Shown one piece after another: positions 1-64,000 of a DNA stretch of 64,000 nucleotides. The notes under the pieces were generated by a model. It saw only the letters and a program-made list of their open reading frames with translations, ran no database searches and had not been told where the DNA came from. The position numbers were made by a program, and so were the translations under genes. The DNA lies in assembly GCF_056746865.1 (NCBI RefSeq), contig NZ_CM163382.1; one strand, 5' to 3'. How positions within the stretch are numbered: position 1 is the first letter of the stretch; the number at the start of each line of letters is the position of its first letter.

Positions 1-315
1 CCTCACGCATTCGCGCTGGGCTTTGTTGAAGCGCCACGTGGTGAAGACGTGCACTGGAGCATGCTCGGTGATAACCAAAAATTGTTCCGCTGGCGCTGTC
101 GTGCCGCCACCTACGCCAACTGGCCAGTGCTACGTTACATGCTGCGCGGCAATACCGTTTCTGACGCACCGCTGATTATCGGTAGCCTTGATCCCTGCTA
201 CTCCTGTACCGACCGTGTGACGCTGGTTGATGTGCGCAAGCGCCAGTCAAAAACCGTGCCGTATAAAGAGATCGAACGCTACGGCATTGATCGTAACCGT
301 TCGCCGCTGAAGTAA
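1..315 (+). CDS. hyfG: hydrogenase-4 large subunit, C-terminal fragment (5' end lies outside the window)
   Basis: Reading frame open to the window edge with stop at 315; directly precedes hyfH-I-J-R-focB in the conserved E. coli hyf operon order. Confidence 0.65.
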   Translation, partial: PHAFALGFVEAPRGEDVHWSMLGDNQKLFRWRCRAATYANWPVLRYMLRGNTVSDAPLIIGSLDPCYSCTDRVTLVDVRKRQSKTVPYKEIERYGIDRNRSPLK

Positions 316-324
316 GGACAGAAG

Positions 325-870
325 ATGCTGAAGTTACTGAAAACTATTATGCGCGCCGGAACCGCGACGGTGAAATATCCCTTCGCGCCACTGGAGGTCA
401 GCCCAGGCTTTCGCGGGAAACCGGACCTGATGCCCAGCCAATGTATTGCCTGCGGTGCCTGCGCCTGTGCTTGTCCGGCAAATGCGCTGACTATCCAGAC
501 CGACGACCAGCAAAATACGCGCACCTGGCAGCTCTATCTGGGGCGTTGTATTTACTGCGGACGTTGTGAAGAAGTGTGCCCGACCAGAGCCATTCAGCTT
601 ACCAATAACTTTGAACTGACCGTCACCAATAAAGCCGATCTCTATACCCGCGCGACGTTCCATCTACAACGTTGCAGCCGTTGCGAACGCCCGTTTGCCC
701 CGCAAAAAACCGTCGCACTGGCTGCAGAACTGTTGGCACAGCAACAAAATGCACCACAAAACCGCGAAATGTTACGGGCGCAAGCGAGCGTCTGCCCGGA
801 ATGCAAACAGCGCGCGACGCTGATCAACGACGACACAGATGAACCGCTGGTGGCTAAGGAGCAGCTATGA
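325..870 (+). CDS. hyfH: hydrogenase-4 component H, 4Fe-4S ferredoxin-type subunit
   Basis: 181 aa; two 4Fe-4S cysteine motifs ([12 protein letters not shown] and [12 protein letters not shown]); overlaps hyfI start. Confidence 0.85.
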
Positions 871-1625
871 GTCCAGTGCTTACGCAACATGTCAGCCAGC
901 CCATCACGCTGGACGAGCAAACGCAAAAGATGAAGCAGCATTTGCTACAGGATATCCGTCGCTCGGCTTACGTTTATCGCGTCGATTGCGGCGGCTGCAA
1001 CGCCTGTGAAATCGAAATTTTTGCTGCCATCACACCCGTATTCGACGCAGAACGTTTTGGCATTAAGGTTGTTTCATCACCGCGTCACGCCGATATTTTG
1101 TTATTTACTGGCGCAGTCACCCGGGCGATGCGTATGCCTGCACTTCGGGCGTATGAGTCTGCCCCCGATCATAAAATTTGTGTTTCCTACGGCGCGTGCG
1201 GTGTCGGCGGCGGTATTTTCCACGATCTTTACAGCGTCTGGGGCGGCAGCGACACCATTGTCCCCATTGATGTTTGGATCCCCGGCTGCCCGCCAACACC
1301 GGCCGCCACCATTCACGGTTTCGCCGTGGCGCTCGGTTTGCTGCAACAGAAGATTCACGCGGTGGATTATCGCGATCCCACCGGGGAGACCATGCAACCG
1401 CTGTGGCCGCAGATCCCGCCATCACAGCGTATCGCCATTGAGCGAGAAGCGAGGCGGCTGGCGGGCTATCGTCAGGGGCGAGAAATTTGCGATCGGCTCC
1501 TGCGCCATTTAAGCGACGATCCTACAGGAAATCGGGTTAACACCTGGTTGCGCGATGCCGACGATCCGCGTCTCAATAGTATCGTTCAGCAACTCTTTCG
1601 CGTACTCCGGGGGTTACATGACTGA
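867..1625 (+). CDS. hyfI: hydrogenase-4 small subunit (NuoB-like)
   Basis: 252 aa; [10 protein letters not shown] and GCPP motifs typical of NuoB/HycG-type small subunits. Confidence 0.85.
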
Positions 1626-2031
1626 AGAGTGCAGGGAAATTGTTTTCTGGACGCTGCGAAAAAAGTTTGTCGCCAGTAGCGACGAGATGCCGGAACACAG
1701 CTCCCAGGTAATGTATTACTCGCTAGCTATCGGCCATCACGTTGGCGTGATTGATTGTCTGAATGTCGCCTTCCGCTGCCCACTGACGGAATACGAAGAT
1801 TGGCTTGCACTGGTCGAAGAGGAGCAAGCCCGACGTAAGATGCTGGGGGTGATGACCTTTGGTGAGATTGTTATTGACGCCAGCCACACCACCCTGTTGA
1901 CCCGGGCATTCGCGCCACTGGCAGATGACGCGACGTCTGTGTGGCAGGCGCGTAGCATTCAATTCATTCATCTGTTGGATGAAATTGTGCAGGAACCGGC
2001 CATCTATCTGATGGCCAGAAAAATTGCGTGA
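1618..2031 (+). CDS. hyfJ: hydrogenase-4 maturation/assembly component (HycH-like)
   Basis: 137 aa from the ATG at 1618, overlapping the hyfI stop; the ORF track starts further upstream at 1555. Confidence 0.75.
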
Positions 2032-2057
2032 GAAGGATTTCTCATTAATAAGGACTG

Positions 2058-4073
2058 TTGATGGCTATGTCAGACGAGGCGATGTTTGCCCCGCCGCAAG
2101 GAATAACAATTGAAGCGGTAAACGGAATGCTCGCGGAGCGGTTAGCGCAGAAACACGGCAAGGCGTCTTTATTACGCGCCTTCATCCCGCTGCCGCCGCC
2201 GTTCAGCCCGGTACAACTTATTGAACTGCACGTTCTCAAAAGCAACTTCTATTACCGCTACCATGATGATGGCAGCGATGTGACGGCAACAGCAGAGTAT
2301 CAGGGCGAGATGGTCGATTATTCGCGTCACGCCGTCCTTCTCGGCAGTAGTGGAATGGCGGAGCTACGCTTTATTCGCACCCACGGCAGTCGTTTTACTC
2401 CCCAGGATTGCACACTGTTTAACTGGCTGGCACACATAATCACTCCGGTTCTGCAATCATGGCTCAATGATGAAGAACAGCAGGTGGCGCTGCGTTTGCT
2501 GGAGAAAGATCGCGATCATCATCGGGTACTGGTGGATATCACTAATGCAGTGTTGTCACATCTTGATCTCGACGATCTGATCGCTGACGTCGCTCGTGAG
2601 ATCCATCATTTTTTCGGTCTGGCTTCAGTCAGTATGGTACTGGGCGATCATCGAAAGAACGAGAAGTTCAGCCTGTGGTGCAGCGATCTTTCTGCCTCAC
2701 ATTGTGCGTGTCTGCCACGCTGTATGCCTGGCGAAAGTGTATTGCTGACACAAACGCTACAAACCCGACAACCGACCTTGACGCACCGTGCAGACGATCT
2801 GTTTCTCTGGCAACGCGACCCGTTATTACACTTACTTGCATCTAACGGCTGCGAATCTGCGCTCCTTATACCGCTCACCTTTGGCAACCATACACCGGGC
2901 ACATTGTTGCTGGCGCATACCTCTTCCACTCTCTTTAGTGAGGAAAACTGCCAGCTACTACAACATATTGCCGATCGCATCGCTATTGCCGTTGGCAATG
3001 CCGATGCCTGGCGCAGCATGACCGATTTGCAGGAAAGCTTGCAGCAAGAAAACCACCAGCTTAGCGAGCAGCTCCTTTCGAATCTGGGCGTCGGTGACAT
3101 TATCTATCAAAGCCAGGCAATGGAAGATTTGCTCCAGCAGGTAGATATTGTGGCGAAGAGCGACAGTACGGTGTTGATTTGTGGTGAAACCGGAACCGGC
3201 AAAGAGGTGATCGCCAGAGCGATCCATCAACTTAGCCCACGACGCGACAAGCCACTGGTCAAAATCAACTGCGCTGCCATCCCCGCCAGTCTTCTGGAAA
3301 GTGAGTTATTCGGTCATGACAAAGGGGCATTTACTGGTGCGATTAATACCCATCGTGGTCGTTTTGAAATTGCCGATGGCGGCACGTTGTTTCTCGATGA
3401 AATTGGCGATCTGCCGTTAGAACTTCAGCCTAAACTGCTGCGCGTATTGCAGGAACGGGAGATTGAGCGTCTCGGCGGGAGTAGAACGATCCCGGTAAAT
3501 GTCAGAGTCATTGCCGCCACCAACCGTGATTTGTGGCAAATGGTTGAAGATCGCCAGTTTCGCAGCGATCTCTTTTATCGCCTGAATGTCTTCCCACTGG
3601 AATTGCCCCCGCTACGCGACCGTCCGGAAGATATCCCTCTTTTAGCAAAACATTTCACGCAAAAAATGGCGCGCCATATGAATCGCGCAATTGACGCCAT
3701 CCCGACCGAGGCGCTACGCCAGTTGATGTCGTGGGACTGGCCGGGCAACGTGCGCGAGCTGGAAAACGTGATTGAGCGGGCGGTACTACTGACTCGCGGT
3801 AACAGTCTGAATTTACATCTTAATGTCCGACAAAGCCGTTTACTGCCGACGCTAAATGAAGATTCAGCGCTTCGCAGTTCAATGGCACAGTTGCTGCACC
3901 CGACGACGCCAGAGAATGACGAAGAAGAACGTCAGCGCATTGTTCAGGTATTGCGAGAAACCAATGGCATTGTTGCCGGGCCCCGTGGCGCGGCGACACG
4001 ATTAGGGATGAAGCGCACCACGCTGCTGTCACGAATGCAGCGTCTGGGGATCTCGGTTCGCGAGGTGTTGTAA
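2058..4073 (+). CDS. hyfR: sigma-54-dependent transcriptional activator of the hyf operon (FhlA-like)
   Basis: 671 aa; GETGTGKE Walker A, GAFTGA sigma-54 contact motif, C-terminal HTH. Confidence 0.85.
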
Positions 4074-4094
4074 TCTGCTTTTGCAGGAGTATTC

Positions 4095-4943
4095 ATGAGA
4101 AACAAACTCTCTTTCGACTTGCAGTTGAGCGCCAGAAAAGCGGCAATCGCTGAACGGATTGCCGCCCATAAAATTGCCCGCAGCAAAGTGTCGGTCTTTT
4201 TAATGGCGATGTCCGCTGGCGTGTTTATGGCGATCGGATTTACTTTTTACCTTTCCGTTATCGCCGATGCCCCGTCTTCACAGGCATTAACCCATCTGGT
4301 GGGTGGCCTTTGCTTTACACTCGGCTTTATTTTGCTGGCGGTTTGCGGCACCAGCCTGTTCACCTCGTCGGTAATGACGGTGATGGCAAAAAGTCGGGGC
4401 GTTATTAGCTGGCGAACATGGCTGATTAATGCACTTCTGGTGGCCTGCGGTAATCTGGCAGGTATTGCCTGTTTCAGTTTGTTAATCTGGTTTTCCGGGC
4501 TGGTGATGAGTGAAAACGCGATGTGGGGAGTCGCGGTTTTACACTGCGCCGAGGGCAAAATGCATCATACATTTACTGAATCTGTCAGCCTCGGCATTAT
4601 GTGCAATCTGATGGTTTGCCTGGCGCTGTGGATGAGTTATTGCGGGCGTTCATTATGCGACAAAATCGTCGCCATGATTTTGCCCATCACCCTGTTTGTC
4701 GCCAGTGGCTTTGAGCACTGTATCGCCAATTTGTTTGTGATTCCGTTCGCCATTGCCATTCGCCATTTCGCCCCTCCCCCCTTCTGGCAACTGGCGCACA
4801 GTAGCGCAGACAATTTTCCGGCACTGACGGTCAGCCATTTTATTACCGCCAATCTGCTCCCGGTGATGCTGGGTAATATTATCGGCGGTGCAGTGCTGGT
4901 GAGTATTTGTTATCGGGCTATTTATTTACGTCAGGAACCCTAA
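4095..4943 (+). CDS. focB: formate channel, FNT family
   Basis: 282 aa polytopic membrane protein following hyfR, as in E. coli. Confidence 0.85.
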   Translation: MRNKLSFDLQLSARKAAIAERIAAHKIARSKVSVFLMAMSAGVFMAIGFTFYLSVIADAPSSQALTHLVGGLCFTLGFILLAVCGTSLFTSSVMTVMAKSRGVISWRTWLINALLVACGNLAGIACFSLLIWFSGLVMSENAMWGVAVLHCAEGKMHHTFTESVSLGIMCNLMVCLALWMSYCGRSLCDKIVAMILPITLFVASGFEHCIANLFVIPFAIAIRHFAPPPFWQLAHSSADNFPALTVSHFITANLLPVMLGNIIGGAVLVSICYRAIYLRQEP

Positions 4944-4979
4944 AAATCAGCCCGGCGAAACAGTTCGTCGGGCTGAAGA

Positions 4980-6041
4980 TTATTCTTGCGCGATTTGCCC
5001 ATCGGGCCAGGCGTGAATCACGGCTTTGATCAGCGTCGCCAATGGAATGGCGAAGAATACGCCCCAGAATCCCCACAAACCACCGAAGATCACTACTGAT
5101 AAAATAATGACCAGCGGATGCAGGTTAACCGCTTCGGAGAACAACACAGGTACTAACAGGTTGCCGTCCAGCGCCTGAATAATCAGATACACCGCGAAGC
5201 AGCTCCAGAATTCCGTGCCAGCACCAAACTGGAATAGCGCCACGCCAACCACCGGAATGGTCACCACAAATGCACCAATGTACGGAATAAGTACCGAGAA
5301 GCCGACCAGCACCGCCAGCAGCAGCGAATAGTTCAGCCCGAAGAGTAAGAATCCCAGCCAGGTGGCAATCCCCACCACGATCATCTCCAGCACTTTGCCG
5401 CGGATATAGTTGGTGATTTGTTGATTCATCTCCTTCCACACCTGTCCTGCCAGTCCACGGTTACGTGGCAGCACCCGGCGAACGGCGTTCAGCATCTGCT
5501 CTTTGTCTTTCAGCAGGAAGAAGACCATCAATGGTACCAGCACCAGATAGACGGCAATGGTCAGCAAACCGACCAGCGAGGCGAGGGAAATTTTCACCAC
5601 CGAATCGCCCATGGTCAGCATCCGACTGCGCATATTTTCGGCCATTGCATCAATAATGCCCGCGTCCATTAACGCCGGATAGCGGCGCGGCAACGTGGCG
5701 GCAAAGTCAGAAAGCTTATTGAGCATCCCCGGCATATCGCGGATTAAGTAGATGCCCTGTTGCCAGGCGATAGGCAGTACCACGAACGCCATCAGTAGCA
5801 ATATACCGACGAAAACCACCAATACAATCGACGTCGCCCAGCGGCGGGAGCAGCCAATAGATTGCAGGCGCACGGTTGGCCATTCCAGCAAATAGGCCAG
5901 CACAATAGCCACCAGCAACGGAGCAAGCAGGCCACTAAAGAAAAAGATAATGCCAAATCCGGCAACTAAAATAACCAGCAAGGCAATCGCTTCCGGGTCG
6001 CTAAAACGGCGGCGATACCATTGCATCAACATTTCGAGCAT
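4980..6041 (-). CDS. perM: AI-2E family transporter (YfgO/PerM)
   Basis: 353 aa multi-pass membrane protein in the conserved position opposite bepA. Confidence 0.8.
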   Translation of the reverse strand: MLEMLMQWYRRRFSDPEAIALLVILVAGFGIIFFFSGLLAPLLVAIVLAYLLEWPTVRLQSIGCSRRWATSIVLVVFVGILLLMAFVVLPIAWQQGIYLIRDMPGMLNKLSDFAATLPRRYPALMDAGIIDAMAENMRSRMLTMGDSVVKISLASLVGLLTIAVYLVLVPLMVFFLLKDKEQMLNAVRRVLPRNRGLAGQVWKEMNQQITNYIRGKVLEMIVVGIATWLGFLLFGLNYSLLLAVLVGFSVLIPYIGAFVVTIPVVGVALFQFGAGTEFWSCFAVYLIIQALDGNLLVPVLFSEAVNLHPLVIILSVVIFGGLWGFWGVFFAIPLATLIKAVIHAWPDGQIAQE

Positions 6042-6253
6042 AAAGACCTTCCCTGAACCTCAAGAGCGGGATTGCGATCCGCAATTGTATCGAAATGTCA
6101 CAAAAAAGACTTCGCTTTTTATGACGGATTCAGGAAACTGAAAAGTCATTTGAGTGGGCTAATCTTCGCCGTTACACTCAAAGGCGGCGCGGTGGGAACG
6201 ATATTTCACAGTATCGGTCAAATGACTATCTCCAGAAATACAGGATAGAGGTT

Positions 6254-7717
6254 ATGTTCAGGCAGTTGAAAAAAAACCTGGTTGCAACCCTCATTGCTGC
6301 CATGACCATTGGTCAGGTAGCCCCGGCGTTTGCCGACAGCGCAGACACCTTGCCGGATATGGGAACCTCCGCAGGAAGCACGCTTTCCATTGGTCAGGAA
6401 ATGCAGATGGGCGACTATTATGTCCGCCAGCTACGCGGCAGCGCGCCGTTAATTAATGACCCGCTGTTAACGCAATATATTAATTCGCTGGGGATGCGTC
6501 TGGTTTCGCATGCCAATTCGGTTAAGACACCGTTTCATTTTTTTCTGATCAACAACGACGAAATTAACGCCTTTGCTTTCTTTGGCGGCAACGTGGTGCT
6601 GCACTCTGCCCTGTTCCGTTATTCCGATAACGAAAGTCAACTGGCTTCAGTTATGGCGCACGAAATCTCCCACGTCACCCAACGTCACCTGGCGCGAGCG
6701 ATGGAAGATCAACAACGCAGCGCGCCGCTGACCTGGGTCGGCGCGTTAGGTTCTATTTTACTGGCGATGGCCAGTCCGCAGGCGGGGATGGCGGCGCTGA
6801 CCGGTACACTGGCGGGAACGCGCCAGGGGATGATCAGTTTCACCCAGCAAAATGAACAGGAAGCGGACCGCATTGGTATTCAGGTGCTGCAACGCTCGGG
6901 ATTCGATCCGCAGGCGATGCCGACCTTCCTCGAAAAATTGCTCGATCAGGCGCGTTACTCCTCGCGTCCGCCGGAAATTTTATTGACTCACCCGTTGCCG
7001 GAAAGTCGTCTGGCAGATGCCCGCAACCGTGCTAATCAGATGCGTCCGATGGTGGTGCAGTCGTCGGAGGATTTCTATCTGGCGAAAGCGCGCACACTGG
7101 GGATGTATAATTCCGGACGTAATCAGCTCACCAGTGATTTGCTGGATGAATGGGCGAAAGGAAACGTTCGTCAGCAACGAGCAGCACAATATGGTCGTGC
7201 TTTACAGGCGATGGAAGCCAATAAATACGACGAGGCGCGTAAAACGCTGCAACCGTTACTGGCGGCAGAACCTGGCAACGCATGGTATCTCGATCTGGCT
7301 ACCGATATCGATCTTGGGCAAAACAAAGCCAATGAGGCAATCAATCGCCTGAAAAATGCCCGTGATTTGCGCACCAATCCGGTGTTGCAGCTCAACCTGG
7401 CGAACGCTTATCTGCAAGGCGGTCAACCACAAGAAGCGGCCAATATTCTGAATCGCTACACTTTTAACAATAAAGATGACAGCAATGGCTGGGATTTACT
7501 GGCACAGGCGGAGGCGGCGCTAAATAACCGCGATCAGGAACTGGCTGCGCGAGCAGAAGGTTATGCGCTCGCCGGGCGACTCGATCAGGCCATTTCCTTG
7601 TTGAGTAGCGCCAGTTCGCAGGTGAAATTAGGCAGCCTGCAACAAGCGCGTTACGATGCGCGCATCGACCAATTGCGCCAGCTGCAGGAACGCTTTAAGC
7701 CTTATACCAAGATGTAA
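6254..7717 (+). CDS. bepA: periplasmic beta-barrel assembly-enhancing protease (M48 metalloprotease with TPR domain)
   Basis: 487 aa; signal peptide, HEISH zinc-binding motif, C-terminal TPR-like repeats. Confidence 0.85.
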
Positions 7718-7737
7718 TTCGCATTAAAGGAAGAACA

Positions 7738-8097
7738 ATGACCAAACAGGTAAAAATCTACCATAACCCACGCTGTTCAAAGAGCCGGGAAACGCTGAAC
7801 CTGCTGAAAGAAAACGGCGTGGAGCCAGAAGTGGTGCTCTACCTTGAGACACCCGCCGATGCGGCAACGCTGCGCGATTTGCTGAAAATGCTGGGGATGA
7901 ATAGCGCCCGTGAATTGATGCGCCAGAAAGAGGATCTTTATAAAGAACTGAACCTGGCTGACAGTTCACTTAGCGAAGAGGCGCTGATTCAGGCAATGGT
8001 GGATAATCCGAAGCTAATGGAGCGCCCGATTGTGGTCGCGAATGGCAAAGCGCGAATTGGTCGTCCACCGGAGCAGGTGCTGGAAATCGTGGGTTAA
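7738..8097 (+). CDS. yfgD: ArsC/Spx-family thioredoxin-fold protein
   Basis: 119 aa; N-terminal CxxS-type motif (HNPRCSKSR); conserved position after bepA. Confidence 0.8.
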   Translation: MTKQVKIYHNPRCSKSRETLNLLKENGVEPEVVLYLETPADAATLRDLLKMLGMNSARELMRQKEDLYKELNLADSSLSEEALIQAMVDNPKLMERPIVVANGKARIGRPPEQVLEIVG

Positions 8098-8202
8098 GAA
8101 GTGCTCCATCGCTAGTTGAAGCACATTGCCGGATGCGACGCTTGCCGCGTCTTATCCGGCCGACGAATACTATGGGTGCATTTCCGACAATAAACGTCTT
8201 GT

Positions 8203-8904
8203 CTACAGTTTCAGAATTTCTTTCACAAACGGAATGGTCAGCTTACGTTGCGCGGTAATCGACGCACGATCCAACTGATCCAACGTCATAAATAACGTGC
8301 GCATTTCTCTGTCGAGCCGCTTCAGCAAGAAACGCCCCACATCTTCCGGCAGTTCAAAACCACGCAAACGCGCGCGTAACTGTAGCGCCTGCAACTTATC
8401 TTCATCAGAAAGTGGCTGCAATTTGTAGATCTGCCCCCAGTCGAGACGCGACGCGAGATCCGGTAATCCAAGATTCAACTGCCGCGGTGGACGATCGCCG
8501 GTGATTAACAACCGTGTTTTGCCCGATTCCAGAATTCGATTGTAGAGATCGAAAATCGCCATCTCCCACAACTCATCGCCTGCAATACACTCAATGTTGT
8601 CGATACAGACCAGCGACAAATGCTCCATACCGTCGAGCACTTCCGGAACAAACCAGGTGCGTTTATCCAGCGGGACATAGCCCACCGCATCGCCACGCTG
8701 CGACAATTCCGCGCAAGCCGCGTGCAGCAGATGGCTGCGCCCCGCGCCTTCGCGTGCCCAGAGATAGATGTAACCGCTATGTTCCTGACGCAGCACGTTT
8801 TGCAGCGCGGCCAGTAAAGAGGAGTTATCCCCCGGCCAGAAACTTGCAAAGGTTTCGTCGTCAGGAAGATAAAGTGGCAAAGAGAGCTGTGCCGGTGTGT
8901 TCAG
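8203..8904 (-). CDS. hda: DnaA-inactivating AAA+ protein Hda
   Basis: DnaA-domain-III-like AAA+ sequence; start placed at the CTG codon (8902-8904) that gives the 233-aa form, and the longer ORF (to 8949) is also possible. Confidence 0.75.
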
Positions 8905-8998
8905 AGATACCTCAACCAGGATTTCACAAAATCGCGAGAAGTTTACCACAGAATCCCATGATGTTTGAACCGGGCAGCAACACTGCCCGGTCGGTACA

Positions 8999-10288
8999 TT
9001 ATTTGTCTGTTATATCCGCGTCTTCTGCGTCCAGCACCACTTCTTCAGGGCGCAGCACACTAATCATTTTGAAGATCAAACTTAAGCCGATACCGACGAT
9101 GGTCGCCAGCGCCATACCTTTCAGCTCCGCCGCGCCGATGTTTACCTTCGCGCCACTGACACCGATGATCAAAATCACGGAAGTCAGGATCAGGTTCTGT
9201 GCTTTGTTGTAATCCACTTTCGATTCGATCAAAACACGAATACCGGAAGCACCGATGACACCATAAAGCAGCAGCGAAACGCCGCCCATCACCGGCAATG
9301 GGATCATCTGGATAGCAGCAGCCAGTTTACCGACGCAGGAAAGCAGGATAGCGAAAATCGTCGCCCCGCCGATAACCCAGGTACTGTAAACACGGGTGAT
9401 CGCCATCACGCCAATGTTTTCCCCGTAGGTGGTGTTTGGCGTGGAGCCAAAGAAGCCGGAGATCACGGTCGACAAGCCGTTAGCAAACATCGAACGGTGC
9501 AGACCTGGATCGCGCAGCAGATCTTTTTTGACGATATTAGCCGTTACCACCAGGTGCCCTACGTGTTCGGCAATAACCACTAACGCCGCTGGCAGAATAG
9601 TCAGAATGGCAAACCACTCGAAGCGCGGCGTATAGAGGGTTGGCAGCGCAAACCAGTGAGCATTAATAATCGGCGTGGTATCGACAATTCCCATTGCGAA
9701 AGAGAGCGCGTAACCCACCAGCACGCCAATTAAAATCGGGATAATTGCCAGGAAACCACGAAACAGCACGGAACCTAAAACCGTGACTGCCAGGGTGGTA
9801 ATGGAGATGATGATGGTTTTGGAGTCTGGCGTTTGCCCTTCAGCCGGGAGTAAACCTGCCATACCGGCAGCTACGCCCGCCAGCTCCAGACCGATGACGG
9901 CAACGATTGCGCCCATTGCCGCAGGTGGAAACAGCACGTCCAGCCAGCCGGTCCCCGCTTTCTTCACGATAAAAGAAACCAGGCAGAACAGCACGCCGCA
10001 CATAATAAAGCCGCCCAGCGCGACTTCATACCCTAACGGCAACAGTAACAATACCGGTGAAATAAAGGCAAAGCTGGAACCAAGATAAGCCGGGATTTTC
10101 CCTTTACAGATGAAGAGATACAGCAGCGTTCCTATACCGTTAAATAACAGTACAGTCGCCGGGTTAATATGAAATAAGACGGGCACCAGGACGGTTGCAC
10201 CAAACATGGCGAACAAATGTTGCAAACTAAGCGGGATTGTCTGTAAAAGTGGCGGTCTTTCACTCACCCCGATAGCACGGCGCGTCAT
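8999..10288 (-). CDS. uraA: uracil:H+ symporter
   Basis: 429 aa from the ATG at 10288; NCS2-family polytopic membrane protein upstream of upp. Confidence 0.85.
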
Positions 10289-10373
10289 AGTATTATCCTC
10301 TGTATTATGTGTTATAGGCGCTTTACTCAAAAAAAAGCCGACTCTTAAAGTCGGCTTTAATTATTTTTATTCT

Positions 10374-11000
10374 TTATTTCGTACCAAAGATTTTGTCACC
10401 GGCATCGCCGAGGCCCGGAATAATGTATCCGTGCTCGTTCAGTCCCTGGTCAATTGATGCAGTATACAGTTCGACGTCCGGGTGCGCTTTTTCCAGCGCT
10501 GCGATACCTTCTGGTGCAGCTACCAGCACCAGAACTTTGATGCTGCTGCAGCCCGCTTTTTTCAGCAGGTCGATGGTCGCGATAACGGAACCACCGGTTG
10601 CCAGCATTGGGTCAACGATCAGCGCCATACGCTCATCGATGTTAGAAACCAGTTTCTGGAAGTACGGTACCGGCTCCAGCGTTTCTTCATTACGGTACAT
10701 ACCGACGACGCTGATGCGCGCGCTCGGAACGTTTTCCAGCACACCGTCCATCATCCCCAGACCCGCACGCAGAATTGGCACAACGGTAATTTTCTTACCT
10801 TTGATCTGGTCGATTTCTACCGGGCCGTTCCAGCCTTCGATAGTTACTTTTTCCGTTTCGAGGTCGGCGGTCGCTTCGTAAGTCAGCAGGCTACCCACTT
10901 CGGAAGCGAGTTCGCGAAAGCGCTTGGTGCTGATATCTTGCTCACGCATCAGTCCCAGCTTGTGTTTGACGAGTGGGTGTTTGACTTCCACGATCTTCAT
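10374..11000 (-). CDS. upp: uracil phosphoribosyltransferase
   Basis: 208 aa beginning [19 protein letters not shown]; PRPP-binding motif [12 protein letters not shown]. Confidence 0.9.
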
Positions 11001-11306
11001 ACTCTTTCTCCTTTGAGGGGCAGCCACAAAAAAAATCGACGGATTATACCTCCTTTCTTCAAGCCGGCAATATTATTTTCGTTGACTTTAGTCAAAATGA
11101 TAACGGTTTGAGATAAAGTTATTTTGTATTCAAATGGTTATGGAAGAAGATTATTCCATCCGAAAACGATCCTTTGCCCTGGTACAAGTATTCTTTCGCC
11201 GCGCGCCTGGGGAAAAGACGTGCAAAAAGGTTGTGTAAAGCAGTCTCGCAAACGTTTGCTTTCCCTGTTAGAATTGCGCCGAATTTTATTTTTCTACCGC
11301 AAGTAA

Positions 11307-12361
<1,055 letters not shown>

Positions 12362-12362
<1 letters not shown>

Positions 12363-13000
12363 TGAATATTGTGGTGCTTATTTCCGGCAACGGAAGTAAT
12401 TTGCAGGCAATTATTGACGCCTGCAAAACCAATAAAATTAAAGGCACCGTACGGGCAGTTTTCAGCAATAAGGCCGACGCGTTCGGCCTTGAACGCGCCC
12501 GCCAGGCGGGTATTGCAACGCATACGCTCATCGCCAGCGCGTTTGACAGTCGTGAAGCCTATGACCGGGAGTTGATTCATGAAATCGACATGTACGCACC
12601 CGATGTGGTCGTGCTGGCTGGTTTTATGCGCATTCTCAGCCCGGCGTTTGTCTCCCACTATGCCGGGCGTTTGCTGAACATTCACCCTTCTCTGCTGCCG
12701 AAATATCCCGGATTACACACCCATCGTCAGGCGCTGGAAAATGGCGATGAAGAGCACGGTACATCGGTGCATTTCGTCACCGATGAACTGGACGGTGGCC
12801 CGGTTATTTTACAGGCGAAAGTCCCGGTATTTGCTGGTGATACGGAAGATGATATCACCGCCCGCGTGCAAACCCAGGAACACGCTATTTATCCACTGGT
12901 GATTAGCTGGTTTGCCGATGGTCGTCTGAAAATGCACGAAAACGCCGCGTGGCTGGATGGTCAACGTCTGCCGCCGCAGGGCTACGCTGCCGACGAGTAA
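12362..13000 (+). CDS. purN: phosphoribosylglycinamide formyltransferase
   Basis: 212 aa; formyltransferase fold, start overlapping the purM stop (ATGA). Confidence 0.9.
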
Positions 13001-13165
13001 TGCCCCCGTAGTTAAAGCGCCAGCTCTGCCGCTGGCGTTTTTCAATTCACCTGTAAATCGCAAGCTCCAGCAGTTTTTTTCCCCCTTTTCTGGCATAGTT
13101 GGACATCTGCCAATATTGCTCGCCATAATATCCAGGCAGTGTCCCGTGAATAAAACGGAGTAAAA

Positions 13166-16784
<3,619 letters not shown>

Positions 16785-16822
16785 TGCTTTGCAGGCCGAC
16801 AAGAAATGTCGGCCTGCATTAT

Positions 16823-19066
16823 TCAGGCACTTTCGCGAATGGGTTCGATTTCATTCAGCGTATCAATTAACGGTTGCGGCTTACCAATAAGATAACCCTG
16901 CATATAATCGATCCCCAAAGAGAGCACCGCCTCGCGGATCTCTTCGTTTTCAACGTACTCTGCCACTACCCGCATTTTCTTCATTCGCGCCAGGTGGCAA
17001 ATCGACGCCACTATCTGATAATCCAGACTATTTGACACAATATTGCGGATAAAACTGCCGTCAATTTTAAGCAAATCGGCATTCACATTTTTAAGCCGCG
17101 CATAGCTGGCGTAGCCGGTGCCGAAATCATCAATCGCAATCTGGCAGCCTAATTCCTGAAGATGCTGCAAGGTGATTTGCGCCTGCTTAACATTGGTCAG
17201 AGCATTACTTTCGGTGACTTCAAAAATAAGTTGCCACGCTTCAATTTGATATTTAGCCAGCAGCTGACTGACTTCAACGGGAAAACGAGCCTGACATACC
17301 GAGGTTGGCGACAGATTAATCGCAAAACGGTGAGCGGGCATCTTCGCTCTGTTTTCAGCCATAAATTGCAGCGTATGCTCAATGACCCACATGTCGATAC
17401 TCGACGATAAACCAAATTCGTGCGCGACCGGCAAGAAGCTGTCGGGGCTGATCAGTTCATCATTCTCACCTTTCATGCGCAGAAGAATTTCATGGTAGAC
17501 ATCGCCACGCATACCGGTAATCAGCTGGGCCATCAGGAAAAAATGGTTGTGTTCCAGCGCCTGCTGTAGCCGATTCATCATCGCGACTTTATCTTTCAAT
17601 TCGCGTTGCAAATACATTGCCCCGCGACGCTGCATATTTTCCGGGGCGTTGGTCACGATGGAAAGCTCGGCGACCGTATTTAGCTCTCCCAGCAGCAGGT
17701 AGATATGATTCACTGGCGAGCGCACATAGCAGTAACTGACGCCAATCTGCGGTTGCATCGGCATTCCATCCCAAAAGAAACGAAATTGCTTGAGATGGCT
17801 ATCCAGTTCGGTAATGCGCTCCTGGTGCGATTCTGTATTCAGTCGCAGCGCGAGATCGTTACCCGAAAGCTGATAAACATCCTCACCCGGTTCCAGCAAG
17901 GGTGACAGCCAGTGAGAAAGTTTTTGCTTGTATTGAATCCGCAGCATGATGCCATAGTTCTTAACCAGCATTTCCATGCCAGGGATGCGTAAATAACAAA
18001 GCGCAGACCAGGGGGCATCACGCAACGCGCGATTCAGGGCGCGAACATTTGGCAGATGAACCACCGGGTCCACATACGCAAGCCGCTGAATGCGTCTGAC
18101 TACCGCTCTCTGACGGGTTGCCAGTACAGCCATATAATTGACAATAAAAGAGAATACCAGATAACTGGAGGAGGTTATGGTCAGCTGCGTGGTATAGCCA
18201 GGATAAATGGGAATGTAATTTTGATAGCTGTGGATGCTGATCATCAACACGACCGCCCAGAGCAGCGAAATCAGCTTATAACCATAGCGCATCGCTCCCC
18301 ACATCATCAGGGGCAGCAATAATGACAAGGTATAGTTGGTGCTAAAAATTGTGCTTTTTTCATTTAACGGCATGCATAACAGCAGCAGTAAAGCACCTAA
18401 TGCCAGTAGCCAGAGTGCGAACTCTTTTTTGGTGACTTTGACATCAACCTGCTGTTTTAATTGCGAATAATAACTACGTAAATAAAACGGATTTCGCACT
18501 ACACGAATGATGAAGTAGCACAGCGGGACACCAATCAGATTGCCCACCAGTAAGGCCTGATAATTGATTAAGGTCCCGAGGTTAAAAGGCATGACGCCGA
18601 CCAGATTTTCTCTGCTCGCCAGTAATCCTACAAACGCAGCAAACTGGAAAAGTATCAGAAACAGCGTTGCAGGAAACACAATCTGCCAGAATATACGCTG
18701 GGAAATTAAACGTGTATCACCATGTGAAACGTTGTTACGCCGGGGAGTAAAGACCCTGTAACCGCCCCAACAGAGAATGATAATGATAATAAAATTAGCC
18801 GTTAATGAGAGCGTTTCGTAAAAACCCAGCTCTGCATATTTGCGGACAAAAATCCCTAAGGCGATCCCTGGCAATGCCGCCCAGCTGAAAAACATCATCA
18901 TGCTGATCATCAGAGCCAGAGGCAGATAAAAGAGAAAAACCTCACCGGAAGAAATATGCGCGAAAGTATTAATGTGGGCGAAAATGGGCAAGATTAAAGA
19001 AGGCAGGAACAGCGGAAGCCCCCACCATTTATCACGTATTTTTATATAAGTTGCATTCAGTTTCAT
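16823..19066 (-). CDS. pdeF: cyclic-di-GMP phosphodiesterase with N-terminal membrane sensor domain (YfgF/PdeF)
   Basis: 747 aa; multi-TM N-terminus, degenerate GGDEF region and C-terminal EAL domain. Confidence 0.8.
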   Translation of the reverse strand: MKLNATYIKIRDKWWGLPLFLPSLILPIFAHINTFAHISSGEVFLFYLPLALMISMMMFFSWAALPGIALGIFVRKYAELGFYETLSLTANFIIIIILCWGGYRVFTPRRNNVSHGDTRLISQRIFWQIVFPATLFLILFQFAAFVGLLASRENLVGVMPFNLGTLINYQALLVGNLIGVPLCYFIIRVVRNPFYLRSYYSQLKQQVDVKVTKKEFALWLLALGALLLLLCMPLNEKSTIFSTNYTLSLLLPLMMWGAMRYGYKLISLLWAVVLMISIHSYQNYIPIYPGYTTQLTITSSSYLVFSFIVNYMAVLATRQRAVVRRIQRLAYVDPVVHLPNVRALNRALRDAPWSALCYLRIPGMEMLVKNYGIMLRIQYKQKLSHWLSPLLEPGEDVYQLSGNDLALRLNTESHQERITELDSHLKQFRFFWDGMPMQPQIGVSYCYVRSPVNHIYLLLGELNTVAELSIVTNAPENMQRRGAMYLQRELKDKVAMMNRLQQALEHNHFFLMAQLITGMRGDVYHEILLRMKGENDELISPDSFLPVAHEFGLSSSIDMWVIEHTLQFMAENRAKMPAHRFAINLSPTSVCQARFPVEVSQLLAKYQIEAWQLIFEVTESNALTNVKQAQITLQHLQELGCQIAIDDFGTGYASYARLKNVNADLLKIDGSFIRNIVSNSLDYQIVASICHLARMKKMRVVAEYVENEEIREAVLSLGIDYMQGYLIGKPQPLIDTLNEIEPIRESA

Positions 19067-19417
19067 AGATGCTCAGCAGAATCCCCCACATCCTGAAGGA
19101 GGTGTATTCAGACAGGCATCCCACCTGACTTCGAATGATGATTATTCATCACTATAGAGAGCATTGATTCTAAGTGTCATATGAAAGTTCCAATTGATAT
19201 ATATCAAACAAAATAACCCTGATTAATGAATTATTACGTTTATCATGTTAATTCATCATTATTACATCATCATTGTAAATAATTAAATTAACTTCCATAA
19301 CATTAAAATATGTATCCACTGACGCTTTTTTACATAACGAAGAATTGACCATTTTGTCCTGTTGTGCCTTAATGTAAGTACCGTCCACAGCGTGGGACAT
19401 ACTTCAAGGAACCTTTT

Positions 19418-19609
19418 GTGAGTCAGGCAACCAGTATGCGAAAACGACACCGATTTAACAGTCGCATGACCCGTATCGTACTGCTCATCAGCTTTATCTT
19501 CTTCTTTGGCCGTTTTATCTACTCGTCCGTCGGTGCATGGCAGCACCATCAGAGCAAAAAAGAAGCTCAGCAATCCACACTCTCCGTCGAATCACCGGTA
19601 CAACGTTAG
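19418..19609 (+). CDS. yfgG: small membrane protein YfgG
   Basis: 63 aa with one hydrophobic helix, in an AT-rich intergenic region between pdeF and yfgH. Confidence 0.55.
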   Translation: MSQATSMRKRHRFNSRMTRIVLLISFIFFFGRFIYSSVGAWQHHQSKKEAQQSTLSVESPVQR

Positions 19610-19919
19610 CGGTTACCTTCTCCACTTTCACAGAACATAACGGCACCTCGCTGTCGGATGCTTTTGCTCTTTGGGATTATCAAAGCGGCAGATATTCTTT
19701 CATCTTAAATTTTACGTCTTTGTCCTGACTGATGTTTTTCCTGTTTGGCTGCGAAATAAATATAAAATTAATACATATATTTTAATGATGTATTTTTATA
19801 AATTATTTCCCACATGAATTTTAATAAATTTAATCTATTCCTTTATACGCAATACATTTACTTTCCTCTTTTGATGATCTTAAATGTCTTATTTTTCGTA
19901 ATGTGTATAACAAGGAATA

Positions 19920-20438
19920 GTGATGAAATTTAAAAAATGTCTTCTGCCTGTGGCAACGTTAGCGTCATTCACTCTGGCAGGATGCCAGTCAAATGCTGAT
20001 GATCATGCCGCCGATGTTTATCAAACCGATCAACTGAATACCAAACAAGAAACTAAAACCGTTAATATTATTTCCATTCTTCCCGCAAAAGTTGCCGTAG
20101 ACAACTCCCAAAATAAACGAAACGCACAAGCCTTCGGCGCGCTTATTGGTGCAGTCGCTGGCGGTGTTATTGGCCACAACGTCGGGTCTGGCAGCAATTC
20201 CGGAACGACGGCAGGTGCAGTTGGCGGCGGAGCTGTTGGCGCGGCAGCGGGTTCTATGGTGAATGATAAAACCTTAGTGGAAGGTGTTTCTTTAACGTAT
20301 AAGGAAGGCACCAAAGTGTATACCTCCACCCAGGTGGGTAAAGAGTGCCAGTTTACGACAGGTTTAGCCGTTGTTATTACCACGACGTATAACGAAACGC
20401 GTATTCAGCCAAATACGAAATGTCCTGAAAAGAGCTAA
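19920..20438 (+). CDS. yfgH: outer-membrane lipoprotein with glycine-zipper region
   Basis: 172 aa; lipobox LAGC; Gly-rich GxxxG repeats. Confidence 0.75.
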   Translation: MMKFKKCLLPVATLASFTLAGCQSNADDHAADVYQTDQLNTKQETKTVNIISILPAKVAVDNSQNKRNAQAFGALIGAVAGGVIGHNVGSGSNSGTTAGAVGGGAVGAAAGSMVNDKTLVEGVSLTYKEGTKVYTSTQVGKECQFTTGLAVVITTTYNETRIQPNTKCPEKS

Positions 20439-20453
20439 TGATCAGGAGGAGTC

Positions 20454-20993
20454 ATGAAGAAAGTTTTTCTTTGCGCCATCTTAGCCTCCTTAAGCTATCC
20501 GGCTATCGCCTCATCATTGCAGGATCAACTCTCTGCTGTCGCAGAAGCGGAACAGCAAGGTAAAAATGAAGAGCAAAGGCAGCATGACGAATGGATCGCG
20601 GAGCGCAACAGGGAAATCCAGCAAGAGAAGCAACGTCGCGCAAACGCCCAGGCCGCCGCTAACAAAAGAGCGGCAACGGCAGCGGCAAATAAGAAAGCTC
20701 GTCAGGATAAACTGGATGCCGAAGCCACTGCGGACAAAAAACGCGATCAAAGTTATGAAGATGAGCTACGCAGCTTAGAGATTCAGAAACAAAAACTGGC
20801 GCTGGCGAAAGAAGAAGCCCGCGTTAAGCGCGAAAACGAATTTATCGATCAGGAACTGAAGCACAAAGCTGCGCAAACCGATGTGGTGCAATCTGAAGCT
20901 GACGCAAACAGGAATATGACTGAGGGCGGTCGCGATCTGATGAAAAGCGTGGGCAAAGCAGAAGAGAACAAATCGGACAGCTGGTTTAACTAA
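20454..20993 (+). CDS. yfgI: secreted coiled-coil protein YfgI
   Basis: 179 aa; signal peptide, charged coiled-coil body. Confidence 0.7.
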   Translation: MKKVFLCAILASLSYPAIASSLQDQLSAVAEAEQQGKNEEQRQHDEWIAERNREIQQEKQRRANAQAAANKRAATAAANKKARQDKLDAEATADKKRDQSYEDELRSLEIQKQKLALAKEEARVKRENEFIDQELKHKAAQTDVVQSEADANRNMTEGGRDLMKSVGKAEENKSDSWFN

Positions 20994-21040
20994 GCGATGT
21001 CAGTAACTTCAAGCCTATGATTCGTGAGTATAATAAATAT

Positions 21041-21065
21041 CCTCCGGCATAGCCGGAGGTTTTTC
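21041..21065 (+). terminator. rho-independent terminator downstream of yfgI
   Basis: CCTCCGGC-ata-GCCGGAGG hairpin followed by TTTTT. Confidence 0.7.
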
Positions 21066-21164
21066 AAATGCGCTAGACTGGCCCCCTGAATCTCCAGACA
21101 ACCAATATCACTTAAATAAGTGATAGTCTTAATACTAGTTTTTAGACTAGTCATTGGAGAGCAG

Positions 21165-21530
21165 ATGATTGATGTCTTAGGACCGGAGAAACGCAGACGG
21201 CGTACTACACAGGAAAAGATCGCTATTGTTCAGCAGAGTTTTGAACCGGGAATGACGGTCTCCCTTGTTGCCCGGCAACACGGTGTGGCAGCCAGCCAGT
21301 TATTTCTCTGGCGCAAGCAATACCAGGAGGGAAGTCTTACTGCTGTGGCCGCAGGAGAGCAGGTCGTTCCTGCCTCTGAACTTGCTGCTGCCATGAAGCA
21401 GATTAAAGAACTCCAGCGCCTGCTCGGCAAAAAAACGATGGAAAATGAACTCCTTAAAGAAGCCGTTGAATACGGGCGTGCAAAAAAGTGGATAGCGCAC
21501 GCGCCCTTATTGCCCGGGGATGGGGAGTAA
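21165..21530 (+). CDS. insC: IS2 transposase OrfA (InsC)
   Basis: 121 aa beginning [30 protein letters not shown]; HTH protein. Confidence 0.9.
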
Positions 21531-22393
21531 GCTTAGTCAGCCGTTGTCTCCGGGTGTCGCGTGCGCAGTTGCACGTCATTCTCAGACGAACCGATGACTG
21601 GAAAGATGGTCGCCGCAGCCGTCACTCAGATGATACGGATGTGCTTCTCCGTATACACCATGTTATCGGAGAGCTGCCCACGTATGGTTATCGTCGGGTA
21701 TGGGCGCTGCTTCGCAGACAGGCCGAACTTGATGGTATGCCTGCGATCAATGCCAAACGTGTTTACCGGATCATGCGCCAGAATGCGCTGTTGCTTGAGC
21801 GAAAAACCGCTGTACCGCCATCGAAACGGGCACATACTGGCAAAGTGGCCGTGAAAGAAAGCAATCAACGATGGTGCTCTGACGGGTTCGAGTTCCGCTG
21901 TGATAACGGAGAAAAACTGCGAGTCACGTTCGCGCTGGACTGCTGTGACCGTGAGGCACTGCACTGGGCAGTCACTACGGGCGGCTTCGACAGTGAAACA
22001 GTACAGGACGTAATGCTGGGAGCGGTGGAACGCCGCTTCGGCAACGAGCTTCCGGCGTCTCCAGTAGAGTGGCTGACGGATAATGGTTCATGCTACCGGG
22101 CTAATGAAACACGGCAGTTTGCCCGGATGTTGGGGCTTGAACCGAAGAACACGGCGGTGCGGAGTCCGGAGAGTAACGGCATAGCAGAGAGCTTCGTGAA
22201 AACGATAAAGCGTGACTACATCAGTATCATGCCTAAACCAGACGGGTTAACGGCAGCAAAGAACCTTGCAGAGGCGTTCGAGCATTATAACGAATGGCAT
22301 CCGCATAGTGCACTGGGTTATCGCTCGCCACGGGAATATCTACGGCAGCGGGCCAGTAATGGGTTAAGTGATAACAGGTGTCTGGAAATATAG
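21488..22393 (+). CDS. insD: IS2 transposase OrfB (InsD), DDE catalytic domain
   Basis: 301-aa ORF overlapping insC in another frame, as expected for IS3-family frameshifting. Confidence 0.9.
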
Positions 22394-22404
22394 GGGCAAA
22401 TCCA

Positions 22405-23112
22405 TGCGCCTATAAGGCTCTCTTACCAGCCGCGCCCTAACAGGCGCACACGATCTGACATTTGCATCCAACTTCGTTACTTACGGCCCGTAAACGGGCT
22501 GCCCGGATAGGGAATCGATAACTGCTCTCCCATTTTATCCTCTTCAAGCTGGTGCTTTATGTAATCCTGTATCTTCGCCGTGTTCTTACCCACTGTATCG
22601 ACGTAGTACCCTCTGCACCAGAACTCCCTGTTCCTGTATTTGAATTTCAAATCACCAAACTGCTCGTAAAGCATCAGACTGCTTTTCCCTTTCAGATATC
22701 CCATAAACCCGGATACGCTCATTTTAGGCGGGATCTCCACAAGCATATGGATATGATCTGCACAGCATTCAGCTTCCAGAATCCGTACGCTTTTCCACTC
22801 ACACAGCTTTCTCAAAATACTGCCTATTGCTCTACGCTTCTCTCTGTAGAACACCTGTCTTCGGTATTTTGGCGCAAAAACTATGTGATATTTACAGTTC
22901 CATCGGGTGTGCGCTAAGCTCTTTTCGTTCCCCATTGGGACCCCCTTTTGATTTCTTGTTTGACACTTGCAGTTGCCAGACCGCAAGGTGTTTTAACAAA
23001 TCAAAAGGGGTTTTAATAACTGGCTCAAAGCTGAAAGCTTTCCGGAACCCCCAGCCTAGCTGGGGGTTTTCTGTGCACAAAAAACCCTCTGTAGTAACAG
23101 AGGGTTTTGTTC
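22405..23112 (-). mobile_element. IS200-like element (IS200/IS605 family); boundaries approximate
   Basis: About 708 bp containing tnpA with an RBS-sequestering stem (22942-23013) and terminal hairpins near 23040-23108; it is unclear whether the outermost hairpin belongs to the IS or to the host. Confidence 0.55.
22477..22935 (-). CDS. tnpA: IS200/IS605-family transposase TnpA (HUH-type)
   Basis: 152 aa from MGNEKSLAHTRWNCKYHIVFAPKYRR with the HxH motif (DHIHMLVEIPP) and catalytic Tyr region; the ORF track begins at a longer upstream start. Confidence 0.85.
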   Translation of the reverse strand: MGNEKSLAHTRWNCKYHIVFAPKYRRQVFYREKRRAIGSILRKLCEWKSVRILEAECCADHIHMLVEIPPKMSVSGFMGYLKGKSSLMLYEQFGDLKFKYRNREFWCRGYYVDTVGKNTAKIQDYIKHQLEEDKMGEQLSIPYPGSPFTGRK

Positions 23113-23130
23113 ATTCATAGTGCAGGGTCA

Positions 23131-23147
23131 AATCATTCCCACTCAAT
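23131..23147. repeat. attL candidate: 17-bp direct repeat AATCATTCCCACTCAAT
   Basis: Identical to 62451-62467, which overlaps the guaA stop codon. Confidence 0.6.
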
Positions 23148-23234
23148 TGTTTACGACAATCATAACCAATTGAGTGATAACATTTTTCCAAAACTTAATT
23201 TTTCTAGTACCGTTTTATATACCGTCACCGGAAA

Positions 23235-23732
23235 TCAGTGCCACGATTTTTGCTTCTTCAGTGAATCGTATTGCTGTTCGCAGGATTCTCCTGCAATCCG
23301 ATACTTTTCAGCCTCAGCTGCTGTTGCGTTGTAAACTCGATTGCTTTCTTCAAGCATGTCGGCGAGCACACCGATGACCTTGCTGGCTGGCGTGCCAGTG
23401 GGGAAAGATCCGGTATAGTGTTCGGCGAGTCGCTTGGTTTTGTCAAGCTCGGCGCGCAGGCTGTCAGCAGCGGCATTAGCATGCTCAGCATCAACACGCG
23501 CCACATCGATACGGGATTGTGCTTCACGTTCAATTTGTGTTTTCTCCTGATCACGTTGTGACCTGGCCTTATCATCAGCCTGTTTCTGATCTTCCTGTGC
23601 CTGCGCATACCCGGCATCGTACTGGCGACTGCCGTGTATATTCCAGGCAACCACTCCGACGGTAAACAGAGCAGCAAGAATCACCACGATAAGCAGTTGT
23701 TTCCAATATGCTTTTACGAATGCCCAGATCAT
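23235..23732 (-). CDS. Rz-like inner-membrane spanin (i-spanin)
   Basis: 165 aa; N-terminal TM helix followed by a charged coiled coil; immediately downstream of the endolysin. Confidence 0.65.
23258..23506 (-). CDS. Rz1-like outer-membrane lipoprotein spanin (o-spanin), embedded in the +1 frame of Rz
   Basis: ORF wholly inside the Rz gene; lipobox LLTAC and a proline-rich mature region. Confidence 0.55.
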   Translation of the reverse strand: MWRVLMLSMLMPLLTACAPSLTKPSDSPNTIPDLSPLARQPARSSVCSPTCLKKAIEFTTQQQLRLKSIGLQENPANSNTIH

Positions 23733-24358
23733 ATAGCCAGCACCTTACTGGCAGTGACGTACCGCGCGCGCCGGTCGTCGATGCCGTTCCGGCCACCATT
23801 GATAATCAGAGTTACACGTGCAATATCACCGGTATACTTCATGCATCCTTTGCTGGCAAAGAACCACGCCGCGCTACGAGCCGCGTATTCGTCCTGCGCC
23901 AGCAGTTCAGGATTCTCCAGCAAGTCCACTTTCAAGCCGTTTCCGCAGTCACGATAGTTATTCAAACCGGTAATCTGGATAAGTCCGCGACCTCGGTAAT
24001 TCCAGCCATCGCCGGGGGCATTGTTCCCCATGCGTTTGCTGTACACCAGATTGGCAATCGCTCTCTGGCGCTCAGGTGGCAATGGTGGTTCACCAGCACG
24101 GCGCCCCAATGCGTTGGCCTGTCCCTGAGTGAGACGCCCAGCCCGAACGAAGTTAGCCAGTCCGCTGACGCTGTAGTTGAAATTTTCCTGCAACCGGGTG
24201 AAACCTCCAGACTCATGCCCGACCTGAGCAATAAACATTGCCTGATCTTCTGGTTTGCTGATACCAAACTCTTTCATCGCAGAAGTTATATGCGAGAACC
24301 AGCGTGCGGCAAGCGCCTCGCTAATACCAGCAGCTCGCTGGAATTGTTTAATCTCCAT
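23729..24358 (-). CDS. endolysin, glycoside hydrolase family 19 (chitinase-like lysozyme)
   Basis: 209 aa from [11 protein letters not shown]; GH19-type motifs ([21 protein letters not shown]). Confidence 0.8.
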
Positions 24359-24656
24359 GTTTAGACCTCGATACTTTGAAAATTTGAACGACGTTACCGC
24401 GCGTTTTAATAACCGCAGCGAGCATGACAGCGTTGATAATGACCTCAGATAAATCCACAGCCATTGGCGTGCGGAACCAGATTGCATAGGCAACACGAAC
24501 CGGAATACTGGCCGCAGCAACAATCAGGAAATAAGCAAGCCACCCCCCCCATCTTCGATGTTGAGATCCGTTACGCCGGAATGTGACAACACGAATTGCT
24601 ATGCCAGTACAAATAACTGCATTGGTGATAAGTAAAAACAGGTCATGCGTTACCAT
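24348..24656 (-). CDS. small membrane protein, putative holin or antiholin
   Basis: 102 aa with 2-3 predicted TM helices; overlaps the endolysin start. Confidence 0.5.
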
Positions 24657-25059
24657 CGTCTTTTCTCCCCGGAATTAACTCGCGTGGATTATCGGAACGG
24701 TGATAGAGCCAGATACCAATTCGCACTGCGACAATTGCTGATACGAATGCGCCAGCAGAGAAAACAATCCCTTTCTCGAACGAGTCCTGCGTGATGGTAG
24801 GGATCAGGCTGGCTATGCCGATAAGAATTGATGCTGCTGGTTTGTAAAAAAGAAGGCCGCAGAGAAAGCTAAGCATCGACAAAAGCACACGACGACGAAT
24901 GGGATACTCTACCGCAGAGGTAACAAAAATTACCGCTCCAGCCAAAGACCCCAAAGCAACCTCGGGAGGAACTCCTGCTATCACCGCCGCCAGAGAAGTC
25001 ATGCTAAGCCACTGATTCAAAGAATCACTGGTTGTCTGAATTGACATGATAAACACCAT
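24643..25059 (-). CDS. membrane protein, putative holin
   Basis: 138 aa with several hydrophobic helices; first gene of the lysis cassette. Confidence 0.5.
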   Translation of the reverse strand: MVFIMSIQTTSDSLNQWLSMTSLAAVIAGVPPEVALGSLAGAVIFVTSAVEYPIRRRVLLSMLSFLCGLLFYKPAASILIGIASLIPTITQDSFEKGIVFSAGAFVSAIVAVRIGIWLYHRSDNPRELIPGRKDDGNA

Positions 25060-25372
25060 TTATTTCACATAAACAACTCCATTAAATAAATGTTTATCAT
25101 ACACAATAAACCATTTATGGATAATTATTACTCGTGATTTTTATGATTATTCGCGCATTTTTCTATCATTTTTATCCAGTGTGCCGTAAAACCACGTCCT
25201 TAAGGGCGTGGATGATGTCAACTGATGATGTCAACTATTGGCTGGCTTTGACTGATATTGCAGGAGTTGTTGGATAAGATTTAAGTGACCGTCAAAGCGG
25301 TCACTTATGAGAAAAGGAAGTTAGACAAAGTGGCAAACAGGCTCATTGATGGCTACGTCAATGACCAAGGTT

Positions 25373-27775
25373 TCATTCAGACTCCAGCAACTCTATCCTG
25401 GCGAGAAGCGCTTCATATTTATCAAGTAATCGAGAGTAGTTCCTTCGTTGCATTGCAGCTTCCATTACCAACATTTCTTCATAACGAATGCCGTAACGGG
25501 AACCAGCTTCTATAGCAGGAGTGATTACCTCACCGGTTTCATCATCTATGACGGCAGGAGTGTCACCCCATTCATCATAACAGATGAAACCAAAGCGATG
25601 AGCATCAAGACCATGCCTTTCGAATGCCTCCACGTACCGTTGAGCAATGGCGCCGAAGTGCCAGCGGGCGCCATCAGCGCCTTTTTCTTTAATCCTATCC
25701 AGATACTTATACTGGACTAGCTGAACCTCTTCTGCGGCATCGAGAATGGCATCAGTCATTAGTAATGGGTCTGATTTGCAAATGGCATCTGACGTGATAG
25801 TGAACGCCGTTTGAGTGAATCCACCAGACCACGGAAACGAACTTGCCCCGCAAGGATAGGTATTTGCCGTGGCAGGACGTATTTGCTTCACAGCAAATAC
25901 GTGCGACGTCATTTCTGCTGTACCAGAACCCGTAACGCCGGGATCTCCACCAGAGACACGTAAAATCCCTGTAGGGACAGATGAGTCCGTCGATGAATAA
26001 AAGCGAATCTGCTGTGCTTCTGCAACACCAGGGTTACATAGCTTAATAGCTTTAGTTGTGAACGCATTAGTATCCGTATCAAATATCCAGTATCTGTTGT
26101 TTGAACCACCATCTATAATAACGTTCGCAAGAGATACACCAACTCGCTGTATATTAGAAATATTGTTAGCATTAGTACCAGCAGTTAACTGAATACCCCT
26201 TGTGCAATTATTTACACGCGAGTTACTAATAGTATTATTAGCAGCAAATCTAGTGCCAGCGGTATTTCCTGTCAGGAGAGTATGCGTAGTGTCCTTACTG
26301 AAGCCTGTCAATAACACCTCATTATTAGTGAACGTACCGTACTGAGCACATGATTTAAAACCGATATAAGGTGTGGTTAAATCCTCAGGAATACCATTCC
26401 ATACCATACAAAAGTTATCTGTAATTACACTATGGTTTCCTCCATTGTTAGACAAATCACCCAACTCTACAGCACTTATGGAAGTATTGAAGTGGTTATT
26501 TGTAACCTGGAACAGGTTACCAACATTGTTTTCAGAAACAACTCCGCGGCGACCAGCAATGATATGGTTACCGAAAACCACAACACCTTCGGTATCGTCA
26601 TGCGCGTACATGAAGGTGTCGAAGTTCTGATAAGAACCATTGACAATATTGATATTCTTTGTTGAGTACAGGTCGAATATTTTACCCATTCGATATGCTG
26701 GTACAGATGTTCCTCCACCAGTTACGTTAACGCCGTCAAATACACACTGACCAGCTCTGCTTAGCTTAAAGACAGTATCAAAAGAGGATTGAGTACCAGC
26801 ATCATTTGACACATCCAGGTCACGAACGATAAGTTGTCGGGCGTATTCGATTCCCCCTGTCCCTAAAAACGTAAGCGCAGTACCCTGAAGTTGCCCGGTA
26901 GCTTTTATCGTGAAATTACGTAAACCAACAGGTTTTCTTACTACAGTCGTACCCGAGTTATCAATGATAAGACCATATCCAGCAGCAAATTTTATTCCGC
27001 ATGTAGCCATGCTTACGCCAAAAACATCACTATAAAAATTAGTTACTGAGATGTCGCTTGAGCAGTTGTATATACGACGAAGCTTAATATCTAGACCAGT
27101 TTCCTTTGCTGCAGTAAAGGCATTGATCAGTGCCAAGGTATCATCAGCATCACCTCCAACAGCGCCAAAATCCTCAGGAGTGAGTGATTCCCTCATTTTA
27201 TCCTGGAACGTTCGGTATACTGCCCCATAACCATACTGAATAAACCAACCAAAACCACCAACAACCCCGGCGATTGCAGCATCGACATAATTACGCATTG
27301 AGCGATTATTTACAGCGTCCTGCTCAAGTGATGGATCTGCAAGGTTAGAAATTCTGTTTTGCTTTGCATCGTAATATTTTGCAAGCAAAGATGGTTTCAT
27401 CAATGCACGTCTGAACCACCCAAAACATTGCTGGATCAGCATCGTCAGGTAGTCAAAGGCATCTTCATGCACTTCGGGAAAAAACTTTCCCTGATTGCGA
27501 AGGTCTGTCTCCTGTACTACATCAAGCACACGATCTATCGTAATTCGCCATCCAGTAGCAAGCGGAGACGGAAGAACCACAGAACCGCCACTATAAGTGC
27601 CCGCCCCAGTTACCGTATAACCGGTATCCAGAACCAATTCTGTTACGTTCCCGTTCAGGTCAGACACCTGAACAACCAGGTCTGATTTTCTGAAAATTCG
27701 AAAAGTATACGGAAACGATGTCGTAACGCCGTTACCTGTGTATTCGTTGTGGTCAACTTCGGTTGAGACCGTCAT
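25373..27775 (-). CDS. tail fiber / tailspike with C-terminal intramolecular-chaperone (peptidase S74-like) domain
   Basis: 800 aa; central region rich in N/G/T/S repeats typical of beta-helix receptor-binding domains; C-terminal segment resembling the auto-cleaving chaperone of endosialidase-type fibers. Confidence 0.75.
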   Translation of the reverse strand: MTVSTEVDHNEYTGNGVTTSFPYTFRIFRKSDLVVQVSDLNGNVTELVLDTGYTVTGAGTYSGGSVVLPSPLATGWRITIDRVLDVVQETDLRNQGKFFPEVHEDAFDYLTMLIQQCFGWFRRALMKPSLLAKYYDAKQNRISNLADPSLEQDAVNNRSMRNYVDAAIAGVVGGFGWFIQYGYGAVYRTFQDKMRESLTPEDFGAVGGDADDTLALINAFTAAKETGLDIKLRRIYNCSSDISVTNFYSDVFGVSMATCGIKFAAGYGLIIDNSGTTVVRKPVGLRNFTIKATGQLQGTALTFLGTGGIEYARQLIVRDLDVSNDAGTQSSFDTVFKLSRAGQCVFDGVNVTGGGTSVPAYRMGKIFDLYSTKNINIVNGSYQNFDTFMYAHDDTEGVVVFGNHIIAGRRGVVSENNVGNLFQVTNNHFNTSISAVELGDLSNNGGNHSVITDNFCMVWNGIPEDLTTPYIGFKSCAQYGTFTNNEVLLTGFSKDTTHTLLTGNTAGTRFAANNTISNSRVNNCTRGIQLTAGTNANNISNIQRVGVSLANVIIDGGSNNRYWIFDTDTNAFTTKAIKLCNPGVAEAQQIRFYSSTDSSVPTGILRVSGGDPGVTGSGTAEMTSHVFAVKQIRPATANTYPCGASSFPWSGGFTQTAFTITSDAICKSDPLLMTDAILDAAEEVQLVQYKYLDRIKEKGADGARWHFGAIAQRYVEAFERHGLDAHRFGFICYDEWGDTPAVIDDETGEVITPAIEAGSRYGIRYEEMLVMEAAMQRRNYSRLLDKYEALLARIELLESE

Positions 27776-27879
27776 GTTAAATCTCCAGATAGTCGCAGCA
27801 CCCGTTGCGCCGCATATCTGGTTATTCTATTACCTGAAAAACCACATATGGATAGAAAGGCTGTAAATACGAATAGATA

Positions 27880-27894
27880 TTACCTTTCAGGTAA
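27880..27894. promoter_or_regulatory. operator-like inverted repeat TTACC-TTTCA-GGTAA upstream of the tail fiber gene
   Basis: Perfect 5-bp half-sites, 15-bp site identical to 44822-44836. Confidence 0.5.
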
Positions 27895-27956
27895 TTTGCA
27901 AAACGTGCTGGATAGCAAACAAATTATTTGCTACTGTATAAATATACAGTTATTGC

Positions 27957-28229
27957 ATGGAGAAGATTAAGATGCAGCAGTATCACTATCCACTGGAAGA
28001 CGGATTTACCGAAAGGATTCACACGCCGGGAGGCGTCAGGTCACTGGTGGAGGGATCGCACTTGATGAAATTACTCCGGGATCTCGATAAGGATGGATTT
28101 AATGTCGATGGCCCACTTGCCGAACTGACTGCACTGATTAACTACGTCACCAGCTCACAGATGTCTATGCGGGATCTGCAAACACATCTCGACTATTGTG
28201 CCGAACAATTACGAAAACAAACCCGGTAA
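27957..28229 (+). CDS. hypothetical small protein (moron candidate)
   Basis: 90 aa (85 aa from the second ATG at 27972, which has a GGAGAAG Shine-Dalgarno); opposite strand to all neighbouring late genes; followed by a hairpin at 28237-28252. Confidence 0.5.
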   Translation: MEKIKMQQYHYPLEDGFTERIHTPGGVRSLVEGSHLMKLLRDLDKDGFNVDGPLAELTALINYVTSSQMSMRDLQTHLDYCAEQLRKQTR

Positions 28230-28236
28230 ATTTAAA

Positions 28237-28252
28237 GGCCGCAAGAGCGGCC
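28237..28252. terminator. hairpin GGCCGC-aaga-GCGGCC between convergent genes, probably a bidirectional terminator
   Basis: Perfect 6-bp stem, then the GTGACATGTCAC palindrome and a T-run. Confidence 0.5.
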
Positions 28253-28261
28253 TGTGACATG

Positions 28262-28558
28262 TCACGCTCTTTTTCTGAATGATAGCCATTCGAAAAATGA
28301 TGACATTCCACCGCAGACAATAGCAAAGATGATCCCACCAAAGAAGAGAAGGCCAGCCTGCCACCACTCCCACCGCCATACATCCACAGCGCCAACCATA
28401 CCAACAATCGCTCCAACAAATGGAATATAGCTCACGATGAAAGCAATGGGGGCTGCAATTATCCAGTGCAATCCCCACCATGATTCAAGCCCAGCCATAA
28501 TTGCTGCCAACTGAAAAAGACCAACGACGATATAAACAATGAATCCTATAGCTTGCAT
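28262..28558 (-). CDS. small polytopic membrane protein, unknown function
   Basis: 98 aa with 3 hydrophobic helices and several Trp residues. Confidence 0.55.
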   Translation of the reverse strand: MQAIGFIVYIVVGLFQLAAIMAGLESWWGLHWIIAAPIAFIVSYIPFVGAIVGMVGAVDVWRWEWWQAGLLFFGGIIFAIVCGGMSSFFEWLSFRKRA

Positions 28559-28570
28559 GTAGTCACCTAT

Positions 28571-28744
28571 TTACCCAGTAAAAATCAGAGGCCTCCCCTC
28601 AATAAGGCTTGCAACAAGAACTATTCCCTGCACAACAAAGATGAACCAGCAAATAGCTTGAGTCTGAGGGTTAAGAAAATATTTGTAGCGGTCAATAAAT
28701 AACAACCCACCAGAAATTATCACACTCAAAATAATTAAAAACAC
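28571..28744 (-). CDS. small membrane protein, unknown function (below the ORF-track size cutoff)
   Basis: 57 aa from a GTG start preceded by AAGGAAG; two hydrophobic helices; lies between the 824-aa virion protein and the 98-aa membrane protein. Confidence 0.35.
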   Translation of the reverse strand: MFLIILSVIISGGLLFIDRYKYFLNPQTQAICWFIFVVQGIVLVASLIEGRPLIFTG

Positions 28745-28753
28745 AACACTTCC

Positions 28754-31228
28754 TTATTGCGGAGTGACATCCTGAGGTCGCCACCAGTATGTCTGGTTAA
28801 ACTCTTTCTTCGAACGTTGCTCCATTTTACGCAAATAGCCTGGTGAAAAATACTCCTGCATCTGGTTAAAGATCATATGATCGAGAGCCGCCTTTAAGTA
28901 CCAGAGATTCGCACCTGGCATCAAACCTTTCCCCAGCTTCACCAGATCACCACCAGTCTGCTCACTCTTCCCTTCCACAGCATTTAACGGTATGCCCTGA
29001 GCAATCTTCACTACGTCATCAACCAGACCAGCTACCGGGCCAAGCATCGACGCCAGCGCGCCGCTTCCGTACCTAGTGTGATCTGACAATAAAAAGTCAC
29101 CGTAAAGGCCAAGACCACCACCTTTCAGTAGAGCACCAAGCCAAAATTTAGCAGCATCTTCTCCTGTCATCTCGCGAGGATTACGACCAGACGCAAGGTC
29201 GTTAAGTTGCTGCGACAAAGCGCCAAGAATGGTCGTACTGGCAATAAACGTCGCAATATATGCCGCACGCCCACCAGCAGACGGCATACCCATAGCGCGT
29301 GACCAGTGACGCATAACCACCGAGATAGGGAACGATTTAAACAGGAAAACACTTCTCGTTAATTCACCTTTCCATGTTCCACGCTGAATACCAGAACCGG
29401 TTATCAGTTGCTCACGTGCTCCCGGTGTAATAACAGCCATATCAACTTCTTCAGTTACGGCACCGAGCAGTTTACGCATTGCCTCAAATTTCACGCGTTC
29501 AGGCTCACCAAGATGTTTAACTGCTGAATCAGGGATACGCATAATGCTTTCCGGTGTCAGCATCGTATTATTGCCGTTCCCCCAGTCCTCCTGTTGCGCC
29601 AGCTTCCATACGCTCCAGTCTGTGTCAGTAATCCCTTTGCTTTTCAGGATACGAAAATCAGAATCATCGAGGCTACGAAGGTCTGGTGTCCGTGACACTA
29701 CTTCTCCCAGGCTTCCCATCATGGTTACGCCATAGGCGCGCTTGTGCGCATCTGACCATGCTGTAAGCCCACTGGCACGCATTACCGCCGTTGCAGCCCA
29801 ACGAGACACAGACGGCCCCATATTATCCATCGCCCAGCGGTTAACGCTGCCAAGTAGAGATTCCATCGCCAGACCAGCGCGGCGCGCCCGCGCAAGTTCT
29901 GTACGGTTCGTTGGGTCCATAGCTTCAAGCTGGTTGCGGAATAACTGGTTCATTGGAAGGTTGGTAACCTTCGCAGACAGATACATGGTTCCAAGATCAG
30001 AGAACGATGACAGCAACGCGGATCCGAGTCTGCTGGCAACCAGCCAGTTGCGGATATTGTCAGACCATCGCGCGATGTGCGGATTCGCTACAGGCTGTGT
30101 CTTTCCGGAAATAAAATTGTACAGATTCTCTGTGTTGTTCGCCAGCCGCTCGACTTTACCGGTTTTACTCGGGTTAGCTGTTGCCGTTTCTGCCTTCACC
30201 TGATCAAGAAGAGAGCGGAAAACATGATCGGGGTTTGGGCCATATGTTTCCACCAGTGCAATATCTTTACTGATACCTTCAAGGTGACCGACCATGATTT
30301 CCCATAGAGAGCGATCGCCATAAAGTTGCTGATATTGCAGATAGGAATCTGCATCTTTGAAATGTATCTGTCGTGATGCATTACCACGGTTAGCACGTGC
30401 GCCGGAAATTCGCATTCCGGTATCAGTAAGCTTATTCAGCCCACCAGTAGCGATCGTGTTATAAGCCTCTCCAAGAAATGCAGACAACTCGGCATCGTTC
30501 ATCAGTTGTCCATCGGCTCGGGTATAATATTTGCGATCCAGCTTACCTATAACATCGCTAACCCATTTATCTTTTGATACCGCCCCAACCTTTTCCATAG
30601 AATGATGTTGAGGGATCCCCCAGTTTTCGAGATAGCCAATGTCCCCACCAGCATCATTAAACCGGCGGCGCAGCAGCTCTGTAACTTCTCTCCACGCCTT
30701 AGCACCTTTTCTTGCTTTAGCATTGCCAGTATTTTGCCCCCGCATTTCATATACCAGGTCACGTACGCCCGCTTCATCTTCAAACAGACCAAAAAAGCGA
30801 GGATCAACTGCTTCGAATGCCTCCTGCAATTGACTCAATGCATAATCACGGGTGGCTTTTGTTCTGGATTCAACAGAGAGGAAATTCGATTTACCGTCTG
30901 CATTAAAAGCAATAGTACGGTTAAGAGCGCCAAGTTTCCCATCAGCCCCTTGATAGCTATTGATAAATTTATCCAATCTCTGACGTGCGGCTATAGTGAG
31001 GGCCACACGACGTTTCTTTAATGCCGCTTCTCGCTGTAATTCTTCAGATGCCAATTGTGCTGCACGATACAACCGTTCTGATTCGGAAAGTTGTCGCCAC
31101 GACATCGGGTCATCACGAGCAATGGAGCGCATATTTCGATAAATGCGGTCTTCAATGTTCTGTATTTCTCGCGCCGTTAACGTGCGCTGCGCCGCCTGCT
31201 GGACCGCTTGTATACATTCCTGTCTCAT
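28754..31228 (-). CDS. large virion-associated protein (internal virion / ejection protein candidate)
   Basis: 824 aa; placement within the structural gene block. Confidence 0.5.
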   Translation of the reverse strand: MRQECIQAVQQAAQRTLTAREIQNIEDRIYRNMRSIARDDPMSWRQLSESERLYRAAQLASEELQREAALKKRRVALTIAARQRLDKFINSYQGADGKLGALNRTIAFNADGKSNFLSVESRTKATRDYALSQLQEAFEAVDPRFFGLFEDEAGVRDLVYEMRGQNTGNAKARKGAKAWREVTELLRRRFNDAGGDIGYLENWGIPQHHSMEKVGAVSKDKWVSDVIGKLDRKYYTRADGQLMNDAELSAFLGEAYNTIATGGLNKLTDTGMRISGARANRGNASRQIHFKDADSYLQYQQLYGDRSLWEIMVGHLEGISKDIALVETYGPNPDHVFRSLLDQVKAETATANPSKTGKVERLANNTENLYNFISGKTQPVANPHIARWSDNIRNWLVASRLGSALLSSFSDLGTMYLSAKVTNLPMNQLFRNQLEAMDPTNRTELARARRAGLAMESLLGSVNRWAMDNMGPSVSRWAATAVMRASGLTAWSDAHKRAYGVTMMGSLGEVVSRTPDLRSLDDSDFRILKSKGITDTDWSVWKLAQQEDWGNGNNTMLTPESIMRIPDSAVKHLGEPERVKFEAMRKLLGAVTEEVDMAVITPGAREQLITGSGIQRGTWKGELTRSVFLFKSFPISVVMRHWSRAMGMPSAGGRAAYIATFIASTTILGALSQQLNDLASGRNPREMTGEDAAKFWLGALLKGGGLGLYGDFLLSDHTRYGSGALASMLGPVAGLVDDVVKIAQGIPLNAVEGKSEQTGGDLVKLGKGLMPGANLWYLKAALDHMIFNQMQEYFSPGYLRKMEQRSKKEFNQTYWWRPQDVTPQ

Positions 31229-31233
31229 TTAAT

Positions 31234-33036
31234 TTAACCTCTCAAGAAACACGCCACAGCAACATCAAACAGGCTGGAATCCTGTATTGCCTGCTCACTT
31301 TCCCTGTTCGCTTCATCCAGTACTTCACGCGCACTGCGCGATTGTGGATTACCATCATCATCCAGCACGGTGATTATCATGTCAGGTGATTCAAGCAGCG
31401 AGTCTTCAGCTATGCGCAGATCAATATCTCCTGCCTGATCTGACATCATTTTTTGTTCTGCCTGTTGCAATATTTTATCAGGCTCAAAAGGAGCTACTTC
31501 GTCTGGCGTCCTGACCTCTGCTGTTTTATAGAATGAAACAGCCTGAGCATTAAGTTCACTTTCTGCCTGCTGTCTCCGAGCCAGTTCTGCTCGAGCTTCA
31601 AAAAACTGACCGCCAGGCTCGTGCGGTGCCAACGCGTTACGGGAAAATTCCAGGCGTTCTTGTGCCTGCCGGATTCGTTGATCAATATCGCGAAGTCTGG
31701 CCTGTTTATCTGATCGAGCACGAGACAAAGCTTTACCGCTACCGGTTGGCTCTTCTGCAAGAATTTGTGCACGCTGTTCAGTGAGATTTTCAATAATTCG
31801 TTGGCTATTAGCGATTTCAGACTGGTAAACCTGTCTATCTCCACGCGGCAAAAGCTGCGCGGCCTGTTCTTCAAGCAACCGATTTTCTATAGCGCGCGCC
31901 GTTACTCCATCATCTACAGATGACAGAGCCTCATTAACTGCCTGAGACAGCAGACTCTTGCGCCCAGGAATTTCACTGAAAGATGCAGACTCAACAATGC
32001 TGGCAACGTCTACAGGTCTCCCCTGGCTAACATCAGACATAGCTTTTCGCAGAGCCTGAATGTGAGAATTGCGCGAAAGCACGTTGATCGGCACGCCGGG
32101 CGCAATATCAATTTCAGCATGATGAGCGGCATTCGCCGCCAGTGCAGCATCGATATCAACTGGTGAAAAATTTGGTGCGTTTGTAGACTCGCCGCGAGAG
32201 TTAATAAATCTGCCGACACCACCAAACGCCACCCCAAGAACAGCATCAATAGCAATTGCCTGTCGATCCAACACATCATACTGGTTAGCCATTTCGCTAT
32301 AGCCACCATCACGAAGTGTTTTTGCAGTAAGCCCACGCTGTGCCATACCGAACGCAATATTTGTACCTGCGGCATAGGCAATATCTGGCGTTGCACGTAC
32401 TGCTGTTGCTGCGGCGCGTCGCACTGAACTCTCACCCGTCCGCGCAAGCTGAGCCGCCACACCTTCCGCCAGCGCACCACCAGCACGTAACCCGAGGCTC
32501 ATAGGGATCAGCGTTCCGGCACCAGCAGTAATGCCCTGCACTAATCCCGCTTCCTGCGCCGTCCTGAAATCAACACCCTGTGCTGTCAGCCGTTCAAACT
32601 CAGAAAAACCCTGTAGCGAAGTTACCGCCGCTGCACCTCCGACAGGACCACCGAGCGTTGTACCGACAACAGCCTGCCCGCCCATATCGAACAACCCATA
32701 AAGAACCTGCCCGGCGGTTCCAGTTGTCGCGGCATCAGGCGTCAGCCGCTTAACCTGCTGCTCTGCTAGTTTTCTCTGCTCGGCAATGTATGAAACTGAA
32801 GTATCATTGAGCGAGGTGTTTTCGTTAACAAACTGAGCAATCGGGGATACGATTTTATCCATCCCTGCCCATAGCAACTGATCTGGCTTTGCCACCAGCC
32901 CGGAGTACAAACCAGACAATGCCGCTCCTACAGCATTGTCGAAAAAACCAACATCGCTGTTAAAGCCAGCTGGATTTGATGCTGCTTCGTCAAGCTGCTG
33001 ATTCTGGTTTACTGGATTAAGGCCAAAGTAACTCAT
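31234..33036 (-). CDS. virion-associated protein (internal core / ejection protein candidate)
   Basis: 600 aa; Ala/Gly-rich central region; translationally coupled to its neighbours. Confidence 0.45.
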   Translation of the reverse strand: MSYFGLNPVNQNQQLDEAASNPAGFNSDVGFFDNAVGAALSGLYSGLVAKPDQLLWAGMDKIVSPIAQFVNENTSLNDTSVSYIAEQRKLAEQQVKRLTPDAATTGTAGQVLYGLFDMGGQAVVGTTLGGPVGGAAAVTSLQGFSEFERLTAQGVDFRTAQEAGLVQGITAGAGTLIPMSLGLRAGGALAEGVAAQLARTGESSVRRAAATAVRATPDIAYAAGTNIAFGMAQRGLTAKTLRDGGYSEMANQYDVLDRQAIAIDAVLGVAFGGVGRFINSRGESTNAPNFSPVDIDAALAANAAHHAEIDIAPGVPINVLSRNSHIQALRKAMSDVSQGRPVDVASIVESASFSEIPGRKSLLSQAVNEALSSVDDGVTARAIENRLLEEQAAQLLPRGDRQVYQSEIANSQRIIENLTEQRAQILAEEPTGSGKALSRARSDKQARLRDIDQRIRQAQERLEFSRNALAPHEPGGQFFEARAELARRQQAESELNAQAVSFYKTAEVRTPDEVAPFEPDKILQQAEQKMMSDQAGDIDLRIAEDSLLESPDMIITVLDDDGNPQSRSAREVLDEANRESEQAIQDSSLFDVAVACFLRG

Positions 33037-35546
33037 TGCGGAATATCTCCGGAGAATCTCTGACGCTTCTGTGTCAGATTAAGAACAACGGGAGAACCAT
33101 CATCTTTCAGCAGATAACCAGTACCAAGTTTCACCAGGTACTGACTATCGCCGTAACTTTGCAAACCATACTGACCAGGCGGTGTTTTTATCCCAGAGCC
33201 GACAACTTGTTCATTCCAAGCCTGATTAACCTGCTTATCGAATTGCTCTGCAGACATTCCCCACGGCAAAAGGACATTCCCCATTCCGTTATAGTCATGC
33301 ACGCCACCTGTAGCTACGTTAACAGCCTGTTTCCAGACATCATTGTCAATTTCGCCTGATACCACGCCTTTTTTCGCCATCACACCAGCGTAATAATCCT
33401 TTGCGATCTCGTATGCCATTGATGCCCCCTGAGCGTCACCAGCAAATGCATCCTTCACCATGTCAGAAAACTCAAGGCGAAGATCAGCATCTTTAGGCAT
33501 CGGAATACCTTTCGCATCATCAGTACCTTTACGAGCCGCCGCGCCAGCAAGAATTGTCTGCGCAGCGGTTTCAGGAGACACGGAAACATCCGGATTAAAC
33601 CAGTTTTTTTCTGCCAAAATACCACCTGGCTTATCCATCAGTATCCCGGCAACGGCAGCAGATGGAGCGTTGGCACTGATCTGCTGTAGTGCTGACATAT
33701 ACACCTGCCCACCACCAGTGCTCTGCCTGATGGTATCTAGATATGCTGCCTGTTGGGAAACGGGCGCATCACGAAAGAAAACACCGATCTGATTGGCCTC
33801 GTCTTTGGAAAAGAACGTCAGTGGAGTGCCATATGACTTAGCAAGGTCACTGACCTGAGCAGCACGCAAGGCAACGCTCTGTCCAAAGTTATCCTTATTG
33901 CTCATGTCGATAGGCTTTGTCTGTCCGGCGGCAAGAGAGAACTGTACAGGATCAGCCTGTCGCTGCTTTATCACCTGACTTGCAGCCGACACAACGTTGT
34001 CATAAAGAGCGGCTCGTGCCGCATAACCCTCCCCTGTCTCACCAGTATCCGGGCGTAATTGCTCAACATATGCTGTAATGCTGCTTGTCGGCATGTTGCG
34101 GAAAGAGCCTATATACTGTCCGGCGATTTGCGTATTTCTGAACTCGGTATATCGCAGGTTTCCTTCTCTTACTCCATAAGCTGCAATAAAATCAGCCTCA
34201 CCAGGTGGGTTAGGAAATTCAACGCCACGCATATACGCAGCTGTCGCATCGCGAACCTGGCTGTCAATCATCGTTTTATATTCAGCCTGCTGCTGCCGAC
34301 GCAGTTGATCCGCCTGTCGCATAAAACTTGCCTGCGCCTCAGGAGATGCCGCATCGAATGCTGCATTACCGGTATAGCGTTTGGTGTTGGTTGGAATTGT
34401 TGATAAACCAAGTGCTGCACTGACACCAGCAGTTAACTGCTGATCACTGTATGGCTGGCTACCGTTCTCATGATGGATAATGGCTGCACAAAGCGCCTTC
34501 AGGGTATCAGGATTAGATGCATCGAGAGGCTCATCAGCAGAAACGCCAAGTTGTTCGCACACTGCTTTGATATACGACATAGTGTCATTTTTATCAGCAG
34601 GCGGTGCCCAGCGATTAATTATCTCGCTGACGGTATCAATACCCTGCCTCTGATACGACATCAGGTTCCGCCCTAATGCACGAATCCCGTGTTCAGGTGT
34701 TTCGAATTTAGCAAATCGACCATCATCACCGGTCTGGCCTACCCACGGATTAGTTTTGCTGTATTCGAGATTTCCTGGGTTATTGTTGCGTATGCCACGG
34801 GCACGCTCGGAAGAGTCACTATCTGCTACAGCACGGCGAGCTCCAGCAGCAGTATCACTTAACTCGCCATTACTTTGGATGAATGCGGTCGCATTGTTTG
34901 CCGACCACTGGGACAATGCAGCATCAGCAACCTTCTCTTTAAACTCGATTTTCTTGGCCTGGATTTGCTCGTTGCTCCAGCCATGTGCAACACCGTACTC
35001 CTCAATTTGCTGGAAAGTTTGTTTGTTAGCCAATACGTATGCGGCGTTGTCGCCATACAATGCTGCGGCATTTTTACCATTGTTCAGCAGTGTCGCCTGA
35101 AACTGGCCTTCTTCGTAGGCATTAATTTGCCCTATCTCGTGTCGCCCGGCCTGCGTAGTGAACTGAATGCGCTGCTGCTGCGCCTGCTGCATGAAAGCAT
35201 TACGAGCCTGTTCATCCGGCAGCGACATAGCCAGTTGTTCGACCTGAGCATCAAACTGCTGCGTATACTCATGGCCTTTTCCAATAGCATTTTTCCCTTT
35301 CAGGTTAAGCAATCCTGTTTCAGGATTATTCAGCAGATCGCTGCTTATCTGACTGAGGTTAAGAGATGCCTCCTGAGCCAGAGCGATATTGGCACGCTGT
35401 TTTGCCTGCCCCAAAACATCAATTGCCTCTGTCCCTGCCCGAACAAAAGCATCACCAATACCTTGCTGAGAAAACGTCTGCAAGCCTGCTGACTGAACTC
35501 CACGACTCTCAACCTGACGTCCGGATACTGTTGGTACGACTGGCAT
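33033..35546 (-). CDS. large internal virion protein with a possible peptidoglycan-hydrolase-like segment
   Basis: About 837 aa from the ATG at 35546, which overlaps the upstream gene stop; segment GIRNNNPGNLEYS...FAKFETPEHGIRALGRNL resembles a phage virion-associated cell-wall hydrolase motif (recalled, not searched). Confidence 0.45.
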   Translation of the reverse strand: MPVVPTVSGRQVESRGVQSAGLQTFSQQGIGDAFVRAGTEAIDVLGQAKQRANIALAQEASLNLSQISSDLLNNPETGLLNLKGKNAIGKGHEYTQQFDAQVEQLAMSLPDEQARNAFMQQAQQQRIQFTTQAGRHEIGQINAYEEGQFQATLLNNGKNAAALYGDNAAYVLANKQTFQQIEEYGVAHGWSNEQIQAKKIEFKEKVADAALSQWSANNATAFIQSNGELSDTAAGARRAVADSDSSERARGIRNNNPGNLEYSKTNPWVGQTGDDGRFAKFETPEHGIRALGRNLMSYQRQGIDTVSEIINRWAPPADKNDTMSYIKAVCEQLGVSADEPLDASNPDTLKALCAAIIHHENGSQPYSDQQLTAGVSAALGLSTIPTNTKRYTGNAAFDAASPEAQASFMRQADQLRRQQQAEYKTMIDSQVRDATAAYMRGVEFPNPPGEADFIAAYGVREGNLRYTEFRNTQIAGQYIGSFRNMPTSSITAYVEQLRPDTGETGEGYAARAALYDNVVSAASQVIKQRQADPVQFSLAAGQTKPIDMSNKDNFGQSVALRAAQVSDLAKSYGTPLTFFSKDEANQIGVFFRDAPVSQQAAYLDTIRQSTGGGQVYMSALQQISANAPSAAVAGILMDKPGGILAEKNWFNPDVSVSPETAAQTILAGAAARKGTDDAKGIPMPKDADLRLEFSDMVKDAFAGDAQGASMAYEIAKDYYAGVMAKKGVVSGEIDNDVWKQAVNVATGGVHDYNGMGNVLLPWGMSAEQFDKQVNQAWNEQVVGSGIKTPPGQYGLQSYGDSQYLVKLGTGYLLKDDGSPVVLNLTQKRQRFSGDIPQ

Positions 35547-36091
35547 TATAATCCTCCGGGTAATCTGGTTCCTGCTGCTGCCCCGATTGGCGCAGGAGTG
35601 CTTTGAGTAAACGGACTCCACGTCCCACCAAACATCTGGTACGCACCGTATGCCTTCAGAGGCGCAGTGAGCAATGTTGTTGCTGCTCCCACATTCCCCT
35701 GTTTACGGGCTGAACTGGCTTCTGCTTTATAGTTGGCAGCCTGAACCTGATAACCGTAAGCCTCGCGTTGCGCGTTATTCACCGTCGTCAGCGAATCAAG
35801 AGCGCCAAACTGGGCAGTGTCGCCAAATATATCCAGCGCGTTACCTGTAGATAAATCAGCGCCGGTAGCCCCCATTGTCGCCGCCTGTGTACCAAGCCGC
35901 TGTCGGGTCTCTCTGCGTCGTTGCTCAGCTTCAGCGTTACCTCTGTTTATTGCATCATTTGCCTGAGATGTGGCTATATCTGCGTTCGCTTCTGCAACCT
36001 TCGAGGCATACTTTCCCTGTTGGTACTGGGTGTATGCCTGAATGCCACTCATGGCGAGCATTGCGCCACCAGCAATAACCGGATCGCACAT
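35546..36091 (-). CDS. internal virion protein (T7 gp14-like size and composition)
   Basis: 181 aa, Ala/Gln-rich. Confidence 0.4.
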   Translation of the reverse strand: MCDPVIAGGAMLAMSGIQAYTQYQQGKYASKVAEANADIATSQANDAINRGNAEAEQRRRETRQRLGTQAATMGATGADLSTGNALDIFGDTAQFGALDSLTTVNNAQREAYGYQVQAANYKAEASSARKQGNVGAATTLLTAPLKAYGAYQMFGGTWSPFTQSTPAPIGAAAGTRLPGGL

Positions 36092-36555
36092 TATTTTCTC
36101 TCCATGTGAAATCTGTGGAAATTAAGACCAAGAGCACCATAAGGCGCGGCTTCTTCAAGCCTGAATCCAAGCCAGTGCAGCCATGCTTTGGCAACATGGT
36201 TTCGCTCGTCGACGTAGTTTTCCAGGCGCGGATAAACTGCCAGCATCTGCTGCAATACAGGGCGGCAGTGGCGCAGAAATGTCTTCTGATATTTTTCAAT
36301 ACGGCTGGTTCCTACCAGCCAGGGCGTACCATTGCCACCGATCATTGACGCCGGAGATACACCAAACATGGTTACCAGTTCTCCGTTCGCGAACCCTGAC
36401 CAGGCCATAGTCGCAGTGCGAAGACCAACGCGCAGCGCATCTTCGGTAGTCATCAGCGATACCGCATACAGTTCGTCAATATCAGCCTGACGAACATCCG
36501 GCAAAATCATCTGAAGATGCTCTTCGGTAGCGGGAATAATTTGAACATCGATCAT
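36091..36555 (-). CDS. hypothetical virion-module protein
   Basis: 154 aa; start overlaps the upstream stop. Confidence 0.4.
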   Translation of the reverse strand: MIDVQIIPATEEHLQMILPDVRQADIDELYAVSLMTTEDALRVGLRTATMAWSGFANGELVTMFGVSPASMIGGNGTPWLVGTSRIEKYQKTFLRHCRPVLQQMLAVYPRLENYVDERNHVAKAWLHWLGFRLEEAAPYGALGLNFHRFHMERK

Positions 36556-39026
36556 CAGAATCCCCCAACAGTAAGGCGAGGAATAACGGCAAGAACAGAC
36601 AGCGGCAACGGGTCAAGCTGACGGATTTTTACACGCCCGTTTTTGCCCCAGTTACTGTCCAGTTTCACTTCTACTTTTCCGGTAGCATCATCAACAGGAT
36701 CATCGTAGAACTCGAATTCACGCTGTGGATATTCGTACCATTTACCGCCGGGCGTAGTCGCCCAGATGCCGCGACTGGCATTCACAACCAGAGTAACGGA
36801 CGGGATCACCTGTTTTTTGTCCAGCAGCGTTTCCTGTCCGTTAATGTTGATATCCAGTGTTTCGAATTCAGCAGTTATTGGCAGGCCGATGTGCACAACA
36901 GCCCCCGGTGATTCCAGCGTGACGGCACCTCCGGAAACCACTTTTTGTGGTTCCACGTTCGCATCAGAGAGGATGTTTACGGTCTGGCCTTCAAGATGAG
37001 ACAAGCCGCCAAATGTCCGGCGCGCCATCTGCCAGTTCGTGGTGGCCACATTCCTGAGGGATGGCGGGACGTTCCTGTTAGCACGAACCACTACTGCGGT
37101 ATTGCTGGTTACAGAAATAATGTCGCAACGTAATTCTTTTGACACTTCATAGCCAGTATCAGGACCAGCTCCGGTATAAGGGAACTGTAGTTGCGCACCA
37201 ACATCACTACTGGTGAAGTACGCACCACCAGAAACACTGATTGTATATTCCGCGCGGTAATCCCATTCGCCAGAACCACCAGTGATGGTCATCGTTCTGT
37301 CAGACGTGTTTCTTCCATCATAGCTAAGGCCAGAATCAACAAAGAAAGCATCTTCATCGCTGGTAAATAAACGGCTGGACAGTCGCTCGATGTATCTCAC
37401 TGTTTGCCCGTTAACGGTTCGGTTAACGACGAAATACACCGCATCTTCATTTCCTTCGCTGATACTGCATGTGCTTTCATATTTTCCGGTACTGGACTGT
37501 GGTGCCCATGCAAAAACCTGCTGATCACGCAAATAGGTCATCACCAGTAATTTACCGTCATCACGAATGCAGAAGGCGCTGGAGTAAGGGACAATAGAGA
37601 AGCACCAGTCAACAATGCTGTGCTTCTGAAAAAGATGATTGGCAAGGATGGTCAGGTCGTTCCCCTGATAGCCGTCAACATCGAATGAGTAGGCCAGATC
37701 ACGGACAACACTGCCTTTCTCCTGGACGAACAGAGCAATATTCGCCACGGCAATTGGTGGGACGTTGCTTGAGCCATTTGATCCCTGAGAGCTGAATGCA
37801 AATGATGATGGGGTTAACACTTTATTCTGGTCGCCGGTGATGACGTACTCACCTCCGGAAGTCAGTGCCACCAGCGAACCGACATCAATCAGGTGGCGGA
37901 TCTCATTAACCTGACGCCCGGCATAGGTGTAGATAATTCTGTCGTCATCCTGCGTAGGATTGCTTTTGCCAAAATCCTTATAATCCCCGGTACGGCTGGC
38001 CCAGATAGTCTGAGGGAACGCTGTCGATGCGGCGAAGTAAAGACGTTGTTGATAATAAACAACCGTGCCAGGATAACCGTTAACACTGTTCCAGGCATAT
38101 TTAGCCCATTTATAGCTGGCATTATCCTCGCCAACGACCTGCGAAGGGATATAGGAAATCACCTCAGCAGTTGCAGTAGTTCCATTTGCAGCAGTGATAC
38201 GGGCAATGCCAAAACCACTGTGCAGATATTCCCACTCAATGCCAGTATCATCATCACCGGATCCGCCCCAGCCATCCCATGATGTGCCTTCTGTATGCGA
38301 AGGGCGCAAAGTGCCTGTTTTGCCTGCTGTAACGGCGCGATAGTAGTTACTGTCTGCACGGCGAATATCGCCAATCGACGTACTCTTACTGGTTTCCCAT
38401 ACCGGCACTGAATCCACTGCAGGCTGTTCCAGATAGAACAATTTGCCTACCTGCTCCGCGCCAAAAATAGAGGCGCTTGCCGTTAACGTAATTGTCCCGG
38501 TGCTGGCGCTGGCATAAACCGTCACTGACTCGTCAATATTGATATCTTCAAATGGCCCGTTCTTCGTTACCACATCAACCAGTTGCCAGTTGTCATGCGC
38601 ATAGCGGCGCAACTCTTTCGGTGGGTATGCCGGGTGAACCAGCGTAAGCACGTCGGCGCTTTGCGTGAATTTAATTCGGAACAAATCGGCTTCAGTATAT
38701 GGCGTGGCAATTTCATAAATAACATTGCTGCTGTTCAGCACCAACGCACCATCTTTGATAACGCGCATGTACTGGTGTCCGAACTCCAGAGCATAGGTCT
38801 GAACCGTCGAGAACTGGAACGGGATAAGACGGCATTTCCGATTTGGGTATTTGGCGGCACCAACAAAACGCGTACCAGGTCGATTCTCAACGCCGCCATA
38901 CTGCCGCACGATAAAGTTATCGCACTTGCGCAATGCCACCTGGTACTTCGCCATGTCGATACGTCCGTACAACGACGGTCCAATCTCACCACCAGCAAAG
39001 CTGGGCTGGATCCAACTGATAGCCAT
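36555..39026 (-). CDS. tail tubular protein B-like (nozzle) protein
   Basis: 823 aa directly downstream of a 201-aa tubular/adaptor-like gene, matching the gp11/gp12 arrangement of T7-like tails. Confidence 0.5.
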   Translation of the reverse strand: MAISWIQPSFAGGEIGPSLYGRIDMAKYQVALRKCDNFIVRQYGGVENRPGTRFVGAAKYPNRKCRLIPFQFSTVQTYALEFGHQYMRVIKDGALVLNSSNVIYEIATPYTEADLFRIKFTQSADVLTLVHPAYPPKELRRYAHDNWQLVDVVTKNGPFEDINIDESVTVYASASTGTITLTASASIFGAEQVGKLFYLEQPAVDSVPVWETSKSTSIGDIRRADSNYYRAVTAGKTGTLRPSHTEGTSWDGWGGSGDDDTGIEWEYLHSGFGIARITAANGTTATAEVISYIPSQVVGEDNASYKWAKYAWNSVNGYPGTVVYYQQRLYFAASTAFPQTIWASRTGDYKDFGKSNPTQDDDRIIYTYAGRQVNEIRHLIDVGSLVALTSGGEYVITGDQNKVLTPSSFAFSSQGSNGSSNVPPIAVANIALFVQEKGSVVRDLAYSFDVDGYQGNDLTILANHLFQKHSIVDWCFSIVPYSSAFCIRDDGKLLVMTYLRDQQVFAWAPQSSTGKYESTCSISEGNEDAVYFVVNRTVNGQTVRYIERLSSRLFTSDEDAFFVDSGLSYDGRNTSDRTMTITGGSGEWDYRAEYTISVSGGAYFTSSDVGAQLQFPYTGAGPDTGYEVSKELRCDIISVTSNTAVVVRANRNVPPSLRNVATTNWQMARRTFGGLSHLEGQTVNILSDANVEPQKVVSGGAVTLESPGAVVHIGLPITAEFETLDININGQETLLDKKQVIPSVTLVVNASRGIWATTPGGKWYEYPQREFEFYDDPVDDATGKVEVKLDSNWGKNGRVKIRQLDPLPLSVLAVIPRLTVGGF

Positions 39027-39631
39027 CAGGACAACCTCGCAATGGTAAACTCGTCAACCGGTGGCTGTGGTTCCTGTGATTCATTCTGGCTATGCGAGCC
39101 AGCACTAAGAATCACGCGATTGTACATATTGAGAGCAAATGTACCGAGATCCGCATTCCCAGTCAGCGCCATGTTAATGGCTGCCGCAAGACGCCAGGCC
39201 AGCGCCTCCATAAAAATGGCATCAAACATGTTTACATCTGAAACGCGAGAGACATACTTGAGCCATGCCTGCGGCTGGTCTGTGTAGATCAATTTTCCTG
39301 TTCCGTTGGTGTCTGCACCAACTTCGTACTGAACGCGCATTGCTGCTGTTGGATTGCGTACACCAGGAAGCATAATTTCAGTAATGCGCAGACAATCGGA
39401 CGGGTACTGGTACGCATATTCCCAGTCAGGCGGTGGATTGTTCGTATCTGCAAGCGCCACGCGTTTGGTAGCAAAGTTCCAGTCAAAATCAGAAAGCACA
39501 GCATCACGGCAGGCATCAAAGTGCAGCGAACATTCCCCCGCTTCCTTGCTGGCTTCCGTCAGGCTGTTAATGCTGCGGCTATTGCCAATATTGGACAGCG
39601 CACGATTGCAGATCTCTACTACAGAGGCCAT
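39026..39631 (-). CDS. tail tubular protein A-like / head-tail adaptor
   Basis: 201 aa; position between the capsid module and the large tubular protein. Confidence 0.45.
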   Translation of the reverse strand: MASVVEICNRALSNIGNSRSINSLTEASKEAGECSLHFDACRDAVLSDFDWNFATKRVALADTNNPPPDWEYAYQYPSDCLRITEIMLPGVRNPTAAMRVQYEVGADTNGTGKLIYTDQPQAWLKYVSRVSDVNMFDAIFMEALAWRLAAAINMALTGNADLGTFALNMYNRVILSAGSHSQNESQEPQPPVDEFTIARLS

Positions 39632-39960
39632 TACTCACCCCCATTGCCGTACAGAGTTTCAGCCGCTGATTTTTCTACATCCCCGGAAACAGGAGCGATC
39701 GCCATATCAGTGATCTGCAGATCGGCGCTGCGATTAACACCATCGTCAGTTTCTCTGGCAGACAGGCCTCGAATAACAGCCTTTGCAGTTATCATCACTT
39801 CTGTTCCGACGCCCTGAGGTTGCGCCTTCAGCTTATTCAATGTGTCGTTATTCAGCGTGATGCACAGCCCCCACGGGTATTCATCGCGAGTTCTGGTTTC
39901 TCCGCTCTCATCCTGGTAGCTGTCAGTGCCGGTTTTGAGGTTTACGAGTTCCATATACAC
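39631..39960 (-). CDS. hypothetical structural protein
   Basis: 109 aa. Confidence 0.4.
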   Translation of the reverse strand: MYMELVNLKTGTDSYQDESGETRTRDEYPWGLCITLNNDTLNKLKAQPQGVGTEVMITAKAVIRGLSARETDDGVNRSADLQITDMAIAPVSGDVEKSAAETLYGNGGE

Positions 39961-40004
39961 TCCTGCAATAAAGGGGCCGAAGCCCCTTGTCTGATCCGCG
40001 AGGC

Positions 40005-40349
40005 TTACACGCCCAGTTCTTTACGCTTATCTGCGATCTTCTCGCGGAGCGTTTCGGCTTTGGCGTTATGGTGTGGCTTCTCGTTAAAGAGCAATTCGTA
40101 CTCTTCACGGAGCTTATCCAGTTCACCATCATCTGACACATCGTTGATGATTTTGGTGCTGGTTGCTGCCATTGACACCTTTCCTGCAACTTTTGCTTTT
40201 GCCTGTCTGGCTGCATCGTTAACAGGTTCCAGTGCGCTACCAGGCTCACCTTCGTATTCGATTTCTGCCCCCTCCTGCCACAGAGTGTTATGGATATGAG
40301 AGAGGCGCAGAACGCGGTATCTTGGTTTCTCACCTGACATCGATATCAC
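40005..40349 (-). CDS. hypothetical protein in the head module
   Basis: 114 aa, charged. Confidence 0.4.
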   Translation of the reverse strand: MISMSGEKPRYRVLRLSHIHNTLWQEGAEIEYEGEPGSALEPVNDAARQAKAKVAGKVSMAATSTKIINDVSDDGELDKLREEYELLFNEKPHHNAKAETLREKIADKRKELGV

Positions 40350-40350
40350 C

Positions 40351-40788
40351 TTAACCAGTTACTTTTGAGCGGATCGGATACGGCGTATTGGCATCAACAT
40401 CAAGACTGATACCAGCAGTGAATTCGCCAGCCGTTAGTGGGCCAGTTGCGACGGAGTAGTTAACACGCAGATATCGCTGAACACCGGCAGGCACCTTTGC
40501 AGAAACGACTCGTTTACCTGCTGTCAGGGTGGTCTTTGCCAGTGCACCACTATCATAAATAGTGGTCCATGAGCTGTTATCCTCACTCGTCTGCAACTGG
40601 ATGTTTACAGTTGCATCACCGCTTGCTGCGGCGGCTGTGTTAACCAGCGCCCAAAACTCAAGCGGGTAACCCACGCCGATATCACGACGTTTTCCGTCAA
40701 TTGGACCGAGATCGATTACGTCAGTAGAAGCCGCGGTATCAGTTACCGCCTGTGCTTCGGAGAACATCAACAGTTTGTCGGTGATCAT
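40351..40788 (-). CDS. capsid decoration / cement protein candidate
   Basis: 145 aa immediately downstream of the major capsid gene. Confidence 0.4.
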   Translation of the reverse strand: MITDKLLMFSEAQAVTDTAASTDVIDLGPIDGKRRDIGVGYPLEFWALVNTAAAASGDATVNIQLQTSEDNSSWTTIYDSGALAKTTLTAGKRVVSAKVPAGVQRYLRVNYSVATGPLTAGEFTAGISLDVDANTPYPIRSKVTG

Positions 40789-40839
40789 CTTCTTTCTCCA
40801 TTAGTGGGTCTGTTACGACCCACAGGTTAATAACAGGCG

Positions 40840-41832
40840 TTACACCACGCTGGCTTCTGTTTCCAGAAGCGCATCAGTTTCACGGATTGGTACACCACGG
40901 AATGACGTCCACCACTCGCCTTCAGTCTCTTTTACGCTGATCGCCAGAGATGTTTTCTCCAGAGACTGCAAATCAAGAGCCTGGCCTACAGTGCGGTTCA
41001 TGTAGAACACCGGGCGCCCCATGCCACGGTTCGGAATGCGATGCAGTGCTTTAACCATCAACTTCGCAATATTTGCGGCAGAGGAAGGTTCTGAAAGATT
41101 GCTGACATCGATGTTTGCAATGCGAACAACATAACGCCAGTCACGCAGAGCAAGTCCGTTATCCCATTTGTAATGGGTGCGATAGCCTTCGTACTTGCCG
41201 CCATTAGCATCTTCCAGTGTCACCTGGCCTTTATCTTCCATCTGGATGCCAGCCTTCTGCCCTTTCGGGAAGATGCCATGCACGGTGTTTTCGCCCCACA
41301 CCACTAACCAGATTGAGGTGTTATCTGTACCCGTGCCACCAGCATCAATGATGTTCTGAGCATTACCCGCAGACAGGCTGGAATAGCGGGAGGACAGTCC
41401 CATAAACTGCTGAGGGTTAACGCTGGAATCACCATAAAACAGCGTCTGCGCCATCTGCTGATTCATCGCTTCAATAAATGCGCGGTCTTCAGACAGGCGG
41501 AATTCGGCGGTATTGCCGTTCAGATCAGCCAGTGACTTATCGACTTCAGCATAGGTTTCCAGCATGCCAACGGAATCGGTGACCTGCACCGTGGTTGATT
41601 TGCTTGGCTGTACGCCATAGTTCAGCAAACGCCAGGTAGCTGAAGGTAAACCAGAACGAATGGTGGTTCGGTGTCCGGTAGGAAGGTTCCCTTCGACAAA
41701 AGGCATATCCTGAAGGATCGGGTTAGTTTGACCGAGAAGCTCGATAATCTTATCGACTTTCCCGTTTGGATCGACGCGCTTACCCCAGTCAGCCAGCGTT
41801 AGCGCAGTTAAGCCTTTAACAGCCATTGTCAT
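40840..41832 (-). CDS. major capsid protein
   Basis: 330 aa following the scaffold-like gene. Confidence 0.65.
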   Translation of the reverse strand: MTMAVKGLTALTLADWGKRVDPNGKVDKIIELLGQTNPILQDMPFVEGNLPTGHRTTIRSGLPSATWRLLNYGVQPSKSTTVQVTDSVGMLETYAEVDKSLADLNGNTAEFRLSEDRAFIEAMNQQMAQTLFYGDSSVNPQQFMGLSSRYSSLSAGNAQNIIDAGGTGTDNTSIWLVVWGENTVHGIFPKGQKAGIQMEDKGQVTLEDANGGKYEGYRTHYKWDNGLALRDWRYVVRIANIDVSNLSEPSSAANIAKLMVKALHRIPNRGMGRPVFYMNRTVGQALDLQSLEKTSLAISVKETEGEWWTSFRGVPIRETDALLETEASVV

Positions 41833-41840
41833 TTCCTCTC

Positions 41841-42542
41841 TTATTTGCCATAGAGCACTTCGGCCGCACTACGCTGGCCTTCATTACCACCGGTGACCAT
41901 GCCATCTTCAGACATCGCCTTTCCGATTTTCACGAACGTTTTAACCAGATCAGGGTGATTACCCAGCCCGGTGGTGTTCAGATATTCTTTGAGTTCAGGT
42001 GTCCCGAACTGGTCAAGCGCACGCTGTGCGGCGCTAAGGTTAGAAATCAACTTGTCGCCACCGATTTCTTTGTCAGCTTTTACATCCGCAGCCCACTGCT
42101 CGGTTGTTTTCTGCCAGGCTTCTGCCTGGCGCTGCTGAACACCTGCCAGAATCTTCGGATAAGCATCAACCAGCTTTTGCGCTTGCTCGTTGGTCAGGTT
42201 AAGTTCTCGCGCCACCGGCTCGAATTCCTTCAACGCTTCTGTATCCAGCTCTACGCCTTCGGCAGCCTGAAACTCGTACTTTTCAGGCGCACCCTCAGGT
42301 TTATCGCCGTCCTTTTTTTCATCCTGCTTATCGTTTTCAGGCTTTTTGTCATCAGCAGGTTTATCGCCATCAGCAACAGGTTGTGGCTTATCACCTTCCT
42401 GTTGTGATGGATCACCAACTGGAGCAGGGGTATCACCTGCAGGCGCTGACGGTTCTGACGCAGCCGGAGCTGCTCCACCATCGACTGGTTGCTCATTGCA
42501 AAGACGGCGATACAGCAAACGCTCAAATAAATTCATGATCAC
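41841..42542 (-). CDS. scaffolding protein
   Basis: 233 aa; acidic, Pro/Asp/Lys-rich low-complexity N-terminus and helical C-terminus, between portal and capsid genes. Confidence 0.55.
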   Translation of the reverse strand: MIMNLFERLLYRRLCNEQPVDGGAAPAASEPSAPAGDTPAPVGDPSQQEGDKPQPVADGDKPADDKKPENDKQDEKKDGDKPEGAPEKYEFQAAEGVELDTEALKEFEPVARELNLTNEQAQKLVDAYPKILAGVQQRQAEAWQKTTEQWAADVKADKEIGGDKLISNLSAAQRALDQFGTPELKEYLNTTGLGNHPDLVKTFVKIGKAMSEDGMVTGGNEGQRSAAEVLYGK

Positions 42543-42835
42543 TCCTGTTCACTGGCCTCTTTGGCCATCTTCAAATACTGTTCAGGGCAATGCGCCATAA
42601 CGCGCTGAAACAGTTCCAGCGCCAGATTGCGTTGCCCCTCATTAAATGCCATTGCCATAGCGTCCATCGGCGAGATAGCGGAAAACACACGACCTTTCTC
42701 CAGCACCGACCAGACAACGCGACGCCCCTGTTCACTGCTCATGACAAAGCGAATGTCATCAATTTCACGCTGTGCCATGTCACGTTGCTTACGGGCGTTT
42801 TCTTCTTTCAGTTGATCATCTTCGTAATCTGTCAT
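42539..42835 (-). CDS. hypothetical head-module protein
   Basis: 98 aa overlapping both neighbours. Confidence 0.4.
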   Translation of the reverse strand: MTDYEDDQLKEENARKQRDMAQREIDDIRFVMSSEQGRRVVWSVLEKGRVFSAISPMDAMAMAFNEGQRNLALELFQRVMAHCPEQYLKMAKEASEQE

Positions 42836-44511
42836 TGTGATTGCCCACCCTGACCACTAACTGCATTCGCCATAGCTGACAAAACACTCGGATCAGAAGT
42901 TTTAGCTTCGCTTAGCGTCTTGGCACCCTGTGCCGCCGCCATCCCCATCGCCATCATTTGTTGCTGCTGTTGCTGCTGTGCCCGTTGCTGGCGAGTCTGC
43001 TCAACCTGTTCCTGCGGAACAATGACGGTTGGAGACACTCCGGACATATCAGCGAATGCATCGATCGCCTGATCAACGTTGAGTTTGTCGAGAGCTTCTG
43101 GTTTCGCTTGCGCAAGTTGACCAATGAAGTTGACCGTGGATGCCAGACTGGACAGGCCGATAGACTTCTGCGCCTGAGCCATGACGGAAATGTATTCGAC
43201 CTTCAGGGGCATACCTTCCATCGCGTCAGGCGGTGGCGGCAGCATGTTTTTACGCACCATCATCGAGAAAGCGCGGTCAATGAGAGGATTAAGACATTCG
43301 TCGTTCAGACGCTCCAGAACCGGCCCCAACATCAGAAGTTTTTCTTCTTTCATTTCGATCACCGCTTCAACAGGCATCGAGCGGGTATTGATGTTCTGCA
43401 ACATCATGAACAGATCGACAAAGTAGGCGCTGTTAATGATTTGCCGAGTGTCCTGAATGTCTGCTACCAGATCTGCTGTACTGGGGTTAACCAGATAAGC
43501 AGGCCTGAAACCATCCTGACCAGTAATCTGATCGATATACGTGATGTCGCCAGGAAGAAGGGAGGCGCGCTGATTCTTGAGGGAAGTCGGAGCAACCATC
43601 GGCGGATTGGTGGCTTTATCAATCAACTGCGACTTGCGCTTCTGGAGAAGCTGCAATGCCTTAACAGGTCCAAGCGCCAGCATACCCGGGCATGATGATC
43701 CATAAACATCTTCGCCGTTAACTTCCCAGCGCGGAGCCATAATTGGAAACTCATCGAATCCGGACTCACGCAACAACTTGTCGTTATCGCCACCAACCTC
43801 GTAATAAACCGATTTGAATGGCTTGTTCTTGCTATCCAGCTTCGATGTATCGCGGTCAATGTTCGGGTAAACCGAATGCATCACTTCAATCCACTTCTCG
43901 TAGGTTCCGCTTTCCCACATGCTTTTTACGGATTCGCTGACGTTATTTAGCCCGAACTCCTGAACAAGCTGACGAACAGTCATAGAGAACTTGCGAAAAC
44001 AGGTGTCCACACTGCCACGAGGTGAGTTAGCCAGGTAGTAACTGCCTATCGGGAATGGCATTGTGCGAATGATGTCCTCGTCATCCTCCAGCACTGCCAT
44101 TGCACCAGTGCTGTATGTGCCGAGGCTTCCGTATAACTGCGGCAGCGACTGATAGAGATTCGACTTATTGAACATATCGTTCATGCGGTTCTGCACCGCC
44201 TCAAGCCACAACTTAACAGGGCCATAATCCATCATTTCAGGATCTGGCGTAGCCAGGCGAAACCACGGACGCGCGGGGCTTGTGATGCCTGACATCATGC
44301 CGCTGGCGAGAGTGCGCGCCGCCATAGTCCCGGTCGAATCAATAATGCGTGTATTGCGTCGATCGTTACGGTTAACCTCAGAAGTCAGAAAGCGGGAACC
44401 ACGCGGGTTGATGTAATCACTCAACTCGCGCCAGTGCGGCTCGAACGACTGACGCTCGCTTTCAAGTTGTGCGAACTGTTTGTTCAATCGCTCTTTAGTT
44501 GTTTCCGCCAT
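42832..44511 (-). CDS. portal (head-to-tail connector) protein, T7 gp8-like
   Basis: 559 aa; Gln/Ala/Met-rich C-terminal tail (QQRAQQQQQQQMMAMGMAAAQG) reminiscent of T7-type portals. Confidence 0.65.
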   Translation of the reverse strand: MAETTKERLNKQFAQLESERQSFEPHWRELSDYINPRGSRFLTSEVNRNDRRNTRIIDSTGTMAARTLASGMMSGITSPARPWFRLATPDPEMMDYGPVKLWLEAVQNRMNDMFNKSNLYQSLPQLYGSLGTYSTGAMAVLEDDEDIIRTMPFPIGSYYLANSPRGSVDTCFRKFSMTVRQLVQEFGLNNVSESVKSMWESGTYEKWIEVMHSVYPNIDRDTSKLDSKNKPFKSVYYEVGGDNDKLLRESGFDEFPIMAPRWEVNGEDVYGSSCPGMLALGPVKALQLLQKRKSQLIDKATNPPMVAPTSLKNQRASLLPGDITYIDQITGQDGFRPAYLVNPSTADLVADIQDTRQIINSAYFVDLFMMLQNINTRSMPVEAVIEMKEEKLLMLGPVLERLNDECLNPLIDRAFSMMVRKNMLPPPPDAMEGMPLKVEYISVMAQAQKSIGLSSLASTVNFIGQLAQAKPEALDKLNVDQAIDAFADMSGVSPTVIVPQEQVEQTRQQRAQQQQQQQMMAMGMAAAQGAKTLSEAKTSDPSVLSAMANAVSGQGGQSQ

Positions 44512-44525
44512 TTCAATGACTCCGG

Positions 44526-44732
44526 TTACTGACCAAGCAGCGTTTTACCGCTGGTATTAGCGGTTGATGTGTCGCCCTGAGAACCGGTAAGCAGCGTAGA
44601 ACTACGACCAGCAGCAGCGCGACGGCGACGAGTTTCTTCGTCGCGGGCATCAACAACGGCGGCATCCTGCTCCTGTGGTGCTGCCTGAACTTCTGGTGTT
44701 GCAGGCACTGATGGTGAGCTACCCATGCACAT
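44526..44732 (-). CDS. small hydrophilic protein upstream of the portal gene (frame choice uncertain)
   Basis: 68 aa; an alternative overlapping frame (44513-44752) also exists. Confidence 0.25.
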   Translation of the reverse strand: MCMGSSPSVPATPEVQAAPQEQDAAVVDARDEETRRRRAAAGRSSTLLTGSQGDTSTANTSGKTLLGQ

Positions 44733-44821
44733 ATCAATGACTCCGTACGCAATTAAATTATTACCAATTTAACCACATATGATTTATTTATCGTAGGTAG
44801 TTGACATTTAACGCACAAATT

Positions 44822-44836
44822 ATTACCTTTCAGGTA
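44822..44836. promoter_or_regulatory. operator-like inverted repeat TTACC-TTTCA-GGTAA upstream of the portal/head gene block
   Basis: Identical to the site at 27880; preceded by the shared TTACC-N5-AACCACATATG module. Confidence 0.5.
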
Positions 44837-45159
44837 ACCAAAGAGTTCATTCCGGTTACTAACCTGACTGGCTTGTCGTTAAATTGAACAGGTGGAGTGA
44901 GCTTTTATTTTGAGCAGTACGGCGTATGGCACATGCGCCGATAGCGGTCTGGATACGTTTAAGGGGCACCCTCCCTTGCTCGGGCAAACGAACCAGGTAG
45001 CCGGAATGTGCAAGTCGAGCGGTTTTATTCCGCGCACGGGGATTCACCATCCCGGCGATTCGGTGTGACGCCTCGGAAGAGACGAGGGTACAACGATGAG
45101 AGCATTTATGGAGCCGCGACAAAGTGTGGCGCCTTAACAGGCTAAGTGCTCTCAGCGTT

Positions 45160-45236
45160 GTGGCATTAGCTCAGCTGGACAGAGCAACCGCCTTCTAAGC
45201 GGTTGGTCGCAGGTTCGAATCCTGCATGCCACGCCA
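45160..45236 (+). tRNA. tRNA-Arg, anticodon UCU (reads AGA), prophage-encoded
   Basis: Manual cloverleaf: acceptor GTGGCAT/ATGCCAC, D-stem GCTC/GAGC, anticodon stem ACCGC/GCGGT with loop CTTCTAA, T-arm GCAGG-TTCGAAT-CCTGC, discriminator G and CCA end. Confidence 0.85.
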
Positions 45237-45279
45237 GAATCACGCCTAAGGACCGTGATGCCAGAAGTTCCATGGGCTT

Positions 45280-45321
45280 GGCGGTGATGGTTTCCCTTGA
45301 AGGACTATCACCGCCCTTTTT
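45280..45321 (+). terminator. rho-independent terminator downstream of the tRNA
   Basis: GGCGGTGAT...ATCACCGCC stem followed by CTTTTT. Confidence 0.55.
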
Positions 45322-45399
45322 ACAGCAGGACGCCATTGCGATGGCTTCATGCTGTAAACCAGTACAGCCACGGAAGGCATAACTCATTGCTTCCAGTTC

Positions 45400-45423
45400 G
45401 CCCGGTTCGCCGGGCATTTTTTT
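45400..45423 (+). terminator. rho-independent terminator
   Basis: GCCCGG-ttc-GCCGGGC followed by ATTTTTTT. Confidence 0.6.
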
Positions 45424-45431
45424 AAGGTGAG

Positions 45432-45808
45432 ATGATGAACGACCAGCAAATCGAAAAAGAAATCGTTGAGAAAGGTAAAACGGCACCTCGTGTAACTCCT
45501 GAGAAAATTGAAGGTCTCATTTGCAGTGAGCATTTTTTACTGCTGCGCAGGGGGATCATCAGGCTAAAGAAGATGACCTTATTTATAATCCAGAGCCTTA
45601 TGTCGAAGCCACCCCTGATGCTCTGCACCTTCTCACTTTCTGCGTCCTGGTGCTGCGCAACGACTTCACCGTCACCGGAGAGAGCGCCTGTGCAAGCCCG
45701 GAAAACTTTGATGCAGAAATTGGTCGGAAGATTGCCCGGCAGAATGCTGTAAACAAAATCTGGATGCTTGAAGGTTACTTGCTGAAGCAGAAGTTAAGCG
45801 GGCAATAA
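45432..45808 (+). pseudogene. conserved small phage protein gene interrupted by a frameshift at a T6 homopolymer
   Basis: N-terminal 35 codons in one frame (MMNDQQIEKEIVEKGKTAPRVTPEKIEGLICSEHF) continue after the T6 run at 45533-45538 in another frame (...TFCVLVLRNDFTVTGESACASPENFDAEIGRKIARQNAVNKIWMLEGYLLKQKLSGQ, stop at 45806-45808). Confidence 0.5.
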
Positions 45809-45898
45809 CACCGTGACATGTCACAAACAGCCAGCCTATGAGCTGGCTTTGTTTTATCCTCACCAGAGGATATCAACGACATTATCCCCACCAGCGGA

Positions 45899-47374
45899 TT
45901 AAGCATAGGGATCGTAATCTGTAATGGCCTTGCCTTGCTGGTTCTGCTGACCTGGAATTCGCAGACGCTTCGACACAGGGAAAGCAAACGTCAGCAATAG
46001 CGCATCGCCTTTACCCGGCGAACGCCCAAGACGCTCTTTGATATCTTCCTTCGGTTCGATAACGATTTTACCGTCCACGCGAACTTTGTACTCTGCCGCC
46101 GACAGGTCGTCCGCTGTTTCCTGGTCATCCAGCATGCCGCCCAGCCTCAGCCATGTCTTACATGAGTTGAACATCTCCCCACGCTTGTTAAGCATCTGCG
46201 GGTCAGTGGACGCACCGCCGAACGGAACAAGTTGCCATGTACGCCCCCAGCCATCACCGATTGACTTCAAACCGGTTCCGTAACCGAAGTCGATGAACAC
46301 TGCGTCAGCCTGGTACTGGTCTTCAAAGTCAGCGATACGCTTCGCCATAATCAGATCGTCAGTGGTCTTGTTGCCAGTCCACAGCACCTTACTGTGCAGC
46401 CCCTGCCGCAGGTATATCACAGCGTCATCAACGCCGGAGTATGCCGGGTCAACGCCGATTATCACCGGAGCATGTGCAACCTGCGCAGCGGTTACCACCC
46501 GTTTCATTGCCTCGTCAGTAAGACCGGTAGGGATAAACTGCAATTCAGATGCATCAGGGAATATGCCACGCACACGGATTTTAACGAAGTCGCTGTCTTC
46601 CCCGTAGTCATCAACCCATTTCTGCAACTGCTGTTTGTTAGTGCCTTCCACCGTCCGGCTGTCAATCTGCGCAGTTTTCCAGCGGTGTTTATATTTGCGG
46701 AAACATTCGCGAAAACGCCCGGTGTTACGTGTAGGGTTTCCGAACGCCACCCAAATAATCTCAGTGTCTTCGTCCGTAAGCGCACCCTCGGCAACTTCCC
46801 ACACCAGATCCGCAATGTTCGACGCTTCATCAAACACCACGATGATGCGTTTGCGCTCGTTGTGTAGTCCGGCGAATGCCTCAGTGTTGTGCTCAGACCA
46901 GGGTATTGCGTCAGCCCGCCACCGCTTGTCGTGCCCAGGGTCATTGCTGTACATCGCGGTAGCGGTACAGGTAAACCAGTCTTTCGTGATAGCAAGGTTC
47001 GACCACTTGATAATTTCCGGCCAGGTCTTCGTTCGTAGCTGGTTGTCGGTGTTGGCGGTCACCACGACCTTACAATCCTCGCAAGTGGACATGCCCCAGT
47101 TGATGAGCATTGAGATGAATGCGGATTTACCAATACCGTGACCAGAAGCACGTGCCAGCATAAGCGGCTGATAACGCGTCTCTGGATTCTGCAGGTGATC
47201 ACGTATCTCTCGGAACGCATCGGCCTGCCACTGACGTGGACCGGTAGCATGTGCCAGTTCAGTCCCCTCTTCCCCCCAAGGGAACGCATAGAGGGCATAG
47301 CCAAGCGGATCGTGAGTGAACCCTGCAATATCTTCGATTAACTGCTCTTCAGGAGATAACGCTGCATCTGTCAC
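45899..47374 (-). CDS. terminase large subunit
   Basis: 491 aa; Walker A-like motif (ASGHGIGKS), ATPase and nuclease acidic motifs; overlaps the small-subunit gene. Confidence 0.8.
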   Translation of the reverse strand: MTDAALSPEEQLIEDIAGFTHDPLGYALYAFPWGEEGTELAHATGPRQWQADAFREIRDHLQNPETRYQPLMLARASGHGIGKSAFISMLINWGMSTCEDCKVVVTANTDNQLRTKTWPEIIKWSNLAITKDWFTCTATAMYSNDPGHDKRWRADAIPWSEHNTEAFAGLHNERKRIIVVFDEASNIADLVWEVAEGALTDEDTEIIWVAFGNPTRNTGRFRECFRKYKHRWKTAQIDSRTVEGTNKQQLQKWVDDYGEDSDFVKIRVRGIFPDASELQFIPTGLTDEAMKRVVTAAQVAHAPVIIGVDPAYSGVDDAVIYLRQGLHSKVLWTGNKTTDDLIMAKRIADFEDQYQADAVFIDFGYGTGLKSIGDGWGRTWQLVPFGGASTDPQMLNKRGEMFNSCKTWLRLGGMLDDQETADDLSAAEYKVRVDGKIVIEPKEDIKERLGRSPGKGDALLLTFAFPVSKRLRIPGQQNQQGKAITDYDPYA

Positions 47375-47967
47375 TGATTACCATCCTGACGTTCTTTGAG
47401 TCGCTTCCTGGCTGCCGCTATGCGATCAGCAATTGTCACATTCACATTAACATCCAGTCGTTCTTTGAATGCGTTGACGTCGACGTGCTTACCAATCAGT
47501 TCGAGGTTCTTCACCTTGTCAGGCCATTTAATTTTTTTGAGGATTGTCTCTATCGAATCCTCGTTCATGTTCATGATGGTCGATGACAGATCAAAGCCGC
47601 TAAGCGTAGTGCGCCAGATTTTCGGCCACTCGCGGATTGGCTTAAGGCTCCCATCGTCGTTGAGGATATCAATCACGTCCATCTGGTCGATCTCCACCAG
47701 GCGCATGAGAACGTAATCAGCACTGACGCGCATTCGTTTGTTGCGCTCCTCCATCAACTCGGCAATCCGTTTCTGAATGCGTTCATCGCGCATCATGACA
47801 CTGGCTTTAACTGCCGCTGTATTTGGGGAGAATCCTGCATTAATCGCAGCCTGAGTCTGGTTTTCAGGCGTTTTGATGTATGACTGGCAATAAGCCTCCT
47901 GCATTGCTGTTAGTGGCTTAAATTGCGTTGATTTGCGTTTATAGGCTTTAGGTTCAGCAGGCATCAT
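47371..47967 (-). CDS. terminase small subunit
   Basis: About 198 aa from the ATG at 47967 (the ORF track extends to 48045 through a repeat-encoded TITTTVTITT segment); basic N-terminal DNA-binding region. Confidence 0.65.
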   Translation of the reverse strand: MMPAEPKAYKRKSTQFKPLTAMQEAYCQSYIKTPENQTQAAINAGFSPNTAAVKASVMMRDERIQKRIAELMEERNKRMRVSADYVLMRLVEIDQMDVIDILNDDGSLKPIREWPKIWRTTLSGFDLSSTIMNMNEDSIETILKKIKWPDKVKNLELIGKHVDVNAFKERLDVNVNVTIADRIAAARKRLKERQDGNQ

Positions 47968-48041
47968 AACCACCGTGGTAATAGTTACCGTTGTGGTAAT
48001 AGTAACATGCAAAATAAAGCCGCCATAGTTGGCGGCAGTAT

Positions 48042-48254
48042 TCAAAGTCCATCAAATTCATCGTAAAAACTCTCGTCAAGATACCCTTCCCATTTACCGC
48101 GAATGAAAATTACATCCTCGCCGCAAGGGTGCTGACTGTCGATAACTATATCCCTCCTGGCGCAACCATACTTATGCATGAGAAATTTAACCTCTTTCGG
48201 AAAATTTGCTGAGTTATCTCTCATATCTTCAAGGTCGTAGCGTATTTTTGGCAT
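48042..48254 (-). CDS. hypothetical small protein
   Basis: 70 aa from MPKIRYDLEDM, with AAGGTG 5 nt upstream. Confidence 0.45.
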   Translation of the reverse strand: MPKIRYDLEDMRDNSANFPKEVKFLMHKYGCARRDIVIDSQHPCGEDVIFIRGKWEGYLDESFYDEFDGL

Positions 48255-48271
48255 AACACCTTCGTGACATG

Positions 48272-48613
48272 TCACACTATTAATTTCGTTTCATGCCAGC
48301 CTTTAGTCACCCAGCATTGTGAGTCACCATTACACGGACATGAATTAACTGGAACTCTCTCGCCGCACTTACCGCAACGTTTTCTACTGATCGATTTTAT
48401 ACGCCCGCGCACGCGTGCATCATCCTGGCGGATCAGTAACGCTATATACTCACCAAATTCGTAAGGCGCACGCCCGGGGCGACGCGCGGCACAGTTACGC
48501 TCAAGCATTTCAATTTCCTGAGCATCAAGCACAATCTCCAGCTTACGTACACCGGATGCAGCTTGTCTGGCTCTCTGAGCGGCTTTGCGCTCTGCTGCTG
48601 ATTTAGCCATCAA
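48272..48613 (-). CDS. hypothetical protein with C-terminal Cys-rich zinc-ribbon-like motif
   Basis: 113 aa; basic N-terminus and CGKCGERVPVNSCPCNGDSQC. Confidence 0.45.
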   Translation of the reverse strand: MMAKSAAERKAAQRARQAASGVRKLEIVLDAQEIEMLERNCAARRPGRAPYEFGEYIALLIRQDDARVRGRIKSISRKRCGKCGERVPVNSCPCNGDSQCWVTKGWHETKLIV

Positions 48614-48884
48614 TATTCACCTTTATCGCGTAAACCTTTACCGGTTTATCTCCGAAGTGCGGATGTGTGATTGTCTTGATTTCATATCCGTCATACGGGA
48701 CGTCAATTCTACGACTGGAGTCGTCGCGCTTCGGATATCCCTTTGTGATAATCAGTCGGTCATAATCCCTGAACATAATTCGCTTATTCCAGTAGTCATT
48801 ACACAGGCGATACTCTTCCGTTTTCTCTCCGCGAATCATGGCATCGAAGTATTCACCTTTGACGGCAAGTTGCAGGTTAGCCAC
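48603..48884 (-). CDS. ASCH/PUA-like small protein
   Basis: 93 aa; LAVKGEYFDAMIRGEKTEEYRL matches the N-terminal signature of ASCH-domain proteins. Confidence 0.5.
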   Translation of the reverse strand: MANLQLAVKGEYFDAMIRGEKTEEYRLCNDYWNKRIMFRDYDRLIITKGYPKRDDSSRRIDVPYDGYEIKTITHPHFGDKPVKVYAIKVNIDG

Positions 48885-49767
48885 GGTTAACCTCCTTCGG
48901 CGGTTCTGGTAGAGGCATCCAGTACAAGGCGTTCCCTAACCACGATAAAGTGCCGTCGCTCAACTCCACGTATTCCCCTTGTACCTGTCCTGCCATATAC
49001 TCGCCGTGCTTTGAATAAATTAAAATCCAATCATCTTGAGCGGGCATTCGCTCACTACAGCTTATCCAACTATCCGGAGTTACCGGATAGTTGCCAGCCA
49101 GTCTACGCAAAACAGCCTTAACAGCCTCAATACGGTCATCATCGCAATTTTCCAGCGTATCTATGCGGTCGAGCATGATGATGGCGTTATCAATATCAGG
49201 ATTGCCAGTCCACTCATTATCGCGATTGGATTCGGCAGCCTGGTTGCCAGATGCTGGCTGATTGTCGGCTTGGCTATAGCTAACAGCACGGCAGGCATCC
49301 TCTACGCCTTTAACTGCATCTGCACAGTAGTTATAGCGATTGCATTCCACTAACTTCTGCTTGAGATTTTCAATTGCTTGCGCGACATCAGCCTGTATTG
49401 GCGGAACGGCTGTTTGCTCTCGAACGTCATTAGTCGCTATCGGTTCTGCTGCCAACTGACTGGCATATTTGTTAATGGTAACGATAAGCTCTTGCTCGGC
49501 CTCATCCAGACAATCACCGATACCTCGCCTGTCACCGTCAAAATCATCGAAATCGGCACGAATCCTGGCAACCTCCCGGATTGCGGACAACACTTCACCA
49601 GGAATAAGCGGAGAGTTGCCCGATAGTACATTCTGCTCCAGCGATGCCAGAGCAATTCGTGCCAGTTCTTCCGCTTCTTCTGCTGGCAGTACAACGTTGC
49701 TACCAGGTCCGTATGTTTCGCGCCACTGCTTGATTGTCAGTAGTCGCTCTTTGGTAATAGTGATCAT
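48877..49767 (-). CDS. hypothetical phage protein with DUF551-like C-terminus
   Basis: 296 aa; C-terminal W..SERMP...YWMPLPEPP pattern. Confidence 0.45.
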   Translation of the reverse strand: MITITKERLLTIKQWRETYGPGSNVVLPAEEAEELARIALASLEQNVLSGNSPLIPGEVLSAIREVARIRADFDDFDGDRRGIGDCLDEAEQELIVTINKYASQLAAEPIATNDVREQTAVPPIQADVAQAIENLKQKLVECNRYNYCADAVKGVEDACRAVSYSQADNQPASGNQAAESNRDNEWTGNPDIDNAIIMLDRIDTLENCDDDRIEAVKAVLRRLAGNYPVTPDSWISCSERMPAQDDWILIYSKHGEYMAGQVQGEYVELSDGTLSWLGNALYWMPLPEPPKEVNRG

Positions 49768-50279
49768 GCCGCGTTTCCTTCTTTCTTATTAACAATTACA
49801 CCGTCATATATTTCATTAAGGTGCCCTCTTAACTCCATGCGCCTTAATGCAGATAACATGTAATCGCATTCAACCTGCTTATTTCCAGTAAATGGCTTAT
49901 CGTCAGGATTACCCCAACAGCAATTACCCTTGGGCCACCCATGTACTTTCCGTACTCTTCCGTTAACAACGTGAAGTAATCCCCAGCCAGGTGGTAAATC
50001 CTCAATTGAAATAATTCCCGGCTCACTAATAAAGAATCGCCAGTCGCCCATTCCAAGAGACGGATTTTTACGAAAACGCTTTTTTCTATCTGCCAACAAG
50101 TCAGCACGAGAACATTTCGCCTCTATCAGGCATGATGCTGAATTTCTGAATCCCATAGCATCTGGCTGTTCTCCGGTACTGGTTACAGCTATAAAGCGGT
50201 CATGAAAACAAACCTTGAACCCGTTGCGCTTAAGGAACTTGTACGCAATCTGACAGAGTTCGCGGTGTGTTAACGCCAT
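49764..50279 (-). CDS. PD-(D/E)xK nuclease-like protein
   Basis: 171 aa from MALTHRELCQ (AAGGAGAG Shine-Dalgarno); PD...EAK motif (EQPDAMGF ... LIEAKCS). Confidence 0.5.
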   Translation of the reverse strand: MALTHRELCQIAYKFLKRNGFKVCFHDRFIAVTSTGEQPDAMGFRNSASCLIEAKCSRADLLADRKKRFRKNPSLGMGDWRFFISEPGIISIEDLPPGWGLLHVVNGRVRKVHGWPKGNCCWGNPDDKPFTGNKQVECDYMLSALRRMELRGHLNEIYDGVIVNKKEGNAA

Positions 50280-50280
50280 A

Positions 50281-50469
50281 TCACTCTCCTTTAGTGCGCA
50301 AGTGGTTTTTCCAGCGGTTTTGCGCCGCGCTGGGCTTTTTGCAAAAACCACAATCCATCATCCCGTAATGTTTCATTAACCCCATCCGTCGGTTGCTGAG
50401 TCTCACCCACTGCCAGACGCCAGGAGCGTTTCTACGAACTAACAGAATCTTTGCTTTACGGTTTTTCAT
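50281..50469 (-). CDS. small basic protein, translationally coupled to the downstream gene
   Basis: 62 aa; AGGAGAG Shine-Dalgarno; stop overlaps the next start. Confidence 0.3.
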   Translation of the reverse strand: MKNRKAKILLVRRNAPGVWQWVRLSNRRMGLMKHYGMMDCGFCKKPSAAQNRWKNHLRTKGE

Positions 50470-50641
50470 CGCTTTGCTCTCCTGCGTCTCTTTGCTGCTC
50501 GTCGTGCCGCTGCAATACCGGTATGGCGGCGCTTTGGTGCCGGGATGATGTTGTCAGCCATCAGGACATACGGCTTTGCAATTAGCGCAGAAGCCCAAAA
50601 ACGAGTCGGGTACGGTAACAAGCCAATACATGCCACACGCA

Positions 50642-51130
50642 CTACTCACCTCCGTTGATGCGAATGCCTGTTGCAATGCTGTTTATGATGCTGTCAGTGC
50701 ATGGGGTAGAAAGCTGGGCATCTCCAGCAATTTTCATGACATCAACATCTGCATATCGAATACCGAGGTGTATCAGACCGGCTATACCTGACTTAAGCCG
50801 AGCATTTTCCATAAACAGATCCTTTGCCCGCTGTTTTTCTGCCTCAAGCTCAACGCGCAACTTCCCTACCGTTAGCGCAATATCCTCGTTCTCCTGGTCG
50901 CGTGATTTGATGTATTGCTGGTTCCTTTCCCGTTCATCCAGTAGTGCCAGCACGGTTTCTGGTCCGGCCAGAAATTTGAAGGCGTTGAGCGCATCAATAT
51001 CCACACCGTAATCTTTAAGTTCCTGTTCACTTAACAAATCATCATCAGCTGGCAACATTAACAGGCGTTCCATTGCTGGAATTGCACGTTCCGCCGCCTC
51101 ACGCAGTGCCTGGTAATTAATTTCGCTCAC
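50642..51130 (-). CDS. Ead/Ea22-like phage protein
   Basis: 162 aa; N-terminus MSEINYQALREAAE typical of the Ead/Ea22 family of lambdoid early regions. Confidence 0.55.
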   Translation of the reverse strand: MSEINYQALREAAERAIPAMERLLMLPADDDLLSEQELKDYGVDIDALNAFKFLAGPETVLALLDERERNQQYIKSRDQENEDIALTVGKLRVELEAEKQRAKDLFMENARLKSGIAGLIHLGIRYADVDVMKIAGDAQLSTPCTDSIINSIATGIRINGGE

Positions 51131-51645
51131 TGGTTGCCTCCTTTGCGAAGCTGGGCAGCAAAGTCAACTAACCACTCAGTCATTTCAACCTTCCCTACCA
51201 GGTCTGAACCAGGGTGCATACAGCAATCACTCTGCGCCGCTTTGAAATCCTTATACTCATATTCTTGGGCCACCAGATTTTTTGCAGCTTCTATAGCAGC
51301 ATCCACCCCCTGCGCCCGGACTTCAGCCAAGAAAGCGTCGGTGGCTGACATATTTCCTGTTGCCTTCATGGCCTTCAAAATAACCAGAACGCCATCTCGC
51401 CCAACCACCTCAGCGATAACCTCGGTGTTGTCGCCAACAACATCGCAGAATGCCTGAACTGCCTTACGAGCCAGCTCATTCTCCACAGCCAGCGCATTAG
51501 CACGCACCAGTTGCACTTCCAGTTGCGTTGCCAAATCGCTGAGCAGCTTTGCCACACTGCGCATATCAACGGCACCACATTCTGCTTTCAGTTCCGAAGC
51601 CATCTCATGCCCGTCGGCAACTAACCCTTTGATATTACTTTCCAT
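51127..51645 (-). CDS. hypothetical early protein
   Basis: 172 aa, overlapping the downstream start. Confidence 0.4.
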   Translation of the reverse strand: MESNIKGLVADGHEMASELKAECGAVDMRSVAKLLSDLATQLEVQLVRANALAVENELARKAVQAFCDVVGDNTEVIAEVVGRDGVLVILKAMKATGNMSATDAFLAEVRAQGVDAAIEAAKNLVAQEYEYKDFKAAQSDCCMHPGSDLVGKVEMTEWLVDFAAQLRKGGNQ

Positions 51646-51706
51646 CTTTACCCTCGCTTATCCACATAACTTATTGATTACATTGATAACTAAAAAGATC
51701 GTCGAT

Positions 51707-52054
51707 TCAGAACTCTTCGATGTTCCAGCCACCACCTGCTTTCTTTGGTTTAACCGTTACCCCGATGATTCGGAACGGATACTGATCTGCGGCGACTTTG
51801 GTTTTCACCCTGGCGTCGTCGGTCCAGAATCCCCCTTTCACTTCGTGCAGCTCCATCTCGCCGGTGGCGAGCATCACAGCAAAATCGGGCGTATAGAACG
51901 TGTTGTCAGCTAACCGCAGCTTGATACCCTCAAATCGATACCAGACGATTTCTCCTGCACGTTTACGCATCTCAAGGTGCTGGCAATACGCAGATTCTGT
52001 TTTGTTCATCTGGCCTGTTTTGAGTCGACCAAGAGCCTGTATCTGTTTTCTCAT
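51707..52054 (-). CDS. small PD-(D/E)xK-like protein (DUF1064-like)
   Basis: 115 aa; D...ELHEVKG motif. Confidence 0.45.
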   Translation of the reverse strand: MRKQIQALGRLKTGQMNKTESAYCQHLEMRKRAGEIVWYRFEGIKLRLADNTFYTPDFAVMLATGEMELHEVKGGFWTDDARVKTKVAADQYPFRIIGVTVKPKKAGGGWNIEEF

Positions 52055-52057
52055 GAT

Positions 52058-52072
52058 TTACCTCTGAGGTAA
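52058..52072. promoter_or_regulatory. operator-like inverted repeat TTACC-TCTGA-GGTAA
   Basis: Intergenic, between the P-like gene and the downstream early genes. Confidence 0.45.
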
Positions 52073-52119
52073 TTAAAAACCACATAAGACACGAAATCAA
52101 TAGAGTTTAGAATATTTTG

Positions 52120-52134
52120 TTACCCAACAGGTAA
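52120..52134. promoter_or_regulatory. operator-like inverted repeat TTACC-CAACA-GGTAA
   Basis: Second site in the same intergenic region. Confidence 0.45.
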
Positions 52135-52171
52135 CTATCAAGACATAAAAAAATGCGCTATCGCGCTGGTA

Positions 52172-52948
52172 TTACTTGATAAATCCTGCCGCCTTTCCCC
52201 GCCTGTATTCCTCCATCAGCCACTGCGCCGGTGTTATTCCCCCCAGGGTGGCGGCGTTAGGCATGCACCCGAAACTTCGCCCTGGTGGGTGGTAAACGTC
52301 TCTCCCTGTGTCCGGAGGCGTACTCATGGGTTCTGGCTTTGCCTGTATGCTGATCACCGGATCGGGTATCTGCTGTCCGGAAGCCACCTTTTTCGCCCAA
52401 TCATCGAGCAGCCTGCGCGCGTGTTTCTCAACCTCAATCTCGCTAAGCTGGCGCTGATACATTGCACGGCGGGTATCACATACGACCCAGTACATAACCG
52501 GATGCCGCCACGGGAATCTTTCGGGACCACCAGGATATAAACTTTTTTCCTTGCTGTACCGGTGAAACTCCGCCATCACATCGTCAATGGTGACGCCAAG
52601 AACCATCTTGCTGTCTTTACACCACTTGATGAATTGCCCTGGCGACGGCCAGAACGGAGACTCACTGGCGCGGGCGTGGCGCATACCAGCGTTAACCTGT
52701 TCCATTGTAGTGATCCCATTCTCCAGAAACGCAAGCATCCATTGCTTACGGAATTCATTAAGTTTGTTCTGCTCCCTTATGGTCGAAACGCTTGCAGGAA
52801 ATGCAGCCTGTAACTGGACAAATAGTTCATTGAAAATTCTAGCGACCTGCTCCTTTTTGCCATTGCTGTCACGCCGCTCTTCATGCACAGCAACACCATA
52901 CTCACGTAAGCGATCGTACTCATTGAGAAGTTCTGGAGTTGATTTCAT
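52172..52948 (-). CDS. replication protein P-like (DnaB helicase loader)
   Basis: 258 aa; block QLQAAFPAS...FRKQWMLAFLENGITTMEQVNAGMRHA...PSPGQFIKWC closely resembles lambda P as recalled. Confidence 0.7.
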   Translation of the reverse strand: MKSTPELLNEYDRLREYGVAVHEERRDSNGKKEQVARIFNELFVQLQAAFPASVSTIREQNKLNEFRKQWMLAFLENGITTMEQVNAGMRHARASESPFWPSPGQFIKWCKDSKMVLGVTIDDVMAEFHRYSKEKSLYPGGPERFPWRHPVMYWVVCDTRRAMYQRQLSEIEVEKHARRLLDDWAKKVASGQQIPDPVISIQAKPEPMSTPPDTGRDVYHPPGRSFGCMPNAATLGGITPAQWLMEEYRRGKAAGFIK

Positions 52949-53750
52949 CCCACACCCCTTCTATCCAGTCAGTGTTATTCCAGTCAAGCTCATCGCTTTT
53001 CCCGACGTTTTTTGATTTTCCCCTGATATGATTTACGTGCCTGGCGAATTTTTGTTCCCACTGAACCTGCGTGAACACTTTGCCCTCAGCCATCCAGTAA
53101 TCCCGGAATGCAGCAAGTTCAGCAGGTGTAAATTCCGGTTCCGGCAGGGCCGTTCCCCACAGCGCAGCACGCCGTCGAAAATCCGGCGACGGATGCCAGC
53201 CATCGGTCATCGGAAATTTCCCAATAGGTTCACTCAGGCCATCCAGAAATGCAGGTTCTGCCACCTGCAACGGCGTACCGTTCGCTTCACTGGTCGGAGC
53301 ACCCTCGCGCACGTGCGCTATGTGTGGGGTTTTATATATATCTTCCTCTTCCTCTTCCTCTGGTAACTCCTTTTGTAACGCTGTTGGCGTTACTTTTTGC
53401 GTTACTCGTTTTCGATGCTCTGCCACTCTTCTATTCGTAAGTGCACGTTTTTTCGATGATTCTCCATTATGTCGCTCAAAGTTTGGAAGAATTAGTTTGC
53501 CGTCATGATAAGCAAGCCATCCGACGCTAATGAGGGCGTCAGCAAATCCTGTAATAAAAGCGAGTCTATCAAGTACTCCTTTTGTAACGCTGCCAGCGTT
53601 ACCGTCTATTGTTTGCTGGTCAGCCCATGCCCATATACGAACCAGCTTTCCAAGAACAGCATCTGGATCAATACCCAGAATTTCTGCTATCTGAAAAATT
53701 TCAGGTTTATCAGGAGTGATAACTTCAACCTTAATCCAGCTGCTTGCCAT
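52920..53750 (-). CDS. replisome organizer / replication initiator (O-like)
   Basis: About 276 aa from MASSWIKVE; acidic EEEEEED linker; sits upstream of the P-like gene. Confidence 0.55.
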   Translation of the reverse strand: MASSWIKVEVITPDKPEIFQIAEILGIDPDAVLGKLVRIWAWADQQTIDGNAGSVTKGVLDRLAFITGFADALISVGWLAYHDGKLILPNFERHNGESSKKRALTNRRVAEHRKRVTQKVTPTALQKELPEEEEEEDIYKTPHIAHVREGAPTSEANGTPLQVAEPAFLDGLSEPIGKFPMTDGWHPSPDFRRRAALWGTALPEPEFTPAELAAFRDYWMAEGKVFTQVQWEQKFARHVNHIRGKSKNVGKSDELDWNNTDWIEGVWDEINSRTSQ

Positions 53751-53943
53751 AGGTTTCCCCTCTTGCACTCTTTAGTGCACAAGCAAATTCATTACGATGG
53801 CGGTTGGCGCTATTCATTGCACATTCAACACATGTTCCGTTCAGAACATACCTTTCAGAGAGATGGCCGTGACGGCACCGCTTTCCTGTGAAATAGCGAT
53901 TTAACCCGGCTTTTGCGGCCTCCATTCTGGTTACTATCTTCAA
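53731..53943 (-). CDS. small zinc-ribbon-like protein
   Basis: 70 aa with CRHGH...CVEC. Confidence 0.4.
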   Translation of the reverse strand: MKIVTRMEAAKAGLNRYFTGKRCRHGHLSERYVLNGTCVECAMNSANRHRNEFACALKSARGETYGKQLD

Positions 53944-54021
53944 TTTTTCCGCCCCTTTTTGTTATTGATATTGGCTATTTTGCACAATTGGAAAATTTGA
54001 TCAACCAGATTTGGTTTTTTA

Positions 54022-54036
54022 TTACCTTTGAGGTAC
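54022..54036. promoter_or_regulatory. operator-like repeat TTACC-TTTGA-GGTAC (one mismatch)
   Basis: Downstream of the cro-like gene. Confidence 0.35.
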
Positions 54037-54091
54037 GAATAGATATGAAAAGACCGCCGGGTGGCGGTCTACAGAGGGTTGTAGCTGGATA

Positions 54092-54322
54092 TCATGAGTA
54101 GAAGAAGTATGCCAGTTCTGCTTTTGAGCGCAGCCATTGTCTTGTTTTACAGGCTTTAAAAAGCCCATTCATCAATACCTTACCTGGCATTTTGCGCTTG
54201 CCTGTTAAGTGAGTCTGGATATAGTGACTCGTCGTTCCGGCTTCCTGTGCGAAGGCTTCACGCTCATCCGGAGTAAGTGCAAGCCAGTGCTTTTTGAAAT
54301 CGAAATGTCCGTTATCGCTCAT
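54092..54322 (-). CDS. Cro-like HTH regulator
   Basis: 76 aa, divergent from the cI-like gene, with operator-like repeats in the shared intergenic region. Confidence 0.55.
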   Translation of the reverse strand: MSDNGHFDFKKHWLALTPDEREAFAQEAGTTSHYIQTHLTGKRKMPGKVLMNGLFKACKTRQWLRSKAELAYFFYS

Positions 54323-54357
54323 AGCTATTGCCTGATATTTATTTCAGATAATAAATA

Positions 54358-54372
54358 TTCACCCATAAGGTA
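54358..54372. promoter_or_regulatory. operator-like repeat TCACC-CATAA-GGTAA in the cI/cro intergenic region
   Basis: One of three adjacent sites between the divergent regulators. Confidence 0.5.
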
Positions 54373-54388
54373 ACAAAAATCAAGGATG

Positions 54389-54403
54389 GTTACCTATGAG
54401 GTG
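54389..54403. promoter_or_regulatory. operator-like repeat TTACC-TATGA-GGTGC in the cI/cro intergenic region
   Basis: Abuts the next site. Confidence 0.45.
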
Positions 54404-54405
54404 CA

Positions 54406-54420
54406 TTTACCTGTTGGGTA
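54406..54420. promoter_or_regulatory. operator-like inverted repeat TTACC-TGTTG-GGTAA in the cI/cro intergenic region
   Basis: Perfect half-sites. Confidence 0.5.
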
Positions 54421-54476
54421 ATATTGCTTTAAATTGAATCATCTACTGATTCATATATGAGGCGATTTTCCAGAAA

Positions 54477-55061
54477 ATGAAAAGTATCCAGGACGTCCGC
54501 AGGCAAAATCTCAACGACTTGATCGACCGTGAATTCAATGGTGTTCAGACGCGGATGGCAGAAAAACTTGGAACTCAGGCAAATCTGGTAAACCGCTGGG
54601 CTCTTGGCAAGAAGGTTATCGGCGACCAGGTTGCGCGAAAAATTGAAGCTGCCGCCAATAAACCCCGTAACTGGCTTGATATCGATCGCTCGCTTTCTCA
54701 GGAAGGTTTTCAGCCTGTCGGCCCAAGCGACATTGGTCAGCTGGCGGCTCACAACCTGGAACGCTGGATGAGCGAAAGCCGCGACCTTTCAACACAGGGA
54801 AAACTTCACCGCGCATCCGGCGTCGCCCAGGTGACAATCAGCCGCCTGTTAAACAATGAGGTCAGCGTTTCCATTTCCACCCTGGAGAATGTTGCATCCG
54901 CATTCGGGCGTCACGGATATGAACTACTGATTCACCCGCACGACCCTGCGACTATCAACTATGACCGCTCACGCTACGCATTGTTACCCGAAACCGAGAA
55001 AGCAAAGATCGAAAGTTACATTGAATTTGTCATCAACCAGAACGAAAAAAGCAAACAATAA
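54477..55061 (+). CDS. CI-like repressor with two XRE-type HTH domains
   Basis: 194 aa; two HTH-like segments (QTRMAEKLGTQANLVNRWALGKK and RASGVAQVTISRLLNNE); divergent from the cro-like gene. Confidence 0.6.
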   Translation: MKSIQDVRRQNLNDLIDREFNGVQTRMAEKLGTQANLVNRWALGKKVIGDQVARKIEAAANKPRNWLDIDRSLSQEGFQPVGPSDIGQLAAHNLERWMSESRDLSTQGKLHRASGVAQVTISRLLNNEVSVSISTLENVASAFGRHGYELLIHPHDPATINYDRSRYALLPETEKAKIESYIEFVINQNEKSKQ

Positions 55062-55108
55062 AACTATATTTTTCAGTAAGTAAGCCGCCTCATGGCGGCT
55101 TTTTTATT

Positions 55109-55123
55109 GCCTATACTATTACC
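55109..55123. promoter_or_regulatory. operator-like inverted repeat TTACC-TAATG-GGTAA
   Basis: Between the cI-like gene and the recombination operon. Confidence 0.45.
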
Positions 55124-55180
55124 TAATGGGTAATTTTTTTAACTCATATCTATTGACATCAAACCAAATACGCATAATTA

Positions 55181-55195
55181 TTACCTAAACGGTAA
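55181..55195. promoter_or_regulatory. operator-like inverted repeat TTACC-TAAAC-GGTAA overlapping a promoter-like region
   Basis: TTGACA at 55153-55158 lies 22 bp upstream; the site precedes the 55373 operon. Confidence 0.45.
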
Positions 55196-55372
55196 CAGAC
55201 CGAGGTAACAAGTTATGCAGTGGAAAATCATCAACGGTTGGTACTGCGTTACTGCATGCGGATTCATGAGCTGGAAGTTCCGCACCTTACAGGAAGGCAT
55301 TAAGTGGGCTTTCGTCAGCAAAGAAGCTCGCGATGTGGCCAACGATAACGAGATATGGGAGTAGGTTAGCAA

Positions 55373-56407
55373 ATGAGTGAATTATCAATCATCGAAATCA
55401 CACCAGACATGGCACCAAGAATTTACGTTGAAAAAGGGCTGGAAAAGTTTCTCGAGCAGATCCGTGAAGGTGTTAATGAAGTGCCTGACATTAGCACAGA
55501 CAAAGGCAGAAAGCGCATTGCATCTCTGGCTGCGAAGGTTTCAAGAAGTAAAACAGCGGTAGAAAAACCAGGACGTGATTATCTGAAACGCCTGAAAGAA
55601 CAGCCGAAAGTAGTTGAAGCAGAGTTACGACGCTTCGTAACCGAATGCGATCGGCTTCGTGATGAAGTACGCCGCCCACTCACCGAGTGGGAAAATGCTG
55701 AGAAATTACGCACTGAAGCACTGCAACAACGCCTGACAAATTTGCGAGCACTAGCTGACGTGATCGATCTCTCCGGAAACTACTTGCCATCATCTGATAT
55801 TCAGGAACGAATTCAAGAGGCTAAATCAGTAGCACTTGATGAAAGTTGGCAGGAGTACGCAGCAGAAGCTGGAGTAGCCAAGGATTCAACCATCAAGAAA
55901 CTGGAAGAATCACTCGCAGTAGCTCAAAAACGCGAGCATGAAGCCGCTGAGCTGGAGCGACTTCGCAAAGAAGCGGAGGAAAAAGCGCGCATTGAGCGAG
56001 AAGAGAATATCCGACGGGAAGCTGCTGAACAGGCCAGGCTCGAAGCTGAACAAAAAGCGAAAGCTGAAATTGAGGCTGCGGCACGCCTGGCGGCGGAAGA
56101 AAAAGCACGTGCTGAAGTAGCAGAACGTCAGCGAATTGAAGCAGAGCAGCGTGCACGACGCGAAAAAGAAGAAGCCGTTGCCGAGGAACGCCGACGCCAA
56201 GAGGCGGCAGAAAAAGCCCGCCTTGACGAACAGAAGCGTATCGCCGACGAAGAAGCGCGCCGAGCTGCAGATAAAGAGCATCGCCGTACCGTTAACCGCA
56301 GAGTAATCGCAGATCTGATAGCCCAAGGCATTCACGAAGAATTCGCGCAGAAAGCAATGTTGGCTATCGCTGGCGGCAAAGTGCAGGACGCGTATATCAA
56401 ATATTGA
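55373..56407 (+). CDS. coiled-coil protein with TolA-like Glu/Ala/Lys/Arg-rich repeats
   Basis: 344 aa; long low-complexity helical region (EAEQKAKAEIEAAARLAAEEKARAE...); first gene of the recombination operon. Confidence 0.5.
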   Translation: MSELSIIEITPDMAPRIYVEKGLEKFLEQIREGVNEVPDISTDKGRKRIASLAAKVSRSKTAVEKPGRDYLKRLKEQPKVVEAELRRFVTECDRLRDEVRRPLTEWENAEKLRTEALQQRLTNLRALADVIDLSGNYLPSSDIQERIQEAKSVALDESWQEYAAEAGVAKDSTIKKLEESLAVAQKREHEAAELERLRKEAEEKARIEREENIRREAAEQARLEAEQKAKAEIEAAARLAAEEKARAEVAERQRIEAEQRARREKEEAVAEERRRQEAAEKARLDEQKRIADEEARRAADKEHRRTVNRRVIADLIAQGIHEEFAQKAMLAIAGGKVQDAYIKY

Positions 56408-56408
56408 G

Positions 56409-56714
56409 GTGGGTATGAACGTTAATCAGCAGAAAAATCTTCAAAAAATCATGCTGGCATTCGACAAGGACTACCGCCTGTCAGAACAGCTATATGACCG
56501 ACAAGTTGAACTGATCGATAGCATCCGGCTTCATCAACTGGCCTCAACTTTTGACGCTGTAACAGGCAAAGGAGTTCGCCAGGAAGTACTGGAGGCTGCT
56601 AAAGACAGCCCTGAGTTCGAAGAACTGATGGATGCCTACCGGCGAGAGGCAATGGCAATTATCGCCCGCTGGGATCTGGCGGATCGGATTGATGGGCAGA
56701 GGGAAGCGGCATGA
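56409..56714 (+). CDS. hypothetical protein
   Basis: 101 aa, between the coiled-coil gene and the exonuclease gene. Confidence 0.45.
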   Translation: MGMNVNQQKNLQKIMLAFDKDYRLSEQLYDRQVELIDSIRLHQLASTFDAVTGKGVRQEVLEAAKDSPEFEELMDAYRREAMAIIARWDLADRIDGQREAA

Positions 56715-57532
56715 AACCGGGAATTTATTTCGACATCAGCAATGAGGACTACCACGCCGGTGACGGCGTGAGTAAGTCGCAACTGGACATGGTTGCCAAG
56801 AATCCGGCGCTTCTTAAATGGGTTCAGGCAGCACCAGAAGACGAAGAGAAAAAGTCTGCACTGGATATGGGAACCGCATTGCACTGCCTGCTTCTGGAGC
56901 CTGGAGAGTTCGACAAACGCTTCATTGTTTCACCGAAATTCGATCGTCGGACGAAACAAGGTAAAGCTGACGAAGAAGCATTTCTTCGTGATGTAGCGGA
57001 TATGGGGATTACGGTACTTGATGCCGAGCAGTGGCGGAAACTGGAGCTGATGCGTGATAGCGCAATGGCTCACCCGGCGGCACGCTGGATGCTGGAAGCA
57101 CCTGGTTACTGCGAAGCATCAATGTACTGGAATGATGAAGAGACTGGTGAGTTGTGCCGCATTCGTCCAGACAAATGGCTGAACGAGCACAACGTGATCG
57201 TCGACGTGAAAAAGGTTGCAGATATGGACCGTTTTGCACGCCACATCGAGGAATTCCGCTACCACGTGCAGGACGCAATGTACCGCGAAGGCGCAATGAG
57301 GGTTACTGGTCAGCCGCATGGTTTTTTCTTTCTTGCCGTGAGCGAAAGCATTGATTGTGGTCGGTATCCGGTACGCGTGTTCGAGCTGGATGCGCCGGAT
57401 GTCGATGCCGGGCACGCTCTGTTCCGCCGGGATCTGAATACCTATCACGAATGCCGCATCAACGATGAGTGGGGCGGAGTGGAAATTATTAAACGCCCTG
57501 ACTGGGCACGTAAACAGGATATGTACGTATGA
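56711..57532 (+). CDS. RecE-like exodeoxyribonuclease VIII (PD-(D/E)xK exonuclease)
   Basis: 273 aa; N-terminus MKPGIYFDISNEDYHAGDGVSKSQL and an internal D...E.K motif (VIVDVKKV); upstream of RecT. Confidence 0.65.
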   Translation: MKPGIYFDISNEDYHAGDGVSKSQLDMVAKNPALLKWVQAAPEDEEKKSALDMGTALHCLLLEPGEFDKRFIVSPKFDRRTKQGKADEEAFLRDVADMGITVLDAEQWRKLELMRDSAMAHPAARWMLEAPGYCEASMYWNDEETGELCRIRPDKWLNEHNVIVDVKKVADMDRFARHIEEFRYHVQDAMYREGAMRVTGQPHGFFFLAVSESIDCGRYPVRVFELDAPDVDAGHALFRRDLNTYHECRINDEWGGVEIIKRPDWARKQDMYV

Positions 57533-58410
57533 GCAATGATATCGCAATCACATCACAACCAGGCGCAACTGTAGGTACTGCTGCGGCAATCTTCAGCCCG
57601 GAGGGCATGAATCAACTGGTGCGTTTCGCGGAGTTGATGTCACAAAGCAAAGCGACTGTACCGAAACATCTTGAAGGCAAACCTGCCGATTGTCTGGCGG
57701 TGACCATGCAGGCGGCACAGTGGGGAATGAACCCTTTCGCCGTGGCGCAGAAAACGCATGTGGTAAACGGAACGTTAGGCTACGAAGCACAGTTGGTAAA
57801 CGCGGTCGTATCCTCTTCCAGCCTGCTAGCGACACGCCTGAATTATCGCTGGAGCGGTGACTGGTCGAATGTTAACGGCAAAACAGATAAATCACCGAAT
57901 CTGACGGTAACTGTGTCAGCAGTTCTTAAAGGAGAAGCAGAACCCCGTGAGCTTACCATCAGTATGGCGCAAGCCGGAGTGCGTAACTCTCCATTGTGGG
58001 AACAGGATCCGCGCCAGCAGCTTGCCTATCTTTGCACGAAACGATGGGCTCGCCTGCACGCTCCTGATGTGCTTCTCGGTGTTTACACCCCTGACGAATT
58101 ACAGGAAACGGCACCGCGCGTTGAGCGAGACATTACTCCGCAAACGACTACTGCTGCGGGAATGAACAGTCTGATCAACGCTAAACCAGTGAAAAAGCAT
58201 GATGAGCAAACGCGTAAAGCGGATAGCCGTGATCCAGAAGAAATGCTGATGGCCTTTACCAGCGCAGCGATGAATTACAGCACTGTCTCCGAACTGGATA
58301 AGGCTTACAAATACATTGCACAAAAACTTTCAGATGATGACGAACTGCTGGCAAAAGCCACCGACGTTTACAGCGTTCGTCGGGAAGAATTAAACGAAAC
58401 ATCTATGTAA
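57529..58410 (+). CDS. RecT-family single-strand annealing recombinase
   Basis: 293 aa; paired with the upstream exonuclease. Confidence 0.65.
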   Translation: MSNDIAITSQPGATVGTAAAIFSPEGMNQLVRFAELMSQSKATVPKHLEGKPADCLAVTMQAAQWGMNPFAVAQKTHVVNGTLGYEAQLVNAVVSSSSLLATRLNYRWSGDWSNVNGKTDKSPNLTVTVSAVLKGEAEPRELTISMAQAGVRNSPLWEQDPRQQLAYLCTKRWARLHAPDVLLGVYTPDELQETAPRVERDITPQTTTAAGMNSLINAKPVKKHDEQTRKADSRDPEEMLMAFTSAAMNYSTVSELDKAYKYIAQKLSDDDELLAKATDVYSVRREELNETSM

Positions 58411-58459
58411 CCACCACCGCGGCGCCACACGCGCCGCACTGCAACCAAGAGAGGTATTT

Positions 58460-58708
58460 ATGAAAGGTGCATTAGGTAAGAAGGAACTCCTGGCGGTGGT
58501 GCCACTGTCATGGAGCACTATCGACCGTATGGAGCGCGCAGGGGAATTTCCTAAACGCTGGTATATCACTGACAAACGCTGCGCATGGAACCGTGACGAA
58601 GTTGAGCGTTGGCTTGATGAACGTCAGGCAGCAAGCCCGGCAGAGTTCCAGGGTAAAAAACCTCCTGTTCAGCAACGTGTATATCGTCCCGTGAGCAACG
58701 CTGCATGA
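58460..58708 (+). CDS. AlpA/Xis-like small DNA-binding protein (excisionase candidate)
   Basis: 82 aa; AlpA-like HTH region (LAVVPLSWSTIDRMERAGEFPKRWYI). Confidence 0.55.
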   Translation: MKGALGKKELLAVVPLSWSTIDRMERAGEFPKRWYITDKRCAWNRDEVERWLDERQAASPAEFQGKKPPVQQRVYRPVSNAA

Positions 58709-58817
58709 GTGCGCTGCTAAGGCACTGGATCAAATGGTCAGGATGGTACTTATTCCTGGCCTCTGTTTCAGCATGGCTTTATCTGCTGGCATTAATTTTC
58801 AGAGAGGGTTGGATTAA

Positions 58818-59117
58818 GTGAGAAAGTTAAGCCGACTTGAAAAATATCACATGAATAAGGTTTCAATGCGCAGTCCGTCAAAGATTGTCGCCGTTACTCC
58901 TGCGGCGATAGAGATCGAAAAACGCGCGATTGAAAGAGAGAAAAAAGGGCAGTTCCGCATTGCCGCTCACCTTTGGCTTCAGTGTATGGATGTTGCTTCT
59001 GGTGATGTTGAGCGTGCAAGGATCGCGGTTCGCAGGGACCAATGTATCACAAAAGGTAACGGCCTTCGCCGTGGAGACTATAGCGGTATAGGATGTTGCG
59101 GGGTGGTTTATGACTAA
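58818..59117 (+). CDS. hypothetical protein, translationally coupled to the methyltransferase
   Basis: 99 aa; its stop overlaps the methyltransferase start. Confidence 0.4.
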   Translation: MRKLSRLEKYHMNKVSMRSPSKIVAVTPAAIEIEKRAIEREKKGQFRIAAHLWLQCMDVASGDVERARIAVRRDQCITKGNGLRRGDYSGIGCCGVVYD

Positions 59118-59760
59118 GAAATACACACTAATCTATGCAGATCCACCCTGGGTATACCGGGACAAAGCCGCAGATGGTAATCGCGGTGCCGGTTTTAAAT
59201 ATCCGGTTATGAGTGTGATGGATATCTGCCGCCTTCCTGTGTGGGATTTGGCCGATGAAAACTGTCTGTTGGCCATGTGGTGGGTGCCAACACAACCACT
59301 CGAAGCACTAAAAGTTGTTGAAGCCTGGGGGTTCCGTCTGATGACCATGAAGGGCTTCACGTGGATAAAATGTGGTAGTCGACAACCAGATAAACTGGTT
59401 ATGGGTATGGGACACATGACTCGCGCCAATAGTGAAGATTGCCTGTTTGCAGTTAAGGGAAAACTACCTCCGCGCATTAATGCAGGGATCGTTCAGTCAT
59501 TTACCGCACCGCGGCTTGAGCATTCAAGAAAACCAGATGTCGTTCGTGAAAAACTTGTGCAATTGTTAGGCGATGTTTCTCGCATTGAACTGTTCGCCCG
59601 CCAGACGTCTCATGGCTTCGATGTTTGGGGTAATCAGTGCGAAGACCCGGCAGTGCAACTACACCCCGGATACGCGTTGGATATTGGCGGATTAACAAAT
59701 GCATTCAGCAATGCTCCGCTGTCACCAACAGACAACCAGGGACGGGAGCGTGCAGCATGA
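59110..59760 (+). CDS. MT-A70 family N6-adenine DNA methyltransferase (orphan)
   Basis: 216 aa; catalytic DPPW motif (LIYADPPWVY); no adjacent restriction endonuclease gene recognised. Confidence 0.75.
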   Translation: MTKKYTLIYADPPWVYRDKAADGNRGAGFKYPVMSVMDICRLPVWDLADENCLLAMWWVPTQPLEALKVVEAWGFRLMTMKGFTWIKCGSRQPDKLVMGMGHMTRANSEDCLFAVKGKLPPRINAGIVQSFTAPRLEHSRKPDVVREKLVQLLGDVSRIELFARQTSHGFDVWGNQCEDPAVQLHPGYALDIGGLTNAFSNAPLSPTDNQGRERAA

Positions 59761-60005
59761 AGCAGATTATGGTTGCACACAACGGCGTCAGGTTTGAAGT
59801 CGTCATGGTTTTGACTAAGTTCCACAATGATGAGGTATTGCACAGAAAAGAAACTGTAACTTACCGTTATAAACACCGCAGTTCAGCTGTTAGAAAATTA
59901 CGGAAGATTGCGGAAGAACTAAAAAATGATCCTCATCGTGTTATTGAGGTAAAAGGCAACCCATATAAAATCAAAACTTCAGTGGAGCTAAGACATATGC
60001 AATAA
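59757..60005 (+). CDS. hypothetical small protein
   Basis: 82 aa from the ATG at 59757, overlapping the methyltransferase stop (ATGA). Confidence 0.4.
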   Translation: MKQIMVAHNGVRFEVVMVLTKFHNDEVLHRKETVTYRYKHRSSAVRKLRKIAEELKNDPHRVIEVKGNPYKIKTSVELRHMQ

Positions 60006-60329
60006 AATCACGCCTGACGAATCGCGATTATCTCGCTATTGGTATTGCAGAGATTGCTGGACTCAATGGCGCATGATTTGACAATGCCGCCAGAGCTATC
60101 GCATACTGACCGCACTAGAAAACAAACAGCGGTCATCCGCACCCGATAGCTTTGCGGCTTTTTTATGCCTGCAATCTGGCATAGTCACATCCGTACAAAG
60201 GTCGGGTGGAGAGGCGTAATACAACACCCGAAAGGGGAATATGCCCGGAGCTACTGTTTGTGCTCTAGTTGACACCCGATCACCAGCTACTAACTGGTTT
60301 TCGTAACTAAAAACAAACAGGAGGTCATC

Positions 60330-60980
60330 ATGACCAGTCAACTCATCCCCGTATTCAACGGCACTATATCCAACGAAACCGCTCTTCTCGTTAATGCCCG
60401 TGATTTACACACTTTCCTCGATGTGGGTAAGCGATTTGCTTCGTGGATTGTCGAACGAATTGCTGAATATGGTTTCGTTGAAAATCAAGACTTTATGATT
60501 ATTTCCCAAGTTCGGGAAAAAATAGGCAGAGGCCGTCCTGCAAAAGACTACCACCTCACCCTCGATACAGCCAAAGAGCTGGCGATGGTCGAGCGTAATG
60601 AAAAAGGTCGTCAGGTACGACGCTACTTCATTGAATGCGAGAAACGTTTAAGACAACAAGAAACAAAAGTGGAGAAGGTCTTGTCAGGCTTCATGCCCGC
60701 CATTATGGAGGCGATCAAGCTGGAAGACAAAAAAGAATACAGTGCCCCACTGAAGCCCGGCTACCGCAGCCTGATTCACTCGCCGTCTGGTGTTCTCGGC
60801 CTGACGGAGCACTCACTGCTGATGAATCTGCTGAACCAGTTACAGGACGACGGGCACGACGTATCGGGCGCGGCGGCGGAGCTGACCACCATGTTCTGCT
60901 ACATCGTCGGTGTGAGCAAATGCCTGCGTGATATCCAGACTCACGCGGAGTACATCAACGACAAGGCAGGATTCTTCTGA
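60330..60980 (+). CDS. antirepressor-like protein (Ant/Bro-N-type N-terminal domain), function uncertain
   Basis: 216 aa; strong Shine-Dalgarno (AGGAGG) and TTGACA at 60259-60264; N-terminal region resembles phage antirepressor families. Confidence 0.4.
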   Translation: MTSQLIPVFNGTISNETALLVNARDLHTFLDVGKRFASWIVERIAEYGFVENQDFMIISQVREKIGRGRPAKDYHLTLDTAKELAMVERNEKGRQVRRYFIECEKRLRQQETKVEKVLSGFMPAIMEAIKLEDKKEYSAPLKPGYRSLIHSPSGVLGLTEHSLLMNLLNQLQDDGHDVSGAAAELTTMFCYIVGVSKCLRDIQTHAEYINDKAGFF

Positions 60981-61011
60981 CGGCGGCGGCACAGGGATGT
61001 GCCGGGCAAAA

Positions 61012-62262
61012 TTATTCCCCCGCCATCCACTTCTCAAACTTCGACGGGGAGAACGGAATCAGATCCGTATGCTCCCCGTTAATCCAGGAATCAATCATAT
61101 CGGACCACTGCTGCAACATGTAGGCGCGCTGTCTGGCGTATTCCGCTTTGTTATATACGGCGCGCACACCTTTCTGCTCATGTGCCAGAGCCTTTTCAAT
61201 CCAGTCTGAAGGATAACCAGCCTCATGCAACAACGTACTGGCTGTACGGCGCATATCGTGTACGGTGAAGTCCTGAATATGCTCACCATCTTCATTTATT
61301 ATTTTCACCGTTCTGTCGATCAGAGAGTTCAGCGCGGCATTAGATAATGGCTTCCGGAAGTTGTAACGACCAGGAACCAGATATTCACTTCCACCAGCGC
61401 ACATCTGCAACCCAACCAATATATCCTGAGCCTGTTTAGGCAGGTAAATAACGTGCGCCCGGCTTCCCTTCATGCGGTCTGAAGGAATTGTCCATGTCCA
61501 TTTTTTAAAATCTATTTCGTCCCACGTTGCATTAGTGAATTCGCCTTTACGAACCATAGTGATAAGCACCAGCTTTAAAGCCATTTTCATAGTGCCCATA
61601 GCACCAATGGCATCCAGCGTGCGGAAGAACAGGCCAATTTCTTCTGGTGTCAGTGTTCGCTCTCGTGGTTTAAATATGGCGATAGACGAAGGTTTAATGT
61701 CAGCCGCAGGATTAAACAAACCATGACCACGGTCATTGGCGTGACGGTATACGCTACTGATGATCTCCCTGGCCTGCACTGCTGTTGCCCGGCCACCGCG
61801 TTCGACAATCCGGTCACACAAATCACGAACCATCGATGTGGTAATTTCAGCCATCATTTTATTGCCAAGAACCGGAAGTATGTCACGGTCGATCACCGCC
61901 TGTTTCATTGCGCGGGTACTGTCAGCCAGGATGACGTGTTTCATATAACTGTCGGTATGTACCGCAAACGTCTCGGCACCACGAATCTTTTTGATACCGT
62001 CACGTTTAGCCGCAGCCGGTGACTGGCCTGCTTTAAGCAGCTTCTTTGCAGCAATCAGTTCTTCTCGCGCTTCTGCCAGGCTGATACCGTCACGCCCATA
62101 CTGCCCGATTACCAGTGTTTCGCGGCGACCGTTGATACGGTAGTCATAGCGAAACGAGACCGTGCCTGACGTAAGCACAGCTACATACAGCCCGTCACGA
62201 TCGGAGACCTTGTACAGTTTGTCCTGCGGCTTGAGGTTTTTTAATTTTGTATCGGTAAGCAC
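61012..62262 (-). CDS. int: tyrosine integrase (P4-like, with N-terminal arm-binding domain)
   Basis: 416 aa; N-terminus MLTDTKLKNLKPQDKLYKVSDRDGLYVAV typical of arm-type DNA-binding domains; C-terminal catalytic region (HDMRRT...AHEQKGVRAVY); adjacent to the att repeat. Confidence 0.85.
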   Translation of the reverse strand: MLTDTKLKNLKPQDKLYKVSDRDGLYVAVLTSGTVSFRYDYRINGRRETLVIGQYGRDGISLAEAREELIAAKKLLKAGQSPAAAKRDGIKKIRGAETFAVHTDSYMKHVILADSTRAMKQAVIDRDILPVLGNKMMAEITTSMVRDLCDRIVERGGRATAVQAREIISSVYRHANDRGHGLFNPAADIKPSSIAIFKPRERTLTPEEIGLFFRTLDAIGAMGTMKMALKLVLITMVRKGEFTNATWDEIDFKKWTWTIPSDRMKGSRAHVIYLPKQAQDILVGLQMCAGGSEYLVPGRYNFRKPLSNAALNSLIDRTVKIINEDGEHIQDFTVHDMRRTASTLLHEAGYPSDWIEKALAHEQKGVRAVYNKAEYARQRAYMLQQWSDMIDSWINGEHTDLIPFSPSKFEKWMAGE

Positions 62263-62303
62263 AATTCACCCGTATAGAAACCATTTTCATGACGGTATGA
62301 GAG

Positions 62304-62318
62304 TATACCTTTAAGGTA
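62304..62318. promoter_or_regulatory. operator-like repeat ATACC-TTTAA-GGTAA upstream of the integrase gene
   Basis: About 42 bp upstream of the int start, between int and guaA. Confidence 0.4.
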
Positions 62319-62387
62319 ATACCGTCACCTGTACCGACGAAAAATATGGTGTAGAGTGAATAGAAATGAATACATAAAAACAAAAAC

Positions 62388-62412
62388 CCTCTGTAAAAAC
62401 AGAGGGTTGAGT
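62388..62412 (-). terminator. hairpin AACCCTCTGT-N5-ACAGAGGGTT downstream of guaA, probably the guaA terminator supplied by the prophage arm
   Basis: Perfect 10-bp stem followed by a T-run on the guaA-coding strand; a near-identical hairpin lies at 23080-23108 at the other prophage end. Confidence 0.5.
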
Positions 62413-62450
62413 TAGTATCTGAATAGGAATGATTTGCTATGAGTTAGCTG

Positions 62451-62467
62451 TTAATCATTCCCACTCA
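62451..62467. repeat. attR candidate: 17-bp direct repeat AATCATTCCCACTCAAT overlapping the guaA stop codon
   Basis: Identical to 23131-23147; encodes the last guaA codons (..IEWE-stop) on the minus strand. Confidence 0.6.
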
Positions 62468-64000
62468 ATAGTCGCTGGTGGCTTGCCGCTGATGTCATAC
62501 ACCACGCGGGAAATACCGTTCACTTCATTGATAATGCGGTTGGAAACGCGACCGAGGAAGTCATACGGCAGGTGCGCCCAGTGTGCGGTCATAAAGTCGA
62601 TGGTTTCGACAGCACGCAGAGAAACAACCCAGTCATACTTACGACCATCGCCCATTACACCAACGGAACGTACCGGCAGGAAGACGGTGAACGCCTGGCT
62701 GACTTTGTCGTACAGGTCCGCTTTACGCAGTTCTTCAATAAAGATGGCGTCAGCACGGCGCAGCAGGTCGCAGTACTCTTTCTTCACTTCGCCCAGTACA
62801 CGAACGCCGAGGCCTGGTCCCGGGAACGGGTGACGGTACAGCATGTCGTACGGCAGGCCCAGCTCCAGACCAATCTTACGCACTTCGTCTTTGAACAGCT
62901 CTTTCAGCGGTTCAACCAGCCCCATCTTCATCTCTTTCGGCAGGCCGCCCACGTTGTGGTGAGATTTGATGACGTGTGCTTTACCGGTTGCAGATGCGGC
63001 AGATTCAATAACGTCAGGGTAGATAGTGCCCTGCGCCAGCCACTTCACGTCTTCCAGTTTCAGTGCTTCTTCATCGAATACTTCAACGAAAACGCGCCCG
63101 ATGATTTTACGTTTTGCTTCCGGATCGTTTTCGCCGGCCAACGCTGACAGGAAGCGAGCTTCTGCCGGAACGTGAACAATGTTCAGACCAAAGTGATCGC
63201 CAAACATATCCAGAACCTGCTCTGCTTCGTTGAGACGCAGCAGGCCGTTGTCGACGAATACGCAAGTCAGGTTTTTACCGATAGCGCGGTGCAGCAGCAT
63301 TGCGGTTACGGAGGAATCCACACCACCAGAGAGGCCGAGGATGACTTTATCGTCGCCTACCTGCTCGCGGATGCGAGCTACGGCGTCGTCGATAATTTTC
63401 GCTGGCGTCCACAGGGCTTCACACTGGCAGATATCACGCACAAAACGCTCCAGCATGCGCATACCCTGGCGGGTGTGAGTCACTTCCGGGTGGAACTGTA
63501 CGCCATAGAAGCGTTTTTCTTCGTTAGCCATAATGGCAAACGGGCAGCTTTCGGTGCTGGCTACGGTGACGAAGTCGGACGGGATAGCGGTAACTTTATC
63601 GCCGTGGCTCATCCAGACATCGAGCAGCGGTTTACCGTCTGCGGTCAGCGCATCTTCGATACCGCGAACCAGTGCGCTGTCGTTTACGACTTCAACCTGC
63701 GCGTAGCCAAATTCACGTTCGTTAGAGGCTTCAACGTGACCGCCCAACTGCATTGCCATGGTCTGCATGCCATAGCAAACGCCGAATACCGGTACGCCTG
63801 CTTCAAAGACATACTGCGGCGCGCGCGGGCTGTTTTCTTCGGTGGTGCTTTCCGGGCCGCCGGAAAGAATAATGCCGCTTGGGTTGAAGTCACGAATTTG
63901 TGCTTCTGTCACATCCCACGCCCACAGTTCGCAGTAAACACCCAGTTCACGCACGCGGCGCGCAACCAGTTGAGTGTACTGAGAACCGAAGTCCAGAATG
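62455..64000 (-). CDS. guaA: GMP synthase (glutamine-hydrolysing), 3' portion; N-terminus lies beyond the window
   Basis: C-terminal ATP-pyrophosphatase domain (SGGVDSSV P-loop) and part of the glutamine amidotransferase domain; reading frame runs off the right window edge. Confidence 0.9.

Follow-up and report, generated by a model that had tools for sequence, protein, structure and literature searches.

Why should one operator-like inverted repeat stand in front of so many transcription units of a single prophage, outside as well as inside its immunity region, and which protein recognises it? The question arises from a sequence-only reading of the 64,000-nucleotide stretch analysed here (the window), which proposed that one DNA-binding protein, be it the CI-like protein, Cro or an activator, directly controls many prophage promoters. 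The prophage is of the phiV10/TL-2011b/ε15 type (Uetakevirus), spans 39.3 kb between att cores at 23131 and 62453 and has a coding fraction of 90.4%. The 17-mer found at both of its ends is the attP/attB core described for phage ZX5 (PMC9782041).

23131-23147, minus strand: att core repeat at the left prophage end, exact 17-mer ATTGAGTGGGAATGATT
62453-62469, minus strand: att core repeat at the right prophage end, 3' end of guaA, second exact copy of the 17-mer

Frequency and placement of the palindrome

Eight exact copies of TTACC-N5-GGTAA occur in the prophage (at 27880, 44823, 47985, 52058, 52120, 54407, 55119 and 55181) against 0.03 expected, and none of 100 shuffles reached this number, which confirms the repeated palindrome. 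With up to one mismatch allowed, 16 copies were counted against 1.08 expected. Four one-mismatch copies are intergenic (47967, 54022, 54359 and 62305), and a two-mismatch copy at 54390 completes the OR triplet. All 13 resulting prophage sites (eight exact, four with one mismatch, one with two) lie between genes, and 44.6 kb of host flank, pooled from five loci, contained no exact copy, compared with eight in the 39.3-kb prophage. The enrichment in prophage intergenic DNA that had been reported holds, and an equal frequency in host or coding DNA is contradicted. Using a PWM trained on four diverged relatives only, we found 11 prophage sites with scores of at least 15.5 bits, every one of them intergenic, as are 47967 and 54390; the 27880 site ranked highest (27.3), and a single position in host DNA, 7739, reached a comparable score. 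The palindrome consensus is ATTACCT-N3-AGGTAAT. The previously listed sites are real, but three coordinates had slipped (55109 is 55119, 44822 is 44823 and 62304 is 62305), and the terS tandem pair 47967/47985 and the 54022 site were missing.

The repressor, its antirepressor and a Cro-like partner

The regulatory genes and the LexA box that bear on the choice of ligand are the following.

54477-55061, plus strand: rep, 194-aa SPC32H/ε15-type repressor (PDB 5D50_A, E=3.5e-42 over residues 1-190; 5D4Z, E=3.6e-20)
54092-54322, minus strand: cro-like gene, 76 aa, divergent from rep (phrog_35 transcriptional repressor, E=5.6e-13)
27972-28229, plus strand: ant, 85-aa antirepressor beside the site at 27880 (PDB 5D50_E, 'Anti-repressor protein', E=1.6e-46); its ATG was set from the 5D50_E alignment
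27934-27949, plus strand: perfect LexA box CTGTATAAATATACAG over the predicted ant promoter, kept in 8 genomes
48272-48613, minus strand: gp49-like putative regulator directly upstream of terS (phrog_536, E=6.7e-55), a disfavoured rival binder

Judged by its sequence, the 194-aa "CI" is homologous to SPC32H Rep (PDB 5D50). It consists of an N-terminal HTH DNA-binding domain and a C-terminal domain for tetramerisation and Ant binding, and shares 99.5% identity with the repressors of phiV10 and ZX5 and about 43% with ε15/SPC32H Rep; a Peptidase_S24 domain is absent from Rep homologues. Rep binds palindromic DNA as a tetramer, which is broken by Ant (PMC9638917), and the fold of its C-terminal tetramerisation domain is associated with DNA looping (PMC9986798). 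Overexpression of the ZX5 repressor abolished free phage and brought holin and endolysin transcripts down by more than 99.9% (PMC9782041); these transcript data fit direct and indirect repression alike.

The motif is kept well beyond this prophage. De novo, (TTACC, N5) ranked first among the inverted repeats of the window and likewise in 11 related genomes; the relatives that carry it come from Escherichia, Salmonella, Enterobacter, Klebsiella, Serratia and metagenomes, and their Rep proteins share as little as 43% identity. The conservation check suggested earlier showed the motif at syntenic places in 11 genomes with quantised operator spacings, namely 62–63 bp in 16 cases, 17–18 bp in 12 and 48 bp in 6. 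In phylogenetic footprints flanks and spacers diverge but the half-sites do not vary, and conserved promoter hexamers adjoin or overlap the operators. No relative with an altered operator was found among those compared. The 17-mers entered as 'protein_bind: repressor' in the ε15 RefSeq record agree to the base with the motif at the terS, head-block, tail-fiber, OL and nin-region sites; the record labels 7 of its at least 13 copies in this way and omits the OR sites.

We consider it likely that the dispersed palindrome is a putative Rep operator heading most transcription units, and that Ant, under LexA, frees Rep. The palindrome itself is very probably a Rep binding site: among the three binders first proposed, the CI-like protein is best supported by its homology to SPC32H Rep, by the OR and OL positions, by the 'repressor' labels in ε15 and by the absence of the motif from phages that have the gp49-like regulator but no Rep.

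Operators are common to Cro and CI in lambdoid phages, and the Cro-like partner probably binds the same palindrome too. That it, and not Rep, is the ligand at the non-immunity sites, where it would damp early, nin and packaging promoters in lytic growth, seems unlikely. The Cro-like protein always accompanies the motif and is co-inherited with Rep; it is 53–84% identical across the family, has a nearly invariant HTH (AGTTSHYIQTHLTG-R/K-RKMPGK) and is conserved even better than either Rep domain, so that motif conservation cannot separate Cro from Rep as binder. However, site pairs 62 and 18 bp apart suit a tetramer, silencing of packaging and morphogenesis is a task of lysogeny, and the ε15 annotators credited the sites to the repressor. 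The two readings are compatible, and Cro may bind as well.

Probable operators at the immunity, terS and nin-region promoters

The sites of the immunity region agree with the earlier description, with three between the cI-like and cro-like genes and two after the former. Operators are listed without a strand.

54359-54373: OR site in the spacer of predicted PR, one mismatch
54378-54383 and 54355-54360, minus strand: hexamers TTGATT and GAATAT of predicted PR
54390-54404: OR middle site, two mismatches
54407-54421: OR site adjoining rep, exact
55119-55133: OL distal operator, directly 3' of the rep terminator (55082-55101), exact
55181-55195: OL proximal operator, 62 bp from the distal one, exact, its first base being the last of the -10
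55153-55181: predicted PL, hexamers TTGACA-17-AATTAT
54022-54036: weak operator directly after the cro terminator (54051-54070), one mismatch

The E. coli group, Tyrion and BUCT554 share the 54022-type site, which ε15, SPC32H and the Klebsiella prophage lack. Two further pairs lie outside the immunity region.

47985-47999: terS operator 1, exact, syntenic with ε15 'repressor' 12-27
47967-47981: terS operator 2, 18 bp from operator 1, one mismatch, ending 2 nt before the terS ATG (47964)
47999-48007, minus strand: predicted terS promoter, conserved extended -10 TGTTACTAT, abutting operator 1
48019-48036, minus strand: intrinsic terminator upstream of the terS promoter
52120-52134: nin-region distal operator, exact, syntenic with ε15 'repressor' 35906-35922
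52058-52072: nin-region proximal operator, 62 bp from the distal one, exact, covering -10 to +1
52072-52100, minus strand: predicted nin-region promoter TTGATT-17-TTTAAT, hexamers kept in 8 genomes

The terS element TGnTAnnAT is kept in every lineage, with the -10-compatible variants TACTAT, TAGTAT, TAGAAT and TATGAT. The nin-region promoter would serve 51707-52054 (resolvase-like) and the genes downstream, and a terminator-like hairpin lies near it (52147-52166). Both operators of this pair, formerly attributed to the replication region, are exact, but they are positioned after the replication genes and flank the nin-like promoter; it is the weak 54022 copy that precedes the replication genes.

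From this layout we infer a genome split into separately terminated units, most of which would start with a terminator followed by one or more operators and a promoter. Rep would gate PR/PRM, PL, the nin-like region and terS together with the head and tail-fiber/ant regions, and in the lysogen it is expected to occupy all their operators. At the PR, PL, nin-region and terS promoters the operator would cover the spacer, -10 or +1, an overlap that points to repression by blocking of RNA polymerase. The operators are mostly paired, either flanking the promoter 62 bp apart or in tandem at 17–18 bp, which would suit one tetramer holding two sites, possibly with looping.

The non-immunity sites could instead be stoperator-like roadblocks or chromosome-organising anchors, at which Rep halts read-through and bridges distant sites. 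Several lie directly 3' of terminators (48019-48036, 54051-54070, 55082-55101), the single head and tail-fiber sites stand off the co-directional core promoters, and in Cluster A mycobacteriophages dispersed repressor sites block elongation (PMC6550527, PMC9283540). Yet the sites are palindromic, none is inside a gene, and those at PL, nin, terS and PR overlap a conserved -10, spacer or +1 in the classical geometry of occlusion; we regard a roadblock role as decidedly unlikely.

Late promoters and the integrase copy

27880-27894: operator between divergent ant and the tail-fiber gene (25373-27775, minus strand), exact, syntenic with ε15 'repressor' 19895-19911
27824-27850, minus strand: tail-fiber promoter block CATATGTGGTTTTTCAGGTAATAGAAT
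44823-44837: operator between the head block (ATG 44732, minus strand) and an opposite-strand tRNA-Arg unit, exact, syntenic with ε15 'repressor' 2931-2947
44801-44829, plus strand: predicted antisense promoter TTGACA-17-TACCTT whose -10 falls within operator 44823, TTGACA spacing conserved
44752-44781, minus strand: invariant head-promoter block CATATGTGGTTAAATTGGTAATAATTTAAT, second motif plus GGTAAT half-site
45160-45236, plus strand: tRNA-Arg(TCT) downstream of the antisense promoter (ARAGORN and Rfam)
62305-62319: doubtful copy 43 bp upstream of int, one mismatch

The head locus and the tail-fiber/ant locus each appear to have one operator, set between divergent promoters. The site at 27880, first assigned to the tail fiber, is exact but lies in the divergent ant/tail-fiber region, at about -60/-75 from two predicted starts and off the core promoter. 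That at 44823 is indeed upstream of the head block, about 90 bp from the ATG, but it overlaps the conserved opposite-strand promoter: in all 11 genomes TTGACA keeps a distance of exactly 16 nt from the operator, and each of the 11 has T as spacer base N2 (background 39%). With respect to the head and tail-fiber promoters, both operators lie some 60–90 bp upstream, in a non-occluding position.

The late promoters carry a second conserved motif as well, which hints at another factor there. One operator type does precede many units outside the immunity region, but this second motif leaves room for control by more than one protein. At the lysis promoter of the window there is no operator. In keeping with the earlier account, we recognised no Q-like antiterminator in the prophage; the gene adjacent to terS is only a PHROG 'transcriptional regulator', and its product has a Cys-rich C-terminus and no match in Pfam, NCBIfam or PDB.

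Highly improbable is an activator at the late promoters, either this gp49-like RHH/Cys-rich protein (48272-48613) or a PerC-like one (58818-59117), with the palindrome as a late-promoter element that only resembles the operator: the upstream head and tail-fiber sites (about -60 to -90) are in a typical activator position, a Q-like protein was not found and the late promoters have poor -35 elements, but the late sites are indistinguishable in sequence from the OR/OL operators, phages with a gp49-like regulator but without Rep lack the motif (no exact copies in Pantoea phage AH07, gp49 homologue 58% identical, or in N15, gp46 35% identical), the lysis promoter works without a site, and another conserved motif, CCATATnTGGTT, is a better candidate for a late-factor site.

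A motif-like copy is also present at the integrase gene, as stated before, but its role as an operator is doubtful. All 8 genomes have it in imperfect form (GGTAT), in an attP arm that is conserved throughout, and a larger palindrome of this arm (TGACGGTAT, 62290-62298, and ATACCGTCA, 62319-62327) encloses it; the ε15 RefSeq record has Int and RNase III features at this spot and no repressor label.

Comparison with known systems and a model for induction

The closest system is the ε15/SPC32H Rep-Ant-LexA switch, whose Rep and Ant are homologous to those of the window and which has the same 15–17-bp palindrome, syntenic sites (those of terS, head block, tail fiber, OL and nin region among them), an ant gene with a LexA box, and the same att site family at guaA. 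OL comprises two sites in the window but three in ε15, and the window has an extra weak site after cro and none before the lysis cassette.

Phage P1 directly gates many separate operons with one repressor, C1, and 22 operators dispersed over its genome (PMC8546580). Like Rep, C1 is inactivated non-covalently by an antirepressor and not by cleavage, but its operators are asymmetric 17-mers (ATTGCTCTAATAAATTT) whereas those of the window are palindromes, and Rep differs from C1 in being a tetramer with an XRE-type HTH. For its late genes P1 uses the C1-controlled activator Lpa; no Lpa-like activator was identified in the prophage. Cluster A phages (L5, Bxb1) likewise carry many copies of one repressor site across the prophage for global silencing (PMC6550527, PMC9283540). 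Their stoperators are asymmetric, oriented with transcription and mostly off promoters, with motifs that diverge along with the repressor, whereas the sites of the window are symmetric, all intergenic and promoter-proximal, with a motif invariant across Rep proteins 43–100% identical. Divergent rep and cro genes, a three-site OR, control of the recombination operon by OL, and operators overlapping PR and PL are common to lambda and the window. Unlike lambda, the window has operators at at least six places outside the immunity region, a Rep without an S24 autocleavage domain, a predicted induction via Ant and LexA, and no recognised N-like or Q-like protein in the prophage.

The pattern is real, conserved and functional-looking, and it is already known in kind, being annotated in ε15. 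Upon DNA damage LexA would leave its box on the ant promoter, Ant would be made and would bind the Rep C-terminal domains, and Ant-bound Rep is predicted to leave every operator together. Such joint release would free the units for early functions, packaging and morphogenesis alike, with no need for an antitermination cascade.

An ε15/phiV10-type prophage with a predicted Rep–Ant–LexA immunity system

The prophage is an integrated Uetakevirus of the ε15/phiV10 type, bounded by exact 17-bp att cores (23131–23147 and 62453–62469) and with an ε15-like gene order. It is integrated at the 3' end of guaA, where the same att core is known from phage ZX5 (PMC9782041). Over its regulatory half, DNA identity to TL-2011b, HEMP4 and ZX5 is 97–98%. 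The regulatory genes and the LexA box are as follows.

27934–27949: perfect LexA box, CTGTATAAATATACAG
27972–28229: ORF for Ant, the antirepressor (85 aa)
48272–48613, minus strand: gp49-like regulator gene upstream of terS
54092–54322, minus strand: gene for Cro (76 aa)
54477–55061, plus strand: gene for Rep, the repressor (194 aa)

Rep is homologous to the SPC32H repressor (PDB 5D50_A, E=3.5e-42, residues 1–190), and its C-terminal half matches the C-terminal domain structure 5D4Z (E=3.6e-20). Domains of this type serve tetramerisation and Ant binding and are not a second DNA reader (PMC9986798). The second half of the CI-like protein, taken for another HTH unit when read from sequence alone, is such a domain. 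The Pfam families of the Rep homologues are all HTH. Whereas lambda-type repressors undergo RecA-stimulated S24 autocleavage, no Peptidase_S24 domain was present in Rep or in 86 database homologues. The Ant ORF matches 5D50_E (E=1.6e-46), lies beside operator 27880 and the tail-fiber gene, and occupies the position of ε15 gp19 and SPC32H ant. The LexA box, located between this operator and the ant ATG and kept in eight genomes, would place the ant promoter under LexA as in the ε15/SPC32H-type system. All defining features of that system that can be read from DNA were found, identifying the predicted immunity of this prophage as the Rep–Ant–LexA type.

Several other features of the prophage and its junction were recorded. 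Compared with TL-2011b and phiV10, the early-left operon contains an inserted 344-aa ORF of unknown function (55373–56407, plus strand; phrog_1376); Serratia and E. coli contigs have genes of similar size there. PADLOC, applied to four prophage ORFs without an assigned function, returned no match, and this ORF had none. The Hfq-binding sRNA STnc490 (22945–23068, minus strand; full-length Rfam match, 146 bits) lies in host DNA at the left junction, ∼60 bp beyond the att core. An sRNA-Xcc1 match (60200–60289, plus strand; 64.8 bits, gathering score 53) falls within the prophage, where it separates the early-left genes from the methyltransferase gene.

A palindrome enriched in prophage intergenic DNA

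The palindrome TTACC-N5-GGTAA occurs in eight exact copies in the window against 0.03 expected, a count reached in none of 100 shuffles; with at most one mismatch allowed, 16 copies were found against 1.08 expected. Pooled host flanks (44.6 kb, used in place of the whole host genome) contained no exact copy, as compared with eight in the 39.3-kb prophage. The repeated intergenic palindrome that had been noticed from the sequence is thus real, and its enrichment holds against both shuffled sequence and host DNA.

Copies of TTACC-N5-GGTAA in prophage intergenic DNA (start coordinate)
27880: exact; at ∼−60 relative to the ant start and ∼−75 relative to that of the tail-fiber gene, both starts inferred
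44823: exact; ∼90 bp upstream of the head-block ATG
47967: one mismatch; terS pair
47985: exact; terS pair
52058: exact; flanks the nin promoter
52120: exact; flanks the nin promoter
54022: one mismatch
54359: one mismatch; OR, between rep and cro
54390: two mismatches; makes OR a three-site operator
54407: exact; OR
55119: exact; OL, after rep
55181: exact; OL
62305: one mismatch; upstream of int

The coordinates of the original site list were correct except that 55109, 44822 and 62304 had to be moved to 55119, 44823 and 62305, and the terS pair and 54022 were missing from it. A position weight matrix, trained on four diverged relatives only with the window and its near-identical kin left out, gave 11 prophage sites at or above 15.5 bits. 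All 11 are intergenic in a prophage that is 90.4% coding; a comparable score was reached at one host position, and the scan revealed no intragenic stoperator-like sites. Altogether 12–13 sites are spread over 8 loci and 34 kb.

In 24.7 kb of host DNA, one-mismatch copies were seen at 4360, 7739 and 16881 (three against ∼0.4 expected), of which 7739 stands by eye at the apparent start of a host gene (ATGACCAAACAGGTAAAA). These host copies are probably due to chance.

Conservation of the operator across relatives

When all 5+5 inverted repeats with spacers of 0–9 bp were ranked without bias, TTACC with N5 came first in the window, TL-2011b, phiV10, ε15, Tyrion, BUCT554 and a Klebsiella prophage whose portal protein is only 60% identical, as well as in the four contigs with the most diverged Rep (Serratia, two of E. 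coli type and one metagenome). SPC32H carries ten exact copies. The sites sort into classes that recur throughout. OR holds three sites (17 + 30/31 bp apart) and OL two; two more follow the replication genes, and a tandem pair reaches the start of terS. The head block and the interval between ant and the tail-fiber gene have one site each, as does, in most relatives, the region ahead of the lysis cassette. Spacings are quantised at 62–63 bp (n=16), 17–18 bp (n=12) and 48 bp (n=6). Aligned genomes show unchanging half-sites amid scrambled spacers and flanks, which reads as a clear phylogenetic footprint.

The layout of the nin-region pair varies by lineage, from 62-bp flanking to 18-bp tandem. 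Additional exact operators precede accessory Bro-N, Ant or Arc-type genes adjoining ant in relatives (TL-2011b 1165, 1258 and 2310; phiV10 20497; Tyrion 21393; the Klebsiella prophage KpST512 38862 and 39442), so that newly acquired modules, too, are tied to this operator. No such module is present in the window.

Covariation of Rep and operator was followed by tblastn of portal and Rep against a phage collection and by a search of 5.8 billion proteins, the latter yielding variant Reps that carry an NLVSRW or NLISRW helix and a loop insertion. No altered operator was found among the relatives, and the four variant-Rep contigs that were fetched all keep TTACC-N5-GGTAA. Even where the recognition helix of Rep has changed (NLVNRW, NLVSRW, NLISRW plus insertion), the sites are unaltered, and half-sites are identical across genomes whose Reps are only 43–60% identical. 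Sodalis phiSG1 (portal 58% identical) was set aside as a relative, being a mosaic with neither Rep nor motif.

Rep as the favoured binding protein

We favour Rep as the protein that would bind the palindrome, on several grounds. Sites are found where OR and OL operators classically lie, and the ε15 RefSeq record assigns sites of this kind to the repressor. Its "protein_bind: repressor / lysogeny" features lie before terS (12–27), before the head block (2931–2947), between ant and the tail-fiber gene (19895–19911), at the three OL sites (32479–32632) and after the replication genes (35906–35922); every one of them coincides with a TTACC-N5-GGTAA copy and has syntenic copies in the window. Rep acts as a tetramer on palindromic sites and Ant breaks the tetramer (PMC9638917), which fits the paired spacings. 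Finally, overexpression of the ZX5 repressor, 99.5% identical to Rep of the window, abolished free phage and lowered holin and endolysin mRNA by >99.9% (PMC9782041).

Cro probably binds the same operators alongside Rep; it always co-occurs with Rep and is the more conserved of the two (53–84%, as compared with 52–88% for the N-terminal and 42–76% for the C-terminal domain of Rep). Binding by the gp49-like regulator is disfavoured, because homologues encoded without Rep, in Pantoea AH07 (58% identity) and N15 (35%), are accompanied by no exact motif copy in either genome. Its gene holds the Q position upstream of the late operon; no Q-type antiterminator was recognised there with Pfam, NCBIfam, PDB or PHROG, and the protein had no match in the first three and a generic label alone in PHROG. 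Its N-terminal segment looks ribbon-helix-helix-like (RKLEIVLDAQEIEMLERN), its C-terminus is Cys-rich (CGKCG...CPCNGDSQC), and homologues occur in N15 (gp46) and in Yersinia, Vibrio and Pantoea phages.

The ε15 annotation means that the dispersed layout, late-gene sites included, had already been recognised and assigned to the repressor. The SPC32H GenBank record holds no binding-site features, and no description of dispersed sites was found in the literature searched, the primary ε15 genome paper and two SPC32H papers lying outside its reach. The finding is real and biologically coherent, and is an instance of a layout already annotated in a reference genome.

Geometry of operators and promoters

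Promoters were assigned from conservation, and the sites, symmetric and all intergenic, adjoin conserved promoter elements.

PL: TTGACA-17-AATTAT; the proximal OL operator begins at the last base of the −10
PR (inferred): spacer filled by OR site 54359
nin promoter: TTGATT-17-TTTAAT, flanked by 52058/52120; reads into the resolvase-like gene and the nin-like region
terS promoter: extended −10 TGnTAnnAT in every lineage (compatible variants TACTAT, TAGTAT, TAGAAT, TATGAT); abuts operator 1, just after a terminator

At these four promoters the sites would impose textbook occlusion. The 52058/52120 pair, earlier taken to serve the replication region, in fact lies downstream of the replication genes.

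Sites 27880 and 44823 differ in geometry, each lying between divergent units. Site 44823 overlaps the −10 of an inferred opposite-strand promoter, TTGACA-17-TACCnT (TACCTT in the window; 44801–44837, plus strand), whose TTGACA lies, in all 11 genomes compared, at a fixed distance of 16 nt from the operator; spacer base N2 of the site is likewise T in all 11, compared with a 39% background. This antisense promoter points at tRNA-Arg(TCT) (45160–45236, plus strand) and then a strong terminator (45280–45315, plus strand). In TL-2011b the 320 bp between promoter and tRNA are annotated as a CDS in the reverse orientation; the corresponding ORF (44859–45122) had no PHROG match, so this stretch may instead be a non-coding leader.

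A motif copy is indeed present at the integrase gene, but 62305 carries a mismatch, is imperfect in every genome compared and forms part of a larger palindrome of the attP arm, TGACGGTAT-N20-ATACCGTCA (62290–62327), 43 bp ahead of int. This palindrome is invariant in eight genomes, the attP arm is uniformly conserved, and the ε15 record labels the spot with Int and RNase III sites. A role of 62305 as an operator appears doubtful.

A second motif at late promoters

A second conserved element, CATAT(G/A)(T/A)GGTT, is common to the promoters of the head, tail-fiber, lysis and nin units.

25096–25120, minus strand: lysis
27840–27850, minus strand: tail fiber
44771–44781, minus strand: head
52078–52088, minus strand: nin
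Relatives: phiV10 ∼24740–24765; ε15 ∼24750–24775

It always runs along the direction of transcription, just upstream (0–10 nt) of a −10-like hexamer and 29–41 bp downstream of a Rep operator; the lysis promoters of phiV10 and Tyrion carry it as a perfect palindrome, AACCATATATGGTT. We considered whether the late-promoter half-site TGGTT-N5-GGTAA might be a second weak operator; at the head it lies 62 bp from the operator, but at the tail fiber this distance is 50 bp, and its left half is mismatched.

The second motif may be the site of an additional late factor, with the late-promoter block CCATATnTGGTT as a candidate. At the spot between tail fiber and lysis cassette, phiV10 (oac), ε15, SPC32H, Tyrion and BUCT554 have a divergent O-antigen conversion gene and a Rep operator; the gene is absent from the window (25060–25372) and from the Klebsiella prophage, and neither has a Rep operator before its lysis cassette. 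The lysis promoter of the window nevertheless keeps the second motif and a TATGAT −10, which makes an additional late factor possible. Hence the dispersed operator stands, but the second motif and an operator-free lysis promoter leave control of all these promoters by one DNA-binding protein as no more than a possibility.

Relation to known systems and implications

Lambda keeps its operators within OR and OL, whereas here eight high-scoring sites are found beyond 54.3–55.2 kb. P1 C1, with 22 dispersed operators (PMC8546580), is similar in having many operators around the genome, each at a separate operon, but its 17-bp operator is asymmetric, whereas here a perfect palindrome is paired with an XRE-type HTH repressor. 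Cluster A mycobacteriophages likewise have a regulon of dispersed repressor sites (PMC6550527); their stoperators, however, are asymmetric, oriented with transcription and mostly off promoters. The present sites differ from both in being symmetric and all promoter-proximal, with a motif that does not drift alongside the repressor.

What may be new here is a possible single-tier circuit, an operator specificity that would have stayed frozen, and the second motif of the late promoters. In the first two combined, which we regard as rather unlikely, a single tetrameric repressor would directly gate every early, packaging and morphogenesis unit, each with an ordinary sigma-70 promoter, and neither antitermination nor an activator cascade would be obligatory; operator specificity would be frozen in at least six enterobacterial genera with Rep down to 43% identity. 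Being wired into at least eight loci, the operator would hold its specificity while Rep drifts. If true, the whole family would be homoimmune at the level of the repressor, and superinfection exclusion would have diversified otherwise, for example by O-antigen conversion or Ant–Rep pairing.

When a genome scan turns up a dispersed palindrome that stands out in a prophage, a repressor regulon with many sites is the likeliest explanation. That the operator stays constant across the family while Rep diverges strongly is a small, testable evolutionary point. The layout illustrates how a common E. coli/Salmonella prophage family would be silenced by one repressor at most promoters and released by a LexA-controlled antirepressor, in contrast to a lambda-style cascade, and should be useful for predicting the induction, and for the engineering, of phiV10-, TL-2011b- and ZX5-type prophages in pathogenic E. 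coli.

Follow-up and report, generated by a model that had tools for sequence, protein, structure and literature searches.

An antirepression system built on two proteins, Ant and Rep, was reportedly described for the Salmonella Uetakevirus SPC32H by Kim and Ryu in J Virol in 2013; its structure is PDB 5D50. One account of the system has LexA cleavage lead to Ant and Ant inhibit the repressor (PMC7380047); in another, an Ant tetramer binds two Rep dimers and so breaks the Rep tetramer apart (PMC9638917). In phage P22, the region from gene 16 to the tail-spike gene 9 contains sieA (PMC10461980 for location) as well as mnt, arc and ant, and the mutations that confer escape from SieA are in gp16 and gp20, both ejection proteins (PMC10461980).

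The locus considered here belongs to a phiV10/epsilon15-like (Uetakevirus) prophage in E. coli, and was studied within a 64-kb stretch of DNA, the window. The ORF listing and folding give three small ORFs and a GC-rich hairpin in the interval from the tail-fibre gene to the last large virion gene (Table 1). The first-pass annotation had this anatomy right, coordinates included. It was right as well to place gene A on the strand opposite to the flanking late genes (ant on +, the tail-fibre and 824-aa virion genes on -) and to draw a hairpin 3' of gene A, which is real and has a 7-bp stem with six G-C pairs. That the junction is an accessory, variable region was borne out across 80 related loci, in which the gap between gene B and gene A runs from 8 to ~3600 nt; in various relatives this gap carries Bro-N, HicAB, DUF2335 or small secreted peptides. 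An Rfam scan of 27600-28900 gave no match.

On one side of the junction, the 824-aa protein matches phrog_684, ‘virion structural protein’ (E=0), in synteny with phiV10 gp18-gp20. On the other, the N-terminal 227 residues of the 800-aa protein match tail-spike PHROGs, and the layout is as in phiV10 and SPC32H. Two holin-family genes lie at 24348-25059, 3.5 kb from genes B and C. The ORF at 23729-24523 fits an endolysin, judged by its position relative to phiV10.

We read the locus, with a probability of about one half, as two unrelated things: an SOS antirepressor gene, and a late-operon cassette of membrane proteins with a possible entry-blocking role. The outcome is mostly a correction to a known system, together with two plausible candidates.

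Table 1. Positions in the window of the junction features, their flanking genes and the repressor gene
Feature	Coordinates	Strand	Description
Tail fibre/tail spike gene	25373..27775	-	800 aa; divergent from ant
LexA (SOS) box TACTGTATAAATATACAGTT	27932..27951	+	40 nt upstream of the ATG of ant; predicted site
Gene A / ant	27972..28229	+	85 aa; very probable antirepressor, phiV10 gp24 / epsilon15 gp19 / SPC32H Ant family
GC-rich hairpin	28236..28253	both strands	between the convergent ant and late-operon transcripts
12-bp perfect palindrome GTGACATGTCAC	28254..28265		overlaps the gene B stop codon
Gene B	28262..28558	-	98 aa, ATG start; membrane protein, four predicted helices, phrog_3075
Gene C	28571..28744	-	57 aa, GTG start; two-helix membrane protein
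Virion structural gene	28754..31228	-	824 aa; phiV10 gp20 / epsilon15 gp17 homologue; last large gene of the internal-virion/ejection-protein cluster
Rep-type prophage repressor gene	54477..55061	+	194 aa; distant partner of ant

The antirepressor gene and its predicted control

Gene A opens as an ORF at 27957 (90 aa), the better start being the ATG at 27972 (85 aa), 9 nt after GGAG; RefSeq, phiV10 and SPC32H also use this ATG. The product is 99% identical to phiV10 gp24 and 87% identical, over 83 residues, to SPC32H Ant. It matches PDB 5D50 chain E, ‘Anti-repressor protein’ (phmmer E=1.4e-46), and phrog_450 (E = 7e-48); there is a further match (E = 6.6e-7) of residues 27-75 to the C-terminal end of phrog_1760, an antirepressor family, and the SPC32H gene at the equivalent position is annotated ‘ant’. 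NCBIfam yielded a single insignificant match (E = 0.026; 13 bits, where the cut-off is 400 bits). There is little doubt, on homology and the upstream site described below, that gene A is the already known SOS-triggered, LexA-controlled antirepressor Ant. The view that the soluble protein belongs to no recognisable family fails on the matches to SPC32H Ant and to 5D50 chain E, and with it goes the suggestion of an exclusion, toxin or abortive-infection gene.

The predicted LexA box, TACTGTATAAATATACAGTT, agrees with 18 of the 20 positions of the consensus TACTGTATATATATACAGTA, its CTGT-N8-ACAG core lying at 27934-27949. It is the sole such site in the window, and none of 100 shuffles gave one. 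When 12 ant upstream regions were compared, seven had a LexA box at -39/-40 (the window, phiV10, SPC32H, 65FD, phiv142-3 and two Salmonella prophages), and three had the variant ATGT-N8-ACAG (Cronobacter, a Klebsiella phage and Citrobacter). The product of the distant Rep-type repressor gene (54477-55061) shares 43% identity with SPC32H Rep along its whole length, and matches PDB 5D50 chain A, ‘Repressor’ (E=3.5e-42).

These elements suggest a simple scheme. In the lysogen, host LexA bound to its box would keep ant off; DNA damage would bring about cleavage of LexA and production of the 85-aa Ant; Ant would then bind Rep and disrupt the DNA-binding tetramer of the latter, and the prophage would go lytic. 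What the sequence itself shows is homology, a LexA box and a Rep gene; the binding and induction mechanism, with a Rep that is not cleaved with RecA, comes from the SPC32H literature. The identity of only 43% between the two Rep proteins counts against full certainty on Ant. LexA binding and Ant-Rep binding are both predictions. Gene A, still ‘hypothetical’ in phiV10 and in the RefSeq E. coli records inspected, deserves the label ant. The region is found in ~540 of 5426 complete E. coli genomes, and the label predicts that such prophages are SOS-inducible through antirepression, not through repressor cleavage.

The hairpin downstream of ant (AGGCCGCAAGAGCGGCCT) folds with -17.1 and -17.2 kcal/mol on the two strands (z = -2.4 and -2.9, in a 57-nt window). 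It scores as terminator-like on the - strand, with seven pairs, six of them G-C, and the tail TTAAATTT; since a UUUAAAUUU tail follows it on that strand, the hairpin can terminate the late operon. A bidirectional terminator is predicted, the + strand activity being termination of ant. The hairpin would prevent antisense transcription from ant through the late operon, and would end the late operon as well. The three small genes are not one unit, since gene A has the opposite orientation, is set off by a terminator and is under predicted LexA control.

Two membrane-protein genes at the end of the late operon

The late virion operon ends with genes C and B, each with a short gap to the preceding gene and its own ribosome-binding site. 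A consensus-only scan of the - strand found no sigma-70-like site within ~850 nt before C or B, and there is no terminator between the two genes and the late operon. With no promoter-like site of their own and no separating terminator, their expression is expected late in lytic growth; because there is no promoter-like site, the sequence does not indicate constitutive expression in the lysogen.

Gene B matches phrog_3075 over residues 1-97 (E = 2.2e-54), and its dN/dS of 0.018 against the copy in Klebsiella phage BUCT711 marks it as strongly constrained and coding. Hydropathy gives three segments; the AlphaFold2 model (pLDDT 91.7) has helices at 2-28, 32-42, 46-59 and 65-97. The three conserved motifs of the family, AGLESWWGLHW, YIPxxGxIVGMxGA and VWxWEWWQAGLLFFGG, are all present. 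A profile search places the family at 749 clusters at 50% identity. It has no Pfam model, and a Pfam scan of A and B returned nothing at E <= 0.001. AFDB50 structure matches supported membership of the family and carried no functional name beyond automatic domain labels; comparison of the model with PDB and BFVD gave nothing at E <= 0.001. Relatives in AFDB are spread over diverse Proteobacteria, and in longer proteins the B domain is fused to DUF805, RDD or MORN domains, partners that are uninformative on function.

The B family is found also in early regions of other mobile elements. In apparent decayed prophage remnants, among them remnants next to pepN, B is intact beside a fragment of the 3' end of an ejection-protein gene, which suggests selection independent of virion production. 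Two distant relatives lie on contigs of ~600 bp, where context is uninformative. Two loci were considered as instances of B moving freely as a gene, one at the end of a lambdoid prophage (L018) and one in a satellite-like island (L020). In both, the sequence just upstream of B is what is left of the 3' end of a decayed podovirus ejection-protein gene, and these loci are more likely remnants or recombinants that have retained B. In L018, the sole + strand promoter-like site upstream of B is a weak 9/12 match, ~150 nt off.

Gene C always begins 9 nt past the stop of the large virion gene, behind a ribosome-binding site, AAGGAAG or AAGGGGGA. Hydropathy gives it two hydrophobic segments, 1-19 and 30-48. 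Genes B and C had been described as encoding two small polytopic membrane proteins: both are membrane proteins, B with four helices in its model, and C is a two-helix hairpin, not strictly polytopic. C shows no similarity by BLASTP to phiV10 gp21 or to the small membrane protein of 65FD, nor by hhalign to the gp21-type alignment, which includes SPC32H_019.

The features that might mark ORF C as a chance reading frame in an AT-rich spacer are its start codon, always GTG or TTG in 65 IMG/VR loci; its length of just 57 codons; its G+C content, 37% against ~49% in its neighbours; and the blank that RefSeq/PGAP leaves over the stretch in E. coli FT130, the one close genome inspected. Against these stands the reading frame itself, intact in 65/65 of the IMG/VR loci over 26 nucleotide alleles, with exactly 57 codons in 64. 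At 82% nucleotide identity, the Klebsiella phage copy still has the same start position, length and stop codon, and the dN/dS is 0.17; homologues of 56-58 aa, 74-98% identical, are present in five genera (in E. coli, Citrobacter, Klebsiella, Salmonella and Enterobacter); and a ribosome-binding site precedes the start. A chance ORF is therefore very improbable. The G+C content is uninformative on foreign origin, because of the codon bias of membrane proteins.

B and C are, with good confidence, real genes of an accessory envelope-protein cassette. Among E. coli prophages, mosaic breakpoints fall at 28235-28253, at the hairpin, and at 28751-28754, exactly at the virion-gene stop codon; the limits of the cassette would be that stop codon and the terminator. 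Of 5426 complete E. coli genomes, 217 have B and C together, whereas ~540 have the ant region; the cassette is present in ~40% of related E. coli prophages and absent from ~60%. At least nine unrelated families of small envelope proteins occupy the slot past the last virion gene. In phiV10 and SPC32H the occupant is an unrelated 46-aa two-helix protein; at other loci it is a 126-aa lipoprotein, a two-helix protein (64, 93, 103, 112 or 54 aa) or a signal-peptide protein (123 or 102 aa). The 3' end of the structural gene is conserved irrespective of what follows. A literature search found no description of this accessory slot adjoining the DNA-ejection genes.

The palindrome GTGACATGTCAC is present in the window in three exact copies and one single-mismatch copy, against 0.21 expected. 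It was found in 17 of 27 loci compared, its position at the late-operon end being confirmed by coordinates for some of them (for example L001, L009, L011, L012 and L027); in phiV10 it adjoins annotated terminators.

Possible roles of the membrane proteins

B and C may interfere with the delivery of phage DNA across the envelope. The proposal is tentative and is drawn from P22 SieA, a protein that blocks the ejection-protein conduit and whose gene is placed between those for the ejection proteins and the tail spike. B and C have a corresponding location, between the 824-aa virion gene on one side and ant and the tail fibre on the other. The effect would be superinfection exclusion, or else a safeguard against progeny virions ejecting wastefully into infected cells and debris. 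The likeness does not extend to sequence: against P22 SieA, the hhalign probability is 0.2% with the B profile and 0.1% with that of C, and the SieA motif FnRYPnEAnnFNK (types A to C) is not visible in either protein. Neither PADLOC and NCBIfam runs on B and C, nor comparison with PDB, BFVD and annotated AFDB entries, gave an informative match. The weak start codon of gene C (GTG/TTG) counts against exclusion, as does an expression expected late in lytic growth, unlike that of P22 sieA with its own promoter, and the breadth of the B family (749 clusters, other elements, fusions) fits a generic membrane function equally well as a phage-specific one. By analogy, an exclusion-type role is the most plausible guess.

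A different view would make B, C or both a cargo directed at the host, one that alters membrane physiology (stress tolerance, ion leak or envelope homeostasis) to the advantage of a lysogen or an infected cell. The size of the B family invites it, as do the relatives in diverse Proteobacteria, with their DUF805, RDD and MORN fusions, and the intact B kept in apparent prophage remnants next to pepN. It is nonetheless doubtful: the family lacks any functional annotation; in Uetakevirus-like prophages B is strictly at the late-operon end, with no promoter-like site; and the many small envelope proteins found beside ejection genes fit phage-phage conflict better. A late lysis accessory of the holin, antiholin or pinholin type, tuning permeabilisation or the timing of lysis, could also be small, helical and glycine-rich, as these membrane proteins are, and could be co-transcribed with late genes, as they appear to be; B even has a weak, non-significant match to Pfam Phage_holin_5_2 (E = 0.027). 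Such a role is unlikely, since a complete lysis cassette lies elsewhere (the holin-family genes, and an endolysin-like ORF by position), PHROGs places B and C only in families of unknown function and in no lysis family, and B is found outside lysis contexts too. Moreover, the cassette is missing from the ~60% of related E. coli prophages noted above, swapped for lipoproteins or secreted proteins. The same exchangeability bears on a service to the virion or ejection machinery of the phage itself, such as membrane-located assembly or handling of the three large internal virion proteins, whose genes lie just upstream (28754-35621). Tight synteny and near-contiguity with the last large virion gene, in Escherichia, Klebsiella, Cronobacter, Salmonella and Yersinia, might point that way, as might the start of C fixed 9 nt past that gene; yet phiV10 and SPC32H are viable with neither B nor C, the 3' end of the structural gene is conserved whatever comes next, and integral membrane proteins are unexpected in tailed-phage virions. 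We regard this role as quite unlikely.

The first-pass annotation had also raised a toxin or abortive-infection module comprising all three genes, or modification of the receptor or O antigen, on the ground that lysogenic-conversion or exclusion genes occupy this position in epsilon15-like phages. An accessory region is a fitting place for such functions, and relatives from Cronobacter and Klebsiella have a HicAB toxin-antitoxin pair in the adjacent slot. For the genes at hand the idea is highly improbable. Gene A matches Ant; PADLOC finds nothing for A, B or C; there is no homology to an acyltransferase, Gtr or polymerase (A and B in Pfam; A, B and C in NCBIfam and PHROGs), the returns being none from Pfam at E <= 0.001 for A and B and, from NCBIfam, only the insignificant match of A. 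The known O-antigen genes of this phage group lie beyond the tail spike: the O-antigen acetyltransferase gene of phiV10, SPC32H, 65FD and E. coli FT130 is across the tail-spike gene, not at this junction. In the window, that other side of the tail spike is a 313-bp gap (25060-25372) with no ORF >76 aa.

Interference with DNA delivery can be carried a step further, as speculation: the 3' end of the epsilon15/phiV10-like ejection operon would be a dedicated hypervariable cassette site, its envelope proteins, with B, C and the phiV10 gp21 type among their nine or more families, would act on the DNA-delivery conduit by excluding superinfecting phages or by sparing progeny a futile ejection, and the B family would form a new entry-blocking class. 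As part of the same proposal, GTGACATGTCAC beside the terminator would mark an exchange or regulatory junction. Should the cargo of B and C indeed block DNA entry, the SieA principle would extend to another podovirus group, and a large uncharacterised membrane-protein family, that of B, would acquire its first function. What the slot carries would then bear on host range in phage therapy, and on competition among prophages.

Comparison with known systems

The SPC32H Ant/Rep system is the nearest relative of the first half of the locus. The two antirepressors share 87% identity at 85 aa (here) and 86 aa; in both phages ant is divergent from the tail-spike gene, has a LexA box at -39/-40 and is followed by a hairpin, with a Rep homologue in the immunity region. 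The differences are that Rep is 43% identical, and that the LexA 20-mer departs in its central positions and its final base (ATAAATAT...T in the window and ATGTTTAT...G in SPC32H); there are no others. A more distant likeness connects gene A to the Bro-N/KilAC-type antirepressors: residues 150-180 of phiV10 gp23, a protein of that type, resemble residues 2-32 of gene A at 45% identity. Unlike these proteins, gene A has no Bro-N DNA-binding domain, and has 85 aa rather than roughly 200-260 aa. Taken with the phrog_1760 match, the resemblance to gp23 suggests that the Ant fold may be a stand-alone form of the C-terminal antirepressor module.

For gene C, the closest counterpart by position is the ‘putative integral membrane protein’ of phiV10 (gp21) and SPC32H (SPC32H_019), 46 aa with two helices. 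It shares the slot of C and the two-helix hairpin architecture, whereas homology is undetectable by BLASTP or hhalign; gp21 is itself uncharacterised.

The P22 SieA region and the present locus are alike in gene order, which runs in both from ejection-protein genes through one or more small membrane genes and an antirepressor to the tail spike. They differ in that SieA has 164 aa, is encoded on the opposite strand, has its own promoter and is expressed by the prophage; B and C are shorter and share the strand of the late operon, and no promoter was detected for them. An exclusion role with late expression has precedents. T4 Imm and Sp and T5 Llp are small envelope proteins of lytic growth, which block DNA entry or mask receptors and so protect the infected cell or its progeny. 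B and C, to which PHROGs assigns only families of unknown function, show no detected homology to them and are likened to them by proposed role; the precedent makes expression outside lysogeny compatible with an exclusion role.

The ant gene and its control region

The three open reading frames and the hairpin that a first-pass annotation described between the tail-fibre and virion genes are all present; the E. coli prophage that carries them belongs to the genus Uetakevirus and is of the phiV10/epsilon15 type (see the table of features). Over the surrounding 1.1 kb, identity to many E. coli chromosomes is 97-99%, and the halves of this stretch, taken separately, match phages phiV10, ZX5, PAS61, phiv142-3 and HEMP4.

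The soluble product of gene A had been placed in no recognised family, but it belongs to one that is known and structurally solved: it matches the crystallised Ant chain (PDB 5D50_E, E=1.4e-46). Its preferred start, ATG 27972 with GGAG 9 nt upstream, gives 85 aa and is also chosen in the RefSeq, phiV10 and SPC32H annotations. SPC32H, a Salmonella phage of the same genus, carries an annotated 86-aa 'ant' at the equal position, divergent from the tail spike; the two proteins are 87% identical. Among PHROGs, gene A matches phrog_450 (function not named), and its residues 27-75 align with the C-terminal end of phrog_1760, a family of antirepressors. The window also encodes a Rep-type repressor with 43% identity to SPC32H Rep, matching PDB 5D50_A at E=3.5e-42. 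Upstream of gene A, a candidate LexA box (TACTGTATAAATATACAGTT) shares 18 of 20 bases with the LexA consensus and is the sole such site in 64 kb (0 in 100 shuffles). Seven of 12 compared ant upstream regions (window, phiV10, SPC32H, 65FD, phiv142-3 and two Salmonella prophages) have the box at -39/-40 relative to the start codon; the ant copies of Cronobacter, a Klebsiella phage and Citrobacter have an ATGT-N8-ACAG variant instead. By homology, gene A is assigned to ant, in the LexA-box-linked antirepressor family of the SPC32H type.

In the literature on SPC32H, LexA self-cleavage leads to synthesis of Ant, which inactivates the repressor through protein-protein contact (PMC7380047); an Ant tetramer with two Rep dimers breaks the DNA-binding Rep tetramer (PMC9638917). 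Given this mechanism and the homology to SPC32H Ant, one third of the finding is already known; the other two thirds, the small membrane proteins, are uncharacterised and occupy an interesting putative cargo site. The current label of gene A in phiV10 and the inspected RefSeq E. coli records is 'hypothetical'.

Two further observations concern ant. The inverted repeat TAGCAAA-N7-TTTGCTA abuts the 5' side of the LexA box; phiV10 has it unbroken and phiv142-3 with one mismatch in an arm, while SPC32H and 65FD lack it. It could be a second operator or have arisen by chance. Residues 2-32 of Ant, its N-terminal third, are 45% identical to residues 150-180, in the C-terminal region, of the neighbouring Bro-N protein of phiV10, gp23. 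To judge from this alignment and the one with phrog_1760, Ant may have arisen from larger antirepressors of the Bro/Ant type or have a module in common with them.

Features of the window and of loci in relatives
Feature	Position	Strand	Remark
Two holin-family genes	24348-25059		beyond tail fibre
Gap, tail fibre to holin-family genes	25060-25372		313 bp
Tail fibre/tail spike, 800 aa	25373-27775	-	flank
Inverted repeat	27913-27933		upstream of ant
LexA box	27932-27951	+	candidate
Gene A (ant), 85 aa	27972-28229	+
Hairpin	28236-28253		predicted terminator
Palindrome GTGACATGTCAC	28254-28265, 45813-45824, 48264-48275		exact
Palindrome, near copy	42772-42783		one mismatch
Gene B, 98 aa	28262-28558	-
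Gene C, 57 aa	28571-28744	-
Virion structural protein, 824 aa	28754-31228	-	phrog_684; flank
Rep-type repressor	54477-55061
Palindrome, phiV10 (L028)	2262-2273, 19493-19504
Palindrome, metagenome scaffold (L020)	1980-1991
gp23, phiV10 (L001)	5841-6425		Bro-N
Slot occupant (L025)	4279-4659		3' of last large virion gene
Slot occupant (L026)	4275-4556		3' of last large virion gene
Slot occupant (L027)	4275-4469		3' of last large virion gene
Slot occupants (L043, L045, L100, L103, L112)	0-400 nt upstream of B		3' of last large virion gene
Region with gene B homologue, metagenome scaffold (L018)	4200-5360		next to pepN
Satellite-like island, metagenome scaffolds (L020/L021)	1-10312

Genes C and B at the end of the late operon

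The 824-aa gene encodes the third of three large virion proteins, after a 600-aa and an 862-aa transglycosylase-containing protein; a review of podovirus ejection proteins treats homologues of such proteins in epsilon15 (PMC8954989). Only 9 nt separate this gene from C, and 12 nt separate C from B, with a ribosome-binding site before each; no terminator-like structure precedes them, and a consensus scan found no sigma-70-like promoter in ~850 nt upstream on the - strand. From this layout, C and B are read as the two genes that close the late virion operon. The GC-rich stem-loop beyond B is stable in either strand, with a U-rich tail on the - strand, and is the predicted terminator common to the convergent ant and late-operon transcripts.

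Gene C, unannotated by PGAP in FT130, might be suspected of being spurious; this is very improbable. Five enterobacterial genera have homologues, 56-58 aa long and 74-98% identical. In the Klebsiella copy, start position (TTG for GTG), ribosome-binding site, length and stop are all preserved, and dN/dS is 0.17. Sixty-five of the 80 IMG/VR loci carrying B have C at >=73% identity, intact in every case and exactly 57 codons long in 64, in 26 nucleotide alleles with GTG or TTG starts only. In all loci checked it begins 9 nt past the 824-aa gene stop. Two hydrophobic helices enclose a conserved DRYKYF loop. By these signs of conservation, C behaves as a gene.

Gene B is under strong constraint: against the copy in Klebsiella phage BUCT711, 44 of 49 nucleotide differences fall at third codon positions (dN/dS 0.018). 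Homologues share Trp- and Gly-rich motifs. The AlphaFold2 model has four helices (pLDDT 91.7). B matches phrog_3075, a family without a named function; Pfam yields no significant match, NCBIfam and PADLOC none. Fold searches with the model return only uncharacterised proteins from AFDB and nothing significant from PDB or BFVD. Homology searches identify no function for B or C. In prophages of Cronobacter, Klebsiella, Salmonella and Yersinia, B homologues come straight after the last large virion gene and share its strand; in other mobile elements, remoter relatives occupy early or replication regions. A profile search gives 749 clusters at 50% identity, with some members fused to DUF805, RDD or MORN, and one metagenomic polypeptide (P0059, 427 aa) has four stretches matching the B-family profile (HMMER). 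With such fusions and repeats, the B fold behaves as a reusable membrane module well beyond phages.

Two variable slots

The intuition that the locus is accessory holds. Homology breakpoints among E. coli prophages fall at 28235-28253, the hairpin, and 28751-28754, the 824-aa gene stop codon; of 5426 complete E. coli genomes, 217 have B and C together and ~540 have the ant region. In phiV10 and SPC32H an unrelated 46-aa two-helix protein replaces C and B. In other relatives C is followed or replaced by a 126-aa lipoprotein, by two-helix proteins (64, 93, 103, 112 and 54 aa) or by signal-peptide proteins (123 and 102 aa). All examined occupants have a predicted envelope destination; across relatives they make up at least nine unrelated families of small proteins.

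A second slot, between B and ant, spans 8 to ~3600 nt and is empty in the window. A survey of six relatives' loci (L004, L011, L012, L024-L026) and 80 IMG/VR loci (L033-L112) found Bro-N proteins, a HicA/HicB-like pair, DUF2335 membrane proteins and secreted ~50-aa peptides; one recurring peptide is Cys- and Gly-rich (MKKALAVLFVLLS...CQHDSDTA.DGSRCGGRSADSRPGG).

The 12-bp perfect palindrome beside the hairpin recurs in the prophage (three exact copies and one near copy, 0.21 expected) and in 17 of 27 loci compared, from several enterobacterial genera, at the late-operon end where located by coordinates. Both exact phiV10 copies adjoin annotated terminators, at junctions with inserted opposite-strand genes. 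The palindrome may mark a junction for module exchange or bind a protein.

Scaffold L018 has an intact B homologue (70% identical) at a lambdoid prophage edge and, next to it, 47 codons of a podovirus ejection-protein gene, with DUF2335 and DinI genes; here B appears to have been kept while virion genes decayed. L020/L021 carry an integrase/AlpA/primase island resembling a phage satellite, with genes for Abi_2 or SocA_Panacea and for a transglycosylase protein of 872 aa, whose first 210 residues share 46% identity with the 862-aa virion protein of the window. Besides the palindrome (30 nt upstream of the transglycosylase gene), this island has a B homologue that is intact and a decayed piece of an ejection gene. 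A reading of L018 and L020 as independent contexts for B was rejected, as both have a decayed podovirus ejection-gene 3' fragment just upstream; more likely they are remnants or recombinants with B left intact.

Possible roles of B and C

The first-pass annotation expected conversion genes at this junction, but the known ones of the phage group lie across the tail-spike gene from it (phiV10, SPC32H, 65FD, FT130). There the window's gap has no ORF >76 aa, and the prophage therefore lacks, at that position, the O-antigen acetyltransferase of phiV10, SPC32H, 65FD and E. coli FT130. Nor did PADLOC give any signature of the defence or toxin module proposed; a toxin or O-antigen function of B and C is highly unlikely. 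That they assist lysis is an improbable reading; the window's two holin-family genes are found past the tail-fibre gene. Slightly less probable still is that they handle the phage's own ejection proteins.

The most likely role, at a probability of about 0.3, is interference with phage DNA delivery: the slot adjoins the conduit genes, turns over rapidly and holds only small envelope proteins. B and C would act against the crossing of the envelope by phage DNA. Against this role stand the breadth of the B family, which extends outside phages, and the expected late expression, which would better fit protection of the infected cell or progeny than lysogen immunity; a generic membrane or host-benefit function is a weaker candidate. 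That the locus is an entry-blocking cassette site with a new exclusion family is likewise doubtful. Also against interference with DNA delivery, B and C are not homologues of P22 SieA; sieA has its own promoter and the opposite orientation, whereas B and C lie on the late-operon strand and the scan gave no promoter-like site for them. In favour of it, their slot has an exact positional precedent in P22, whose sieA has gene 16 on one side and the tail-spike gene on the other.

Follow-up and report, generated by a model that had tools for sequence, protein, structure and literature searches.

Judging from comparative sequence analysis, the 12-bp palindrome GTGACATGTCAC is most likely the site at which a small, so far uncharacterised phage protein binds DNA; the gene for this protein terminates within one of the copies. 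The window, which is the whole 64,000-nt stretch of DNA analysed, carries an epsilon15/phiV10-like prophage inserted between yfgI and guaA. The palindrome occurs in it exactly three times (sites A, B and C; Table 1). The original prediction had placed three perfect copies at these positions; all are exact matches, with none elsewhere in the window. Shuffling gives a chance count of ~0.01 per window and at least three copies in 0 of 100 shuffles, so that the number of copies does lie far above chance. The relaxed pattern GTGACNNGTCAC returns the identical three sites and no further ones.

Table 1. Palindrome copies and adjacent features in the window.
Feature	Position	Strand	Context
Site A, palindrome	45813..45824	none	Between the end of terL, with bidirectional terminator, and the variable cargo region
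Terminator hairpin	45829..45848	+	4 nt from site A; good T-tract; ends the cargo gene
Site B, palindrome	28254..28265	none	End of the long structural/injection operon, edge of the moron/antirepressor cargo region
Intrinsic terminator hairpin, AGGCCGCTCTTGCGGCCT then TTAAATTT	28236..28253	-	Abuts site B
Site C, GTGACATGTCAC	48264..48275	none	Overlaps the TGA stop of the RHH gene (48272-48274, minus)
Small 70-aa ORF (PHROG 1541, unknown function)	48042..48254	-	Between site C and the terminator/terS
Terminator	48019..48036	-	Between the early-right operon (site C) and terS
RHH + Cys4 protein gene, 113 aa (PHROG 536)	48272..48613	-	Last gene of the early-right operon

In this prophage, the copies are located at transcription-unit boundaries, as predicted. 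Site B lies directly upstream, on the minus strand, of the terminator of the structural/injection operon. Together with the hairpin it forms a conserved island, with variable sequence on either side among 79 related contigs. Site A lies 4 nt past the TAA stop codon of a frameshifted gene of the Gp49/Sf6-gp66 family (Gp49_66), directly before a terminator; this gene and a tRNA-Arg make up the cargo here. Read on the minus strand, the same hairpin follows terL, and its poor T-tract runs into the palindrome. The contexts first described for these two copies, a terminator hairpin at one and the stop of the frameshifted gene at the other, are thus confirmed. Site A is found at the homologous place in epsilon15, phiV10, Tyrion and the related E. 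coli prophage L005, and its flank on the cargo side varies among relatives. The site itself is absent in ~10 and carries one mismatch in ~6 of ~66 relatives; on this distribution, with loss or mutation in roughly a quarter of close relatives, site A is not essential.

Site C is the best conserved of the three, with an exact copy at the 3′ end of the ribbon-helix-helix (RHH) gene in 79 of 80 close relatives. It had been described as lying between two early genes. The last early-right gene and the small ORF preceding terS do flank it, but more precisely the palindrome overlaps the TGA stop of the early gene. The small ORF is absent or vestigial in phiV10, L005 and epsilon15, which places variable cargo directly after site C. 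A terminator equivalent to the one before terS is annotated in the epsilon15 and phiV10 records.

The gene that ends in site C encodes a protein of the family represented by epsilon15 gp49, phiV10 gp55, ZF40 gp22 and N15 gp46. The structure model consists of an RHH fold and a Cys4 tail, and the protein is predicted to dimerise through its paired N-terminal strand. Searches of Pfam, NCBIfam, PADLOC and PDB sequences give no family or match. The RHH/Cys4 family comprises 227 clusters at 50% identity and extends over epsilon15-, P2/186-, Mu-, lambda- and N15-like phages of enterobacteria and vibrios. A widespread family of "hypothetical" phage proteins would gain from this assignment a testable function and a proposed cognate DNA site. 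That the gene ending inside the third copy likely encodes the binding protein had been missed by the original prediction.

Gene and motif occur together across phages. Epsilon15, phiV10, Tyrion and L005 carry the identical 12-mer at the three homologous places, even though their flanks differ. When all ORFs of the window prophage are compared by tblastn, the RHH/Cys4 protein is the only one common to ZF40, a Yersinia P2-like phage, a Vibrio phage and N15; ZF40, the Yersinia P2-like phage, Vibrio K308 and N15 all carry GTGAC-N2-GTCAC sites. ZF40 has three sites, one located 3 nt past the stop of the RHH gene, and N15 also has three, one on the stop codon of gene 46. A Mu-like prophage with the protein gene also carries the motif. 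The stop-codon register of site C is identical in the epsilon15, N15, 186-like and lambdoid clades. A survey of 160 loci encoding relatives of the protein (2.57 Mb) yields 219 sites, distributed over 156 of the loci, counts that include related phages and are not independent of each other. Other spacings give 0 (N0), 2 (N1), 0 (N3) and 0 (N4) sites in the same loci, and controls with swapped or permuted half-sites give 0-9. At least one family member (L092) lacks a site within 10 kb. No site is present in lambda, in part of phage 186 or in ~127 kb of E. coli DNA (host flanks plus 100 kb of K-12). The motif is therefore present in homologous prophages and absent from the sampled host DNA, the reverse of what had been named as speaking against it. 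In an IMG/VR scan for TGTGACATGTCACA, the gene accompanies the motif in 22 of 80 stretches, which are 1-15 kb long, many sites lying farther than that from the gene.

Features of the site itself fit an operator. It is two-fold symmetric, with invariant GTGAC/GTCAC half-sites and two free bases at the centre (AT 77, GC 19, AC 8 and others among 110 sites). Clades with GC or TG centres have Arg-rich strands in the protein (NEIRARLE, TRRDWVLE) and those with AT centres have KLEIVLD-type strands, a weak correspondence. Sequence is conserved rather than pairing: half-site variants are one-sided and uncompensated, without covariation, and the 12-mer as an RNA hairpin reaches only −1.2 kcal/mol (4 bp plus a tetraloop), which fits read-out of the sequence by a protein, not a structural element. 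Since motif and gene of this one DNA-binding protein also co-occur in otherwise unrelated genomes, the regulator-binding site, one of several options initially proposed, receives strong comparative support. A literature search on the motif, its variants and epsilon15/phiV10/N15 gp46 retrieved no relevant description.

The boundary position extends statistically to the family: 52% of 116 distinct sites are found at ORF 3′ ends, against 8.4% of random positions. Sites also occur inside coding sequence, in a cII-like gene of ZF40 and in repA of N15, and between the portal and head genes of one lambdoid phage. In P2-like loci the sites form arrays with 33-bp phasing, whose last half-site coincides with a −35-like hexamer upstream of variable cargo genes; the gene downstream of these arrays has no family assignment in our searches. 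In P2-like phages, homology ends exactly at a strong palindrome, and the RHH gene and the site array bracket an anti-phage defence hotspot (DUF4297-HerA, Ppl). For a phage regulator this placement is unusual, with one site on its own stop codon and the further copies not at promoters but at operon ends and cargo junctions. It might account for the insulation of conserved operons from variable moron or defence cargo. Over sites A and C there is no sigma-70 promoter match, and over site B a single marginal one within shuffle noise. As there is no consistent match over the three sites, a promoter element is not supported in the window. The prophage repressor operator is rejected, as the epsilon15 record annotates those operators as ATTACC-N5-GGTAAT, a different motif.

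Taken as a whole, the reading we consider rather probable is that the palindrome is the operator of the RHH/Cys4 protein, set at gene ends and junctions of conserved and cargo regions. One protein dimer would occupy each 12-bp site, reading the GTGAC half-sites. Because the TGA stop codon belongs to the site, gene and site would form one heritable module, with the other copies placed elsewhere in the phage genome, mostly past gene ends and at junctions of conserved operons and variable cargo. Produced late in the early-right operon, the protein would then bind the three sites and serve as a transcription barrier or boundary beside the terminators. At site C, such a barrier would reduce transcription running on from the protein's own operon into the small ORF and terS, at site A that from terL into the cargo, and at site B that between the structural operon and the moron region convergent with it. 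At site C it sits on the protein's own stop codon and may thereby limit the protein's own synthesis. In P2-like relatives, the half-site on the −35-like hexamer of cargo genes points to classical repression, and cargo promoters would be the target. The separate steps differ in strength. The analysis shows the motif itself, that it is conserved and goes with the gene, and the RHH fold of the protein; physical binding of the RHH protein to the site is highly probable, whereas a barrier or repressor outcome is put forward only tentatively. The positions of the sites differ from phage to phage, and at places such as those in ZF40, N15 and the lambdoid phage a permanent roadblock would be harmful, which argues against the barrier.

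Several known systems resemble this arrangement in part. ArtA of plasmid pSK41 and the RHH regulators Arc and Mnt of P22, CopG and omega are likewise small RHH proteins of mobile elements. ArtA binds as a single RHH dimer to a short CATGACA site that overlies −35 elements (PMC2777438). The proposed phage system is similar in having one dimer per short (CA)TGACA-containing site, with sites dispersed over the element, and the half-site over the −35-like hexamer in P2-like phages corresponds to the position of the ArtA sites (PMC2777438). In contrast to these systems, the prophage sites are located at operon 3′ ends beside terminators, not at promoters, and the phage protein adds a zinc-binding tail and a conserved basic N-terminal helix and has no sequence similarity to them. 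The operators of IncP KorA/KorB and the SopB sites of N15 are short palindromes dispersed along a mobile genome, which a single protein encoded by that element recognises. There, too, several copies exist, some far from promoters, but the protein folds are different, the phage system has no partner ATPase or CTPase, and the RHH/Cys4 family resides mostly in integrating phages. When LacI occupies O3, which lies at the 3′ end of lacI, lacI transcripts are cut short and the level of LacI is subject to feedback, an effect that depends on looping to O1. By analogy, the putative operator at site C would overlap the end of its regulator's own gene; unlike in lacI, the site includes the stop codon itself, and this layout is kept across very distant phages.

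A different role, which we regard as unlikely, is that the sites are module-boundary (linker) elements and preferred breakpoints for the exchange of cargo cassettes between phages. Exchange would proceed through the shared 12-bp homology or through tightly bound protein stalling replication forks, and is compatible with protein binding. Related phages lose their homology a few bases away from the palindrome at sites A and C, and many unrelated cargo sequences abut it; the island at site B and, in P2-like phages, the homology end and the bracketed hotspot fit the same role. However, any element under selection would show this pattern where it borders a variable region, and the cargo is variable also in relatives without site A. 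The sites in the cII-like gene and in repA are not at cargo junctions, and no recombinase is associated with the motif in the tblastn comparison of all window-prophage ORFs. There is a slim chance that the RHH/Cys4 protein and GTGAC-N2-GTCAC constitute a matS-like boundary system. Such a system would mark the edges of cargo islands (epsilon15-like morons, the P2-like defence hotspot), silence or insulate the cargo in lytic growth and stall polymerases, creating cassette-swap breakpoints; it may also disturb host MatP/matS through the shared half-site.

The near-identity to matS, from which the phage site differs by being one base shorter, raises the question of cross-talk or common origin with the host chromosome organiser. 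In both systems the half-sites are GTGAC...GTCAC, the palindrome is short and perfect or nearly so, the DNA-binding domain is of the RHH type, and each replicon has few sites, spaced far apart; the host range is similar too. The sites might be bound as matS-like elements by host MatP, or another host factor, the phage protein being unrelated or a mere modulator, and the phage genome would in this way be tied into the organisation of the host chromosome. We consider this very unlikely. matS itself is rejected, as it is a 13-bp element, GTGAC[AG]N[CT]GTCAC (RNY centre), and all sites here have 12 bp, the N3 spacing being absent from the window as from the family loci; the two classes do not overlap in our data. 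With the same regular expression for matS, 100 kb of the K-12 Ter region contain two matS sites and none of the 12-bp type. Nor are the sites confined to the Ter macrodomain: they occur in free phage genomes as well as in a prophage that lies between yfgI and guaA. Avoidance of matS by prophages has been reported (PMC3603311). The motif follows one phage gene, not the host. The phage-encoded protein has a Cys4 tail in place of the N-terminal four-helix bundle and coiled coil of MatP, and its stop codon falls within one of the sites; a profile comparison with MatP (E 0.054) reveals no significant sequence relationship.

A packaging (pac), replication or partition signal is also hardly probable. 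In Uetakeviruses site C precedes terS by 100-300 bp, one Vibrio site does so by 30 bp, and two N15 sites are in the repA operon; N15 has dispersed palindromic centromere sites. The sites of ZF40, P2/186-like, Mu-like phages and N15, however, are not near terS or cos. A pac or cos site is rejected on the same grounds, as the motif holds no fixed position by terminase genes or genome ends in these phages, and the packaging signal initially suggested finds no support. No terminase, replication or ParA gene is common to the motif-carrying phages, most of which integrate and need no partition.

A role in RNA or as a DNA cruciform, with the palindrome as an accessory hairpin to the neighbouring intrinsic terminators, is highly improbable. 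Two of the three copies adjoin terminator hairpins (0-4 nt), and the site-B unit is conserved together with its hairpin, but the low stability and one-sided variation described above argue against pairing, 81% of distinct sites have no strict terminator nearby, and many sites are inside genes. An intrinsic terminator formed by the 12-mer itself is rejected for the same stability, the terminators being separate neighbouring hairpins, and an Rfam search gave no match. A restriction-modification or methylation target, as the CATG and ACATGT in the palindrome might suggest, is the least plausible role: Uetakeviruses, ZF40 and some P2-like relatives do encode methyltransferases, but no methyltransferase or other enzyme is common to the motif-bearing phages, and the motif varies in its central bases, CATG included, GTGAC being invariant.

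Additional shared sequence, GCA(A)TAACACC, had been noted upstream of the copies at 45813 and 48264. It is there in the window, but relatives have quite different sequence. At 48264 it corresponds to the Shine-Dalgarno sequence and ATG of the small ORF and at 45813 to a stop codon and 4-nt spacer; the shared flank is probably coincidental. An extended motif GGTGTTA / TAACACC is rejected, as it is not conserved in relatives: at site A it recurs as stop codon and spacer of different reverse-oriented cargo genes, and at site C it is displaced. The palindrome also gives rise to GTG-initiated ORFs, as anticipated, listed at 28254, 48264 (+) and 48275 (−); they are artefacts. The phiV10 reference record is cut inside the palindromic element. 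A one-mismatch copy, GTGCCATGTCAC (the reverse complement of GTGACATGGCAC), is located at 42772-42783 inside a Bbp19-like head gene and may be a weak site or merely conserved coding sequence; the same variant is also the weak member of the double site in P2-like phages.

The palindrome GTGACATGTCAC is present exactly three times in the window (sites A, B and C), where 0.01 copies are expected by chance and none of 100 dinucleotide-preserving shuffles gave three, which bears out the original estimate of a number beyond chance. The relaxed pattern GTGACNNGTCAC recovers the same three sites and no more. All three stand at transcription-unit ends beside terminators, and the boundary placement first described for them is correct, as are the contexts named with it: the hairpin at site B, the frameshifted gene stop at site A and the early genes at site C. 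The ORFs noted earlier as spurious also exist, the mechanical ORF list including some that start at the palindrome's GTG. The region itself is a Uetakevirus prophage, like epsilon15 and phiV10, which lies reversed in an E. coli-type chromosome with yfgI and guaA as its neighbours. The palindrome is identical at all three equivalent places in epsilon15, phiV10, Tyrion and the E. coli CREC-U1 prophage, with flanking sequence that varies from phage to phage. The third phiV10 copy reads GTGA/CATGTTAC over the record ends, the reference record (NC_007804.2) being linearised within the palindrome. For the phiV10 terS, the annotation uses a long TTG start and overruns the upstream terminator (window equivalent 47371-48045); the epsilon15 terS has a shorter MPAEPK start.

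Coordinates of the palindrome sites and of features around them (L numbers denote retrieved phage or prophage loci)
Feature	Sequence	Position	Strand	Context
Site A	window	45813-45824		4 nt past stop of frameshifted Gp49/Sf6-gp66-family gene
Site B	window	28254-28265		adjoins terminator hairpin at 28236-28253
Site C	window	48264-48275		between last early-right gene and small ORF upstream of terS
Terminator	window	45829-45848		directly preceded by site A
1-mismatch palindrome copy	window	42772		inside gene
113-aa ORF	window	48272-48613	minus	TGA stop codon overlapped by site C
Gp49/Sf6-gp66-family gene (PF13876)	window	45432-45808	plus	two overlapping ORFs (frameshifted)
tRNA-Arg (anticodon TCT)	window	45160-45236	plus	variable cargo between site A and gp3/portal operon
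GTGATCCATCAC	window	42404-42415		symmetric motif variant
Extra GTCAC half-sites	window	48306-48310, 48323-48327		codons for conserved Gly-Asp and Val-Thr
STnc490 Hfq-binding sRNA	window	22945-23068	minus	Rfam, 146 bits, above gathering score
sRNA-Xcc1	window	60200-60289	plus	Rfam, 65 bits, above gathering score; near prophage integrase end
Palindrome copies	epsilon15	2142, 19517, 39612
Palindrome copies	phiV10	2262, 19493		third copy split over record ends
ZF40-like palindrome loci	L006; L159; L164; L169	7622; 6425; 5801; 6382
P2-like array loci	L091; L009; L095-L127	10001-15379; 8073-12561;

The 113-aa ORF is assigned to PHROG 536, labelled 'transcriptional regulator'. Its product, modelled as an RHH fold with a Cys4 tail, has no match in Pfam, NCBIfam, PADLOC or PDB sequences. 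Homologues include epsilon15 gp49, phiV10 gp55, ZF40 gp22 and N15 gp46, with further members in P2-like Yersinia phages and Vibrio phages, and an exhaustive profile search yields 227 clusters at 50% identity. When all window-prophage ORFs are compared by tblastn with ZF40, a Yersinia phage, a Vibrio phage and N15, this protein is the only one shared. ZF40, a myovirus with unlike structural genes, carries three exact palindromes, one located 3 nt past the gp22 stop. In the Yersinia P2-like phage, one exact and one 1-mismatch copy stand 33 bp apart, Vibrio K308 has two copies of GTGACACGTCAC, and N15 has three GTGAC(CA/TG)GTCAC sites, one on the gene 46 stop codon. In a Mu-like prophage, GTGACTGGTCAC lies inside the final 40 bp of the family gene. 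The gene's TGA stop is the TGA within GTGAC, in constant register, in many distant clades.

Across two sets of 80 IMG/VR loci, chosen as encoding relatives and totalling 2.57 Mb, GTGAC-N2-GTCAC occurs at 219 sites and in 156 of the 160 loci. Other spacings give two sites (N1) or none (N0, N3 and N4), and swapped or permuted half-site controls give 0-9. No site is found in lambda, in the right-hand portion of phage 186 (without the gene), in the host flanks or in 100 kb of E. coli K-12. This motif-gene association supports, at the level of sequence, the regulator-binding option raised earlier; the best-supported reading is that the palindrome is an operator of the RHH/Cys4 protein, with one dimer predicted per site. 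ArtA of pSK41, a single RHH dimer of which binds a short (CA)TGACA site (PMC2777438), is a precedent for such binding.

The half-sites are invariant and the centre is free (AT in 77, GC in 19 and AC/GT in 8 of 110 distinct sites, with a few others). Observed variants are one-sided rather than compensatory, and the RNA hairpin of the palindrome reaches only -1.2 kcal/mol; together these properties fit sequence read-out by a dimeric protein. The protein's strand sequences are Arg-rich in clades with GC or TG centres and KLEIVLD-like in AT-centre clades, a difference that is no more than suggestive.

The palindrome bears a striking resemblance to matS, whose consensus is GTGAC[AG]N[CT]GTCAC (PMC3603311): the half-sites are equal, and MatP likewise uses an RHH domain. 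A 100-kb K-12 Ter sample holds two matS sites and zero 12-bp sites. However, the phage sites are always one base shorter, no matS-type site is present in the 2.57 Mb of family loci, and the profile comparison of the family with MatP is not significant; the palindrome is therefore assigned to an RHH operator set and not to matS. It would work like the operator sets of mobile elements, such as ArtA, Arc/Mnt and the KorA-type dispersed operators. An RNA or cruciform structure is disfavoured by the one-sided variants and the weak hairpin, and an Rfam search with the element gives no match. The annotated repressor operators of epsilon15 have a different motif, ATTACC-N5-GGTAAT, and the methylation and packaging options proposed earlier find no support.

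Among 116 distinct sites, 52% are at ORF ends (overlapping the stop codon, or following it by no more than 30 nt, for ORFs of 80 aa or longer), compared with 8.4% of random positions. A strict terminator hairpin stands no further than 5 nt from 19% of sites and 0.9% of random positions, these terminator-adjacent sites being mostly copies of Uetakevirus sites A and B, which are not independent. In the Uetakeviruses, every site marks a junction between the end of a conserved operon and the start of variable cargo. At sites A and C, the cargo-side sequence diverges between relatives from the first bases past the palindrome; at site B, the palindrome and a GGCCGC hairpin form a conserved island with variable sequence on either side. 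Site A is dispensable: of about 66 relatives, about 10 lack it and about 6 have a mutated copy. The tRNA-Arg of its cargo is also present in related prophages, and the Gp49/Sf6-gp66-family gene is intact in phiV10 (p03). ZF40-like lambdoid phages have one site within the cII-like activator gene, encoding D-M-S (Asp-Met-Ser) with fixed wobble bases, and another in the gene that comes first in the early-left direction (PHROG 2479); these two sites flank the immunity region. The 186-like prophages have gene and site as an insertion that separates A from the LexA-controlled p95/tum unit. In such loci (L128-L152, L158-L162), a LexA box of consensus sequence (TACTGTATATAAACACAGTA) lies about 130-170 bp past the family gene, with a tum-like unit after gene and site. 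Phage 186 has the LexA-controlled p95 promoter and neither the family gene nor the site.

No sigma-70 promoter overlaps site A or C, and site B has one marginal match, within the noise of shuffled sequence; this, with the position of the sites at unit ends beside terminators, favours a barrier or boundary to transcription as the putative effect of binding. The bound protein would control how much transcription passes from one module into the next and, because a site overlaps its stop codon, its own level. In the lacI-O3 arrangement, an operator overlaps the end of the regulator's own gene and controls its level; site C, with its presumed self-limiting effect, may be analogous. The barrier reading is weakened by the heterogeneous, sometimes intragenic, site positions, by the dispensability of site A and by locus L092, whose family member has no site within 10 kb.

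P2-like prophages have the family gene after replication gene A and to the left of a variable anti-phage defence hotspot (DUF4297-HerA, Ppl), with a site array to the right. This array begins with a weak site, continues with a strong site 33 bp further on and, after another 33 bp, ends in a half-site TGTGAC(A), which falls on a -35-like hexamer of the variable downstream genes. Homology between phages stops exactly at the strong palindrome. Such phasing over the hexamer suggests that cargo promoters are repressed in these phages. Palindrome and protein would form a regulator-operator module that is unusually placed and has not been described before; no paper describing either was found in literature mostly outside subscription journals.

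Two further features of the window concern related motifs. GTGATCCATCAC, in which both half-sites are altered symmetrically, has a single window copy and is kept in 58 related loci; the change affects the same position of each half, and the copy is about 370 bp away from the one with 1 mismatch. It may be just conserved coding sequence. The two extra GTCAC half-sites, within the regulator gene at its 3' end, lie 35 and 52 bp from the second GTCAC half of the palindrome, and could reflect chance arising from codon constraints.

Follow-up and report, generated by a model that had tools for sequence, protein, structure and literature searches.

The put RNA renders the RNA polymerase of Escherichia coli resistant to terminators by way of the β′ zinc-binding domain. 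It works alone on the E. coli polymerase, from just downstream of PL and without phage proteins (PMC9378689), and N-less lambdoid phages with early-left operons of the yfdPQR type have been suggested to use a put-like RNA, although none was identified (PMC12315714). Lambda nutL with the N protein and the boxB-boxA-boxC signals of rrn leaders are likewise promoter-proximal RNA signals that load termination-resistant polymerase, and in the rrn leaders the cargo is untranslated and includes tRNAs. Other described phage RNAs lie beside tRNA genes, such as the two stable RNAs (C and D) that the tRNA cluster of phage T4 yields. GOLLD and ROOL, found near tRNA islands, have no assigned function (10.1101/2024.12.08.627333). 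In Stx phages, the terminated PR′ leader can itself be a trans-acting regulatory RNA (PMC7547250).

Here we describe an element in a 64-kb stretch of DNA (the window), of which positions 44920-45161 on the plus strand are, as judged from comparative sequence analysis, one copy of a conserved structured RNA family with six helices and a pseudoknot. Helices P1-P5 and the pseudoknot form a core of about 170 nt, and a closing hairpin, P6, brings the whole to about 240 nt. The lambdoid copies resemble put of HK022 and HK639 in lying just 3′ of an early-left promoter, in N-less phages and ahead of terminators; the window's own copy is promoter-proximal like put, but in a Uetakevirus. Both put and the element are strongly conserved cis-encoded RNAs, presumably aimed at a host machine. 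However, put comprises two stems and a triplex in about 70 nt, whereas the core of the element is 2.5 times that size, with five helices and a pseudoknot, and is followed by the sixth hairpin. HK022 has two put sites and HK639 one annotated site, while the element is single-copy and, unlike put, is often fused to a tRNA and occurs also in P1-like, epsilon15-like and Lastavirus phages. By eye, the base of put stem I equals the lowest five pairs of P1 (CGGCG/CGUCG), which is a lead at most.

Like lambda nutL and the rrn leaders, the element is promoter-proximal, and we propose a read-through role for it below; where it is linked to a tRNA it resembles the rrn leader in its cargo, and the 3′ strand of P6 is often boxA-like (UGCUCUUUC versus UGCUCUUUA). 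Lambda nut requires the N protein, whereas the carriers of the element have no N-like gene in the regions examined. With GOLLD, ROOL and the T4 RNAs C and D it has in common that it is a structured phage RNA adjoining tRNA genes, with which it is probably co-transcribed. It is nevertheless much shorter than GOLLD and ROOL (500-800 nt) and, unlike them, is restricted to phages of Enterobacterales and to a fixed place after early promoters. The PR′ leader that ends at tR′ (lambda 6S and StxS) has the same architecture of promoter, short structured leader, terminator and genes; that system depends on the Q protein and a DNA qut site at a late promoter, whereas the element stands at an early promoter, and the sequences are unrelated.

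A tRNA-Arg gene and a predicted non-coding transcript

The neighbouring genes are those of a phiV10/epsilon15-like podovirus prophage of the genus Uetakevirus. ARAGORN finds a single tRNA in the 64-kb window, a tRNA-Arg with anticodon TCT at 45160-45236 on the plus strand (anticodon at position 35 in a 7-nt loop), which scores 71.7 bits against the Rfam tRNA model RF00005 (gathering score 29). Its 3′ CCA is encoded in the DNA, the gene ending in GCCA (discriminator plus CCA), and it is a known, ordinary tRNA. It lies between the minus-strand portal gene (42832-44511), which is accompanied by a minus-strand gene of 68 codons (44526-44732), and the minus-strand gene of the large terminase (45899-47374). 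The canonical tRNA-Arg(UCU) placed here by the preliminary description is confirmed. AGA codons amount to about 7 per 1000 in the large virion genes of the prophage (25373-39026) versus about 2 per 1000 in flanking host genes, an approximately fourfold excess in keeping with the common reason for phage-borne copies of this tRNA.

Two intrinsic terminators, each with a T run, follow the tRNA on the plus strand, again in agreement with the earlier account. T1 (45280-45322, called at 45280-45315) consists of a 14-bp stem and CUUUUU, and T2 (45400-45423, called at 45400-45415) of GCCCGG-UUCG-CCGGGC and U7; a weak Rfam match to RyhB at T2 is the terminator only. Between the tRNA and T1, a small inverted repeat, AUCACG...CGUGAU (45239-45259, plus strand), was read from the sequence; it is kept in two homologous loci, L063 and L126, and lies outside the minimum-energy fold. 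The ribosome-binding site of the next ORF is directly 3′ of T2, and since T2 abuts it, the cargo gene here would be reachable only by read-through. This gene (45432-45808, plus strand) is of the Gp49 family (PHROG 322) and is mosaic in this prophage and apparently frameshifted, with ORFs at 45432-45752 and 45650-45808. A terminator-like site, T3 (45829-45848, plus strand), stands 3′ of the cargo gene, before the convergent terminase gene.

On the 5′ side, a putative sigma-70 promoter of the non-coding unit, TTGACA-N17-TACCTT (44801-44829, plus strand), has a weak −10 and is not called under the stricter rule of the scan tool. Promoter-like sites occur within 130 nt 5′ of the element in 26 of 105 distinct flanks versus 3 of 105 control regions. 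The −10 and the start region are overlapped by an operator-like palindrome, TTACCTTTCAGGTAA (44823-44837), the homologous site of which is a repressor binding site in the epsilon15 annotation. The window holds 8 exact copies of TTACC-N5-GGTAA and 16 with at most one mismatch, for which 1.1 would be expected. These features together predict a non-coding transcript of about 590 nt, which appears to carry, in order, the 5′ hairpin P0, the core, P6, tRNA-Arg, T1 and T2.

Helices of the element and their covariation

The structure was assessed in two alignments. The first (A2), made with MAFFT, contains 42 sequences below 90% identity. Of its cells, a cell being one sequence at one pair, 96.3% are standard pairs, compared with 27-46% when the partners are slid by 1-3 columns, and 15 of the 30 pairs show compensatory changes. 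In a model-based alignment of 67 sequences that includes bacterial genomes (A4), the corresponding values are 96.6% and 28-45%, with compensatory changes in 17 of 30 pairs, those of the pseudoknot among them; none of 500 shuffles attains the observed values. Such percentages, here and for the single helices below, are inflated by the derivation of the structure from the same sequences, which could not, however, have created the variety of pair types. The preliminary description, which had proposed looking for covariation across homologues, listed a structured non-coding RNA among its options for this region, and covariation supports that option in a family wider than it supposed, extending to P1, lambdoid and epsilon15-like phages. 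Invariant U-G pairs, which on the other strand would be A-C mismatches, indicate that the plus strand is the functional one, the same as that of the tRNA. We built a covariance model (R1) of 183 positions and 26 pairs.

P0 is a hairpin of the same type as P6 (44841-44906, plus strand; fold −22.9 kcal/mol, z = −2.0). The paired letters of the homologous hairpin differ in epsilon15, L063 and L126, and its epsilon15 counterpart is annotated as an 'RNaseIII' site on the other strand. The core, read on the plus strand throughout, opens with the P1 hairpin, CGGCGUAUG-GCA-CAUGCGCCG (44920-28 with 44932-40), whose 9 pairs are 97.9% paired, 3 of them with compensatory changes; the lower pairs covary, and the top and loop (GGCACAUG) are invariant. 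P2 (44945-48 with 45000-03, and 44949-52 with 44993-96) encloses a variable domain (44953-44992) and covaries as CUG/CAG versus CCG/CGG; it also has an invariant U-G wobble. The invariant 18-mer GUAGCCGGAAUGUGCAAG (44997-45014) supplies with its first 7 nt the bulge and 3′ strand of P2, and its remainder, 45004-45014, is unpaired. AUGUGC within it is complementary to GCACAU atop P1, and a tertiary or alternative pairing between the two is possible. The 18-mer was invariant already in the BLAST-retrieved homologues at 70-83% identity; later sequence sets were fetched with the 18-mer itself, so that its invariance there is circular.

P3 (45017-45037) is a hairpin of variable sequence, in whose place homologues have a hairpin of different sequence. 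The P4 hairpin (45039-42 with 45050-53), with a 7-nt loop YUCACCA, is 97.2% paired and has compensatory changes in 3 of its 4 pairs. Its loop residues CACC (45045-48) pair with GGUG (45062-65) in the pseudoknot, where 99.6% of cells are paired and 3 of the 4 pairs show compensatory changes; its variants include AACC/GGUU and UGGUC/GACCA. The P5 hairpin CCUCG-GAAGAGA-CGAGG (45071-75 with 45083-87) has a conserved purine loop, is 98.1% paired and shows compensatory changes in all 5 pairs. Two of the three short hairpins picked out by eye in the preliminary description, GGGAT..ATCCC and CCTCG-gaagaga-CGAGG, thus correspond to P4 and P5 and both have compensatory changes; the third, GGCG...CGCC, is not retained as a pairing, homologues having CACC or AGCC there. 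The same region had been called GC-rich, which holds only moderately (54.3% for 44860-45159 and 57.9% for 44920-45159 versus 49.9% for the whole window).

P6 is a long hairpin, ACAACGAUGAGAGCA ... UGCUCUCAGCGUUGU (45089-45162, plus strand), that runs into the tRNA on its 3′ side: its closing CGUUGUGG doubles as the beginning of the acceptor stem. Its fold in the window has −37.4 kcal/mol (z = −6.0 versus shuffles). A P6 duplex of −15 kcal/mol or lower is found in 78 of 88 distinct homologues, with many compensatory variants, and the mean duplex energy is −25.0 kcal/mol versus −14.3 kcal/mol with shuffled partners. The whole 336-nt stretch has z = −3.7 versus shuffles. Conservation across unrelated phages is a stronger argument than these fold z-scores.

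Distribution among phages and bacterial genomes

BLAST searches with 44860-45159 gave near-identical matches in phiV10-type phages and, from about base 60 of the query onward, matches of 70-83% identity in unrelated phages. The latter include the lambdoid phages mEp460, cdtI, 2H10, Ayreon, mEp390 and Stx2c and Stx2a converting phages, P1, P7, D6, SJ46 and RCS47, further phages of Klebsiella, Enterobacter and Salmonella, and one Lastavirus phage. A match is present in 1839 of 5426 complete E. coli genomes, roughly one in three, and in 1471 it covers at least 80% of the query; 1179 E. coli records match at 80-90% identity, and most of these appear to be of the lambdoid PL-leader kind. The element was also found in 591 plasmids, mostly P1-like. 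In 60 sampled E. coli records, the RefSeq/PGAP features under the match are only the neighbouring tRNA and one hypothetical protein.

The 18-mer, searched as GTAGCCGGAATGTGCAAG, is present in at least 120 IMG/VR viral contigs. A set with one genome per species gave 27 stretches with an exact match, 24 of which also fit the covariance model. All 24 are from Enterobacterales (Citrobacter, Klebsiella, Kosakonia, Phytobacter, Escherichia, Erwinia and others) or from small MAG contigs, which are probably mis-binned. The occurrences in Azonexus and in two MAG contigs, which do not match the model, are attributed to chance, as about nine chance matches are expected in 298 Gb by our own arithmetic. 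The element is absent from CPS-53 of E. coli K-12, and the covariance model finds no match in Salmonella phage ST64B. By eye, the 815-nt early-left leader of ST64B has look-alike modules and is perhaps a distant relative. Each locus has a single copy, as does the window, and none was seen on the cro side within the few kb examined.

Genomic settings

The loci were sorted into 46 distinct contexts, and in all of them the element is co-oriented with whatever comes next. In Uetakeviruses it lies between the portal-side and terminase genes on the strand opposite to both. Next comes tRNA-Arg, a tRNA-like remnant or neither; a small hairpin and two terminators follow, and a variable cargo gene precedes the convergent terminase gene. 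In epsilon15, most of the element is deleted while T2 and the cargo gene are kept. The lambdoid order is a cro-like gene (minus strand), a CI-type repressor gene (plus strand; PHROG 4) and its terminator, OL-type operators repeated from the cro side, a promoter, and the element 8-55 nt past the −10 of this PL-type promoter; the carriers include Stx2 phages. One or two strong terminators follow, and then early-left genes (YfdP/Q/R, as named in the annotation of the records themselves, or ParB-like sets) as far as xis and int. The lambdoid early-left regions examined have no N-like gene, either annotated or found; compared with PHROGs, the flanking proteins belong to CI-type repressor, ParB-like or unknown-function families, and none to N.

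In P1-like phage-plasmids, some 15 nt separate tRNA-Ile2 from the start of the core, and about 100 nt separate the end of the core from ban or, in relatives that retain P6, from a toxin gene. In P1 the core is mid-operon, with no terminator between it and ban. Some copies have little or no cargo: one locus (L035) consists of promoter, element, a tRNA with a CAU anticodon and a terminator, without protein cargo; L063 has no protein cargo after the element; and in the Lastavirus phage SopranoGao the element stands at the genome end, before a 56-aa ORF only. In many copies tRNA-Arg(UCU) starts inside the P6 stem, as it does here, and most copies, the lambdoid ones included, have no detectable adjoining tRNA. 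The tRNA-less copies retain GUGGU and then tRNA-like remnants, which in some relatives lie 3′ of P6.

Outside P1, the element stands close to a promoter, and nearly all contexts have terminator-like hairpins of about −17 to −26 kcal/mol located 240-720 nt downstream, before the first real ORF. By eye, there is no evident sequence similarity between the lambdoid and the Uetakevirus terminators. As the terminators of these lineages are seemingly unrelated in sequence, the arrangement of element then terminator looks selected rather than inherited.

Comparison with known families and coding potential

With permissive filters, applied to 3 kb on both strands, the core within 44860-45159 has no match in Rfam 15 even at E up to 10; the lone match touching 44860-45159 is ZEB2_AS1_2 (44826-44888, minus strand; 13.4 bits, E 8.3). 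At the homologous loci L063 and L126, Rfam likewise gives no family for the element and just tRNA and terminator look-alikes. The preliminary description would have been contradicted by the lack of both an Rfam match and conservation; the match is indeed absent, while conservation is very strong. Its suggestion of a decayed tRNA array fails, as neither ARAGORN nor Rfam at E up to 10 finds a tRNA-like fold in 44860-45159. GOLLD and ROOL were rejected as identities, with no Rfam model match and only the tRNA neighbourhood in common. Among the RNA libraries and genome annotations checked there is no entry for the element, and full-text literature searching found no description of this RNA; the family appears undescribed.

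Membership in the put family was rejected, since R1 finds nothing in the HK022 immunity-region locus (L018) or in the genome of HK639 (L139), where a putL-like RNA is annotated, and the architectures differ. A nut site of the lambda type is also untenable: a canonical boxA after the core occurs in only 1 of 115 contexts (L097), the other 30 matches to the boxA pattern being GCTCTTTTTA, the T-run of the downstream terminator in mEp460-type copies. Nor does the boxA-like 3′ strand of P6 qualify as a nut element, as it is base-paired and covaries with its partner strand. A riboswitch or attenuator with its own expression platform was set aside because 100-500 nt, containing variable inserts (tRNA, extra modules), separate the core from the terminators. 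A protein-coding gene was rejected too, and the earlier finding of no convincing ORF upstream of the tRNA stands: the best frame, anchored on the conserved motif, is open in only 20 of 63 homologous sequences, and these differ in length by amounts that fall in every residue class modulo 3, with no preference for multiples of three.

Possible functions of the element

The place of the element, where early phage transcripts begin, suggests that it governs read-through of terminators, and we tentatively favour its being a cis-acting read-through (antitermination) leader, put-like in function and not related to put. The nascent folded RNA would act in cis on the polymerase that has just made it, as put does in HK022; it would bind the elongation complex by means of the invariant segments, both unpaired and pseudoknotted, and the complex so modified would run past the strong terminators between element and cargo. 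This cargo would be the tRNA and accessory genes here and the whole early-left operon in N-less lambdoid prophages. The promoter, transcription itself, polymerase binding and read-through are the parts of this explanation that we infer. That lambdoid carriers have no N-like gene in the early-left regions examined, yet their whole early-left operon lies behind terminators, supports such a leader. Its core recurs in P1, lambdoid, Uetakevirus and Lastavirus phages, which are otherwise very different, and this makes a partner from the host likelier than a protein of the phage. With somewhat more reserve, the element may represent a second family of self-sufficient polymerase-modifying antiterminator RNAs, structurally unrelated to put, which would explain early-left expression in N-less lambdoids, including Stx2 phages of O157:H7; in P1-like and epsilon15-like phages the same RNA would be a movable cassette that allows read-through into tRNAs and accessory genes. 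Several observations argue against read-through: T3 faces the convergent terminase gene, and a processive antiterminator would tend to override it; L035 and L063 have no protein cargo and SopranoGao only the 56-aa ORF; in P1 the core follows a tRNA in the middle of an operon, and no terminator intervenes between it and ban; T2 and the cargo gene persist in epsilon15 although it has lost most of the element; there is one copy per locus and none was seen on the cro side within the few kb examined; the core is 2.5 times the size of put, which R1 does not match; and the window's promoter has a weak −10 that fails the scan rule.

Some of these observations would suit a stable trans-acting RNA, processed from the early transcript and acting on a conserved host component, the main alternative and in our view a somewhat less likely one. 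It would be released by RNase III in P0 and P6 together with RNase P at the 5′ end of the tRNA, or would simply end at T1 or T2; polymerase, the ribosome, an RNA-binding protein or a defence system are proposed targets, and downstream genes would be expressed via leaky termination only. The tight same-orientation joining to tRNAs (tRNA-Arg in the P6 stem, the CAU tRNA in L035, tRNA-Ile2 in P1-like phages), the long hairpins flanking the core, with the P0 region annotated as an RNase III site in epsilon15, the terminators placed after the element as for an RNA gene, the copies without cargo and the stand-alone copy in the Lastavirus phage are all in its favour, and the stable RNAs of T4 are a precedent. 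GOLLD and ROOL near tRNA islands are another (10.1101/2024.12.08.627333). However, in the lambdoid PL setting, the commonest, a terminated RNA gene would block the early-left operon, including xis and int, with no N-like gene annotated, and the invariant segments are not known to have a convincing partner among host RNA sequences. A read-through leader and a trans-acting RNA would not be mutually exclusive, as the Stx PR′ leader may illustrate (PMC7547250). The tRNAs bear on a further reading, an improbable one in our view, in which the element serves tRNA production as leader or trailer, through folding, processing or protection of an untranslated transcript from Rho and RNases. The CGUUGUGG shared by P6 and the acceptor stem, the GUGGU and tRNA-like remnants kept in tRNA-less copies, and the rare codons AGA and AUA read by the adjoining tRNAs, AGA being enriched in virion genes, are consistent with it; most copies, though, have no detectable neighbouring tRNA, and other phage and host tRNAs manage without such an element. 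The tRNA leader of the preliminary description accordingly fits the position of this copy but not the many homologues with no tRNA following, nor P1, where the element comes after the tRNA. The location of the Uetakevirus unit inside the late gene block on the opposite strand might suggest a plus-strand antisense transcript regulating the late operon mRNA, or a DNA site for recombination, packaging or replication. We consider this highly improbable, as the same core occurs in lambdoid and P1 settings without an opposing operon, its conserved G-U and U-G pairs would become A-C mismatches in the opposite strand, and a double-stranded DNA site would not be expected to show base-pair covariation. 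Least credible of all is a neutral spacer, decayed tRNA array or small protein gene: an 87-codon ORF on the minus strand and hypothetical proteins annotated over the homologous region in some phage records speak for it, but the 70-83% identity across unrelated phages with compensatory base changes, the lack of a tRNA-like fold and the closed frames in most homologues mean that the comparative data already contradict it.

Significance

The element would constitute a large blind spot in very well studied genomes, among them P1, Stx2-converting phages and about a third of complete E. coli genomes, and its carriers include the phiV10-type phages used for O157 typing and detection. Should it prove to be stable and to act in trans, it would represent a new phage RNA directed at the host, the first of the tRNA-linked kind in a tractable model system (E. 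coli/P1). As an antiterminator, it would answer the question raised in the literature of how N-less lambdoids pass early terminators and would amount to a second, independent RNA solution for reprogramming RNA polymerase, of use in synthetic biology and with a bearing on prophage induction and the biology of Shiga-toxin phages.

Structural variation within the element and at its 3′ end

Within the core of the structured RNA, the top of helix P1 (GCACAU, window 44930-44935) and a stretch that is left unpaired (AUGUGC, 45006-45011) are perfect complements, and both are invariant. Judged from the sequence, the two segments could pair as a tertiary contact or as part of an alternative fold.

In one lambdoid lineage (L097, about 7390-7420), a short hairpin stands in place of P6 and a canonical boxA (GCUCUUUAACAA) comes after it; in the other copies, the 3′ strand of P6 only resembles boxA. 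The element-bearing mEp phages belong to a collection that PMC11893012 describes as Nus-dependent. Some lambdoid copies, such as that of mEp390 (L017 1617-1885), have an additional structured module of approximately 190 nt, bearing a further GGAAGAG motif; it separates P5 from a displaced P6 and brings the non-coding leader ahead of the first terminator to approximately 570 nt.

Associated tRNAs, cargo and putative operators

AGA codons are approximately four times more common in the large virion genes of the prophage (window 25373-39026) than in adjacent host genes (867-22393), in line with the phage carrying its own tRNA-Arg(UCU). In two homologous loci, L063 (about 2100-2250, minus strand) and L126 (about 11645-11780, plus strand), the sequence directly 3′ of P6 is tRNA-like, with a GUGGU.../...ACCAC acceptor and a good T arm, and is interrupted internally by 50-60 nt of inserted sequence. 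ARAGORN and Rfam recognize neither of them; each could be a disrupted tRNA or a tRNA bearing an unusual insert. In the P1 ban operon, tRNAs and the element share the transcription unit with an annotated 'dicF-like region' in its early part (L006 269-370), and this operon may therefore contain several non-coding RNAs.

The cargo gene after the terminators encodes a Gp49-family protein (PHROG 322; window 45432-45808), and its 5′ half is mosaic relative to O157 typing phage 9. A frameshift seems to have split it into two ORFs that overlap, which may make the copy in this prophage a pseudogene. Other genes fill this slot in relatives, including one annotated as a DUF2829 protein in a Klebsiella phage.

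The palindrome TTACC-N5-GGTAA, allowing up to one mismatch, occurs 16 times in the window against 1.1 expected. Eight copies are exact (27880, 44823, 47985, 52058, 52120, 54407, 55119 and 55181) and eight carry one mismatch. This set looks like a P1-like repressor-operator system dispersed over the prophage rather than a single immunity region.

Truncated and possible distant relatives

Epsilon15 retains just the first approximately 70 nt of the core (L004 2547-2638, 41 bits); the remainder and the tRNA are gone, but terminator T2 and gene 50 are still present. The 'RNaseIII mRNA processing' feature in the epsilon15 record (L004 2453-2552, minus strand) coincides with P0, the hairpin 5′ of the core.

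The 815-nt non-coding early-left leader of Salmonella phage ST64B (L141 27240-28050, minus strand) is not matched by the covariance model of the element. Inspection by eye finds look-alike modules, namely CCGA-CUGGUCA-UCGG, GUAGCCAGUGCAAG and a P6-like hairpin with the end CGUUGUGGUGAAUGCG, and the leader may be related to the element, distantly or in rearranged form. If it is related, the family would be wider than its definition by the 18-mer, the invariant core segment used to retrieve further homologues.

Follow-up and report, generated by a model that had tools for sequence, protein, structure and literature searches.

We find that positions 45435 to 45808 (+ strand) of the window, the whole 64,000-nucleotide stretch of DNA analyzed here, hold a single phage gene that is split by a 1-nucleotide frameshift at a T homopolymer. 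By its sequence and predicted fold, the gene belongs to the Acb4 / Gp49 / Sf6 gene 66 family (PF13876), and the locus is a disrupted copy rather than a working member of that family, its open reading frame (ORF) not being intact and the frame being lost after Phe34. With a run of seven T residues (T7) it would encode 124 amino acids, as the intact orthologues do, and the run of six (T6) that is present probably reflects a genuine 1-bp deletion that has turned an acb4-like prophage gene into a null allele.

The T run, at 45533 to 45538 (+), consists of six T residues in the context gcaTTTTTTac. Read in frame 0 from the ATG at 45432, the sequence gives MMNDQQIEKEIVEKGKTAPRVTPEKIEGLICSEHFL and then a non-protein-like tail, rich in cysteine, serine, and leucine past the T run, up to the TAA at 45750 to 45752, for a total of 106 amino acids (45432 to 45752, +). 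The -1 frame is open from 45527, just ahead of the T run, and reads AFFTAAQGDHQAKEDD...NAVNKIWMLEGYLLKQKLSGQ (ending in LLKQKLSGQ*) up to the TAA at 45806 to 45808. The addition of one T joins the two into a single product of 124 amino acids from 45435 or 125 amino acids from 45432. The preliminary description took the frame starting at 45432 behind a Shine-Dalgarno sequence as encoding a plausible N terminus, and the N terminus does lie there, with AAGGTGAG at 45424 to 45431 (+), but the orthologues start at the second ATG, at 45435. The ATG at 45432 is the product of a T-to-G change at 45434 that is private to the window, the relatives having ATTATG. Numbered from 45435, the native residues of the frame-0 product end at Phe34 and are followed by about 70 out-of-frame residues. 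A residual 52-amino-acid ORF with a GTG start remains downstream (45650 to 45808, +); no Shine-Dalgarno sequence is visible upstream of it, and its production is therefore not expected.

The same description held that the protein-like sequence changes frame after the T6 tract and runs on to 45808 and that one extra T would restore a protein of about 125 amino acids, and both statements are borne out. The restored 125-amino-acid protein matches Pfam family PF13876 (Phage_gp49_66) with an E value of 1.4e-33 and a score of 115.6 bits against a gathering cutoff of 27, and the alignment is one uninterrupted stretch that covers the whole model (HMM positions 1 to 82; residues 21 to 122) and crosses the junction. 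The split is thus not a chance feature, and the two halves are one gene. On its own, the 52-amino-acid ORF still matches PF13876 at 86.2 bits, through the C-terminal part of the model only (HMM positions 35 to 82), and the 106-amino-acid frame-0 ORF has no match to any Pfam family. The outcome that had been named as speaking against a split gene, with the halves being unrelated genes in homologues, is not what we see. Two separate small genes abutting at the T run would account for the two entries in the mechanical ORF list (45432 to 45752 and 45650 to 45808), but we give this reading practically no credence and reject it, as a single Pfam domain and a single predicted fold cross the junction, the homologues are all single proteins of about 124 amino acids encoded by single ORFs, the tail of the frame-0 ORF lacks a family match, and the 52-amino-acid ORF lacks a ribosome binding site of the Shine-Dalgarno type.

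Homologues of the restored protein number in the thousands and are mostly 118 to 130 amino acids long. PF13876 was long labeled as being of unknown function, and PHROG 322, which the restored protein matches at 1.2e-59, still carries that label. Recent work has identified PF13876 as the Acb4 family (bioRxiv 10.1101/2024.12.30.630793; 10.1101/2025.07.12.664507). Acb4 of Bacillus phage SPO1 is a 96-amino-acid protein that forms a pinwheel tetramer and sequesters 3'3'-cGAMP and related CBASS signals; Acb4 alone rescued phage T4 lacking acb1 and acb2 from a CBASS operon of Yersinia aleksiciae, while with a second CBASS operon tested it gave no rescue of the engineered T4; and 8 of 8 purified homologues from the 1,331-member PF13876 family bound 3'3'-cGAMP (bioRxiv 10.1101/2024.12.30.630793; 10.1101/2025.07.12.664507). 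The restored protein alone matched the SPO1 Acb4 structure (PDB 9E4W) with an E value of 0.0027, and a family profile built from 40 sequences did so with an E value of 1.3e-5. An AlphaFold2 (AF2) model of the restored protein had a mean pLDDT of 88 and a pTM of 0.76, with predicted strands at residues 29 to 36, 67 to 74, and 79 to 85 and a helix at 94 to 123. When this model was compared with the PDB by Foldseek, 13 chains of 9E4W were the only significant matches (probability, 1.00; target-normalized TM score, 0.52 to 0.70), and the fold of the Acb4 protomer, a helical N terminus, three antiparallel strands, and C-terminal helices, is present in the model. As a separate observation, two features are annotated under the match to the family homologue in Escherichia phage Huey (PQ850609.1, 37814 to 38191), and one of them is named "anti-CRISPR protein."

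The gene lies in an epsilon15/phiV10-like (Uetakevirus-type) prophage of E. coli. Positions 1 to 20000 of the window are E. coli chromosome (hyfR, bepA, ppk, ppx, and pdeF), and the prophage extends from about 21 kb to an integrase gene (61012 to 62262, - strand) that abuts guaA (62455 to 63954); integration next to guaA is common to the relatives A357 (L005) and 7CC (L006). The acb4-like gene is on the + strand, between the genes for the portal (42832 to 44511, -) and the large terminase (45899 to 47374, -). A tRNA-Arg(UCU) gene (45160 to 45236, +), found by Rfam and annotated in relatives, stands at the head of this + strand cassette and was the sole hit in an Rfam scan of 44400 to 46000. 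A hairpin scan gave a terminator-like hairpin, GCCCGGTTCGCCGGGC (45400 to 45415, +), with a T7 tail immediately ahead of the Shine-Dalgarno sequence, and a second terminator-like hairpin at 45280 to 45315; a further one (45829 to 45848, +) lies past the stop codon and before the convergent large-terminase gene, where phiV10 has an annotated terminator. No sigma-70 promoter was found in a simple scan of 44500 to 46000. The T7 tail of the hairpin before the Shine-Dalgarno sequence (45417 to 45423), which is noncoding and in the same cassette, is T6 in A357. The roughly 430 nucleotides upstream of the tRNA-Arg gene (44733 to 45159) have no convincing ORF, Rfam match, or promoter-like site, and a patch within them (44960 to 45040) is highly variable and rich in indels across the relatives.

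In the otherwise collinear prophages of A357 (L005:21435-21857) and 7CC (L006:21436-21858), an unrelated 140-amino-acid ORF without a Pfam match replaces the acb4-like gene after the tRNA-Arg gene, at the place that corresponds to 45435 to 45810 of the window. What lies between the portal and terminase genes is hence a swappable cargo slot, and other anti-defense genes may possibly be found there.

Comparison with related prophages, which the preliminary description had proposed as a check, showed that the closest relatives carry the one extra T that it had named as restoring a single ORF. The closest complete genomes (TUM13773, APEC E19035, MS20653, three "729" poultry isolates, and GPEC505-623) carry the 481-nucleotide cassette at 98.5 to 99.2% identity, one base longer and with T7, and in TUM13773, APEC E19035, and MS20653 an intact 124-amino-acid "Gp49 family protein" is annotated. 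A 66-nucleotide probe centered on the run matched 7 of 5,426 complete E. coli genomes; all seven were one base longer, and the T6 allele was found in none of the 5,426. The exact T7 pattern was present in 4 IMG/VR contigs, so that T7 and an intact gene are seen in 11 close relatives with identical flanks (the 7 genomes and the 4 contigs). An alignment of the cassette with four relatives showed T7 in three and TTTTTTC in the fourth, isolate 23S01245-7, with the run in frame in all of them, and the change from T7 to T6 is the sole length difference from the three closest relatives across the 481 nucleotides. The exact 38-nucleotide T6 pattern was absent from IMG/VR, the GTDB representative genomes, and JGI metagenome contigs, and neither the frameshifted products (106, 105, and 52 amino acids) nor the restored proteins had an exact entry in a collection of 15 billion proteins. 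The T6 allele is thus corroborated by no independent assembly.

Isolate 23S01245-7 has a lesion of its own. Codon 7 of its acb4-like gene is changed from GAA to TAA (L004:3074-3076, corresponding to 45453 to 45455 of the window), and RefSeq gives the gene as a shortened coding sequence from an ATC codon at 3083. In another lysogen, the acb4-like gene has therefore been disrupted independently, by a nonsense mutation.

Since the length change falls exactly at a homopolymer, a classic site of sequencing and assembly errors, and the T6 allele is a singleton in every collection searched with T7 in 11 of 11 closest relatives, it is possible that the acb4-like gene is in truth intact in the organism, with T7, and that one T was lost in base calling or consensus building. 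We consider this unlikely though far from negligible, and a real mutation is favored on three indirect grounds, with all of which a single isolated error would still be compatible. The adjacent host DNA (positions 1 to 20000) includes 20 homopolymers of at least 6 bases and aligns to several independent complete genomes as a single piece without gaps, at 100.0% identity. Neither was any other frame-breaking indel of 1 to 2 nucleotides found in the prophage segments of the window that could be aligned to relatives. Over 5.7 kb aligned to MS20653, with 106 substitutions, there is no gap other than the T run, and 17.2 kb of structural genes aligned to A357 had two gaps only, both at the cassette junction. 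The remaining indels were paired or compensating in divergent stretches, intergenic, at the ends of alignments, or a lesion in the relative, as in the DUF1064 gene of A357, which has a 5-nucleotide duplication and is annotated as frameshifted. Finally, the acb4-like gene of the window also carries private point substitutions, which are not homopolymer artifacts. Such decay is common: besides the nonsense codon in isolate 23S01245-7, annotated frameshifted accessory genes occur in three related prophages.

The private changes deserve some caution. The window differs from 10 of 10 relatives at 45273, 45434, 45663, and 45801, and between 43.5 and 48.5 kb four of the five private substitutions are inside the cassette. 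The binomial probability of finding at least 4 of 5 in 529 of 5,000 bp is about 6e-4, for an interval that was chosen post hoc. The two changes 3' of the frameshift are nonsynonymous, a G-to-A change at 45663 (+) giving Gly77 to Asp and an A-to-G change at 45801 (+) giving Glu123 to Gly. Position 77 is glycine in 119 of 120 homologues and adjoins Phe78, the counterpart in the alignment of Phe48 of SPO1 Acb4, which stacks on guanine; G77D need not signal decay, however, because one intact homologue, P0075, has Asp77 too. The density of private changes is similar in other prophage segments (40.5 to 43.5 kb). For these reasons (the post hoc interval, the equal divergence elsewhere, and Asp77 in an intact protein), we do not take the excess of substitutions as proof of long decay and keep it as weak support.

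The preliminary description had also raised expression dependent on slippage at the T6 tract, and this suggestion did not hold up. It could take the form of -1 ribosomal frameshifting, of slippage of RNA polymerase adding one U, or of a reversible switch between T6 and T7, and we judge it very improbable. What makes it worth considering is that the tract forms a canonical X_XXY_YYZ heptamer, U_UUU_UUA (45533 to 45539, +), that lies in the frame of the ATGs at 45432 and 45435, so that a -1 slip would restore the frame exactly, with F35L as the sole change, and that there is a precedent for a "savior indel plus low-level compensatory frameshifting" (PMC5009743). A programmed site would be conserved, and this one is not: the relatives have a single ORF with T7 or TTTTTTC, and among 120 homologues residue 34 is tyrosine in 98 and phenylalanine in 18, so most alleles have no run at all. 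In E. coli, the efficient shift motifs are V_VV.A_AA.R, H_HH.U_UU.Y, and a few others, and U_UUU_UUA is outside these; slippery motifs without a stimulator reach at most about 10 times the 0.055% background (PMC4066793). The RNA downstream is not more stably folded than shuffled sequence (minimum free energy for 45533 to 45640 of -26.3 kcal/mol versus -22.8 +/- 3.3 for the shuffles; z, -1.07). Programmed -1 frameshifting is therefore not supported, the site being unconserved, the motif weak, and a stimulatory structure missing. We also reject transcriptional slippage and phase variation: the cited bacterial example of transcriptional slippage involves runs of 9 A or T (PMC5009743) and the run here is 6, and apart from the single T6 case no length polymorphism was found. 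Full-length product from the T6 allele would, we infer, amount to a fraction of a percent at most and be an accident of the deletion.

It remains a long shot that the T7/T6 tract works as a crude reversible switch or that U_UUU_UUA yields a trickle of F35L protein. If so, the prophage would have an anti-CBASS sponge that is near silent in the lysogen, sparing the host CBASS, and that is recoverable, which would be a "savior indel" in an anti-defense gene. The intact T7 alleles themselves have U_UUU_UUU in frame 0 (e.g., L001:3154-3160, corresponding to 45533 to 45539 of the window). This heptamer belongs to the class H_HH.U_UU.Y, which is rated as an efficient -1 shift motif in E. coli, and UUUUUUU is underrepresented in the genes of that species (PMC4066793). 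The intact alleles may leak slightly, giving some truncated product, and are prone to indels.

Our preferred explanation for the locus is a real T7-to-T6 deletion. Replication slippage would have removed one T from the homopolymer at codons His33-Phe34-Phe35, in a gene that, with the tRNA-Arg(UCU) gene, forms a small opposite-strand cargo cassette between portal and large terminase of an epsilon15/phiV10-like prophage beside guaA in E. coli. Characterized members of the family are tetramers that sequester the cyclic-dinucleotide signals of CBASS during lytic growth (bioRxiv 10.1101/2024.12.30.630793; 10.1101/2025.07.12.664507). Here, the run sits within the first β-strand of the AF2 model, where translation would leave the frame, so that the second and third strands, the long helix at the C terminus, and the ligand pocket would be missing from the product; the aligned pocket residues all fall in the out-of-frame part. 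The predicted product is a peptide of 105 or 106 amino acids with about 70 nonsense residues, and the T6 allele is most likely nonfunctional. It presumably persists because selection does not maintain an anti-defense gene in a resident prophage.

The locus is probably an ordinary pseudogene; it is a disrupted copy of a known and functionally characterized anti-defense family, at the place where this family is usually found in a common type of E. coli prophage. The correct label is a frameshifted acb4-like (Gp49 family) pseudogene in place of two hypothetical ORFs. The "hypothetical" family of Sf6 gene 66 and phiV10p03 now has a known function, that of an anti-CBASS nucleotide sponge, and the locus is one more case of prophage accessory or anti-defense genes decaying in lysogens. 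The finding would carry greater weight if the host carried CBASS and selection proved to favor losing the sponge.

Among known systems, the programmed -1 sites of dnaX (A_AAA_AAG), IS911/IS3, and HIV-1 (U_UUU_UUA) resemble the T6 tract in that the heptamer is correct, lies in the right frame, and is placed where a -1 shift is needed. They differ from it in that the site here is not conserved and lacks both a stimulatory structure and a second functional product and in that the motif is weak in E. coli, and the resemblance is accidental.

SPO1 Acb4 is, like the restored protein, a small accessory protein of a phage or prophage. Its Phe48, Phe62, and Ile66 correspond to Phe78, Phe92, and Ile96 here, and an EIGR motif aligns as well. 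The two proteins are only about 25% identical, however, and the restored protein adds an N-terminal extension of about 30 amino acids and a variable insert at residues 40 to 65; the gene here is also frameshifted, so that a product is not expected. The contact residues of SPO1 Acb4 that we compared were K36, F48, E49, V56, Y57, F62, N63, I66, T70, and K81 (chain numbering in 9E4W is native plus 1, and K81 is outside the aligned stretch). In the HMMER alignment, the restored protein has D, T, A, D, and I in place of K36, E49, Y57, N63, and T70, respectively. Of the residues so replaced, Lys36 and Glu49 contact the guanine edge and Tyr57 and Thr70 contact the phosphates in SPO1 Acb4, and none of the four is conserved here. 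Because several polar contacts are not conserved, the alignment suggests that the ligand preference of the restored protein may differ from that of SPO1 Acb4, and homologues are reported to differ in specificity (bioRxiv 10.1101/2024.12.30.630793).

Closer at hand is phiV10p03 of Escherichia phage phiV10 (Uetakevirus), an intact orthologue annotated as "similar to gene 66 of Sf6," the namesake of the family. It shares with the window gene the opposite-strand orientation, the slot between large terminase and portal, and a terminator past its end. The gene follows tRNA-Arg in the E. coli prophage relatives, as in the window, whereas this tRNA is unannotated in the phiV10 record. The intact E. 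coli "Gp49 family protein" genes (e.g., WP_001525344.1) have T7 or no run at this place, in contrast to T6 in the window. The window gene is 98% identical to cluster P0001 at the protein level and about 99% identical to TUM13773 at the DNA level, and besides the missing T it is set apart from its intact relatives by the private G77D and E123G changes and the extra upstream ATG.
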